In this document: in pieces, positions 1-64,000 of the stretch
How positions within the stretch are numbered: position 1 is the first letter of the stretch
Layout of the letters: each line of letters begins with the position of its first letter
Assembly: GCA_028023455.1 (NCBI GenBank)
Contig: JAQFVV010000009.1
Span: forward strand, 868,001 to 932,000
Direction: 5' to 3'
Origin: Epiperipatus broadwayi
Taxonomy: Eukaryota; Animalia; Onychophora
Length of the DNA stretch: 64,000 nt
The notes under the pieces: generated by a model
What the model was told of the DNA's origin: nothing
Database searches by the model: none
What the model saw: only the letters and a program-made list of their open reading frames with translations
Made by a program: the position numbers and the translations under genes

Positions 1-844
1 GAAAATGTGGATACACAAAATGTTAAGAACACTAGTAAATAATAGTAAATTTGTTTATCATTTTGGTGTTTCAATAATAAACTAGGGCGCAACAGAATTT
101 TTTTCATATACAATTATTTCAAGCTTGAAATCTTTGGTTAAAACATTTCATGAAATGGTTAGAAAATTATTGTATTAATAAAATGTTAATTATTTTATAA
201 GTGTAAAAAAATGTTTTAATGATTTTTTTATAATAGTGGGGACATGAAAGTTTATGTGTGCTGTCAATAAACAGAATATATATAATTAAATTATTAAATA
301 CACTAATAAATAATTATAACAAAATATGAAACAATATGCTATCTATAGTATATAATACGAAACTGGTGTTACTGCACTGCAAGATAGTTATTGTATCATA
401 AAAGTTTAATCAGGACTTTTGAAATGCCATGACTCTGACAGAAAACTCTTCTTGCTATTTGGACTGTCTGCAAACTTAATAACAAGCACTATATCATTAT
501 TCTATTTTATATTATTCATAATTACATCTCTGCCACATGATTTTTTAGCTCTTTTATAGAATGATAAACTTAAATTGTCAAAAGTTTTTGAAACAAAGTT
601 CCACCTATTTTTTGGTTCTTAAAACATCACAGATTTATTTAGCAATTTGTTCAATTGTTTTTATTCATTTTTCCTTTCACTATTAAAAATGAAATTACAT
701 ATTATTTATTAAATTTTTGGAAAGATTTATTTAAATAGAATTATAATTTCTATTGGATTTTTTTGTATTTACTAATGCATTTATTGTTAGCAACATAATA
801 CCTTTAGTGAATGGTAATCTGACTACAAAATAAATAATATATAT

Positions 845-3015
845 TATAACGATCCAGAGAAGGACTTAACGTAATCTGCACTACAGGACGCCATCTAGGC
901 ATTTGAACCTAGAAAAATTTATAAAGTAGGTAGATACGTAAGTCAAAAAATTTTTTTATTTATTTTATTTATATATTTTGATATCCGGTCGTTAGCCCAA
1001 ATCACTAGCTCAGGGAGTAGCAGAGATTTAATAATATAATATCTTATCTAATTATATTTCAATATTAAAAAATAAATAAAATAAGCCACTGCCAGTAATT
1101 AACATACAAAAATTTATTTACGCACATATATATATAAGATTTAACATTATTATTTTAATATGTTTACTTTAACATTTAACATTATTTTTACTTTTATTTT
1201 AGATTTTTAATTTACATTTTAAATTTTATACTATTATTAGTTCGCACAGATTTGTTTAAAAATGTTGAGTATAGATCGGTTACATAGATTCCACGGTCAA
1301 AAACATTTCAAAATAAACATAAACGATCAAAATACAAAATCATTGATACCGTCAATTGCAGAGGGAAATTTATAAGTAACCCAATAGCATTCACCATAAG
1401 ATGCTTGCATTAACACCAATAACTTAAAAGACATCCGAATAAATACATTTTAGATACTCACCGTAAGGTATCAGTATTTACCGAATGTCTATATATATTT
1501 TGATCGAATATGAAAACCAAAAACATAATCAACCGGTAACGAACCCATGCAAGCGTCTATACCCAACTTAAATTTAATGCATCTTTATTTAGAGTGTCGA
1601 GTATGAATAGACTACATAGATTTGCATTTGAAAAGAACATATTCAATCCTTGTTTAACCTTAGGCCAAAGGTTCGCAGTCAAACCAAACTTCAATCCATC
1701 TGATATATCGATGTGTTCAATGTAATACGAATACGGCAGCACAATTAGGTTAAGAGAAGAAACTGCTTCTCGTCAGATAGGAATATTACATCTATCTGAC
1801 GATGAGAGCAATAAAAAAAACTCCATAGGAAGGAACTGCAGTCTCCATCTTATAATTCCTCCCATAGGCAAAACGAGTGTGTGCGGTGTATAATAGCGAT
1901 TCTGCCCATAGCGAATCTCGTACTACATCTACTAATTACACCAATATATCCAATCCATTGACCTAATTCAACTACGAAACGAATAACCTAAGATTACCCT
2001 CCCCTAATATAACTTTACAAATCTATATAGCCATTCACGCCCGACTTAAGTTTAATATTTATATAACTAGTTTAATGAAAAACAGAAATCATAATAAAAC
2101 TTAAAGAACAAATAAATAAATAAATGGAAATGATTTTACAAAAGAAATACATTAAATAAAATTATAACTAATTAATAAATAACGTTGGTCAGATAGGATT
2201 CTATTTCTTAATTATTTTAAATACGGAAAGTTTTTAATTTAATGTTCATTAATTATAAAGTTCTTACGGTTTAAAACAGTTCATCTTTATCTGTTGCTTG
2301 CCATTTGAACATGAATTCCCATGCCGTCCTAAAAAGATTGGTTGAGTTAGCCGTTGTTTTTTTATTTATTTATCCGGAGGTCTTTTAGTTTAGTTGGTCC
2401 TTAATGTAGAAAAAAAAACGATGTCATTTCTCTTTTTTTTTTTTTAACAAAACTGAAGGGATTGAAGAGTGCGTCTTTTCAATCCCTTCTCCTTCAACTC
2501 CACACTAACACATATAGTCACATCGTAATAACTAATTAACTCTTTTATTTTCAAACCTTTCCTTTTATAATAATTTTGTGGATTAACTCAACATTACGTC
2601 ATGATGGTGAAAACCTTTTCGTTGAGGTCCGATTTCCCGATGGATTTCTTTCATTTGCTAAAAGTTTCTATTGTTTTCCTATCTGACCGATGCTTATACT
2701 TTTAAATGCCCAAAGGCTAGTTTACTAATTAAAATAATCATTTCCATTTTACAAAAGATTAATTAATTTGTTTTCAAACTTAAACATATATTTTTATCTC
2801 TAAATCTTTTCTGAAAATTTAGTTTTAAACTACTCTTTTTTTAATAAAGTTTTATTTTAATAATTATTTATCTGTGCGATTTTATATATATGCGAGTTTA
2901 AGATGATTTTTTAATTTTCAGTTTTTAATTCTTAAAAAAAGAAATTTTTATTGGCGAACTTTTTTTTTTTGTTTACTAATAAAAAATAATGTAACATACG
3001 TATGTGCCCGTTACA
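845..3015. mobile_element. Solo-LTR-like (or TGT..ACA DNA-transposon-like) insertion, 2.17 kb
   Basis: Starts TATAACG (likely decayed TGTAACG) at 845 and ends CGTTACA at 3015. ATAT flanks both sides (841-844, 3016-3019) as a 4-bp TSD. The interior retains many CpGs, unlike the flanks. No ORF, PBS or PPT recognised. Confidence 0.55.
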
Positions 3016-3662
3016 ATATATATAATGTAGCTTTGTTACTGGATTCTGAGGAACTATTATTTGAGCTTTATGCACTAATGAGATAGAATTTTCTGTGGAA
3101 TCCATAATATTATCAAAACCTGAATTGTATTTTACAATTTAGAAACTAATTTGTAATGCAGATAAACAACGTAAGCTTTATATTATGACCTACATATAGC
3201 ATATTACTTTGACATGTTTGATAAATGTGTGTATTATATATATATGTGTGTGTGTGTGTGCCAGCAAAGTAATACTAATAATGCACATCTGAAACATTGG
3301 TTTCCTCTCACGATTTACATATATGTATGTTTAAAGGAAGAAAAAATATAAAATAGTATGCTTACATATATATATGTAGTACTGATTGTGAACATATAAT
3401 ATTATTTTATTTTTAAAACTCTTTCTCATTATAATTTAATTAAATACAAACTTTTTATTATTGAAATAAACTTTTGAAACATTTAAAAATATAAAAATAA
3501 CATACATTAAAGACATTGCCTAAGATATATATCCAAAATTTTCATTGTTATAAAAAACAATTGAATTATAAACAAAGAGCTTTGATAATTGCTCTACAAG
3601 CTTTGTGATAAATGCTTAGCAAGAGAAAACATTTAAAATATCTATCAGAAACCAAACTCAAA

Positions 3663-3704
3663 CTCCTGGCCAATGGTTTCGTGCTTTGGCACTCCTCAAA
3701 AAGG
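3663..3704 (-). ncRNA. Type I hammerhead motif, family A, degenerate
   Basis: CCTTT-TTGAGGA-GTGC CAAA GCAC-GAAA-CCATTGG-CC-AGGAG; C3 and U16.1 altered. Confidence 0.6.
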
Positions 3705-4092
3705 CGCTAGGGTAGTTTCTGACACTAGATCTAAAAATACCAACCCAAAGCCAGCATTTATCTAAGAGTTAACCATTGAGTAGAAAATCGGAAATTTTCA
3801 GACACTTAAATGTCTTCAAACCCAGCTATCTAACTCAAATATCTATATGGGGCTGAGAGATCTTCATCCAAACCATATATTAATAGTCTTAGCAATGTAA
3901 CATCACTTAAAACTTAAAGAAAAAACTATAAATAGTCAATAATAAATAGAGTCATATATCACATGACCCCCATTTCTTTTTTAAGCTTGTAAAATATAAA
4001 CAAAGAGCTTTGCTAATTGCTCAACAAGCTTTGTGATAAATGCTTAGCAAGAGAAAACATTTAAAATTTCTCTATCAAAAACCACACCCAAA

Positions 4093-4134
4093 TTCCTCAT
4101 CAATGGTTTCATGCTTTGGCACTCCTCAGAGAGG
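4093..4134 (-). ncRNA. Type I hammerhead motif, family A, cleavage site mutated
   Basis: CCTCT-CTGAGGA-GTGC CAAA GCAT-GAAA-CCATTGA-TG-AGGAA; G at position 17. Confidence 0.6.
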
Positions 4135-4179
4135 TGCTAGAGTAGTTTTTTAGATCTAGTGTCTGAAACTACTCCAGCA

Positions 4180-4221
4180 CCTCTCTGAGGAATGCCAAAG
4201 CATGAAACCATTGATCAGGGG
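4180..4221 (+). ncRNA. Type I hammerhead ribozyme, family A, core intact
   Basis: CCTCT-CTGAGGA-ATGC CAAA GCAT-GAAA-CCATTGA-TC-AGGGG. Stem I CCTCT/AGGGG, stem II ATGC/GCAT, cleavage triplet ATC, one stem III mismatch. Confidence 0.75.
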
Positions 4222-4595
4222 TTTGGGTGTGGTTTTTGATATAGATATTTTAAATGCTTTCTCTTGCTAAGCATTTATCACAAAGCTTGTTGAGAAAATA
4301 GCAAAGCTCTTTGTTTATATTTTACAGCTCAAAAAAGAAATGCTCATGTGATATGTGACTCTATTTTTTTATTTTTTATTGACTGTTTATAGTGTCTTTG
4401 CTTTAAGTCTTAAGTGATGTTATATTGCTAAGACTACTAATATATGGTTTGGCTGAAGATCTCTCAGCCCCACATAAATATTTAAGTTAGATAGCTGGGT
4501 TTGAAGACATTTAAGTTTTGAAAATTTTAGATTTTCTACTCAATAGTTAACTCTTGGATAAATGCTGGCTTCTAGTGCCTGAAATTATCCTAACA

Positions 4596-4637
4596 CTTCT
4601 CTGAGGAGTTCCAAAGCACAAAATCATTGGTCAGGAG
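4596..4637 (+). ncRNA. Type I hammerhead motif, family A, degenerate
   Basis: CTTCT-CTGAGGA-GTTC CAAA GCAC-AAAA-TCATTGG-TC-AGGAG; G12 to A at a former CpG. Confidence 0.6.
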
Positions 4638-6261
4638 TTTGAGAGTAGTTTTTGATAGAGATATTTTAAATACTTTCTCTTGCTAAGCATTTATCACAAA
4701 GTTTGTTGAGCAATTAGCAAAGCTCTTTGTTTATATTTTACAAGTTTAAAAAAAGAAATGTAGTCATGTGATATATGACTTTTTTATTGACTACAATTGA
4801 CTTATTGTTTACAATCACATAATTTTCAGCATAAGTTTCAGTCAATTCAAAAAAATCTTGGAAATTAGCATGAATCACAATTGTTGAGATTTAACTTAAA
4901 AGATTGTTTATTTTTATTTAGAAAACAACTTTCAAAATAATAATTTTTTTAATTATTTATTTAAATTACTTTACATCTTTTTTTAAAATCTAAATTAAGT
5001 AATACACTTTAACTTATGTTTTATGTGTTATAAATTAAAAAGAATAATGTTTAAAAGCAAATTCTGTTTATTCTATTCTAATCCTTCCATCTAATGTATG
5101 CTTGAGCAATCAGTAGTTGGCAGATAGTAGTGCTATTAAGTCAATATGCAGTACTATCATCCATATCCTCAGACTAGTTTCTGATGTATGATATTAATCA
5201 ATAAAAACTTGATCTTGTATGTAATGCACCTGAATTACTGACAAAGGCCATAATTCAGAAATTAGGCTGCAGATATGGACCGAATTTTCCAATAATAAAT
5301 CATGAAAAAAATACTAATGTGACATATATGTGCTTATACACTATGGATGTGAATGCAATTTACTTTTTTTTGCATAATAATGTTTTTAATTCTTTTAAGT
5401 TGTAAAACCTTTCACTACTTTTCAAGATGGTTTCTTTGGAACTTAATTAATCATTGATATTTATAATTATCACATGATTTAAAAAAAAATTAAAATTATT
5501 GATTTAGTTTATATGATTCATTAGCAGAGAATCTTCATATTAATAAAAGTTGTTTTCACAGAATATTTTTTCTCTATTTATTGCTTAAAAAATATAGTAA
5601 CTAATTAATCAAAATCATGCAATAAATTTATTATTTTTCGAAACTGAAAGTCATAAAAATAAATGCATTCTCTAATTATAAATAAAAAAAGTGTCTGAGT
5701 AGTATTGAATATATGTAAGCTATTACTCCCTAACATATAGTGCTTTATATATTTAAATATTTAACTTAACATTATAATATTAACTGTAAAGTTATATCTT
5801 TTTCAAGTTATTTGTTTTATTTTGTGTTTTTTTTCTTCATATTTTTCTAAGCTTCCTTAACATTTTCTTTCTCAAATAGTCTTAAAATCAGTATCTTTTT
5901 ATTTATTTATTATATTAATTTCTGATCATTACCTATTGATCTATTTTTTAATATTTATTTGTTTTATATTAAAATGTATAAGGAAAATAATATTATCAAT
6001 AATTTACATAAATGCATTTTCTTTTCATTTGTATTTTTTGTATCTTTTTATAATTTTCATATTCTTTTTTTTGCTACTATTTATCATATTTTTATCTATA
6101 TACATGTCACCTTATATCCTTTCTATTAAATTTTTTTATTTAAGTTACAATATCTGTTTTTTGGTTTGTTTGTTTGTAAACTCATAGTTAAAAATAAAAT
6201 TTTAAAATAGAGCTTTAAGAGATTTAAATTTGGTACATAAGAAAGAAATAACTGGCAAAAC

Positions 6262-6985
6262 AATATGGGGCTATAATATTTTAGGTAAGTATCCTAGTTT
6301 CTTAGATTTCAATCAGTGGGCATAGAAATTTTGATATCAAATCTACAATTTATTTTTAGAATTTTAATATGTTTTAAGAAAGGCTTATAAGAGGACAGTA
6401 TATATTTTTTTTGGTTTCAATTTAAAGTTGTAGTAACATTTTAAAATCCAGATTCAATAGATTTAAATTCAACATAATTTGTTGAAATTTTGTACAAATT
6501 TTAAAATCACTACCAAAGTGATAGGGCATTATAATATTTTAGATGGGTGATCAACTTTCTTAGATATGGAGCACTGGATGGGAAAATATCAAATTTAAAA
6601 ATTATTTTTAGAATTTCAATATATTTTAAGTAATTCACATGGTTTTCTTGATTTCAGTTTTAAACTTGTACACATACTAAATATGATATATGCATAAGGA
6701 GTACACATATTAACTTAAGGCAAAAATATCTAATGATATATCAAATTGATTTAAAATAAAACCATACATATTAAGTGAAGTTCATTCACAATATAGTTTT
6801 GGTAAGCTTTTTTTTTTTTTAAAAAAAGAAAAATTTCCAATCAAAGCAAAAATGTCAAACATTTTTCATATAAAAAGATATTTCATATTTTTAGTCACTT
6901 AATGATTTATTATAAACATATATCATTATATACACATACCAAATATGATATATACATAAGGAAGGTACCTATTAACTTATAGCAG
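6262..6985. repeat. Old degenerate local direct duplications (about 260 bp spacing)
   Basis: 6262-6378 resembles 6522-6628, and 6668-6720 resembles 6931-6985. Confidence 0.45.
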
Positions 6986-7360
6986 AACAAATATAAACAT
7001 CAAGTTGATATAAAGTACAATATAGTTTTACATTTTTATTTATTATGCCAATACTAAAAAGTTAAAAATAAATAGAAGTAAAAGAATTTTTTAATATTAA
7101 GTGCTTTTATTTTCCATGCATTAAAAAGTAAAAAAATAATTGTTTCTTCAACCATAATTGAGGTTTTTAGATTTAAATCAAAATAAAATCTTGAGAGAGA
7201 ATCCATAAATTAATTAAGTCATTACTGTATCACTATTGGACAATACTCTTTCAGATTCCTTCATTATGCCTCTTTTTAGAAGAACCAGTATCAGTCTTGC
7301 CCTTGAAAAGATTCTCATTTATTTTTCTACCTAGTTTTCTCATTTTTTAAAAATACATTA

Positions 7361-7690
7361 TTGTAATTATATAGAAGGTAATCATCCCTCTTTACTAGCA
7401 CTATTAAACAATTATGTTAAAATTGCAAGGATACTCTCACCTCAATCACAAGATAGAGACTTTGAGAAAATAAGAATGACTCTTATTTTCAAACTCAAAT
7501 ATGAACCAGTCTTAGGTATCTAGAAATGAGAGTGTAAATTTATAAATCATTTGAGTTTGAAAATAAGATGGTCTTTCTTATTTTTTCAAAGTCTCTATTT
7601 TATGACTGGCCTGAGAGTATCCTTGCAGTTTTAAGATCACTGTTTAATGGCACTAGTGGGAAGGGATGATTACCTTCTATCTAATTACAA
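7361..7690. repeat. Foldback / inverted duplication, about 330 bp
   Basis: Left arm TTGTAATTATATAGAAGGTAATCATCCCT... to about 7500 matches the reverse complement of about 7550-7690. No TSD seen. Confidence 0.75.
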
Positions 7691-8287
7691 TCTAAACACT
7701 GAGCTAGTAAAATTCATTGATTATTACATAAAGTAGATAATTAATTCTATTTTACAAATAGCTAGATTTCTCTACCATTCTTCATTTCCATTCTTGAAAA
7801 ATAAATTATTAAATCTATAATTTAAAATATTATTAAAAACAGTCAAATAATTACAATATATACAGTATTTTTTTTTATTCTTAATATCCATAGCCCAATA
7901 CCATTTATCAATTATTTAATTTACCTAAATTCAAATAGTATATAACAATCCAAATATTATTACCAAATCTTTTTTTGTTGTTTAAATGAAACTTTTAATT
8001 ATTTTTTTATACTCATTTATATATTTGAAAGAAGGCATTTAAACAATTTTAAATACATATTTTCAATCCGAATCAAATTTTAAACGAACTCTTTAAAAAG
8101 AAGAAACAAGATCTGTTTTCTTATATAATTAAAATTAATGCTAACATAAATTAAGTCGAAATTAAAGTTACTTTTTTAAAATTAATTTAAAAGAAGAAAA
8201 CCTACAAATCTTTCACCTCCCCTTTCATGATTTAAAAAATTTACAAATATAAATAAAATATAAATATATTTGATTGAATACAAGTAT

Positions 8288-8980
8288 AATATGGATTTGA
8301 ACACAGAACTTTCAAGCTCTCTTCAGCCATATTTTTTATCTTATACAATGATGCACACATGTGAAAAAAATAAATGATCTCCAATAATCGTAATTCGTGC
8401 TGAATCAGCAGTTATCAGTTGGTCCAAATTATCATCTCCCATACATATATATAATCAGTGCTCAGTTTATATTAAGATAGCAAATATTCAAACTTTAATG
8501 GACAGGCTTCAATCTATTCCACCCTCCAACTTTTCAGTCATCCATACCATTGAAATTCTGATGGTGGAACACCCAAGTACCTTCTTGATACCACATTACT
8601 GTCATGCCCATATTGATCTTAGAGTGATTTAAGGCAATATGGCCATGACAATAATATTGGCAACAACAAGGGATTTGGTGTTTCATCAACAGATTTTTAA
8701 TGATATAGATAGCTGAAGAGTTAAAGGATGGCATAGATTGCAGCCTGTCCATTAAAATATGAAGATTTTCTATCTTAATATAAATTGGTACTGATTATAT
8801 ATGTGTGTGAGGGAAATGATGATTTGGATTAACTGATAAGGGCTGGTTCAGTATGAAATACATATATTGGAGATTATTTATTTTTCACATGTGTATGGCC
8901 ATGTGTATCAGTTGAATGAGATAGAGCAGATAACTGAAGGGAGCTTTAAAGTCTGTATTCAAATCCTTTATAATATAAAG
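8288..8980. mobile_element. Family D hammerhead repeat, inverted pair
   Basis: - copy at 8288-8570 and + copy at about 8650-8980, homologous to 19.2-19.9 kb, 42.4 kb and 61.1 kb. Degenerate hammerhead cores at about 8381-8425 (-) and 8828-8871 (+). Confidence 0.8.
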
Positions 8981-9779
8981 ACATAAATTTAAAAATAATA
9001 TATAGTTATCTACAAAAGATAATATATAGTCAGAAGGCATCTAAAAACAATATTCGTAATATATTTAAATTATAAAGTTTTTTTAATTAATTCATATCAC
9101 ATAAATATATATAACTGTGGCAGAATATTTTTTAGCAAAAGTTCTTTCCATTATGAGGAGCTTCTTAATTTGGGATGATATTTCAAAGATATGTATATGT
9201 ACTTTATTTATTTCATTTTTTTTTTAATGTTAAGATAAAATGTCATATATAAGCTTCCTTGGCCTCCTCTAGCTTATAGTTTTGTTAATGTACATTGCTG
9301 AAATACTGGCTTGTTCATTATTATTATGAGCTAAAAAAATTTAAAAAATAGCATTTCAAGTTAATACAAATATTGGATCCAAAATAGACTTCAGGTAATC
9401 AGTGGCTTTTTTTAGACACTAAACTTAATCAAAGTTCAAAGAGCATTCATAAAGTAGAATCAAGAGTTAAGAATTGGGAATGATTTTCTAAAGAAAATCT
9501 ACTTTTATATATATATATGATCTCTGTTTTTTATAATCTTAATGACCTCTTTTTTTCATAATTATAGATACCTTAATTCTATAAGTAATGTTAATATGTT
9601 TCCCAACAAATGTTTAAACTTTATTTTATAATTTAACTAATAATTAGGAGCAAACACAACATTAATACTCAATAGTTAATATGAAAATTCATAATTTACA
9701 TATTTTACTTTCAGAACAAGGCTCTACAAGAGTTTTTTTGTTTATTACATGGATGTTATTAGCAATAAACTATGCCTCT

Positions 9780-11700
9780 TTAAATTTTCTTTTTTAATCA
9801 TTGTGCTCTGCACATACTATTTTAATATTCCATGGATCAAAATCATGGTCAGATTCCATTTGATACTCCAGAAACACTGACTTTACATTGGAATCTTTCT
9901 TTTTATGAGAATACATATACTGATGTTGTACCAGCCTAAAGGCATTGTTTATATGCAATTTCCCATAGTAGAGTGCTTTGCAATTAGGTTTATTGCAGAT
10001 GATTTTTGTAAAATAATCTGGAGAGGCTGCTCTGGAGACAATCTGTTCTTCATATTAAAGCTGACATTAAATGAATCAGCACATATATTCTTTAACCATC
10101 ATGATAAACTAGGCATGGAGAGAGATCCACTTAATCATGTTGTCATATTCTGGAGGGTGTGTATTTAATGTAGAATAGAACTTCTTAAAAGCTTAAATGA
10201 AATGTTATACTTATAGCCTATATTAAGCAAATCTTTAATGTAAATTTCAATGTTATTATTTCAATATGCCTCATACTTGCACAAGATTTGATTTTTATTA
10301 GAAGAAACCTATAAAATCAGCCAGCTGGTGTGAGATGAAATTGCACAACTGAGAATATACTGTTTCATGAATAATAAAAGGTTTGATCATTATTTTATAG
10401 TTTATCTCATTGCCAGATCTTTGAATGTAAATATCCAAGAATCTTACTTCCATGCACTCATCTTATATTTTATAGACCATAATAAAAATGCGTCTGCATT
10501 AAATCATTTCATATTTTATTAATATTATCCTCTGATGCGCAAATTAATACATTATCTACATAGCACATATAAAATGAATTATTCACCAAAGAAATATATT
10601 TGGGAGTAATTGTTTCTTCATATTTATTTAACATTATGCTATAGAGTAGCATCATAGGCCAGCCATGCTCCAAATTTGTTGTTAGATAGCACAGTATGTC
10701 ACTATCAATACAACTCAGGGCATCAGTAACAAACTCAGTCTTGCTCTGATTAAAACCCAAATTTCTTAATACTTTGTGGAGTATATCTATAGAGCTTTGG
10801 CATGATATTCAACTGTATGGCTCAACTATATCAAGCAAAGCAAGTTTAGACTGAGAACTCAGTTTGTGTACATTTAGCAGTCACACATAAACAAGTGTTT
10901 AATTGTGAAGCATAGACAATGAGCCATTCAGCTATCAGTTTCACTGTCTTGTAAAAATAAGCACTCCAAAATCTATTAACAGTTTGAAGGAGTTATTTAC
11001 TTTGTGAATTTTTACATTTTCAAAAATTCTAGAGGAAATAGCAGCTATTGGGTAAATCCTACAATATTCTGCTTTGCTGATAGTCTTATTCTGATGCTTT
11101 CTCAATATGGATATTATGAATTTATCTTTCATTTATTTCAAATTGTAAGTTTCTATTAGTTTAAATTTTAATTTATCAATTTGCTAATTGACTTTAAACT
11201 TATATTAATCATTAGTTAACACAATGAATCGTTCACCTTATCTTCTTTCACACATCTAATTTGATTAGTTTGCAAGTAATTTTTAATTGTTTGTATATTC
11301 TTTATCCATGTGTTTTCTTTAGTTTCAGTTGTATGGGGAAATGCTTGTATCACTTTGCTCTCCAAACCGTCTTTTAAAAAAACTATGTTCATAACTAGCC
11401 TCTATGTCAGCTATTACTTCCATACAAGGGTTTTACCCTTACCCCCAACAAACTTTAGACTGAATTTAAGCAATTGCTTTACATTTCTGGGGAGATAATG
11501 GTTTGTTAAATTAATACACTTTACACTGGTTTCATTATCTATTACCATTCCCTGCCTTTTTGCCAAAAATATAAAAAAAAATTTATCATATTTTATACAC
11601 AACTTATTTGCTATATTTTGGCATTTTTTATTTAAGCTTTCAGGGATACTAAAACTTTTCCCTATATTCTTCATTCTATATAGTTCTGTTTTCAGGGCCC
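9780..11700 (-). pseudogene. Disrupted PLE ORF (reverse transcriptase plus GIY-YIG endonuclease)
   Basis: ORF-track fragments 11414-11674, 10941-11132 and 10509-10760 carry PLE RT motifs. Many stops and frameshifts; boundaries approximate. Confidence 0.8.
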
Positions 11701-12208
11701 TCTTACACCCTTGAAGAATCCCTCAAATTAATTATATTTATTAATAATCTAGAAATGTTACCTTTGATGTATAGATTGACTTATATGTATACTACAACAA
11801 TGGCCAAGACTTGATCAGAAAACATTTCACAAGAAATTCGACTCTTTCTCTTCTGACAGTTATTGCTTTTAGTATTTTCAATGCTGTATTATACTTATTA
11901 TATTTATTCATAAAATTCTATAATCTAATTTTGCTTTTTTTCTTTAGCTATATAATTCTATAAGAAGTGTTAATATGCTTCCAAAGAAAAGATTAAAGTT
12001 TATTTCACAATGTAATTAATAACTTGCTGAACAGTGCTTTCAACCTGGAAGGTCATAATCATAGTGCTCAAAGCTATCAGCTAAAACCTTAGAAAAAAAC
12101 ATGTTGATGGTTAATATGTAAGTTCGTAATTTATCCCACTTTCAGGACAAGACTTTACAAGAGTCTTTTTTTATCATGTGGATGTTATTAGCAATAAACA
12201 ATGCCTCT

Positions 12209-12313
12209 GTCAAGCATTAGTGATCGAGAGGTCAGCGACAGCTGCTTTACAAGTGGTTGTCCTGGGTTGGCGGGTTCACTTCCCGGCTGATGCTATGACA
12301 CATGAGAAAAACA
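12209..12313 (+). mobile_element. Short tRNA-derived SINE nested in the PLE pseudo-LTR
   Basis: 13-bp TSD AAACAATGCCTCT (12196-12208, 12314-12326). A-box-like GATCGAGAGGTC, B-box-like GGTTCACTTCC, A-rich tail. A second copy lies at 14.3 kb. Confidence 0.8.
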
Positions 12314-13024
12314 AAACAATGCCTCTAAATTTTTTTTTCTAATTGTTGTACTCTGCACACAATATTTTAATACTCCATGGGATTGAAATTATGACCAGAT
12401 TTTATTTGATAATCCAAAATCACTGCACATTGAAATTTTTCTTTGTGTGAGAATACATGATGTACCTTAATTACATTTAATTATAAGATATTTTAGTTGT
12501 TTAATTAATTAAATTTTTATCTTGGAGTACTAATTATACCTTGTTTTTTTTATTTTATTGTTTCCAAACACAAAAATGCAACCTTAAAATTAAATCTTAA
12601 TCTTTTTATTCTCCTTTTTTTTTTTTATAGATCTATTATTATTATTTTATTAATATATGTTAATTATGTTATTTTGAAGTAAACACATACCAAGAAATTC
12701 AACACATTTTTTTAAAAACACATTTTTTTTAAAAAATCTTAATTTCTAATAAGAAAAACAAGCTATACTATTTTAATCTATTGCGAAATATTATTATTTA
12801 CTTTTCTTCTTAAAACTTTAATTTTTCATTTTTTACTAATGAAATCTATTATCTTATTTTTTAAAAAAATTATTATAAAATATTATTTTAATAACCTCTT
12901 TAATAAAGAATTACAATGCTATTTTTTATTATCCAGCCCCACAATTACTGTTGACCAGCTCTTTGATGTGTGTGCAATATTACTGATTGAAAAAATTATG
13001 AATGACATTTTGTCAGATTGTTTT

Positions 13025-13565
13025 CCTAAAGATTTGTGGTGATGATTTTTAGTTGTATTTATATATTGGACTATTTCAGTTATCTAATTTTAAGTATTGA
13101 ATGTCTAGAAAAATTGAACTATATTTAAATATTCCAAATTACATTCAGTTGTTAGTAGTAGCACACAAGTTAGTATATGCACAATGTTTCAAGAGATATT
13201 ATTCTCCTTTTTCAGGTGTTGCTGGCCTAACCAGTGACAGTACTAGCAAGGGAATCGAACCTGGACCTTTAGATTCTTGAATATTATATTTTAATGTAAT
13301 GCTCTAACCAACAGAGCACTACTTTTTAAAATTTCAAGAATCTAAGGATCTAAGTTCAATTCCCATGCTAGTACCATCACTGCTCAGGCTAGCAACACCT
13401 GTAGAAGAGGAAAATAATATCTCTTGAAACGTTCTATATATAATAACTTGTGTGCTACTACTAAGAGTTGAATGTAATTAGAATATTTAAATATAGTTAA
13501 ATTTTTCTAAAGACATTTAATACTTAAAATTAGATAATGGAAATAATCTAATATATAAATACAAC
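13025..13565. mobile_element. Family E: tRNA-headed, hammerhead-like element with inverted duplication
   Basis: 16-bp TSD TTTGTCAGATTGTTTT (13009-13024, 13566-13581). Arms at about 13050-13282 and 13333-13565. The - strand head has an A-box GCTCTGTTGGTTAGAGC (13301-13317) and a B-box GGTTCGATTCC (13251-13261). Confidence 0.85.
13180..13218 (-). ncRNA. Minimal type I hammerhead-like motif, family E
   Basis: CAC-CTGAAAA-AGGAG AATAATAT CTCTT-GAAA-CA-TT-GTG. The other arm (13396-13436, +) reads CTGTAGA...GAAA-CG-TT. Inferred consensus is CTGAAGA...GAAACGTT with palindromic AACGTT. Confidence 0.55.
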
Positions 13566-14257
13566 TTTGTCAGATTGTTTTGTCTGAAAAAAAAATCATC
13601 AGTGATCAAACAACGATCAACTGATTGGGATAGTTGTGTCATCAATTAAAAAACCATATAATTTCAAATGTTTTAATTAATAATTTTTTTTCTGCGATAT
13701 ATACATGCAAATATTTTTATGAATAAAGATGATTGTTAAAGACTGTTTGATAAGAAACTTCACACATTTGGTATAAAATTACTTTGATTAGACTTAATGA
13801 AATAACATTGGTCTGCTCTATTTTTTTGTTGTTGTTGTATTGTTTAGGTTTGACTGAAAACTTTTCTATCAAAGTATTATTACTCTGATCATAAAATAGA
13901 CGTTTAGAAAATAATTAATTAATTAAAATATGGCTGATATTTCAATGCAACTGTAATATGTTTTTTTCAGAGCTTTATTTTTTTTAAAATTTATAAAAAT
14001 GTGTGTTTAAATTCTTTAATTTCTTCTTTTTTCTCATTCTCAAAATTATTATTTTGAAAGTGGTAAACAATATTTTTTCTAATAACTTTTTCAAAATTGC
14101 ATTTACTTTATTAAGTTTACACTTTTTATTCATAATTCTAGAATATGTATCTCATTAAAATTCTATAAATATATTCTTCATTTCTGATGTTTATTGTGCA
14201 ATTGGTGTGGAAAGGAACCGATATTGCAAAGTGATTTCATTTGTCTGTATATGTTAC

Positions 14258-14355
14258 TTTTTTTTTCATATGTTATAGCATCGGCAGGGAGGCGAACCCA
14301 CCAACTGCTTGCTTGCAAGGTAGCTGCGATGACCTCTCGGCTAACAACGCTTGAC
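14258..14355 (-). mobile_element. Short tRNA-derived SINE (same family as 12209-12313)
   Basis: Reads GTCAAGCGTTGTTAGCCGAGAGGTC...GGTGGGTTCGCCTCCC...ATGCTATAACATATG plus poly-A. CpG-rich. The GCCGAGNGGTC and GTGGGTTCG segments resemble tRNA-Leu. Confidence 0.75.
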
Positions 14356-16653
14356 TAACTTTTTTAAAAAAAACATCAGTTTTGTCAATAATTCCTTTTA
14401 TATAAAGCAAAGAGACTTAATTTCTAAATAGTCATAATAACATTTTTATTATATAAAAACCATATAAATTACTTTTGTGACTAAAACTACTGCTAAACAA
14501 TAGCTTCTGATGATATAAACATCTTTAAAATATATCTAACATTATAAGATTTTGTTTTATCTTCTAATATTCTGGCTACAGAAATTAATTGAGTTGAATG
14601 ATAATAAGACAAGTGTTAGTTCTCGCTTTCTCTGTTTATCTGTCTATATATATATAATAAACCAGACAATACACTGTAGTAAGTTGAACATAAATATTAA
14701 TTTGAACAAATTTCTCTTCACGTTCAATCACAAAAAGTATCAGTTGTTTTTTTTTATCAAATTAATAGTACCTGTAAATGATTATTTACATATACTAACT
14801 CAAGATCTTATAAAATTGGAATTATATTATCAGGGTTAACCTTTAAATCAGATTATGTTATAAACAAAGTTTCTTTCAATACAACTAAGCTTTAATCCTC
14901 ATGTAGCAGAAATACTTTATACATATTTTAAAACTATTTGTGAGAATAATTTCAAACTGAATATGAAATAATTTAATATAGTGTAGTAAGTATGAGTGTG
15001 TATATATAAAATATATATAGGACTAGTTTATAAGCATTCAGGATCTCAATAGAATGTCACAAGTAAGCTAAAAAAGCTATCACAATGTGTAATTAAATAT
15101 GACAAATTCCATATTTTTAAACTATTGAAGAGCAAAGAGGGCCCAACATTGATTTCGTTATCAAACATTTCTTGCAAGATAGGAAAGTTGAAACATTTCA
15201 TTCTGCTTCACACATTTGGAAGAAAACAAATCTATTTGTTAATAAAACAAATTTATTATTTAATTGTAAATTTAATAATTACATTATTGTACAAAGTACC
15301 AATTAATAGGCCAAATACCTTTTTAGTAAGTTAGATAATAACTAAGTAATTAGTATGAATAATAATCTAGTTTTAATATCCTGAAATTATAAACAACATA
15401 TATTCACACAATATTTATATACGTATATGGAGGGAGGGGGTGGAGTGTTTGTAAAATATTGACTCAATACAAGCTCTTCAAAATATTTATATTTCAAGAT
15501 AAATATATCCCTCATTTATCAAGAACATGTAAATTTGACTGACTTCAATCAATAATCAATTCAATGATCTTTTGTAAAATCAGAAATTTTAGCTCTATTA
15601 AGCAATAAATAAGGCAGAGTAATATAAAATCATTTTGTGCAACAACAAACAGTTGATGTGGAATGTTATTCCCCAAATACATGTAGCATGCAGAATGGTT
15701 GGTTATTTTTTTTAGTAATGGAATCAAATATATATTTTTATACATTTTAAAATATATAAGAGCAATTCATTAAATAAATAAAAATATTTAGTTATTTTGT
15801 GTAAACTGAAAAAAGTATCAATAAATATTCAACAACAATAATCTATTCCACGGCAGGGAACCAACTTGTAAGTGACAGAGATTAAATGGATTACTTTCTA
15901 GCTATTGGAGTTTCTTGGTAAAGAACAGTTTTGTATTATAGCCAATAAGCAATTACCTTACACTACACAGTTTAAAGTAATGTACTCCTTGCTAAAAAAA
16001 AAAAAAAAAGGTAAATATCTAGAAACTATTCCAGAGATCAGTTTTTGGCTTATCTGGTACTCATTGATTTCTTTGACATAGGTGATCCATGAATGAAACG
16101 ATAGACTGTGAATTAATGATGTTATTTGCAAATTAAATATAATCTAGAAAAGTCATTGATTTGAGTTAGTGCAAATATGTTGTTAAACTATTGTCATAAG
16201 AAAAAATAGATTGAATAATTCATATTTCACTCTTTTTGTAAATAGGTGATAGAAGAATGTATTAAAATTGCTTGCTTTAAAATAAAGTATATCTTTATTT
16301 TTTTAATAATAAAAAATTAATGTTAGATACCACTTCTATTTTTTATATATTAAAATTTAAATATTTTAACATTTTTATAAAAGTCATAGACTTGATATAA
16401 TGCTAAGTTTAATCACATGTTTGGAGTTTTAAAAGCTTTTTAAATTTCTATTATAATCCAGAGTGTTTAGATTCTTGGCCATTATTGGATTAATGATATT
16501 ATAAGATTAAATAATTCTACAATATATTCTTATTTTTTATCATATATCTCTTGTAACAAGTCACTACAGACTGTTATAAACTTAAAAAATATTAAATGAA
16601 ATGGAAAATGATAATTAAATATTAACTTTAATATTTATTTTGTGTGTATATAG

Positions 16654-16810
16654 GATGGAAAATCAGGGATTAAAAGTGGTGCTGGTTCCACACAAAATAC
16701 ATATATTGGAGATCATTTATCTTTTTCATGGTATGTGGTCATGTGTGTCAATTGTATAAAATAGAGTGAATAGTTTTAGGGAGTTTAAAAGTCTGAGTTC
16801 AAGTCCCTTC
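16654..16810 (+). mobile_element. Family D fragment
   Basis: GTGCTGGTTCCACACAAAATACATATATTGG...AAAAGTCTGAGTTCAAGTCCC matches other D copies; hammerhead core decayed. Confidence 0.65.
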
Positions 16811-17256
16811 TAATTACATTAAGTTTAAAGTAGACAATATACACATATTTAAATATTATTACAGTATAGTTTTTATATATTCTATTTTTAAGTTAATTAC
16901 TTTCATTATGTCTTAATATAAATAATTTTTAAATAAAATTGTATAACAAGTTTATGTATATAAAGTAAAAACATAAATATAATTGGGTATTATCCATGAA
17001 TTTAAGCATCTTTCCAAAGGCTCAGAACCAAATAAATATGAAATGGGTATATATATATTTCCATTCTTGCTATTAAAAGGTGTGAAGGTTGCTTTGACAG
17101 CAGTTATCAAATATTGGTTGCTATATTTATTGTGAATGTTTAGGTGGTTACTGGTTGAAAACTAATTATATATATATATATCACTTTAAAGATTTCTTAG
17201 TAACTTATAAAGTATTAAACAATAGTACTATGCAATTTAACATAATTGTAAAGTGA

Positions 17257-17349
17257 AACAGGCAAAAACTCTCCATATAGTGTTGCCACTCAGTGCAAGC
17301 CAGAGTAATCAATGGATGTCAGAAGGTTCGTGGTAGATCATGTGATGTG
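17257..17349. mobile_element. Family C, short 5'-inverted insertion
   Basis: 13-bp TSD AATTGTAAAGTGA (17244-17256, 17350-17362). About 75 bp in one orientation plus the family 3' end (GATCATGTGATG) in the other. Confidence 0.8.
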
Positions 17350-18179
17350 AATTGTAAAGTGACAGATTTGAGAGCCAAAAGTTTTTAGATTGAAGTGTGA
17401 CCTATCATTTCTGATGCTTTAATATCATATGACTTTTTAGACAAATTTTTATACTAAAATAAAAGAAAGAATCAAGTAAATTACATTATTTCAAAATATA
17501 AATAATTATTTAATTTTAATAACAAATAAATAGTACAAGATAGCAATTATCTGAAGTCTGTGTGATTAATTATTCAAACAACTGCTACTTTGCATTCTCT
17601 AAAATTAAATTATCTATCTTAGTGAGGTGTCTATTATATTGAAGCACATTATTTTTGTTACTTAATGCATTTATATGCAACAAAACGATTTGATAACGGA
17701 TTTATTCGGGAAAAAAAAATGCTTATAATTATCAAAGTATTTTAGAAAGTTTCAACGTAAAATACAATTATTATTGCAATTTATAAAAAATATATTTTTT
17801 TTTAGAATTACAAAATATAATTTTATATTGAATTGTTCAAGAAAATATTACTACCTCAGTTTTATTTTAATGTATTTGTATTTTCATTTATAAAAATATA
17901 TCCATGATTCAATTAACTCCAATACAATCATTTTGTCAGTATTTTAATTTTTGTAAAGCATCTTAGTTCTAATGAAAATGTAAAGAACAGCGTTTCTTTA
18001 TAATATTTTGGTTAAACCACTAAACATCACATGATCACCATCTCATACTAGCACATAATTGTTGTAAACAAAGGCAAAACTCTCCATATAGTAGTGCCAC
18101 CCTGTGCTAACCAGAGTAATCAATAGATGCCAGAAGGCTTGTGCATAAAATCCCTATCCAGTGCCTACTCATCCAATAT

Positions 18180-18219
18180 CCCCAGACTAATTTCTGGCTT
18201 GTGGCCATCATCAGTGATG
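18180..18219 (-). ncRNA. Type I hammerhead ribozyme, family C, core intact
   Basis: CATCA-CTGATGA-TGGC CACAA GCCA-GAAA-TTAG-TC-TGGGG. Confidence 0.75.
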
Positions 18220-18428
18220 AGCCTTGGATCTGAGAGCACTGCACCTAGATCTTAGGATCCTGAGTTCAGACCCATATGACTATATAAGCTATTGAGCTTA
18301 AATTGAAAATATTTTTGTGTTTTCAATTTCATTCTCATAGTTTTGTAGTAAAGTAGAGTTAAGAGGTGGCTGCTGGAGGGTTGCATTAGATCCTAAGATC
18401 TAGGTGCAGTGTTCTCAGATCCAAGGCT

Positions 18429-18468
18429 CCTCATTGATGATGGCCACAAGCCAGAAACTAGTCTGGGG
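18429..18468 (+). ncRNA. Type I hammerhead ribozyme, family C (C3U variant)
   Basis: CCTCA-TTGATGA-TGGC CACAA GCCA-GAAA-CTAG-TC-TGGGG; stem III is the palindrome ACTAGT. Confidence 0.75.
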
Positions 18469-19160
18469 ATATTGGATGAGTAGGCACTGGATAGGGATTT
18501 TATGTGCAAGCCTTCTGGCATCTATTGATTACTATGGTTAGCACAGGGTGGCACTACTATATGGAGAGTTTTGCCTTTGTTTATAATAATTTGGTTATTA
18601 TAACCATTTCTAAATTATTTTTTAAAAAATATTTAATTATTTTTTTAATTCAAAATACTGTTGTGACGATGTTACATAATTATATAACTGCTTATTTTTT
18701 TATTTATTATCGAAATTATTTGATTTTTTGAATTAACATAATTGATATCCTCTTGTAATTCAAATAAATAATTCAATATTAATTGTTAAAACATTAAATA
18801 TAATTTTAAAAAGTTTATCAAATGGTTCTTATGATATAATTTTGATTGACAAAATTCATATAAGATTATTGATTAAGACATTTGATGATTTAAATACAAT
18901 ATTGCAAAATAAAATAGTGTGGACTTAAATGACAGGAATAGTGCATGTTATTATATAAAATTCCAAAACAACTTTTTTAAAAAGACATGTTTTTTTTTTT
19001 ACTGGATTAAACTTCATGCAAGTATAAATATATGACCAATATTTAGATTATTTTCTAAAATCTTTGTTAATACATAATTAATCTTAAATATAAAATAAAA
19101 ATATACAAATCAAAAAATACCAAAAAACTGTAGACTTTTTAAGGATTATAATGGTAATTT

Positions 19161-19950
19161 GACTTGAGGTCAACATGGACATAACAACAATATTGGCATC
19201 AGCATGGGATTTGGGCATTCTATCATCAGATTTTCAAGCCTGTCCATTAAAGTATAAAGATTTGCTATCTTAATATAAACTGAGCACTGATTATATATAT
19301 GTGTGAGAGATGACAATCTGGACCAACTAATGGGTTCTGGTTCAGCACGAAATACATATATTGGTGATTATTTATCTTTTCTACATGTGTGTGGTCATAT
19401 GTATCAGTAGTATGAGATAGTGTGGATAGTTGAGGTTGCTTGAAAGTCTGAATTCAAATCCCCTATATTTACAATTCAAATAAGTTCCAGGTATAAGAAT
19501 GCCTGTATTTCAAATCTTACACATTAAGCCTGCATTCTGACCATCCCTCTTCTATATATTTAAATAGATATTGTCCTATACATGAGTGACTTGAGGTCAA
19601 CATGGCATAACAAAATTATTGGCATCAGCATGGGATTTGGGCATTCTATCATCAGATTTTCAATGGTATGGATGGCTGAAGAGTTGGAGGTTGGAGTAGA
19701 TTGAAGCCTGTCCATTAAAGTATAAAGATTTGCTCTCTTAATATAAACTGAGCACTGATTATATGTGTGTGTGAGAGAGAGAGAGAGAGAGATAATAATC
19801 TGGACCAACTGATGAGTGTTGGTTCAGCACGAAATATGTATATTGGTGATTATTTATGTTTTCTGCATGTGTATGGTCATGTGTATCAATAGTATAAGAT
19901 AGTGTGGATAGTTGAAGGTTGCTTGAAAGTCTGAGTTCAAATTCCCTATA
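19161..19950 (+). mobile_element. Family D head-to-tail tandem (about 1.7 units)
   Basis: GACTTGAGGTCAACATGG at 19161 and 19589. Hammerhead positions at 19322 (decayed) and 19804 (intact). Confidence 0.85.
19804..19847 (+). ncRNA. Type I hammerhead ribozyme, family D, intact
   Basis: ACCAA-CTGATGA-GTGTTG GTT CAGCAC-GAAA-TATGTA-TA-TTGGT. Perfect 5-bp stem I, 6-bp stem II starting G-C, stem III derived from palindromic ATACGTAT, triplet ATA. Confidence 0.85.
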
Positions 19951-22900
19951 TTTTAATTAAATGAAGTATTTTATAATTAGAGTTTTTGCAATTTCTTTTA
20001 TTCATTCACTTTCGTGAGTTTAATGTAGTTTTTTGTTGTTGTTCAAATTAAATAGTATTTGGAAAATTAATTTCAACTTATATTATCATTATTATTATGA
20101 AGATTCTTAAAATATCATCTCCTAAAATTATACAAATGGCATTCTGCCATAACATTTTTGACATAGTGTAAAAGAATAGGTTGTAACTGTTTTCTTCAGT
20201 AAAGTTCGAAATGAAGTTTTGTTTTTATATGGTTGTCATCAGCTGCCATCACATGCCATAATACTGTTACCAGGTATATATATTAGAAATTAAAAAAATG
20301 AAGTGGAAGCAATCAAATCAAGATAGAAGACAGTAAGAAAAAAGCCATGGTTTATACAGAATTTTTAGAAGCAAAATAAAATTCAGTATATTTATTAGAT
20401 ATATAGGCATTTCATGTTAATCAAACTCAATAGTCATGAGCTTCTGAAGATTTATTTTTTGTTAGAAATATAAATATTATTTGTGAATTGGAAAATTTTA
20501 ATGCTTTAACGCAATTAGAAAAAATTGCATATTTTATAATAAACACATTATTGGATTGCTTGGTGGCTAATTATTAGTATAGATCATTGAGAATCTATAT
20601 ATTCAGTTTTATAAAATACATCAATACCTAAACTATCAAGATACTGGAGTAGATGAGTTTAATGTAGCTCACTTTTAGATTCATTACTCAGGAATAAAGA
20701 AAAAGGCACTAATCACATTAGACAATTACTGGGTGGTCAAGATTTTTTTGCGAGTAATCTTACTTGCTTATCATTTAGCTAATTATACATAAGAATTCAT
20801 TTACCAACCAATTTGATAACTATCTAGAACAACCATGGACTGAATATCTAAAAGACAAATCTTAAGATTGATTAAAAATTATAATCTGTCTAAGAAATGT
20901 CTCATCCAAATTTAAATCTTAGTTCATGGTAGAAGCCATCATTATCAATGTGATATACAATATAAATTTGCATCCATGAAAGAAAATTTCATGTGACAGT
21001 GTAAAAGTTTAAGAAGATAGATAAAAATAATATTTAGTAAGAAAAACAACTAATTAGAAAAATTTTTTAATGAAAATATTCTTTCATAAATATTTTCTAG
21101 TTACTTATTTACTTAAATTTAATTTTTTTTTTTTTTTTTTTTGAGTTGAAATTTATAGGATTTTTACAAAATAGCAACTTTTTTTTCCAATGAAGTTTAA
21201 TTTTGTATTTGGAAAAGATAAAAACAGATACTTCGCAAACCAAAGCATTAAATTATTTACACCTTCATTTTATTTACCAAAAACATATTAATATTTTCAT
21301 ATTACTTTTGTAAAGCTACTAATCTTCAAATTAAATCCACTATTTTGTCATATGTGTAGACAGAATAGGAAATGTTCAATTTTTTTAAATATATGCACTG
21401 CCAAATACTATTATTATATCAGACTGTGCCAAGTTATTAAATCTATTAAGACATAAAAGAAATTTTTTGAATATCTTTTTAATTGACTATTATAATTCAA
21501 CATCTTTCTAGATATATTTGAACTAATAATATTCAAAAGTGGAAACTTTATCATAACTAATATCATGTAAGAATAATTATAAAAATATATTTCATCCCTG
21601 TTTTACAGATTGGAAAATTTAAAAATAATTAGATCTGAATTTTCTTTATATTATTATTAATTAGAACATTTCTAAAATCTGTTTTATTTATTTTAATTTG
21701 AACATTACTTATGATTATAATGTTAAGTGTAAATATTAATATTTTAAAAATATAACCCATGTTAAGATGTGATGCAGGTTTTTTAGTATTGGAAAAAATA
21801 ACAAATTTTAAAATGATGATATATTTATTTATTACATAACGAATTGTTCAATAGGTCAAAAGAAGTTCATATTTTTATTCTTCAAATGGCAATCGATCCA
21901 TAAAACTTGGATTTTACTTCTTACCATTATGAGATCTATTATTTTATCTTTAAAACAATGGAACAGTTGTCTAATTAGTTTGTATATATTATATTAAATC
22001 TTTTAAATTAAAGTTGGACCAAGGCTCTAGTATTAATTTCTGAATGAATTATAATTCTCTCATATTATTTCATTGAATATTTAACTACTATTATCAATGC
22101 TCTATATTATAAAGGAAATGATAAAATATAGGCAATAGTTATTTCATGCCACTATACAAAATAACAAAAAACAATCATATTACATACAACAATTTTCTAA
22201 TTATAATTATTCTATTATTAATAAATTGAATTAAAACACCATCATTTCGATTCTTATAAATCAACTCTTGAAATGAATCCATATCTGATTCAATTTTTAG
22301 CTAAATCCTTTCTTGGGACATTTCATATTAATATAATAAATAACAGAAAATAATCATGTGAACAATGCAGTGATTTTCTAATCATAATCTCTGCATTATT
22401 AATCAGTTTATAAACTGAATTACCATTTAATTAAATTCTTAAGCATATCTTTTTATAGTACACTAACAAATCCAAACATTTTTTTTTACTATAAATTTCT
22501 ATTAGTTGTGTAATTCTGTAATTTTGTTCTGTTTTTCTTTAAATAAAATTTTATTTGGTTAAAGTTACTTATAAAATGAATTGCATAAAATATTTGTATA
22601 TAACATATCTATAGGATAACATACATAAAATCAAAGTTGCTTTTTATTCTTATATGATTCAAAAATAGCACCATAGAATATAATTGGGCAAGAACTTCTT
22701 GGGGCAAAAATTTCAATCTTCAAATAAGAAACATATTAAACATTATAAGAATCCTTAAAATATCAATATGCATTCAAATATTTAATTGTAATTAGTAATC
22801 CAGGTGGGTTTAAATGTGTATATTAAAGTTCTAACTATAGTGGTTTGTTCATACTATATATAAAGTAATTAAAACTCTACTAAACTCTTAAAAAAGGCAA

Positions 22901-23197
22901 TAATAATTTTTGGGTTGTTCATCAGAAAGAGAATATTGGTTGTATATGCCAAATATGAAGTAACTGATTGAGGAAGGCCAAACCTAAGTACAAATAAGAT
23001 ATTTAAAAAAAGCAATTTTAAGAAAGCTGCAACAGAAGTTTTATTTTTAATATAGTTATGAATATTTGGGTGTAAATTCATGTTTATATACAATGTGTAC
23101 ATCATGTACTGTAAGCACTTTAGTTGATCTCTTTTATAAGACCAAAAAGTGAAAATTCTAAATTATCTGTATTGGAATAATGTTCTGAAGTAAATCA

Positions 23198-24368
23198 GGT
23201 TGTCGTCGAATAGCTACTATATCCACTGGATGGCACCGTTTTCACACTAAAACACATAAAAATGCCATTTCCACAGCCGACACATTTGAACCTGCATTTT
23301 GTATAAAACAACTTTTTTTGTTGTGCTGCAGATTGCAGGCTGTTATGTTGCGTCGCAGTACAGCATTTATGTTTTACGCAGCAAATACATTTTCCGAATT
23401 CGCACGGTTTATAAAATGGTTACGCTTGGGGAGAGGGTGTGTTTTTTTTAATTGGATGGAAATGTTGTTTTCATTGGATTTTTTTTTATTTTAAAGTATT
23501 GAAATGTTCAGATTTTGTAAAGTAATAATTAACAGACTTTTTACACCATAGTGTATTGAAGTTTTAAGTAGTAAATGTTGACTAGATATATGTATAAAGT
23601 GAATTGGAATTAGATAATGAGTCAAGTAACGTACTGTTCGTAACATTCCACGAAACAAAGAAGTTGTAATGTGTGTATATTTTTGAAATAAAAAAGAGCG
23701 TTAACACAAAAATTTCCCGTAAGAAAAGTACAATTGTACATGGTTTTTTTTAAATGTCATAAAAAATATATATTATAAACATTTTATTATATATATATTT
23801 GTCATTGTTTAAAAAAGTTTTAGTTTCTTTCTTTTCTCCGACTACTATTATACTTTGTTGAATATAGTTTACGTTTATAGTTATCATTTATTTTATAGAT
23901 GTTAGTAAAAAAAAATATTTACAAAAATGCGATTTTGATATTTTTTATTTTAGCATTACAAACAACAGAAAAATAACCCTAAACCTAACCGTAACAACTT
24001 TTACTTTTAGTTGTCATTCTATTTGAAATAAGAAATAGTGATAAACAACATCAAAAAAAAAAAGCCGTAAAAATCTCCAATAGAAAATTGATTTTTCTAA
24101 TAAAAAGCAAACTAAAAAAGACGAATCAAATTGTAATTTATTTTATTTTACATTTATTATTATCATTTAATTTGTATACGTTAATAAAAAATAATATTTA
24201 AAATTAAATAATATTTAAAAAAGACGATTTTCTTTTGTTTTTATTTTCGCATTACAAAAAACACATCAAAATGATTACAATTAACAGCCTGGGAATGATC
24301 ATATTTTATAGTTTAAGCGTGAAAACTGCGCCAACGAGTGGGATATAGTAGCTATTCGACGACAACCC
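23198..24368. mobile_element. Young non-autonomous DNA transposon (about 1.17 kb, about 55-bp TIRs)
   Basis: First 27 bp GGTTGTCGTCGAATAGCTACTATATCC identical in both TIRs. TAAATCA flanks both sides (23191-23197, 24369-24375). CpG-rich, no ORF. Confidence 0.85.
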
Positions 24369-24682
24369 TAAATCATATCAAAATTATTATGAATAGAAGT
24401 GTGCTGTTAAAAGTTTGAATCTTGGAATGCAAATAAAGAATATTATTCTTAAGCTATTTATTTCCATATGTACTGCAGGAAAAACAATTTTGTATCTATA
24501 GTTTTGCATTTATTGATAGGAAAAAAACATCTGAATGGTTAGATGAGAAGTCATGTTTTTTCAACACTAGAACTGCTAATAAGCTAGAAACTTTATCCAC
24601 TGTCATAAAAATACATAGATTATTTGATTTTACGTGCATTGATGTGGTTTACAACAATACTAGTTAATAATAACCAAAAATT

Positions 24683-25084
24683 TAAATTAGGTCATCTGAC
24701 TTGATTTTTTTATCAATTTAATTTTAGTTTTTTGCTATTAATGCTTTGGCGATTTTATATTGCTAGAGCTATTAATATATGGTGGATCTGAACTTAGTTT
24801 CAGTCCCATACTGCTATTTGAGTTAGATAGCTGGATTTTTGGACATTTAAATGTCTGAAAGTTTCAGATTTTTTTCTCAATAGTTAGGCATTGATAAAAT
24901 GCTGGACTAGTTCTAGTATTTTTATTCCCTAGCACCTCACTGATGACGCTAGAGGCAGAAACCGCGGTCTGAGGTTGAGGGTATTTTTGAAGCTTCATAA
25001 GAGTTTGTTTTTAACTTACTCTATATATAACATTTGTAAATAGGAGCTTTATTAAAATTAGGTCATCTGACTTGATTTTTTATC
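24683..25084 (+). mobile_element. Family B hammerhead element: one unit plus about 30 bp terminal redundancy
   Basis: 14-bp TSD AATAACCAAAAATT (24669-24682, 25085-25098). AAATTAGGTCATCTGACTTGATTTTT is repeated at 24684 and 25055 (period about 371). Confidence 0.9.
24935..24974 (+). ncRNA. Type I hammerhead ribozyme, family B
   Basis: CCTCA-CTGATGA-CGC TAGAG GCA-GAAA-CCGCGG-TC-TGAGG. Perfect stem I, stem III is the palindrome ACCGCGGT, C/A mismatch at the base of stem II. Confidence 0.8.
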
Positions 25085-26215
25085 AATAACCAAAAATTGT
25101 AGTAATCCAGAATAATTTAATATAGCATTGTTGATTTTAGTATGAACAACTGGATGCATAGTGTATAGTATTAACAAACTATTGTTAGACTGTAACTTAT
25201 TTGCAATAGGTTATATTGTCTGATATAAGAATCAGGGGGAAAATTGAGGGTAATCATATTTAATACTTGCAATTTGTTTATTATTTCCAACTATAAACTG
25301 ACAGTTTTGATTGTTCAGCAACCTTCCTCAGAAATTATGTTTAACAAACACTTTTTTTTTTTTTTGCTAAACATAAGATTTGAAAAACATTGTTAAACAT
25401 TTGAAACTGGCATTTTACATTTGAAAATAATAAATTGCACATGAGAAAAGTGATTATTATTGTTGTTATTACTTGAATATATTATAATACATTATATGCA
25501 CAAAAAAAAAATGTGGATTGATTTATAATTTCTCTATCCAAATGCTGATGAATGTACTGATGGTATAATTAAAGTCTTTTCCCTAATGACTACTGCTAGA
25601 CAGATAATTTACCTAGGAATACTGGCTAATTGTCTAAAAAGTTTGAAATATCTCAATAATAAAAAGTCTTACTGATTTTTAAGAATATAATATCTCACGA
25701 GAAATTGATAAGATTAGTCAAGTATGGATTTTCTAAACATTTAAATAATGAATCTATATATTGATTAAATTATAAAGTAGCTAAAGGATAAAACTAGTAT
25801 TCTATGTCTTGACGGAAGTTTTTTTTAGAGCTATTCATTATATTGACTATATAATTTAAAAATTGTTAACATAAATAATATGTCATAAAGAAGATAGAAT
25901 TAAAGTCAATTTATAATGCATAATAGTTCAAAATTTTTGACATTTAGCACAAATAATTGCACAATGCAGCATAAGAAGAGTATGGAAGCTTGATAAAAGT
26001 TCTGGCAAGAATTTTACTAATCAGATCTAGTAAAATTTTGAAGTAGCATTGTTTCACACAATGATTTTATCCTTGGATCCTGTTTAATATAAAAAAAGAT
26101 TTTTACCTCAAATATGAAAAGTCAGCATTCAAATGGTAATTATAATAAAATGACTAACAGTCAATTTCATTCTAATAATCAAGCAAAAAAGAAAGCAACA
26201 ATATACCAAAAACTT

Positions 26216-26473
26216 AAATTAAAACATGCAAAACTCTATACATATTGCCACTCAGTACAAGCTAGAATAATCAATGGATGCTAGAAGGCTTGTGCATAAA
26301 ATCCCCATCTAATGCTTACTCATCCAATATCCTCAGACTAGTTTCTGGTTTACGGCCTTCGTCAGTGAAAAGCCTTGGATCTGAGAGCACTGCACCTAGA
26401 TCTTAGGATCTCTGTTTTAATAACAGTTAAGAGCAAGCATAAGAAATGTGATCATGTGATGTGTATTGGATTC
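26216..26473. mobile_element. Family C, 5'-inverted insertion with hammerhead motif
   Basis: 13-bp TSD ATACCAAAAACTT (26203-26215, 26474-26486). Hammerhead on - at 26331-26370: TTTCA-CTGACGA-AGGC CGTAA ACCA-GAAA-CTAG-TC-TGAGG. Confidence 0.85.
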
Positions 26474-27363
26474 ATACCAAAAACTTGCAACTAAAATCAT
26501 AAATGTTGTTTGATATTAATATGGTGTGGAAGGCTCCATTTTTTTTTATAACTATGTCTTCACAAGTTAATATCTTAAATTGTCAGAATATTTCTATCTT
26601 TATTACCAAATGCAGAAATTTTTTTATTGCATTATAAAAATTTATTCACTCTAATGATTTTAATGTGCACTTACAATTTTTTACAACCTATCAGATATGT
26701 AATACTAAGAATGTAAACCTATTTATGTAATAAACTAGTTCAAATACATTAGGAGTCCCATTTATTTTTGATCTGGCAAAATAGATTGACATTGGCATAA
26801 TAAAAGGTGGGAATTATTTGCAAGTTCATTTAAATGATTCTTTGAGAATCTAATTTGTGAATTATCTTAATAATATATTCAGACTATTATGTTCTGTGAA
26901 TATATTTAAATTTATCCTACAAAGATTGCATATAGACCTATCATTTTCATTCACCATCTAAACAATTCTATTTTGAAGGATGACAGAATATATGGGAAAA
27001 ATTTATTGTCAGGTTAAATAATGTTTTCACATGACATTTTCATATGCTTTCATTAATATTTCTAGAAAAAGGATAGAAAAAAATACCTCTAGTTGAAATA
27101 AAATTAAAGTTTCCAAAATTTAAAGAAACTTACCAGTCAGATCTATATAAATATGTAATCACAGCAACTCAAAACTTTTGAGGTTTTATAAAATTCCAGA
27201 TTACTAAATTGTAGCTTCTAGACATATAAGTATATTGATTTGGATCATTAAATCTTAATCATCACTGAATGTTTTAAAACATGGTGAAGATTTTTTATTT
27301 AAACTTTTCAAATAGAAACAAATAACACACAAATGGATAATGCACAGTGACAATATTTGTTTA

Positions 27364-27431
27364 GAAGTTGAACTCTCACCTTTAGATTCTTGAATATCAA
27401 ATGTAAGGCAAACACTCTACCAACTGAGCTA
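27364..27431 (-). mobile_element. Family E head fragment
   Basis: TAGCTCAGTTGGTAGAG A-box (27415-27431), then ATTCAAGAATCTAAAGG shared with the 13.3 kb copy. Confidence 0.65.
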
Positions 27432-30400
27432 TTCTGTCAAAGGCAACATATAGTAGAAATTTGTTATATTTATATATGAGGGTTGGTTCAAATCCACCTG
27501 AGTCCTTCAATTTTTTTTTTTAATAAGGCTAATTAGTTTTTTTTTATTGTCTATTTGTGTGTTATTCCTAACAAGTTGTTTGTATTTGGAGAGTTTAAAT
27601 AAAGTTTAAAATTTTCTATACATTCAACATTCACTCATAAATGATGGAAATAGTCCAACATATCACATCTTATGAATAGTTATACTATAGCATAATGCTT
27701 TATGAATAGTTATACTATAATATAATGCTTTAATATTAAACCTGGCATTATCTCAGATGTTATGTGAAATATGTCTGTAATAAAGAAATGGGAAAATGCC
27801 ATTGTTAGAATATATATCTTTATAGGTAGCATGATATTTGCATGGTTTGACTAGATATAACAATTGGATAAAACAAAATGGACAAATAAATCAGTGATTG
27901 AAATGAGCATGATGGCTATAGATGATATAAAAACATATTGTTATTGTAATTTATGTTCTAGCATTGCAGACAAAAGTAACAAGTTAACAAAATCCACAAA
28001 TAAATTATTAGGTATGACTAGAACATATGCACTGAGAAAAAGATATTATTAAATATTGTATCTAAATAAAATAAAAACAAATTATATGATCAGTTTCTTA
28101 GAAAGTTAATGATATTTGAGCACCAAAATGCCTAGCTTAAAAACAAGCATATTTTGCACTTTTCTTAATTCAAAATTGATCAGTAATCTTTGCCTCTTTA
28201 ATCTTTTTCTCTCATCACAATTCTAAATTACTAAAGATTCTATAATATAAAAAGCAGGAATAGGTTAAAGATGTGCTAGTATAGAAACTTTTTGTTCAAT
28301 AATTCTGTTTGTAAATAATGAAATAGTTTGCTTGAACAGTTTATTAATTTGAGATGATGATTTAACAGGTGACTTGTTTCAGATGTAGTATAAATGTTTG
28401 CAAAATATAGATTGTGAAAATATTTATTGTTATTTCCACTTAGATTTAAGCTCCTAATTCAATGTCAGCAATAATTTATTCATTTTTTGAACCCAAATCA
28501 CCAGTGCTAACTCTCAGTTGCTAAATATCAACAGTAGTAGCTTATTTAATACATCAAGAATAATGAAGATTACATGTCAATTGTGTTCAGATCAGCTTCA
28601 TCATGCTATAAATCAAGCTCAGTACCAGTATTTTCAAAATGAAAAGCAGATAACATTTTGTACATTATATAATTCTGTTAAAATTTTGAATTCATGATAT
28701 ATTGAAAAACTATTGTTTTCATTAATAATTTCGAGCAAAATATAGTGAAACTATTAAAATTTTCTATCTTATATAGGAAAGAAGAAGCAGTAGTTACAAT
28801 GTGATGCTTTCTATTTACATTTATGACAAAATGCATATGCCCACTGTTGTTAAAATGAAAATAAGATAAAATATTTATGGTCAGCTTTTTCAAATGTTAG
28901 ATACTCTTTTATGGGAGAACCACCACTTTTATGCTTTTTTTTTTTTTGGTATTACAGGCATGTGGGTTGTCTTATGAGCATAGATGTTATTATCAAAATT
29001 AGATGTCATGCGAATGTTTTTTTTTTAATTTTTCAACTCAAATGAAAGTCTTAAGTATTAGAGAATGATAAAAGACAAGTGAAGTTCAATACCTCTTTGT
29101 ATTTTCAGAACAATAGTCACTCATTTAAAAACTTTTTTGACAAGAAAAATTGGGAAATTAACAATCATATATTTCAAGAAAATAAATAATTTATAATACT
29201 TACTCTACAATGTAAAAAGATATAAAGATAGGAAATGTTTTGTAAAAATAATGAATTTTCAAATAATCTTAAAAAATAAGATTATATTTACAATAAAGGA
29301 AAATATTTTTTTGAAGGGAAAGAGGGGGCCAAGCATTATTGTTCCAGTATCTGGGAATGAGAGGTCCATTTATAGTCTTACCCTGCCCCATGTCTGATTA
29401 TGCAATCTGATGGAGAACAATTTTTGATGACAATTTATTGTCTTAAGATTATTAATGATTGTATTTGGGTCCTTTACAAGGTTTTGGTCATATAAAATGA
29501 AAATGATAAAGCAAATAACAGAAAAGAAACTCTGAGAAATGTTTTAACAGTAAAACAATTTCAGAGTGACTATTTGATATTATTTTTAAAACTAATTTTT
29601 TAAAGTATAGATATTTGTTTTGAAGGATTTTATTTTCATTTCAATAACTCTGCCTATAAATTGATTAATATGGCAACTGTAAAGGTTATTATAATTGTTT
29701 TAAAACACTTTAAAATTAATTTATTCAAACTTTTACTCCTTTTACCATTGTTTTATTAATCCTTATTTTTGGTACTGTCAGAGAGCTGAAGAATTCTTTT
29801 AGTCTTTGGCCAAGTTTTTTTTTTGGTGAACACTTAAGGATGTATCTCTGCTTTCTTTTCTACAGTTTTAGCTTTTCAACAGCTTTCATTCAAAAAATGT
29901 TTTGCACTATTTTTCTGGCAGATATTTATCTTTAACATTTCAGTACATTTATTAAATGTCATTATCATTTGGGAATATGAATGGAATAACATTTGATCTG
30001 GATTTGGTAAACACTATTATCTATGGATTATTCAAGCTCACAATATATGACAACACAAGTTATTCAAGCCTACAACACATGGCAACACAAGTGAACTGAA
30101 CAGAGTTGCTCCTGAAAAGCATGTAATGTTGTTTTGGTTTTTTAATTAAAATAACAACAACTGTAATCCTCATGAAAGTATAATTTTGTTACCATATATA
30201 TGTAATAGACTGTGTCATAGTGAAAGCATTGGTGAAGATATCTCAGAGTATTTTTATTTTAGTTTAATTATTTTGATCAGTATGTATGTATATACTATCA
30301 AATAAAACCAATTGTTATTGATTGTAATTTGCCATTGCTTGCTAGCCCTTTAACATAAATTATTCCAACATCTCATATTTGGAACTAAAACTCAAAATAA

Positions 30401-31019
30401 TGAAATTCTTTACTTTATTAAGATGCAGAGTATATGAACATATAAACAGAAATGGATGTGTATGTTTAAAGATAAATGTTACGTATAGATTTAAGATATT
30501 TTCATATTTTTTTCCAAAACTGATTAACTTTTTATTATATTTTAAGTTTCTAAAGTAATTTCGTTTCCCATAAAAGATTAAGCCTAATTATACTAAAAGC
30601 TGAGTTGAAAGATCATAGTAATAAAATGAAGGAAAAAAAAAACATCAGGGTAGAAGTGTAATTATAATGTCAAAGCATTATAGGTCAAAGAAACTCTTGG
30701 TTTACTTATTTAATTTTTTTCTCTCTTTCTGTTGTATAAATTAATATATTAAGTTATTTTTAGTTCCAAAGAATTTATTTTTTTAAAAAATAAATGCAGC
30801 AATCCAGATCAAATTCTAATAACATGTAGAGGGGGAGGGGTGCTACTAAAAGTGTGAAAGTCATTTACTTATTGTCTTAAAAAATGTATTTTGGAATTAT
30901 TTATCCAAAAAAAGCCATCTCCCTCTCCCTCATCGATAGTGAAGCTACATCACATAATTTTTTTTCTAATCAGAATATTATTATATTAATCTGGTTGTGT
31001 TACCATCAAACTAGCTGGT

Positions 31020-32530
31020 GTGATGAGATGTGAAATGGCTACTCCTTTATCGAAGTCAGAAATCTCTCAGCCACTATACTTAGAATGACATGTTAGCCAC
31101 CTTACTTCCCTTTCAATTGCCAAGTTTTTCCCATATCCTTCTCCATCTTGCTGTAGCCCATTTCCACAACATCACATTTGTCCACTCCATGGCCTTTATA
31201 TCTAGATTCCCTCCTTATCTTTTTTTTCAAGCCCAGCAAAAAGACCAAGAATCCATTTTATGTATAATTACTTAGTTTATATTTATTCTTTCACAACTTT
31301 ATTATTTGTATCCTTTCTATTTGTAATCATTTACATTCAATTAACAGATGCCTAATATTTTTCTTATCTTTCTTATATAAATTGCAGACTAAATCACTCA
31401 CATTTCTCCATTTATTTGTATATTTCCTTGTATCTAATGATCCTGATCAAGCCTTAGTATCTAATGATCCTGATCAAGCCTTAAACAGTAGATTACTTTC
31501 CTTGCTATTATCATAAATTAACTCACACCCAATATTTTGTTTACTTCTATATATATTTAGATCTCTTTTCATTCTCCATACTAGTTCTCTATCTCTCAGC
31601 TCTCTATTTTTATTAATGCATCTATTCTTCTATCCCATTCTTTGCCTCTATAACAATCAACAATCCTAACACAATCATCCCACATTTTGTACAAGTATAC
31701 TGATGTAGTCTTTATCCAAATCTTCTGTATACTATACTATCATTCTCACTCATCTTGTTGCCTGTCCTTTACTCATAACCCAATTCAATACAATTTTGAC
31801 TATTCTCTTACCACTCATAAATTGTAATTTGCTGAGCATTTTCATTTTTATTTTTGCATCTTTCATATAAAAACTTGATCATTCCATTTCTTCTTGAATT
31901 GCAACCATTGCTGTCCACACATCTGAATTTAGTGCATATATTTCTACTTCCCTTTGTACTTTTTAAAGTAATTTAATACTTCTTTGCTAATAAATAATGC
32001 ATCGGTATTATAAGTTAGCCCTCCTACTGTCACTCCCTTTCATACAATTCTTGCTACATCTATTTATTATATGAAAATACTATTAATTTCTTTATCAATC
32101 CCTTTCTTTTCTTTGTATCAATTTTTTCTCCCATTCATCCAGTCAATTCCTCTGATTAATTAAGATGATTCCCAAATAGTTATACATATTCACCACATTT
32201 ATCTTTATATCCCCAAAGAAAAATTATTTCTCTTCTCTTTCTCCAGTATTTATCACCATTACTTTTGATTTTTCTTCACTAAATTTGATCCCCATCTCTT
32301 TACAAGTCTTAAGCACAACTGCCATATCTTCCCTATTTTCTATGCAAAAGGAAATATCATTAGCAAATAAGAGACCTGATTATGTATACACTCCCTTGTC
32401 ATCTATTAATGATATCTCTACTCCTCTTCCTAGTCTTTTTATTGCTTTTTCCATTTCTCTCAATTATAACAAAATAGGTGATATAAGTCATCCTTGTCTT
32501 AGTCCACCCCATTTTTAACTCAAACTGATT
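31020..32530 (-). mobile_element. 5'-truncated non-LTR retrotransposon (LINE) RT remnant
   Basis: Minus-strand GGLRQG (about 32495-32515), GLLFANDI (FADD-like, about 32350-32372) and YNYLG (about 32172-32187) in the correct order. Many stops; clade not resolved. Confidence 0.75.
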
Positions 32531-33749
32531 TTATATTTCCTAATTGATATGTATAACAAGAGCAAGTCTTTATTATAGTACCATCCAATGTAAGCCCAAG
32601 AAATCAGTGACATATAATATCCCTGACCCTGCATTCAAATCCCCATTCTCAGACTGTACCTAGATGGTATTAATATAAAAACCTGTTCATGATTACCAAT
32701 TTGTTTTAAGCTGATAGTTTGGTGAAAATTTTTGTTATTAACATTTTTAGCCAGGAAAATAAGTTGCCTAAAATGAAGAATTGAAAGTACTAGAGTATAC
32801 TGGTTCCCAATTCATAAAATTGTTCAAGTAGATTGATGAGTTCAAAACCTTAGGCTGATTTGAATTTCAAAATTTACTTTGATAGATAAAATAAAATTAA
32901 ACTTTGTTGCTGAATGTATATATCTGCAATCTTCTTGATAAAGGTGATGCCAAAAACTGAACAGAAGATGGAGATTCAAATACTAAGAATAGAAATTTTA
33001 TATGCATTTAATAGTTACTGATCACTCAAGTGCCCACATGATAGCAATAAAATAAAAAAAAAACTGCTCATTTTAATTCTAATATTAATTTCTCAGTGGA
33101 AGTTAAAACAAAATAGTAGAAAGATTTCTATATTATTACTATCTTAATAGCAATCATTCAAACTAATATTTTAAAATTGTAAAAATGTAACACATATATC
33201 GATTTTGAATCATTGCATCAACCCATCAGCAGTTTTATCCAATTTAAACAAAATTTAATGCTAGTGCATTGTTCCATAGTGGGATTTCTACAAAGGCATT
33301 TCTACAAAGGTATGAAACACAATGTCACATTTTAAACTCATAACTTGGGATCCAGACAAGCTAGTGTCTTAAAATATTTTTGGGAAATAATTATACATAT
33401 CACTATGTAACACATATATTGATTCAGAGATGGCATTATAAGCAGTTTGGAGAGAGAAACAATTACTTTTTAATTGGGACAGTGAGTATATGAATTTTAA
33501 ATAAATTCTATGAAGTTACTTTATAAAGTTACTGATATTTAAATATAGAACAACAAAACATCATATGAATTTCTGTTTACATTTACTTCATGCTTTTAGA
33601 AATGGTAATTCACTCTAATTATTGCCCTGCAAATTTAATGCAGTAACACAGTGATTCTCAGTCACTTTCCAATGCTCAAATGTCATATGACTTTCCTTAA
33701 CAATAAACTATTTCCCTATTTAGTTATGTATTATTCTATTTCAGAGCTA

Positions 33750-34894
33750 AAAAATAAAATGATAAAAAAATCAAGTCAGATGTCACATGACTTAATTTTA
33801 ATAAAGCTTGTATTTACAAAAGTTATATATAGAGCTCGTAAAATAAGCTCTTAACAAGCTTTGAGAATATCCTCAACCCCAAACTGGTTTCTGCTTCTGG
33901 TGTCGTCAGTGAGGTGCCAGATATTCATTAGATTAAAAATACTAGGACAATCCCAGCCCTTTATCTAATGTATAACTATTGAGAAGAAAATCTGAAATTT
34001 TCAGACATCCATATGTCTAAAAATCCAGCTATCTAACTCAAATAGCCATATGGGACTGAACTAAGTTCAGATACACCATATATTAATAGCTTTAGCAATA
34101 TAAAATCACCAAAACCTTAATAGCAAAAAATAAAATGATAAAAAAAAATCAAGTCAGATGTCACATGACTTAATTTTAATAAAGCTCGTATTTACAAATG
34201 TTATATATAAAGCTCGCAAAACAAGCTCGCAACTAGCTTTGAGAATATCCTCAACCCTAGACCAGTTTCTGCTTCTGGCATCATCAGTGAGGTGCCAGGA
34301 TATTCATTAGATTAAAAATACTAGGACAAGTCCAGCACTTTATCTAATGTATAACTATTGAGAAGAAAATCTGAAATTTTCAGACATCCATATATCTAAA
34401 AATCCCGTTATCTAACTCAAATAGTCTTATGGGACTGAACTAAGTTCAGATACACCATATATTAATAGCTTTAGCAATATAAAATTGCCAAAACCTTAAT
34501 AGCAAAAAATAAAATGATAAAAAAATCAAGTCAGATGTCACATGATTTAATAAAGCTTGTACTTACAAATGTTATATATAAAGCTCGCAAAACAAGCTCT
34601 TAACAAGCTTTGAGAATATCCTCAACCCCAGACCAGTTTCTGCTTCTAATGTGTCATCAGTCCCATATGGTTATTTGAGTTAGATAGCTGGATTTTTAGA
34701 CATATGGATGTCTGAAAATTTCAGATTTTCTTCTCAGTAGTTACACATTAGATAAAGTGCTGGGCTTGTCCTAGTATTTTTAATCTAATAAATATCCTGG
34801 CACCTCACTGACAATGCCAGAAGCAGAAACCGGTCTGGAGTTGAAGATATTCTCAAAGCTTGTTAAGAGCTTATTTTGTGAGCTCTATATATAA
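33750..34894. mobile_element. Family B hammerhead array: about 2.4 units on - plus an inverted segment on +
   Basis: 13-bp TSD TATTTCAGAGCTA (33737-33749, 34895-34907). Hammerhead positions at 33877, 34255 and 34626 (periods 378 and 371), inversion at about 34658, + copy motif at 34803-34840. Confidence 0.9.
34255..34292 (-). ncRNA. Type I hammerhead ribozyme, family B, core intact
   Basis: CCTCA-CTGATGA-TGC CAGAA GCA-GAAA-CTGG-TC-TAGGG. Sister copies give stem III ACCGGT and a TGGGG 3' strand of stem I. Confidence 0.75.
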
Positions 34895-37800
34895 TATTTC
34901 AGAGCTATCTTATGTAAGTTAAAATAATTAATTGAGCAACCTCCTAACTAATGCTCAGCAATTAAACTTACAATAGATGGCTCTGTAGTAATTAGAATTA
35001 ATTTCTATTCCTAAAAGTATAATTATTACATATTAAATCAATTTTTATACATCTCTCCCTCTAATTTATTACAATTTAACATTTCTTTTTATTGCATTAC
35101 CCCAATTCAACCAATATTATTATTAACACCTCTATCCATTATGCCTCACAACACTTCACACAGACATCACATCAATTACACTATAACAATCTTAATCTAC
35201 CTGAGTAAAATTATTAAACTCCCTGTGCTTTGAAAAATTTTTAATTTAGTGTTTGGATTTTAATCCCAAGTCTTGGAAAGCAGTTCTAACTACTGCATCA
35301 TAAGAACTATTACTTCCATAAATTATCCTCAAATATAATTCCCTTCAAAATCAGAATGTGTTTTGGAAATACTCATGATTGTAGATGGTTGTATAGTTGT
35401 ATTAAGTTTTAATAAATGGAAAGGCCCCATAATGTAATAATTAGACCATTTAAGTTTCCTAAAGCATGATTTAGGGATCAATTCCAGAATATAATTAGAG
35501 CACTGGTCAGTAAAAGAAGCTCCTTTCTTCTTTTTTTTTTTTAACTAACGGACAAAATGCGATTCAAATTAGGTTATGTAAATGTTTAATCAATGATAAT
35601 AATAATAAAACATGAGTGAAATATGATTAGAATGTCAGAAGATGTCTCTATTTACTGAACAGGTAATATACTTTATTAATTGAGGATATTATTATATATT
35701 TCTGCCATTGAATCTATTGTATATTTTATGTTATTTATAGAAGGCATCATCAGATATCTCTGGCATTGAGAGCATCTTTTCTTTATTAGTAGAGGGCAGT
35801 TTACCAAAAAATTTTAGCACTAAGCCCATGGTCCACTTATTTCATTACCTGGATATAAATTATGCTAAAACTAATTATTATGAAATAAAACAGAAAATTA
35901 TTATAAGTAGAGTGTAAATTTTTCCTACCCAATTATAAACGGAATTCATATTAGAAAAGGATGCTATAATCAAGATTCGTAATAATCATCAATCCCAATA
36001 AATTATAATAAAATGTTGTACCTCAGTAACTTCAATAATTATATAAACAAAGCAGATTAATATTTAAATTCATTATAAATGATTAAAACCAGATCATTAT
36101 ACTATAATTTTAAATACTGTCTAAAATGTTTCTTTTTTTTTCATTCAAAACATATTTCTTTCTCTTTCTTTTTTTATCTTCATTAAATTTTAATAAATGC
36201 ATAGCCACGCACAGTTCTAAGTAAATTTGTTGATAGAAGCCAGTAAACCATAAATTACATATTTCCTGTGTATATAAGGGCTAGGTGTGACTGGGTTCAC
36301 GCAAATTAACTTCATTAATAAGGAAAAAAAAACCGAATTTTATATACGAACAAATGTATTTGTGATTATATTCACACATTCATATATATGCATTCTCTGA
36401 TAAACTTTTCTTAATGAACGAGTGCAATTTTTTTCGCACTTAACTTTCCAGGTCACTCAAATAAATTATATACTTTTCAAGTTGATTTTAAAGGCATCCT
36501 TTAAAATACTATAATGTAATAAAAACAAAATGTCTTCTGACAAGCAGAATAGAATATAATCAAAGAGTGAAAATAATAACGTGCAAAGCATTTTGATACT
36601 GGAATACTATCTCATCAGATGCATTGCTAGCACAATGACTATTGCCCACTATAATTAGTGCCCGCAATTTTATATAAATATTGCAACATCATGCACTTTG
36701 TTTTAAAACATGAAAGTTGTTGTAATCATACATTTACAAACTAATAACGTAATATTAAACAAACTGAACAAGGCAAAAAAAAAATCTTTACCATATTTTA
36801 TTATATAAAAATATGTGATTGTAAATGTATATTTTTGAAATAACTATATACTAAGATGAAAATATACCCTCTACTATACAAATGTAAAAAAAAAAAAATC
36901 ATTGGAAAGTTGTTACAAGTTAGCTGTGTTTCATAAAATATTCTGAAAGTAATTTTTTATCCAAACATCTTTTGCACTAATTGACTGAAATATTTAATTC
37001 TACTCCATACTGCTTAAGATTAATACAATCTAATTTATTTCATTCATTTATCTCAAGTTAGATTTAAATAATTTCTGAAAATAGTCTCCACAGAAAGTCA
37101 CCCTTATATGACTTGGATTATAATGCAATAATACTTGACAGGTAACTTCCTTAGTACTAGCACTTTCTACTAATGACTATTATGCCCCATTTGTAGAAAA
37201 ATGCCTGCACAAAACTTTTTAAATTCTCAATTAAATATTATCATGAATAATACTAATGACACATTTAAATCTATTTATAGCAGTTTCCTGTTCATTTATA
37301 TATTTCTTTATCAGATATCAGAAAAAAAAATTATTTTACAGAAAATCTATAAAAAATGTTAAGTAGATCATACAGCAATAGTTCAAGATATAATTTTTCC
37401 ATTTAAGATTCATCTCAAATCAAGATTTCTAGATGTTCAATTAAGAATCTATATCTGATAAATTGTAGCATAAAAAATGGACTTTTTATGAGATTCCAAA
37501 CTGATTTTTTTTTCCAGATAGAACAATAAAGATAACTGGATTTGATCTTTCTAGATATTACTAGAATCTCATCAATGGATTCAGGACAAGCCACTTTATA
37601 AATGGAGTTTAACAGTCACTGACTTATGTAGAGGCAAACACAAACTACAAACCACATAATGTAAAGTCACAGTATTTAAGAAAGCTACTATTAAATTTAT
37701 CTCCTTATTTTGAATCTCTGCAGATTCCTTTATGATGTTTAAGTTATATAAACATAGGGAAAAATCATGAGCTAAATAAATAAATGACTGATTTTTACGA

Positions 37801-39843
37801 CACAGCAGGAATTGTATTTTTTTTATATAAATATATTAATATACAATTTATTTTAAAGTGTGGCAAAAATTATACACTAATAATGATTATCATGTCCAAC
37901 TTAATAATGTACAATTAAACTTATTGAATAAGTTAGATATATTTTAGTTCTACTTTAACAACCATAGAAAAATGTAGTATTTAATAAAAGTCAAATATAA
38001 ATGCACAGTTTTAAAATAGCTATGGTGTAAGGAAATGGGAAGTCATGTGACATTTGAGTACCAGAGTGACCTGTTAAACTTTGATCCAAGAATCTTTAGC
38101 TTTTATATCAACCACTATAATAAATTACATAGAGAAAATACAAATTTAAATCTTATATCACAATTTACCTACTGTATTGCAGAAAACAGGAAATATAATA
38201 TATATGTTTTATCACTTTTTGCAAATTTTTTATAAATATATTCACTTCTGATGCTCGAATATCACATGTTCTCGCAAATAATTAGTCATTTGATTATTTA
38301 TTTAATTATGTATTCTATATTCCCAATAGATAATAAATTTATTTTTTAGTATTATTAACTCTTAAATTTTGACATTGTCATTCAAATGAAATTAAGACAT
38401 TGCTGTCTTGCCCAGTATTCTTAATTTAAACATGATATATTTTATAAATGCATGATTATCATATTTTTATTCTTGAATATAAATTATATGTTATAGATAT
38501 AATGCCATTAATTGAACTATTAATTTACCAATTTCTAATAACCAGGTAAAACAATGAGAGTGAATTTTAAATTTTATTTTCACCAGACTATTACTTTATC
38601 AAAAGTTGCAATTCATTTAAATAACTTTTTATTATTATTTAATCTTAGATATACACATGTTAAAAAAATGAATATGATACAATAAATAAATATATAAACA
38701 TATTTAAAAATAAAATTAAAGGTAAATCATTAAGCAAATTAAATAGTTGTAATAAGTTTAACTGAAATGAGGACCATTTTATTTATTTTTCTTAATCCAA
38801 TGGCTCTATTTAATTCAAGATTTTTAATTTTTTCATAGAAAATAGTGACAAAATAACTTTGATAATTTGAAAAAATAATTACAATAAATCCTGAATCTGT
38901 TATTTTCAAAAAGCCTTGAAGTATAAATAATATGTAAAAATAATCGAATGAGAGCCAAATAAAAATTATAAATAAAAATAAATTTTTCATATATTATAAC
39001 ACAGCAAATGTACAATCACTTTTTTAAAACAATATATATGTTCCCCAATAATATCAACAAATTAAAAAAAAAAATTCTTTTTCTTTTCAAAAACTTTATT
39101 TTCTTATATCAATACTGAACATATATATATATATATATAATACAAACTCCAATGTTTCAACTGTTTTTATCTTCTTACAGTCATTTTCAAGGATCTGCAA
39201 CAACAACACGAAATACATATTTATAAATAAACCTCAATTACATAAATACCCTCATCTTACATCAACATAAACAGTAACAAACATATTAATCATACATAAT
39301 TATATTTTTACTTACATCTCTCTCCAACTATTTTTTTATTACACTTCTTTTTACATTATTTAATTACAAATCATAAAATCATCCAAGAAACTTTTTATAT
39401 AAATTTAAAAACCAACCCTAATTTCAAATGACTCCCCCCCTTTTTGAATCTTATCTAAAACCCATTTCAAAACTACATTCCTAATCTATAGCTTTAAATG
39501 TATATAAAACAAATATAAACATCTTTTTTTATATATAAAAAAACTTTCAACAATTTACCTAAACCCATTTAAACATTCCATTTTAATTATACATTATTTT
39601 ACATTCCTTATCTACTCCATTAATTCTATTTAAAATAGGATTATATTTTGTTTATGTAAAAATATTCTTTTACCATCCTTTCTCTGTAATTTTTAACCCT
39701 TTCTAACATAAATTTTATGATTATTCACTGAAATGCAGTAGATTTGAAGTATAACAATTACATTTAATTAGTACAATTTAGAAATTATAATTAAAAATAT
39801 TATTTATTTATTATTTGCAAAATGTGAATGCATACACACACAC

Positions 39844-39876
<33 letters not shown>

Positions 39877-41029
39877 TACAGTATTTATATATAACTTTTA
39901 GACAATAATTACATATTTAAAAAAATTGAAGTTAATATTAATTATATTTAGTTATTAGAATTTTTTTAAATAAATAATCTTATCATTAATTTTTTTTTAT
40001 TTATTTATTATGAAAAATAAAAGAAATTAGATTGGTTTTATTTATTAGTGACAAATTTTATGCTTGAGTTATCTCCAAAAATGTTAAAATTACTGTATTA
40101 ACTAATATAAACTTGCGACCTATTTTCTAAACTGTTAAGCAGTTTAATAGAAATCAAATTTAGATTTTTTTGTATATAAAGCTAAAATTTAAATCCAAAT
40201 GACTGATCAGAATCAGAGTCATGATCCCTCTTACAAAAAAATATTATTTTCATTTAATATCATAAATAATGTAATAGTTAGCAAAAACAATTTAACCATA
40301 GTAACTGACAATTCTGCTTATAATATCTGTTACCATATTGAGTTATTCAAATAATAAGAACAACAATATCAATATATTCACTAGGGATCATTTGACAAGT
40401 TAAAGTCTTTAATGCAACTCATTCTAACAAACTGTTTACATATTTTTCGCCAAGTTTGAACCATAGATAGAATTTCTACTATACAAGATTTGCTTTTTTG
40501 AGAAATATTATTTTTAATAATTGTGAACGATTTTTAGAATTTAAAGTATTTATTAATCCAAGTATAAAATTTATTAATAACATCTTCCATATTAATTTAT
40601 ATCAATGGTCACTTTTAATTAAAATACAAACAGGCTTCATTCTTAATTCTGCTTTCAGGATGTTTTTTTTAAAAGACAAACTAATTCTTGCATGTATACT
40701 TCTACAATTAATTCTAATAAATTACAAAAATAAAAACTATTCATGCTAATACATTACAAATCAGTTCTGAATATAATTACAAAAACTAATTCATAACATT
40801 ATTTAACTACAAAAAATATAGAATTTTTTAATATTGAAAATCAGCAAGAAAATACTTTAATGCTTATCTTGTAAATAAATATACCTATGATTGATGGAAT
40901 TAAACAATGAGATCTGCATACTTTTCTGAAAGTTTATGATGATGGTATTTCACTTATATATTCAACTATTTTGGTCATCTACAATTACTTGTTGTATGAC
41001 TTTAAAAAAATTCATATTGATTTAAATTT

Positions 41030-41180
41030 TCAAATTCATTCAGCTGTTAGTAATAACACATAGGTTAGTATATAACACAATGTTTGGAGTGTTCTTATTC
41101 TCTCTTCTTCTGACCAGTGAAAGTATTAGCATGAAAATCAAATGTAGAAACTTAATGATCTAATCAATTAAGCTATTGAG
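41030..41180 (-). mobile_element. Family E, degenerate copy
   Basis: GTTAGTAATAACACATAGGTTAGTATATAACACAATGTTT... matches 13150-13240; retains AGAAGAAGAG...AAACATTGTG of the motif. Confidence 0.55.
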
Positions 41181-41710
41181 TCAAAGGCAAAAGTCAGTAG
41201 AAATTTTATATATTTATTTATGAAAGACATTCTGATTTCTTTTTTTCTTAAGTACAAAGTTAATAAATGAATCCCAAATATGGTGAATTATCACACTATA
41301 CTGACTTATGGGATTATTTGTTGATTATATGTGAGCTGCATTTTTAATTTTTTTTTCCTCTCTGTCTAATATTCTTATCTTTTCCTAATTTAACATATTG
41401 ACATAGAAAATGTCATCTATTTTTTGGTCAGCCATGAGGTTATAGACATGGGTAAGAGCTAGTTAACAGTAATTATGAGGCTGAATAATAAACAGTAACA
41501 TTAATTCTTTAATATAAGGGTTACTAAAAATAATATTTCAAAATAATTTTTTAGAAATAATAATGTAATAGGTTTTATTATTAAAATATGAATGGTTTAA
41601 ATTTAAAAAAATAAATAAATTATAAATTAGACTAAAATAATGTAGCTAGTTTCTTATCAGAAATTAAGATTTAGAATTAAAACATATATATCTAAAAGAA
41701 TGTATGATGG

Positions 41711-41916
41711 ACACACAGAGACAAAACTCTCCATATAGTAGCGCCACCAAGTGCAAGCCAGAGTAATCAATGGATGCATGAAAATTTGTGCATAAAATTC
41801 CTATCTAATGCTTATCTAGTGCACTGACTGGCACTACTGTATGGAGAGTTTTGCCATTGTGAAAAACAGCTTGTGTAAGCATAAAGAATGGTGATCATGT
41901 AATGTATGTTGGAATT
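41711..41916. mobile_element. Family C, 5'-inverted insertion
   Basis: CAAAACTCTCCATATAGTAG... paired with ...CTACTGTATGGAGAGTTTTG and the family 3' end. Candidate TSD TATGATGG (41703-41710, 41917-41924). Confidence 0.75.
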
Positions 41917-42409
41917 TATGATGGTATGTGTTTGTTTTAAAAGCAAAGTAATTAAAGTAGGTTAATATAAAAAAGTAGACTTTTAAGAAAAATAAGAGAT
42001 AAAAATTTATTTTAATTTTAAGATTGCATTTTTGTGTTAGTGACAATAGAATAAGAAAACAAGATTTGTATGATTATACTCCCCTATTTTCTTATTATAT
42101 ATATTCAAATGATTATGTGTTGAATAAAGTATTGAGTTTGTATTTCTCTACTCCCCAAGCTTTAGTTATCTAAGAATAATAACAATGTACTCCTTTGTAT
42201 TATATTATTTAAATTATAAATCATATATTAAGAAATTGTGTGCTAATTTCAATGTAGATATATCTTATTATATTATTTGCTACAACCGTATTATTATTCC
42301 TTTCAGAAGCAATCATTACCCCTAGTATATATCACTGATTAGTAAATCCAAGTTTCAAGAGGTTTTTTCTTTATTTATTTATATAATACCTGGAGCTTAA
42401 TTATAAATA

Positions 42410-42700
42410 TAGAGGATTTGAACACAGACTTTCAAGCACTCTTCAACTATCCACCCTATCTCATATCACTGATACACATGACCACTCACATGTAGAAAAG
42501 CTAAATAATCAACAACATATGTATTTCATGCTAAATCAGCACTCATCAGTTGGTCCAAATCACCATCTCCTACACACATATATATATATAATCAGATTTT
42601 CAATGGTATGGATGGCTGAAGAGTTGGAATAGATGGAAGCCTGTCCATTAAAGTATGAAAATTTGCTGTCTAAATATAAACTGATTATTTAACTGGTGAT
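42410..42700. mobile_element. Family D, inverted fragments
   Basis: - copy at 42410-42590 with hammerhead ACCAA-CTGATGA-GTGCTG ATT TAGCAT-GAAA-TACATA-TG (G17), followed by a + fragment at 42592-42700. Confidence 0.75.
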
Positions 42701-42704
42701 TATT

Positions 42705-45530
42705 TTTCGGTTGCCGACCCCTTTACCAAAAACGTTTAAAACATTGACCTCTTAGTCATTTACTTTACTTACTCAAATTAATATATTTGTACAGTGCTCG
42801 ATATTAAAATATTTCACTAAATATCAAACTTTTCATTTTAATCACTTCTAATTAATGATTGAAAAAGATAAAAGGACTACGGAATATGGGATTATCTTGT
42901 GCAACATTTAATATCGAAACCCGCACTAACAGAAATTAAAGCAAAAAAAATACGAGCAGTATTGTTTTTTAATTTTTGACATTTATGAAATAAATATGTA
43001 AATTCAAAATAAGTATAAATATTGAAATCATTTTATTAAACATAAAAATGAAATGAAAAAAATCAACATATTCAGACAGAATTAAATATCAAACAACAAC
43101 AAATGGTTTTAATCAGAATTATAAAAATAAGAAAACCAAATAAATTAGCTTGGAAAACTGAATTTAATGAGATGGGTGCAGCTTATCTATGTCCAATTTT
43201 AAATTAGTGAGTTGCATTCTCAAATCTCCAGGTTTAGTGATATGCCATCAATATCTGTTCTGAAGAAGGTTTAAAACTATACTAAAGCCTCTCTCTACCA
43301 GATATGACATGATGGAAATGCCAACAAATACTTTTGTACTACAGTCCATAAAGCCAGGTATAGAAGTGGAATATCTTATTGCAAACAAAACTTTTGATAA
43401 TTCAGTTTGAATTGTGCCTTGAGATCTTCATTCATACTGATGGTTATCAGCTCATCTTGCAAAATTATATTTGGTTCTGAATTAGTAGTGTATGAGTTTA
43501 TTATCCTTGCCAGTATTTCCAATGATAGAATAGCTTTGAACCTAGTTTTGAAATCTAAGTGATGAGCCTCCAAGTGGTTGATGTACAGCAATAAGTTTTC
43601 TTTTTGGATTGTGCCTATCTTAGCTCAGATCTTACAATATTTTGCTTAAAAAACATTAATCTGGCAACAAAAGCCAATATGACTGATTTTGCTTTGATGA
43701 GATTCAAATTGTCTCCTTGCAGTTGTAAATTAACATCATTAAATTTGCCAAAATAAGTCAGTTAAATAAGCAATATCTGTTTTATTCTTAAGTAAAAAAA
43801 ATTTCAAACTGGAATCTTCGTCTTCCAAAAATTCTAAAACAGATTAAAAAGTGCAAAAAATCTTGCCAAGCATAAACATTTGAAAGCCAGAAGACTTTGG
43901 TATGAAGAACTAATCAATAGAAATCTTTATCACTTTCCTCACAAAATTGAAAGAACAGTCTAGTGTTCAAAGCGTTACTTCAAATTTGTTCACAGGTGTT
44001 ATGACAAACTGAAGTGATTGATGCAATTTGTCACTAAGGTGCTTAGCTACTAAATGCTGCCTATGTATTATACAGTGAACTGCAAGAACTTCAGGTATGT
44101 GTTGTTTCAGGTAAGTTATGAAACTGTGATAACAACCAACCATAGCAGGTGCTCCATCTGTTGCAACAGATATATTTGTCAATGGAATCACTTTTTCTCT
44201 GAAAAATAGCTCCATTAAATTTAAAAAAATATTTGCCTCTGCAGTTCTTTATGCACTTCCTGATCTTGAATAAAATGAATGTATGCCAGCAACAAGGCTT
44301 CATTACCGAGTAAGGTTAACTCATCCAATTGGAGGGAAAAAATGTTATTTTTTTTTGCAAATGATTACACAGTTTTCCATATCATTACTCATTTCATTGA
44401 TACATCTTTGAACTGTGTTATTGCTCAAATGAATCCTTTTTATAATATCTTGTGCAGATTTGTGAAGTACAGTGTTCAATATCTCAATGACAGCTGGTAA
44501 AATCAGTTTCTCCCCTATAATGTGTGACTTGCCAGACTTCACAATGAGTAGGTATATGTTGTATGATACCCTTAAACTATCATCATTTTGCTTTGATAAT
44601 AAAACAAACATATTATTTATCATAGTTCTCTTCAGAATTTTATCTTTAAGTGGTTGAAAGTATGACAAATCTTTTTCTTTTTTGTAAGAGCGAATTCTAT
44701 TCAAGTGATCTGCTAATTTTGATCATTTCAGGGCATCATTGCTAAAGACTTTTTCACATAAGAGGCACATTGGTAAATGTTTGTTTGATAAAGATAGAAC
44801 AAATCCTAGCTTCAAATAGTTCAAGCTGTGCTGTCTACATTTCTTTTTTGGTTCAGTCATATTATTAGCATAAGAAACAACTTTTTTTTATTAACAAACA
44901 ATTTCCACAGCCTCTATAATGAAAAAAAAAAACACTATGAATTTATTTGAAACAGAAGATTTTTGTTCAAACTTGAATGAATAAACTGTCTTCTGATTTT
45001 CTTTTTCATAGTACTGCTCCTCAATAAATAATTATATTCAAAGTTGAAATTACAAATAAATACATATCACATCAAATGAACCAATTTAAAATGTTTTATG
45101 CAAGCATGACCACATAAGACTGATAAATTCTGCTAATATTGAATATCGTCTCATCCCACCATGAACAAGTATGGATATGCAATGGTTTTTTATGTCAACA
45201 CTTGCATAGATACATTCAATAAGATGATGCACAGACATCTTTGTGATACATGTATTTTCTTGCATTCTTACATGTGACTCAAATCTTTTCATTTGCAAGT
45301 TTGGTATGTAATGTGTTTTTAGCAAAAAAGTGTTTTTCTTAATTATTTTATTTCTTAATTAGATATCTTTTTGAGTCATAGATATATTTTGAAGTAACAA
45401 ACAAATAGAAGTAGTAAGGAGGTCTATTTTTGCTGTCATCGATCCCCACATTTTTTTATTGATATTATTGACCCCTAGAAAGTTCAAATTGATCCCAGGG
45501 TATTGATACTGACTACTTTGGCAACTCTTG
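42705..45530 (-). mobile_element. hAT DNA transposon, Buster/Charlie-type, decayed
   Basis: 5' end CAAGAGTTGCCAAAGTAGTC (from 45530 downward) resembles hAT termini. The 3' end near 42705 is eroded. Contains a transposase remnant. Confidence 0.75.
43164..44860 (-). pseudogene. Disrupted hAT transposase (BED finger, DDE core, C-terminal dimerisation region)
   Basis: MTEPKKKCRQHSLNYLKLGF..PMCL, SGKSHIIGEKLILPA, LSNNTVQRCINEMS, VATDGAPAMVG, HCIIHRQHL, and C-terminal GDLRMQLT..HPSH*. Multiple stops and frameshifts. Confidence 0.85.
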
Positions 45531-46509
45531 ACCTAAATATACCACACGTATAATATATTATATCTAACTGGTGTATTAAGTGATGTAAAGGTTTTTTTAA
45601 TTTATTTTTATTGTAAATAGTAGTAGTAAATAATTTATATATTTGTTAAGTTGTAAACTAAAGGAAACTAAATTTAGCCATTGTAATAAATATTGATTTT
45701 ATCCTTTGATTACATCTCTGTGTCTATTGCCATCTGTCACATTCATATATCAGAAAATCCATTTAAATAATAAAAATGTTTAAAGTGTATATAAGAATAC
45801 ATATTATTTTTGAAATTGTCCCATTGATACAATTCATGCAATCCATTAAATATTCAAACAGATTTATATAAGATTACTTTATTGATGTGCTTGCTGTTAG
45901 AGTACTTAGAGATGTGTTTAATACAACAAAATGCCCTTTTGCCTACTTCATCACATTAGCTTTACTATTGTCAGATAATTATTTTAGATTAAAAAAAACT
46001 TGATTTTGTTTAGCCAGAGATTTAAGAACCAACAAAAAAAGAGTTACTCTTTGCTGGCCAATATGTTTAAACGCATCTTTAGATATATTTGTACTTTATT
46101 ATAATGAAAGATGTTAAGAAAATAAAAGTTTCATTGTTATTGCTGCTAATTAGTTAAAAAAATGCAAATTATTTTATTATTTTAGACTATCATTGCAAAG
46201 TTAGAATTCTTTACAACAGAATTATTTAATATTTAAGAGGCTGAGGTTACTATTACTATTACTTATCATTTGTAGAATTTAACTATGAATTGTAAATCAA
46301 CCATTGGTCTATCTACCTCTTGTAAGAATGTATTTATTACTGTGTGCTTAGTCCATGAGAGGACTTACTTAGCTATTATTCTCTAACCTTATGAGGGGGC
46401 TTACCTGAGGTTATATTAGAGATCTTTATGCTGGTTTAGACCTAAGTTTAGACATATACTTTTTGCTTGATGGTTACGTGGTCACCTTCTGAAAGGTTAC
46501 ATTTGTGGG

Positions 46510-46527
46510 TTGTGCCCAACATGGGGC
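46510..46527 (+). promoter_or_regulatory. tRNA-Lys primer binding site of the Gypsy element
   Basis: TTGTGCCCAACATGGGGC matches TGGCGCCCAACGTGGGGC at 15/18; two of the three differences are CpG transitions. Confidence 0.7.
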
Positions 46528-46983
46528 ATGATTAATTGCTTAGGGATAATATATCCTTATGGATTTAATGCTGCAAATGAATCTTGTTAGTTGGTTATGA
46601 CTTAGGTCTTCAATTTATTTAAAAATATATTTTTTCCAATTTTAAAAACATCTATTAAAATTTATTAATTGCATGAATACTTACATGGTATTATTTAAAT
46701 ATGAAATAGATCATGTGACTTGTACTCTGTAATAATAATAAAACATTAAATTGTTTTTCTTTCTCAATGTTATGCTTAATTTCAAAATATTTCATATAAA
46801 ATTTTTTGGTGACAATGGCAATTGTAATATTCCACAATGGTAATATTCCAATAATGTAATAATATGTTTCTTTTGTAATTAATGTATAAAACACCAATGT
46901 TATTAGAAGTCCATAAATTATTGTGATGGCAAAAATTTAAATTATAGTTCATTTTATTTTTATATAGCGCGATGTTTATAAAC

Positions 46984-47162
46984 TGTAATATTTAAACAGC
47001 ATTAAGCTGTTGCACATGCGCTTTGAAGATTTTAACTATAAATGAATGAATACTATCTTTTCCAAAGACTTTATCATGTGTTTGAAGTGTTAGTATTCAT
47101 TCATTTATAGTTAAAATCTTCAAAGTGCATGTGCAACAGCTTAATGATGTTTAAATATTACA
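46984..47162. repeat. Near-perfect 72-bp-arm hairpin
   Basis: 46984-47055 is the reverse complement of 47091-47162 with about 2 mismatches and a 35-nt loop. Ends are TGTAAT...ATTACA. Confidence 0.85.
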
Positions 47163-50100
47163 ATAATTATAGTTGTAAAAACTATGTATTTTTATCTCCA
47201 GTTAACTTGATGTAGATATGAGGGTTATTGTATATAGTAGTAATTTGGAGATTGGTTTGCTTGGATATATTATAAATTATAAATATTGTTATAAGGTTTT
47301 GATAGTTTATGAATATAATTTTATCATAGTTATTTAGAAAGATGAGTGATGCCGAAGAAATCAATGATCTCGAGGAGATCCAAAAAATGGCAACTCCTAG
47401 TTTTCAAGCCTGACTTATGCTGATGTTATAATCTTTTGAGAGGATATTTGCTGATCATTTTAAGAAATTAAAAAAAATGAAGGAGTCTCAATCTCAAGAA
47501 TTTAAAGAAATGAAGGAATCTTTTGAGAATAAATTAGATATTATTGAGAGCCAATTGATCAAATTTCAAGTATCTTTTGAAAACGGGCTAATTGGATCAT
47601 AGGCATTTTTAGAAACTAAAATAGAGAAAGCCAGATTAGAAATTAATTATCAAAATGACAAAAGGGACTCAGATAAAAAATTGGAAGAGATAAAAGATAG
47701 TTTTATGAGTTATAGAATGAAGTTGGAAGATATGTTGAAAAAACTAGAAATTAAAATGATAGAATCAAACAAACATCAGATCAGGTTAGTATTGTAAATT
47801 ACAAATTTTAAAATAAAGAGCTACAGTCAAATCAGTTCATCAATCATTTTAAAGTGGAGTTAGAAATTAAAGAATATTAGTGGTCATTTGGCCATTGAGA
47901 TGAATATGTCTAAATCCAAAGAGGATCAAATCCAAAGCAAAATTGAATTGAAAGAGACTAGAAAAGGAATGGCTGAGATTATAAATGAATCTAAGGCTGA
48001 AATAAAGGAGTCAAGAAAAACCAATGCAAAACTTAGTGGCAATTTAAAAAAATCAAAAGGAAATGAAGGAAGTACTGATAAAGTGCCAAGAGTGTCCAGA
48101 TCAATTAAAGGAGAAAAGATTAGGCATTTTAGATGAATTGGATAAAGTTTGAGAATGAACAAGGAAATGCAGTTAGAGGCTATATTTCAGGATATTTAGT
48201 AGAAGGTCTTAGAAATTCAGATTGCTAAGGGAAAGAGCTATGATTCTAGATTTTATGTACATAGAACTGAGATACATATTAAAGAGGTATTTAAATTAAG
48301 TAGTGATGCTACAACTCCCAGTCAGGACCAAGTGTTTGCCAAGTTATTAATGGAGAATAGTTATGTAGTCCAGAATATAAAGAATGAGGATGTACTTGTG
48401 AGTAGTTCAATGGTTTTTAAATTTGAGAATTAAGCCCCTTTGGAGGGAACATTTGGAAAATCTTTCAAAGTTTCTTCAAAGCCTTGAAATACTGTTTGCT
48501 ATATGCTCCTTTATAAAGAAAAGAAATTTGTCATATCTAGCAATCACCTTTATGTCACTGCAAAGGACTGGTAGCAGTTTCTGTTGATCATTCTCAAATA
48601 TAGGGAGACTTCAAATAGTTTCTGGGGTGAAGATTGTCAGGATAACATATGCTATCAAATCACCCTAGAAAAGTATGCTACACATAAGGGTAGTTACACA
48701 CTGTTTTTCCATAATCAGGCAGTTAAGCTAAGACTTTGACAGCTTTTCTCTTATATGAGCATCAGATTGTCAGGATTATCTGGCACAACTTGCCTCAGCA
48801 AATTGAGAACATTTTAATTGTTGCTGATAGATATACTATTGAAGTGTTTGAGATCCTGGATGCTGTTGAGACAAGTGAGCATAACTCTGAAACTAGATAT
48901 AAAAGTATAAGAGATGCTCAAGATTCTCATAGTTACCCTGTTGCCAATATTAATTTTGTGATTATAGGGAAACCTAATTGTAATAGAATACATCAAAGTA
49001 GAAGACATAGACAATCAGCCCCTTATTACAAAATTTAATAATTACTCCAATGTTGTGTAAGGATTAAGTGATGGTAAGCTGTTAACTAGTGTGGTTCAAA
49101 CTACTCCCAAAAAAATTATTAAAATATCTAATATAAAAAGAGTGCATAGTAGAGAAGGCCTCATGAAAAAGTTCCTCACTGTGGATGCCTCATACTAACT
49201 TAAGGAACAATGATAGTGGAAGGTAAGTACTATAAATTTATTAGAACCTCCTATTTTGTACAATTGCTCCATTATTAAAGTTTCTATTGAGAGTGTTATT
49301 GTTAATGCTTTGTTAAAGTCATAAAATCAAGCATCAATATTATCCTCAATTACTTCTGATAGTTATAAGTGCAAATAAGTCTTTGTTACCTGTAAAACAA
49401 ATTCAGGTTACATTGGCAAATGAAAAAAGGATGAAGCTTTCAAACAAGTAAATCTGGCTTAATGTAAATATCAATAAATCTGAATTTGGGCAGGTCTTTT
49501 TAATAATGCCTGATTTTATTCATGAAACTATAATTGGTTCTGACTTTAAAAATAAACTTTTTACTTGGAAGAATGAAATATGTGATTATTGTGATAATGT
49601 AGGTTTTCATTAAACTCACTTTATGTGTGTACATAAAGCTGAAATTAAGTTAAATATAAAAATTAAATTAAATAGTTCTAATGTTCTAAATTTAGTTGTA
49701 AAGAGCAATTATATCAATTGGTGTTTCAGTACAGAAATATATTTTCAAAAATACTAGGCATAGTAAAAGGTTATATCCATTGGATAAAATGAAAAGTTGA
49801 AGTATCTTTCCAAACAGCAAATGTACTCAATTCCATATCAATACCAAGCAGAAGCACAACAGAAAATCAATAAAATAATTGAATGGCATATTGTTAAGAA
49901 AAGCTCTTCAGTCTATGTTAATCCCCTTGTTATTGTAAGGTAAAAAAATGGCTGTCAGGATTTGCCTAGATGCTCATGTGCTGAATCAATTGACTATTCT
50001 AGAGCATGATATTATTTCACCTGTCCATGAACTATTGATCAATTTCAGAAATAAAACCACTTTTACAACATTTGATTTAACTGCCAGTTATTGGCAAATT

Positions 50101-50761
50101 CCACTGCATGTTGATAACCAAAGTACACTGCTTTCAGTTATGAAGGCCAGTTTTATATTTTTGAGGGGTGGAGCTGTCTTAACAATCAAGTGTTTGAATA
50201 TGATTTTTTCCAGTCAATTAAAAGAAAAAATCATTATGTATTTGGACGATATTATTATCGCATTGAAAGTGTGAATGAGCATCTAGAGTTTAAAGTTATT
50301 TTTCTATGAGTCTTCTGTAAATAATATTAAGAATAATATAGAAAAATGTACTTTTGCTGCCATGGAAATAACTTTTCTAGGTCATTTAATAAATGACCAG
50401 GGGATCAAATTCCATTCTGAGAAAATTGGAACCATTCAGAACTTTCCCATGTCTAAAACCAAGAAACAACTTAAATCATTCCTCAGTCTATGTCATTATT
50501 ATCACAAGTTTTACAGAAATTTTGTCTGTGATACTGTTTTATTGTCAGTATTGTTAAAAAAGAATGAGAAATGGAAGTAAAATATTGAACATATATTAGA
50601 ATTCAACAAGATCAAGATTATATTCTTAGAAAGAGCTATTTTATCTGTAAACTGACAGTAATAATCATGGATTAGGAGTAATCTTATACCAATTAGATGA
50701 TTTACAAAAGCTCCAAATTCTGCATTTATTAAATAGGTACTCGAAAGGGCCTGAATTGAAC

Positions 50762-53544
<2,783 letters not shown>

Positions 53545-56500
53545 TATTGTAATTATTAAGTAAAACAAAAAATGTAAGTGTAAAATTTAATATAATTATA
53601 AAAGTAAATTTGTACAATTGTAATTACAATATGAATTATGTATGATTTAGATATAATTATAGTATACTATTTCTCTGTAATCACATATATTTAAATATTT
53701 TTGAAACTGTAAAAAAAAAAAGAATAAAAACTTGACTAAAGAAACAATATGTCACATTAAGTAAAATGTAAATTAAGAGTTGATAATTATAAATGTGCTG
53801 TTATCTAAATGACTTGTTGCAAACCAGTCGTTATACTGATATATTCATATTTAGATCCAGATGCATGCTTGAATTTATTTACATTTTTGTTCTCTTATTC
53901 TAATTGAAAAGAACCTATTTTCTCTGATTATAAAGGATCTAAAATTGAATGGGCAGATAAATTATAAGACTGTGAAACATGTTTAGATTACTTTATAATT
54001 AACACATATAGCATAGATGCATTTAAAGGTTTGCATGAGGTAATATACATTATCTGTTTTACATGAGCAATTACTTTAAATGTTTCAACTATATTGGACT
54101 TCATATTTTTAAAGTAGAACAAAGATGTATGCAGATAATGCATATTTTATTACTAGAAAAATTGGTTGGGAATTACCAATATTTTTTAACTATGTTTTTG
54201 TTTCTAATAGACTCTCATAATTGGGGTAGAAAATATTTTTCATAATATCTGTAGATTACAAGATGTTAAAGTTGCTTACATAAAATTTTACTACTAGATA
54301 GACTATTGCTAAAAGTGAGAATTAATGATGGAGTACCTAGATTATGTATATTATAATGGTCAGAAGAAATCTCACAACCCTATCTGCCATGCCAGGGTAT
54401 CATTAGGTTATTGAAGTCTAAAAAAATGTATAAAGGCAGCAGATACATATGGTTGAAGTCCATCTTTTATCTAACTAAATGCCCCAGTTTCAAGTTCTTG
54501 GAGAAACAAAGCCTAATGATATAACATTGTAAATTTAAAATTTCTAATTCTTCATTTTCAAAATATTATTAATAACAAATATAAAATAAGCCACTGCTAA
54601 AACTAAACAAAACATTTTTTATAACACACACATACATTCCAAAAATTCTGAGAACTAAATTAACTATTAAATGTATTTCATTTATGTTACATGTGCAGAT
54701 GGATGAATTCAGTATATGTAGTATTTTGACAAGTGTAAATACACTGCACAGAACACACATTTAAATGACTCAAATATTTTAACTCCAGACCAAAAGTTTG
54801 CATCCAAAACAATGCTAGCTTACTGATATATGATGTGACCAATACAAAATGAGAATGTTAGCATAAAAAATCATGCTGATAGGAATTTACATGTAGCAAA
54901 ATATCATTAGAAAAACAATGATCCTCATCCAGTACAGGAATGAGTGTCTGTCTGGCAAGATAATCATCTGAAATATATTTGAAAAGAAATGCTCTATAAT
55001 GGAGAATAGTGGTCTTAGCCAGCATACTGTCCCAACCAGAGTATAAGAAATCAACGGCATAGGAAATATGTCTATGATCATTGGCAACATGTTGGCTACC
55101 ATTTTACTTGGTCATGCATACATTTGGGTGATATACCCTGTATTCTAATGTGGCACAAGGAAATGAAAATTGAATTCATCTCCCCAGATTACATTGACAT
55201 AAAACACCCATACATCCCTCCGCCAACACTGATTCAACTATGAAACAATTAATCCAAAATTAACATACTTAAACTAACATAATCTTAAACAAATCTATGC
55301 AGCCACTTATACCTATATTTAAATTGGTTAATTTAATTTAATTTACCAAGAATGGAAATAATAGTAGCAAATATATTATACATAAAAATATTAATGAGTA
55401 ATTTAGAAGTTATTTAGTTGGACAAGAGATTTCTTTTAGGAGTTAATTGACATTTAAAATTAGTACTTGAAAAGTTCATATTTTCATTTAAAAGTCCAAA
55501 TCTCATTTTTAAAGAAAAACATTCATACTTTCTATGGTGTTGATTTACTAGAGTCCATCTTTGTGGTTCTTGATGCACCACATCGCTTAGTTCAAAGTTC
55601 TGTCCATTATATATTAATATTGATAATAGTGGAGATGAATCCATTACTTGCCATTTTTCAGGAACCATCACTCTGGAAGCCACTTCAGTTAGTGCAAATA
55701 TGGGAAATAAAATTTATTACATGACCTCTACATTGTGGAGATCCACAATACATTAATCAAATATTTTAAATTAAACATATAATCAGCAAGAGCAATCTAA
55801 AGAATCTAGCAAAAGTTTTCTTTATTTCTTTTTATATCATTTCGAATTGCTTATCATTAAATTCCAGGATCAATCTTGCCTGGCTTGCTGCTGTTCTTAT
55901 TGGTGATGATTTTTCTATGCAGACCATGTGTCCATTCGCATTGTTATTGACCAGTTTGCTTTAGAGTGGGAACATCAGATTTTATTACTAATAATTTTTA
56001 ATTGATCTTTTATCTGACTTATAATCAGTTAAATGCCCCAAGGGCCTGTTTGCTATTACATCATTACATTTTAATAGAAAATCATTTCAATCCTACTAAG
56101 ATTAAAAATAACTTTTAACAGAAAATAAATTAACAGCTTTTATTATTTTCTTTTACATTCCTTCAAGTAATCTTTTATCTTTAGACTTTTAACTTTAACT
56201 TACTTTAAGTAATTATTTAATTAGTTTACCATCTGTGCACTTTGTATATATATTGATTTAAATAGATTTCATTTATTTAATTTTTATATTTTTATTTGAG
56301 GGCGATTTTATTTATTGATCTTTTTTCCTTTTATTTAAAAGTGATGTAACAGATTACCAGTATATCATTACAATATATATATATATTGTAAGGTATAGCC
56401 TTACATTCTTCCAATATTATTTACACACCCTTTTTACCTAATTCGAATCCAAGTCCCAATATAATAACATTCTCTACCAACAACCACATTAATGAAAATA

Positions 56501-59347
56501 AAGATTTATTAAAATTCATTTCAATAAAAAAAAAGACTGAAATTAAATGCAAGCACTATAATTGAGAAACCAATAATTCTTTTATCCATTTAAACACCTA
56601 ATTTAAGCTTACAATAAATATGTATTTTAATTAAACTATAAAACGCATACACAAAAACTAACCTTTGTTAAAATCATCTCATTAATTGTGATATAATGCC
56701 TATACACTACAACAATATGAGGGAAATATCATCGGAGAGATTAGACACGAGCAGGATATAAATAATCTAAATCATAATCACAAACTTGATATTCAAAGTC
56801 ATCAAAAATTACTTTCTATAGAACATCCTCATTTTGATAATAGGAAAAGTATAAAACCAATGAGCTTCTCCAAATAGAGATTTAAAAAAATCTCATCAGC
56901 TGAACAACCTGTGTAAAGTTTTAGCAAAGAAATTGCACTCGCAGTCCAAATAGAAATTCCACCCAACATTAAGGTGATAGATTAATAGAAATAACTCTTT
57001 GGACATTCAGAAAAGGAATAAAAAGCACATAGATTCAAATCTAGTGAACTGAAGGATTCGAAAGTGAAATCTCCAAAATTAAATTCAAATTATTCAACGT
57101 TTCCAAAGTATTTCTAATTTTAAACCGGAGATTGAACTAATTTAATTAAGGATATCTATCAGTAAAAATATTGCTTTAATTAACTTCATTCAAGATATTC
57201 TAATATAAAAATAACAATATAGACAACTATGCATTACTAATTGCAAAATGACATCGGGGAAGAAAGTAGTCACCCATGAAACTATAATTATCAAAACTGA
57301 GGTGAAATTGACCTAGCATTTATCATTTATACTGTGAAATATCAAATTTACTATTAATAAATGAATCGAATAACTCTACATTTCAAAGCAGGATTTCTAA
57401 GGAGAAAAATTATAATGACATAATGGATGTTCTAGAATACCCAAATTTTACCAATCTATCCCCAGAATGGATTAATAGAGATGATTATAATATTTTACTA
57501 GGACATTTTCATTATGAACTTTCAATTACATTTAGGTTAATGTCATAAATTTTATTTATTTATATATTTTGTGTAAATATCTTTGTTAATCTCTTTCCTT
57601 TAATATGAATGAAAAGGTGGGACATAAGTTGTCAATATGCAATAGAAGGAATAAATATTATTTGCATTATTGTAAATTAAAATATAGATTATGATGAGAA
57701 CTTGCTTGCTTACAAGTCCAATCATCATCAAAGGAAAGATAAGATTTTATCTTAATATATATGAGTTTCCAACATTTTTATGATGACATTGTTACTTATA
57801 TATATTTGTTTGTTAATATTAATATTTTAATTAAATATTTTCCATGTATCTGTCTAATTATTTCTGGTATAAATGATCTTTCCTGTCTTTATCATAATTA
57901 AACATTATAGCAGGGGGAGGTCCCATATTATCAATAGATAATTTATACAAGTAGTCTGTCAAGTTAATGAAAATAAAATTAAATTATCATTTTAATATAA
58001 TTTAACAAGCAAGAATGATTTAAATAATCATAAGTTAGAAAATAAATTTAATTTTGTGTTTATAAGGACATCAAATGGTTATTCTTTGTAGGAAACAAAG
58101 AATTGGAGCAATAATTGAAATAAACATAATAAAAGAATATCCATCAATGTTAAATTAAATAGTTTATATTTTGTTATAAATTTTATTACTAAACTTATGT
58201 TTATTGTAAATATACTTGCTAAATATATATACCTTTAAATCAAAAGTTATCATATTTTCCTATATTTAGTTCTCAATTTATTATATATTCTTACACACTT
58301 ACATACATTCTTATCCATTTCCACATACCCTCATACCCTCACACATGTTTACACATACTCACGTATTAAGTGATATTGATATGCTCTGAACTTGAGGACT
58401 ATGCAGATTCTCCATGAGTCTGAAACCTGGAAATAAAAAATGGTAAGAATGAAGTGAGTATGTACATATAGTTGGTCATCTATTTAAGTATTAATCCCTC
58501 ATTTCTCAGGTATGATATCAAAGTGTATGTGGGTAACTTTCCTACCCACTGTAATGATTTAGCTAATCTTATTATACAAGGTAAAATCCTGTTGTGTTAC
58601 TATATATATATAACTTAAATATGTTCCGGTTGGTAATAGATGATTCCATTTTGAGAGATGAGTTGAAACTGATTATGAATATAATCGAAAATATTTCTTT
58701 ATGAGTTTTTATTTATATTATATTAAAAATTGTTTACCATTGTTTGGAAAAAATATTTAAGTTTCGTTATTGTATTATTAATATCAGCGGACATTTGTTT
58801 TGTTTTAATATATATATAAAGTTATTTTTTAAAAAATAGAGTTATATAATTAGTTAGAAAATTTTGCATGTCTAAATTCATATCAACAATAATATCGCAT
58901 AACTTTCTCATATGTTTACCAGAGCAAAATTCTTTATCCTACTTTAATCAATTATTGTGAGTTTGAAGAATCAATCAACACTAACTGGTATAGTGTTATA
59001 ATATCCTTATTCCCAGATTGATATATTACTGCATTATGCTATCTAATATCCATTGAGAACTTTTAAATATAGTGACAATATAAAATTCAGTATAGTGTGT
59101 TTACATATTATTTATAAATGCCATCATTACTTTAGATTTGTCTGAGCTCTGAGTAATAATCTAAAAAATATTTCTATTTTGACATGCTTACTTTGGAACT
59201 GCTAAATATAACTATTTCTTTTTGGCAGAGTAATAGTAAAATAAAGTATAGATCAATTTAGTATGCCTATCTCTTAAGGGTTGTGTCTGTTGTTGTTTTT
59301 GCTATAGTCTCTGAAAATCTAGCATTTATATTGTTGACTACTACTTA

Positions 59348-59470
59348 TGGATGGCTGAAGTCTATCAGCCCATAGCTATTGGTTGGTGTGGGTTTGAAGA
59401 CATGTACTGTAGATTTCCAGATTATAAGGTGTGTGGTTTTAGATCTAGGTCTGAATCCCTGACCTCTCAC
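59348..59470 (+). mobile_element. Diverged family A-like fragment
   Basis: GGCTGAAG..TCAGCCC, GGGTTTGAAGACAT and TTTTAGATCTAG blocks match family A; no recognisable ribozyme core. Confidence 0.45.
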
Positions 59471-60987
59471 TAAGCTTACAGGTATTTGAATCTCACAGAT
59501 GTAATTGTTTCTAATGACTGCAGATTATTTGTAAGTAGCAACTATCTCCAGAAATTTGCTCTATGTGCAGAAATAGTTTTCGATGAATAATGATTAAGTG
59601 AAAAGAATTATGATATAGTCAAGTAACAATGATCATCCAATTGTTGAATGTGGTCAGATTATAAAAATATTCTTGATAAATCTAAAACATCTGCTTTATA
59701 AGCAATTTTGTTTAGTATCTTTGTTTTTTATCATTCTATATGTGTTAACATAATTGAATGCCATTTTATTCTTATTGTTGTAGCCTTTAATTGCAATAAT
59801 ATTTATAATTGAATTTAAATTAATTAATTAGTTTTGGGCATAAAATTGGATATATTGTATGCTATTTTTCTTTTTTGCATTTTTAAAGCAATTTTATTTT
59901 TTTCTGTTTCAGCTATAACTTGAGTCTTTATCAGAAATCATATAAAACATTAAATAGTTCTCTTATAAAGAGTGCAGGATCAGCTGAAATAATTAAAATG
60001 AAATTAAATAGCTTTGAAAATTGAAAAAAAAAAAAAAAGAATTGGTGTATTACACTAAATTGAGTAATAAAGAAATAGGGAAGACATTAAATCATATATT
60101 GAAGCATAAAATTTGGTAATAAAGTTTTGTTTATTAATTAATATTTCTGTTTTAATGGTATTGATTCCATAAACATGTATAATGTTGTAAAAAAAATGTA
60201 ACATCAATGAACTCATATTTTATAAATAACTTTCCTAAAATAATTGAAAAATGTTTTAGGAGTTTTAAGTAAGAACCATAGTTAGAAAAAATATATTCAA
60301 TACACTCATCTAGTAATGAGGACTTTTTAATGGATCAATTGATATTAAAAACAATGAGACTTTCTGGTCATTGCTCTTTGTGAATTTTGAAAACAATATA
60401 AAATCTATATGGGATATTTTATGTTTAAAAAAGTTAAATGTAACATTAACTGTAATATTTTCTCTCTCTTTTTTTTTTTTGAATTGTTTCAAATGAGCAT
60501 ATATTTATTAGTATTTATTTTTAATGGAATCCCAAAGTATTTATAATTAAGAATTTAAATCATTAATGCACTTCTTGTGCCTAATCATAAATATTTTATG
60601 TTTTTAGAGCACCCATATACTGTTGAAAATATAAACAAATATTAAATAATAATTATTGATTTTAGTATCTATAATGTTAGATATATATTCCATATATTAC
60701 ATTTATTTTTAATAATATAAAACCATTTCAAATGTATGCATATTTTTATATTAGTACAGCAGAAATAATAATAAAATAAATAAACATTTACTAACTAATG
60801 TCTTTGCCCTTTGCTTTATTAAACAAAATTTAAATGATAACTATGAAATGACTATTTTAATATCACAGCAAGTAAAAAAGAAATATTTACCAATTATTTT
60901 TTTATATTGCCTTTTTTTGAAATGCACATGAGCTTATATTAATGATACTCTCTCTCCCCTCCCCCATCTCAATTTAAAATACTACTA

Positions 60988-61540
60988 GAGTGGAGAGTGG
61001 TGTGAAAGTCTGTGCTCATATGCCCTATATATTACATATATAGACACAGGTATATAATAAGCCTGTGTTTCAGTTATTACATAGTAGAGATGTCTGCCCA
61101 TCCCTTGTATATGTATTAAATGGATTATATCCTGTACATGAGGGGTCAGATTGACCTTAGGTTAACATGGGTGTGACAAGAATCTTGGTCTCAAGGTGGT
61201 CTTTGAGTGTTCCATCATCAGATTTTCAATTGGATGGATGGTTGAAGAGATGGAGTGAGGAGTGGATTGAAGCCTGTCCATTAAAGTATGAAGATTGGCT
61301 ATCTTAATATATATCTGAGCACTTATAGCATATATGTGTAGAAATGGTAATCTGGACCAACTGATGATTGCTGGTTTAGCATGAAATACATATATTGGTG
61401 ATTATTTATCTTTTGACATATATGTGTTCAAGTGTATCAGTATTATGAGATAGAGTGGTGGGTGGTGTGAAAGTCTGTGCTCATATGCCCTATATATTAC
61501 ATATATAGACATAGGTAAATAATAAGCCTGTGTTTCAGTT
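60988..61540 (+). mobile_element. Family D: one unit (about 465 bp) plus about 88 bp terminal redundancy
   Basis: 10-bp TSD AATACTACTA (60978-60987, 61541-61550). 60988-61077 is repeated at about 61452-61540. Confidence 0.85.
61356..61399 (+). ncRNA. Type I hammerhead ribozyme, family D, core intact
   Basis: ACCAA-CTGATGA-TTGCTG GTT TAGCAT-GAAA-TACATA-TA-TTGGT; T/T mismatch at the base of stem II. Confidence 0.7.
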
Positions 61541-61989
61541 AATACTACTACAGATGTAATAAATTTTCAATTCAGAATATATATATATATGTACTATGTT
61601 TTAGTATCCATTAGAACCATAGAAATACATTAACAATTTTTATTAGTCATTCATTAGACTAGAGATTATTCAATAATGAATTTTTAACACCTTGCGTGAG
61701 AGTGGTGTAGTGAAATTTACACTACAGAAATACATGATACAGAAATATGCATATACTGTATTGGTTTCTAAACTTTTTTGCCATTTCTCATTGACAAATC
61801 AGAGTCCTAATCCAATATTCTCCACATCAACATTTATATTTTGTTAATAATAATAAATCTTATTTCTTTATGTTTTAAATCTTATAATTTATAAATATAA
61901 TAACTATTTATATCATCCTTTTTTTTTGAACATTTAGAAAAGATTTAACTTCTCCATCCCAACTTTTCTTATTTTGTTACAAGTTTAAA

Positions 61990-62226
61990 GTAAACATCAC
62001 ATGATTACCATCTCTTATGCTAGCACATAACTGTTATTAAAGAGGCAAAACTCAGTGCTCTCTGATCCAAGGCTCCTCACTGGCAAAAGCCACAAGCCAG
62101 AAACTAGTCTGGAGATATTGGATGAGTAGGCACTAGATGGGGATTTTATGCACAAGCCTTCTGGCATCCATTGATTACTCTGGTTGGCACAGAGTGGCAC
62201 TACTGTATGGAGAGTTTTGCCTGCTT
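61990..62226. mobile_element. Family C, inverted insertion with decayed hammerhead
   Basis: Family 3' end on - (61990-62052), then a + segment containing CCTCA-CTGGCAA-AAGC CACAA GCCA-GAAA-CTAG-TC-TGGAG (62075-62114). Confidence 0.8.
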
Positions 62227-62546
62227 AATATGTTAAACTATTTTTCGTAAAAAGATATTTTTATTTTATTTTCAACTTTTTATTAAATAAGGTGTACAAA
62301 TAATTAGTGATTTATTCACTAAATGTCTAAATTTTAAATTAAATATAGTTTACTATGTATGTAAACAAAGGGAGTACATCATTTAGATTACTTTTGCCTG
62401 GGGGAGGGGGTGATTTACTCTCTTTATTCAATATATATTTGTGAGTGCAAATAATCTGAGAGAGATGTGAAAAATGTGACACATAAAAGTAAAAAACTGT
62501 TAAACAATTGCAGAATAATAAAATTAACTTTTTTTTTCTTTTTCAG

Positions 62547-63190
62547 GCTTGAAACAAGTATTTAATAGCACATATGAATTTTGGCAAAAAGATCACAAAA
62601 ATGCTCACCATATGAAATGTATCATGTCGCATAAGAAAGTCGATAGTCTTCCTATCAAAAAAAATATATGGTCAATTGATAACCTTCAAGAGACAAAGAA
62701 TTGCGAGTTACAACAAATGAAAAACATGTTGAATTACAGGATGGCTAATGCAGAAGTAAATCAATCGAGATATGAAATGGCAAATACTTTGAGAGGAATA
62801 GGAACAAATTGTGCTGAGCTTGAAAATGATGCATACGACAGAAGTAGTCATAATTCTGATCAAAGTGACTATGAGATTGAGGACGACGATAATGATTATG
62901 TTATGAAAAAATCACAAAGTCTGTACTCTTTGCAAAATATAAATGATTATGAAAAGAATATTAACCCAAAGAAAGAAAATATCACAATACATGTTAAAAT
63001 GCAAATTGCTAACTTTAAATCACCAGGTGGAGACACTGCAATAAAAAGAACTAATTTTGAAAAGAATTTTCGTGACAATTCTGTTATTAAAGATGGTTTA
63101 AATTTTTATGATGATTCTGGAGACAATATAAGATGGGATCAAATTCCAAACGATTATCCAGAAATTGCTAGAAAATCTCGATTAAAATAA
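62547..63190 (+). CDS. Terminal coding exon of an unidentified host gene (C-terminal about 214 aa)
   Basis: Long polypyrimidine tract plus CAG acceptor ending at 62546. 213-codon open frame to TAA at 63188-63190, with protein-like composition, an acidic patch and retained CpGs. AATAAA at 63561. Upstream exons not identified. Confidence 0.8.
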
Positions 63191-64000
63191 ATGGAACTGA
63201 AAAGTACAAAAGTAATAATAACTTAAAGAAATTCAACTTTTTTTTTTTTATTGATCGTAAAAGAATATAGTAATTCTTGAGATAAAATTAAATAACAAAC
63301 TTGTCCCATTAAAAATTGTTATAAATTTTTATCATATGTAAAAAATATGAATATCCAAGCACATATATGGGTATATATACAAATGTCGATATTGGTATAT
63401 ATATGTTAATGACAATTTTTTATTATCTATTTTATTTAATTCATCATAATTAAAGTATACTTTTTTATTTATTTATAAAATGTAAAAGTTGCTAAACAAT
63501 ATTTACTTGTAATACTTTCCATAATATTTTTTTATGTACTATTTACCTAACTTAAAAAATAATAAAGATTAGAACATTTTAAGACCACACCACAGATATT
63601 AAACATTGTGTACATATTTAAAAGTGAGATCTACTATTTAAAATAAACATATACCATAAATTAAAAAAAAAAACTCTGGTAAGAACTTTGCTCTTATCAA
63701 TATATTACCAAGTCCTTGTGTTTCAGTAACCATTTTATAATAGATTTCACAGAGATGTTGAGATTTTTCAATGCTAAAAGTAATATTCAAAGTCTCCTTA
63801 TTCAGTTGACTGTATATATATATTGTATTGTATAGAATACATTGCAGCCTTTTATTCTTATTGATATTATGTCTTATAAATATTCCTATTCTATATGCTG
63901 CTCTATCACTGGTAAGTGCCAAATTCAAAGTCGTTCTAACAATGAAATTAAGAAACTATCAGAGAGAGTGAGAGTAATAACTTCACTTACTGGAACACTT

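Follow-up and report, generated by a model that had tools for sequence, protein, structure and literature searches.

Hammerhead repeat families of Epiperipatus broadwayi carry the insertion footprint of Penelope-like elements

Five repeat families with hammerhead ribozyme motifs (A-E) lie in the stretch of the Epiperipatus broadwayi genome analysed here (the window: 64,000 nucleotides of contig JAQFVV010000009.1, 26% GC, from an assembly of 5.6 Gb), and all five show the published insertion footprint of Penelope-like elements (PLEs). Their mobilisation by PLE machinery, which the first-pass annotation had proposed, is therefore well supported, being strongly indicated by insertions with arms placed head to head, a tail on just one of them and long target duplications. 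Families A-D are very probably non-coding, non-autonomous units copied by a PLE reverse transcriptase-endonuclease, and family E the 3' end of a PLE. The kind of element is already known, as non-LTR retrozymes or non-autonomous PLE derivatives.

Self-BLAST and repeat finding placed the five families where they had first been noticed; together they make up 11% of the window. We count about 14 insertions with 22 arms rather than the roughly 18 insertions or fragments originally reported. The unit measures ~416-428 bp in family A, 378-379 bp in B, 457 bp in C and 482 bp in D. No ORF of 90 aa or more was found in A-D, and their multi-unit arms close on themselves within <500 bp. With a short non-coding tandem unit, one type I hammerhead and no LTR, PBS or PPT, A-D have the make-up of non-LTR retrozyme units; family E, a PLE 3' end, does not. 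First-look candidates across the genome number at least 7514 for A, 3815 for B, 1932 for C, 4247 for D and 5302 for E. The window features of families A-D are as follows.

3570-4792: family A insertion, head-to-head arms (-)3570-4148 and (+)4155-4792, tail of ~55-60 nt on the right arm only
3557-3569 and 4793-4805: family A target duplication, 13 bp (12/13)
4176-4225 (+): best family A hammerhead in the window, 54 bits
3659-3708 (-), 4089-4138 (-), 4592-4641 (+): other family A hammerheads
24683-25083 (+): family B-like single arm, 80% identity, hammerhead 24931-24978(+)
24668-24682 and 25084-25098: target duplication of the B-like arm, 15 bp (14/15)
33750-34893: family B insertion; (-) arm 33750-34661 of 2.4 tandem units (378-379 bp) ending at the long terminus, (+) arm 34657-34893 ending at the short terminus
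33873-33918 (-), 34251-34296 (-), 34622-34664 (-, weak), 34799-34844 (+): family B hammerheads
33736-33749 and 34894-34907: family B target duplication, 14 bp (13/14)
17240-17332 (-): family C fragment, unit positions 42-132
18015-18579: family C insertion, arms (-)18015-18259 with a ~42-nt tail and (+)18260-18579 without a tail
17997-18014 and 18580-18597: family C target duplication, 18 bp (17/18)
18176-18223 (-): family C hammerhead that formally passes the strict descriptor as intact
18425-18472 (+): its partner hammerhead, with U for C3
26228-26411 (-): family C single arm, hammerhead 26327-26374(-)
41711-41911: family C insertion of 3' ends only, arms (-)41722-41814 with short terminus and (+)41803-41905 with long terminus, no hammerhead
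41698-41710 and 41912-41924: target duplication of the preceding insertion, 13 bp (12/13)
61991-62220: family C insertion; 63-nt (-) arm 61991-62053 ending at the long terminus, (+) arm 62053-62220 with short terminus and hammerhead 62071-62118(+)
8250-8984: old family D insertion (~78% identity), arms (-)8354-8619 and (+)8622-8972, weak hammerhead remnants 8381-8422(-) and 8824-8875(+), possible AT-rich target duplication of 13 bp
16679-16818 (+): family D fragment, 140-nt 3' end stopping at the short terminus
19160-19967 (+): family D single arm, 1.7 units of 482 bp
19318-19369 (+) and 19800-19851 (+): hammerheads of that arm, the former decayed, the latter passing the strict descriptor as intact
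42386-42684: family D insertion, (-) arm 42386-42569 with hammerhead 42507-42558(-), and an odd (+) piece 42587-42684
60986-61557 (+): old family D arm (73% identity), hammerhead 61352-61403(+)

The published hallmarks (Craig et al. 2021, PMC8557442) of a PLE insertion are partial tandem copies, a 5'-truncated copy in inverted orientation, and one end that bears a tail. A partial tandem with an adjacent inverted 5'-truncated copy was found in window insertions A, B1, C1, C3, C4, D1 and E. Besides the window, we examined how insertions are built at 29 loci of B, 28 of D and 21 of C, which had been taken as best matches and not at random; head-to-head pairs occurred at 21/29 B and 16/28 D loci, and 15 pairs were fully resolved among the 21 C loci. 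Every insertion represents a single event, and the usual one consists of two head-to-head arms with their 3' ends outward and one target duplication around the whole inverted pair. Each arm starts at a fixed point either 55-130 nt (short terminus) or 125-175 nt (long terminus) past the predicted cleavage site and runs for 0.1-3 units toward a variable 5' end. One arm is nearly always short and the other long: termini were paired short/long in 43 insertions, both short in four and both long in none (p = 1.4e-9 against 0.5). A countable one-tail rule emerges from the head-to-head insertions scored outside the window, 47 in number and belonging to B, C and D, with one tail in 43, none in 4 and two in 0. 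Tails measure ~62 nt in B, 48 in D, 45 in C, 55 in A and 35 in E, a range of 35-65 nt, as against 30-40 nt in published PLEs. Of 28 insertions, 19 had the tail on the shorter arm, a share that is not significant. Among single-arm insertions, an inverted tail-only remnant at the 5' end was seen in three family C cases, and in B and D none exceeded shuffled controls. Target duplications of 12-18 bp were found in at least 15 loci, and of 13-18 bp in six to seven window insertions.

Tandem units, LINE reverse-transcriptase fragments in the flanks and matches of E sequences to A-box and B-box motifs could also be expected of satellites or LINE-dependent SINEs that spread by unequal crossing-over or LINE machinery and carry the hammerhead as a passenger. 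We consider this very unlikely. The copies are scattered over many contigs and each has a target duplication of its own, no family has a poly(A), A-rich or simple-repeat tail, and head-to-head arms with one tail are a PLE-specific footprint (PMC8557442). A tRNA-derived SINE would combine a tRNA-related head with a LINE-type 3' tail; tRNA detectors gave no match here and an A-rich tail is lacking.

Family E acts as an internal control for mobilisation by PLE machinery, with the same footprint in the window (an 18-bp duplication and one tail).

13025-13563: family E insertion of head-to-head, 5'-truncated PLE 3' ends, arms (-)13025-13322 and (+) about 13334-13563, tail of ~35 nt on the (-) arm only
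13007-13024 and 13564-13581: family E target duplication, 18 bp (17/18)
13215 (-) and 13399 (+): cores of PLE-type minimal hammerheads, both decayed
9570-12480 (-): decayed autonomous PLE, partial tandem, reverse-transcriptase YVDN motif near 10560
9734-10030 and about 12100-12480: endonuclease remnants of the decayed PLE (-)

Each window arm of family E carries part of a tRNA-like A/B-box module, which in this family has an A-box-like string and an exact B-box string; neither ARAGORN nor the Rfam tRNA models find anything on the family E head. Pol III promoter box-like sequences near the ribozyme also occur in Schistosoma Sm-alpha / Sj-alpha and newt satellite 2, whose type I hammerhead has a weak palindromic helix III needing dimers, and Sm-alpha has been proposed as a LINE-dependent SINE. 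Here, in contrast to Sm-alpha, the module lies within the 3' UTR of a coding PLE and not in a free SINE, and the copies, unlike those of Sm-alpha and newt satellite 2, lack an A-rich tail and are dispersed rather than satellite. A fixed 5' end of family E at the tRNA-like start proved to be an artefact of taking a truncated window arm for the reference; actual arm lengths run from 270 to 727 nt.

Longer copies of family E (loci L096 and L094) have a GIY-YIG endonuclease motif upstream, and the family is the 3' tail of a coding PLE and not a non-coding family. The original claim that no family encodes protein thus holds for A-D and fails at family level for E, whose longer copies carry the endonuclease frame. 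The decayed PLE at 9570-12480 means that coding PLEs are present in the same window as the hammerhead families. Possible partner elements are plentiful: 149,537 candidates belong to a single family of PLE endonucleases, with open frames of up to 932 aa and 2.5-kb tandems. Pfam gave no match on the PLE endonuclease frames; in a feature search the frame at locus L038 groups with GIY-YIG clusters.

The case of family E, which looked non-coding in the window and yet is a PLE tail, raises the possibility that every one of the five families consists of nothing but 3' ends of coding PLEs that have lost their 5' part, with no separate non-coding elements. PLE endonuclease remnants near family F arrays (L008, L009; F is a sixth family, elsewhere in the genome, with a period of about 410-428 bp) and near a B insertion (L038) point the same way. 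Against this, arms of A, B, C, D and F run through whole units back into their own unit without an open frame, and we judge the possibility very unlikely. An autonomous PLE would have one ORF with reverse transcriptase and GIY-YIG; A-D have no ORF, and the window copies of E are short tails. Shared 3' sequence linked no autonomous PLE to A-D, the comparison covering the one readable PLE tail (L038), which carries a different A3-U8 motif.

The majority sequences of A-D carry a type I hammerhead core with a potentially cleavable H17 after helix III, and in family E the core is present with CpG decay. The core and stem strings first given for A-D are identical to the genome-wide majority sequences; the string for family E (AGGAG/CTCTT) turned out to be a window variant of a genome-wide form with CUGAAGA, one extra A and a 6-bp helix II. 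Helix I has 5-6 bp and helix II 3-6 bp in A-D. A self-complementary stem III, claimed for every family, is borne out as a palindrome in B-E, whereas most copies of A have a 3-bp hairpin; helix III of A is palindromic in one intact copy (L057). The first-pass annotation went too far in calling the families independent, since A and B have a conserved module of 140-225 nt in common that is also present in family F.

Within the window, CUGANGA..GAAA occurs 13 times against 2.06 expected, a number reached in 0/100 shuffles. Intact copies of families A-D and of the related family F were used to build a covariance model, which matched 16 window motifs at E<1e-4 and 3 weakly, in addition to 2 variant E-type motifs; these searches were run in two parts, up to 18605 and from 18647, with 18606-18646 masked. 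Over 150 copies, 90.3% of helix cells are paired against 72.9% in shuffles, and slid partners reach at most 44%. Changes on both sides affect 186 cells against 55.6, lie in all three helices and make 10/12 pairs covary, with the caveat that the alignment is fitted to the model and the changes fall mostly between families, so that they represent few independent events. The family majority sequences retain the core and all three helices across the genome, and the stems covary, one of the points on which the first-pass annotation had let its proposal stand or fall.

Many single copies are damaged. Only two window motifs pass the strict intact descriptor, 18176-18223(-) and 19800-19851(+), and all four family A hammerheads in the window bear at least one damaging change; elsewhere in the genome ~30% of B, C and D copies pass. 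The Rfam Hammerhead_1 model (RF00163), put forward earlier as a check, matched no window copy even at E<=10, nor the intact B, C, D and E copies tried; an intact family A copy (34.3 bits) and family F (up to 40.2 bits) do exceed its cut-off of 34 bits. The Rfam scan of the window gave only microRNA-like matches, on foldbacks of the families, which mimic microRNA precursors.

The missing Rfam matches in the window and the damaged motif in most copies could suggest that the strings resemble hammerheads by mere chance, in repeats rich in AT. This is already refuted by the six-fold excess over shuffles, by majority sequences that retain the motif in otherwise unrelated families and by compensatory changes in all three helices; intact copies above the Rfam cut-off add to this.

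For the insertion itself, the Anolis PLE offers an in vitro analogue in which two internal reverse-transcription start sites are used and both DNA strands are cut and extended (Frangieh et al. 2024, PMC11167929). By this analogy, both strands of a staggered cut would prime reverse transcription at two internal RNA start sites, and the resulting cDNAs may be joined by template switching. The hammerhead was presumably inherited from a PLE pseudo-LTR, and its short palindromic helix III implies that it would act as a dimer.

An alternative that differs from copying by PLE machinery as set out above only in the template RNA is a true retrozyme cycle, the one put forward in the first-pass annotation, in which the hammerhead-cut unit RNA is ligated to a circle and rolling-circle reverse transcription yields the multi-unit arms. 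Such circles are documented in corals, mussels and axolotl (PMC7229834), and arms of up to ~3 units with variable 5' ends would suit them. Young family F insertions have units that are 99.5-100% identical within an arm, 98.8-99.1% between arms and 93-95% between insertions, although a multimeric transcript of a homogeneous array could also give such units. Stable folding is predicted for units of B (z = -6.25 against shuffles) and C (z = -3.97); D (z = +0.48) and A (z = +0.51), represented by old copies, fold no better than shuffles. On the other hand, arm 5' ends are not enriched over chance at the predicted cleavage site, so that the genomic copies give no sign of a cleaved or circular RNA template. 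A large class of B arms has a discrete ~1.2-unit form whose 5' ends precede the cleavage site by 15-38 nt, a pattern that fits a linear RNA with a fixed start, and the Anolis PLE needs no cleavage for insertion, uncleaved RNA being its main substrate (PMC11167929). The circular template is possible, but we lean against it.

The near-obligatory short/long pairing, taken with the likeness of units within an arm, would mean that a dimeric PLE complex copies two separate RNAs at once, one per start site and one per DNA strand, and helix III may pair the templates. We offer this as an unlikely but attractive idea. If it is true, template pairing by the palindromic helix III, rather than or besides RNA cutting, would explain why the motif is retained though cleavage is dispensable for insertion in vitro, and why arm 5' ends of B and D cluster inside the hammerhead. 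The genomic copies would then be a natural record of how PLE enzymes work.

Among described systems, the metazoan non-LTR retrozymes (Cervera & de la Pena 2020, PMC7229834) resemble A-D in several ways: their tandem units are non-coding, poor in GC and equipped with a single type I hammerhead, their target duplications exceed 4 bp, and a genome holds several families of them, in thousands of copies, together with PLEs. The units here, at 378-482 bp, are at or above the published 150-450 bp, and the insertions mostly hold 1-3 units in head-to-head arms whereas retrozymes form long arrays. The PLE footprint of one tail and inverted arms is absent from the text of that paper. PLEs with minimal hammerheads in their pseudo-LTRs (Cervera & de la Pena 2014, PMC4209133; PMC8557442; PMC11167929) have the same insertion anatomy, and their termini likewise lie tens of nt past the hammerhead; A-D differ from them in having no reverse transcriptase or endonuclease gene and in hammerheads that look more canonical. 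The Chlamys PLE derivatives, such as MRC1 in Chlamydomonas (PMC8557442), are also non-coding, with pseudo-LTRs and head-to-tail multi-copy insertions made via PLE machinery, but they occur in green algae and lack canonical hammerheads.

Which enzyme moves animal hammerhead retrozymes has been argued before on two grounds, co-occurrence in 2020 and pseudo-LTR phylogeny in a 2026 preprint. The preprint concludes, as we do, that retrozymes derive from and depend on PLEs, on co-occurrence and pseudo-LTR phylogeny mainly in vertebrates, whereas we rely on the insertion footprint, seen in the AT-rich genome of an animal; a search of its text found 'inverted' once, tails unmentioned, and neither tails nor target duplications used as evidence. 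The insertion scars described here, with non-coding hammerhead families and a true PLE tail side by side under the same footprint, are thus a third, independent line of evidence for PLEs as movers of retrozymes. From the two termini of each family one can predict the points at which a PLE reverse transcriptase would start on these short RNAs, and at 0.4-0.5 kb the families could serve as compact natural templates in the in vitro assay of Frangieh et al. With at least 22,000 first-look candidates among the five families together, the finding also matters for annotating the large genome of E. broadwayi.

The repeat families reported in the first-pass annotation were recovered in the window at the places it had given by repeat finding, TRF and self-BLAST; periods range from 378 to 482 bp, and inverted pairs are numerous. 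The assembly comprises 5.6 Gb in 18,588 contigs and the window has a GC content of 23-29%. The window has 13 occurrences of CUGANGA with GAAA 4-20 nt downstream, versus 2.06 expected, and 13 was reached in 0/100 dinucleotide shuffles. An Rfam scan, which had been proposed as a check, returned no hammerhead in the window, either at the gathering threshold or at E<=10; the sole matches were microRNA-like and lay on foldbacks. We therefore trained our own covariance model on 14 intact copies belonging to A-D and to F, a related sixth family found elsewhere in the genome. With filters off and the window searched as two pieces split at 18605/18647, this model matched 16 motifs at E<1e-4 and three weak ones. 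The two motifs of family E needed a different architecture and were found by eye and script. A strict descriptor required an exact core, at least 3 bp in each of helices I and II, an A15.1-U16.1 pair and H17; in the window it was passed only by 19801-19850(+) and 18177-18222(-). The repeat and hammerhead observation is real, and the copies in the window are mostly decayed.

In permissive Rfam scans, the foldback junctions at 4111-4203, 13233-13381 and 18229-18419 score as plant/animal microRNA precursors, as does a hairpin at 47001-47145 derived from an unclassified repeat. The window also contains a (TTA)91 microsatellite (51068-51340) and two unclassified inverted-repeat pairs (51405-51674 with 52597-52866; 7360-7480 with 7571-7691), which may be other foldback insertions.

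First-look candidates in the whole assembly, all lower bounds, number at least 7514 for A, 3815 for B, 1932 for C, 4247 for D and 5302 for E, with identities to the window copies of 81-86% (A), 93-96% (B), 94-97% (C), 86-89% (D) and 84-88% (E). Hammerhead regions were drawn from 111 genomic loci (6 to 82 regions per family), and their genome-wide majority sequences reproduce the core and stem strings previously assigned to A-D. The stem covariation that the first-pass annotation had asked for is also present: over 150 model-aligned copies, 90.3% of helix cells are paired, compared to 72.9% in shuffles and at most 44% with slid partners, and 10 of 12 helix pairs show changes on both sides. These represent few independent events, since most of them separate one family from another and the alignment is biased in favour of the model. 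Even so, the combination of unrelated flanks, a shared core and different yet complementary helices is hard to explain otherwise. Column conservation is lowest at the CpG sites of helix III, as methylation decay would predict. Among the copies of B, C and D genome-wide, approximately 30% are formally intact, which fits neutral decay after insertion. The Rfam cut-off of 34 bits is passed by an intact A copy (L057:883-925, 34.3 bits) and by family F hammerheads, which score up to 40.2 bits.

The main result of our analysis is the anatomy of the insertions. Mapping with multi-unit queries revealed that every mapped arm, i.e., the copy in one orientation within an insertion, has its 3' end at one of two fixed termini.

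3' termini of arms, in nt from the predicted cleavage site
A: two classes, separated by about 55 nt
B: +55-71 or +124-135
C: +115-124 or +156-178
D: +109-118 or +155-167

The 5' ends vary, with arm lengths from 0.1 to about 3 units. The majority of insertions consist of a head-to-head pair with both 3' ends outward and the arms usually abutting within a few bases, and a direct repeat of 12-18 bp of target DNA lies on both sides of the whole pair. Considering the extra stretch of the long terminus as a tail, the 47 readable head-to-head insertions comprise 43 short+long, 4 short+short and 0 long+long combinations (binomial p = 1.4e-9 for one-tail pairing against the most generous null, n = 47). 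The window matches this genome-wide anatomy, with exactly one tail in each of the insertions A, B1, C1, C3, C4 and E.

Insertions in the window with their target duplications
3570-4792, insertion A, 13 bp
13025-13563, insertion E, 18 bp
18015-18579, insertion C1, 18 bp
24683-25083, insertion B2 (single arm), 15 bp
33750-34893, insertion B1, 14 bp
41711-41911, insertion C4, 13 bp

Penelope-like elements (PLEs) are characterized by frequent 5' truncation, partial tandems that form pseudo-LTRs, an adjacent inverted 5'-truncated copy and a tail of 30-40 bp that is often found at one end only (Craig et al., PMC8557442). A PLE protein from Anolis cleaves both DNA strands and extends them, initiating reverse transcription at two neighbouring positions within the RNA, some 85-92 nt beyond the hammerhead cut; the tail corresponds to the interval separating these two start sites, and insertion proceeds without need for hammerhead cleavage (Frangieh et al., PMC11167929). 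The A-E elements agree with all of these hallmarks, although their tails are somewhat longer (35-65 nt vs. 30-40). The insertion footprint strongly indicates that A-D are retrozyme-like, non-autonomous PLE dependants.

The first-pass annotation had counted five retrozyme-like families. This description suits A-D, whereas E is, as read from its sequence, the 3' tail of a PLE. E arms measure 270-727 nt once longer flanks are used, and in longer copies the hammerhead is preceded by a PLE-type GIY-YIG motif some 230 nt upstream. L096:573-836 is open through this motif without a stop; in L094 the motif is interrupted by stops. The claim that no family encodes protein thus holds for the window repeat units, within which none of the nine window ORFs of at least 90 aa lies, but not for these longer E copies. 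In the E hammerhead, an additional A lies between positions 9 and 10.1, helix I has 3 bp and helix III (ACGU) is loop-less. Its helix II has 6 bp and a closing pair that was probably ancestrally G-C, because both CpG decay products are seen. An extra A, a 6-bp helix II, a short helix I and a loop-less helix III define PLE minimal hammerheads (PMC4209133). Being a real PLE end with the footprint of A-D, E provides an internal positive control. A segment situated between the E endonuclease frame and hammerhead contains a tRNA D-arm-like A box together with an exact B box (window 13233-13340; also L096 around 960-1060). None of the detectors tried (ARAGORN, Rfam) called this segment a tRNA, no tRNA genes were found in the window, and our literature search found no description of such a segment at this position in PLEs. 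A start of E at the tRNA-like head was rejected as an artefact of the window's truncated reference.

A 137-aa endonuclease frame adjoins a B insertion at locus L038. Its family has 149,537 first-look candidates, in which open frames reach 932 aa and tandem units repeat at about 2.5 kb. The frame is not recognized by Pfam; a feature search groups it with eukaryotic GIY-YIG clusters. Its 3' flank holds a hammerhead-like motif with A3-U8 replacing C3-G8.

PLE copies
L038:91-615 and L038:616-1140, intact PLE endonuclease frame followed by the A3-U8 hammerhead-like motif
window 9570-12480(-), decayed autonomous PLE, partial tandem, on motif evidence

The decayed window copy shows the YVDN motif of a reverse transcriptase near 10560 as well as two endonuclease remnants (9734-10030; about 12100-12480), with a hammerhead-like motif downstream of one remnant at 12062(-) that again has the core pair A3-U8 instead of C3-G8. 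Elsewhere in the window, a 108-aa frame at 49948-50274(+) with a weak reverse-transcriptase (RVT_1) match is probably a LINE fragment, and several loci (L027, L033) are likewise flanked by LINE fragments.

Among the mapped arms, 5' ends show no enrichment at the predicted cleavage site. In B and D they cluster inside the hammerhead (15/52 arms in a 31-nt span and 16/52 in a 51-nt span, respectively; p about 1e-5 for each), yielding a distinct class, about 1.2 units long, that resembles a mini pseudo-LTR/body/pseudo-LTR; family C arms do not show this clustering. Exactly one arm ends inside the hammerhead in 10 of 21 head-to-head B insertions, which would correspond to the joining of a finished cDNA to an incomplete one. 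Compared with shuffles, folding is far better for units of B and C and no better for those of A and D.

Family F (unit 410-428 bp; e.g., L001:519-2784, among loci L001-L010) is not present as such in the window, has a 140-225 nt module in common with A and B and forms head-to-head arrays with at least three nearly identical units per arm. In young insertions, unit length is arm-specific, and identity among units is 99.5-100% inside one arm, 98.8-99.1% across arms and 93-95% across insertions; this comparison of three loci, two of them possibly duplicates, hints at two template molecules per event. In L006, L008 and L009 (near 1500-1600), the F arm junction lies inside the hammerhead and is accompanied by a repeated 28-nt partial motif, resembling the product of polymerase slippage or template switching at helix II.

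This kind of element is already known. The PLE link of retrozymes was proposed in 2020 (Cervera & de la Pena 2020, PMC7229834), and a 2026 preprint, whose text makes no mention of tails and uses "inverted" once, argued for it on phylogenetic grounds. What our analysis adds is the count of the one-tail rule and a side-by-side control, with E standing beside A-D.
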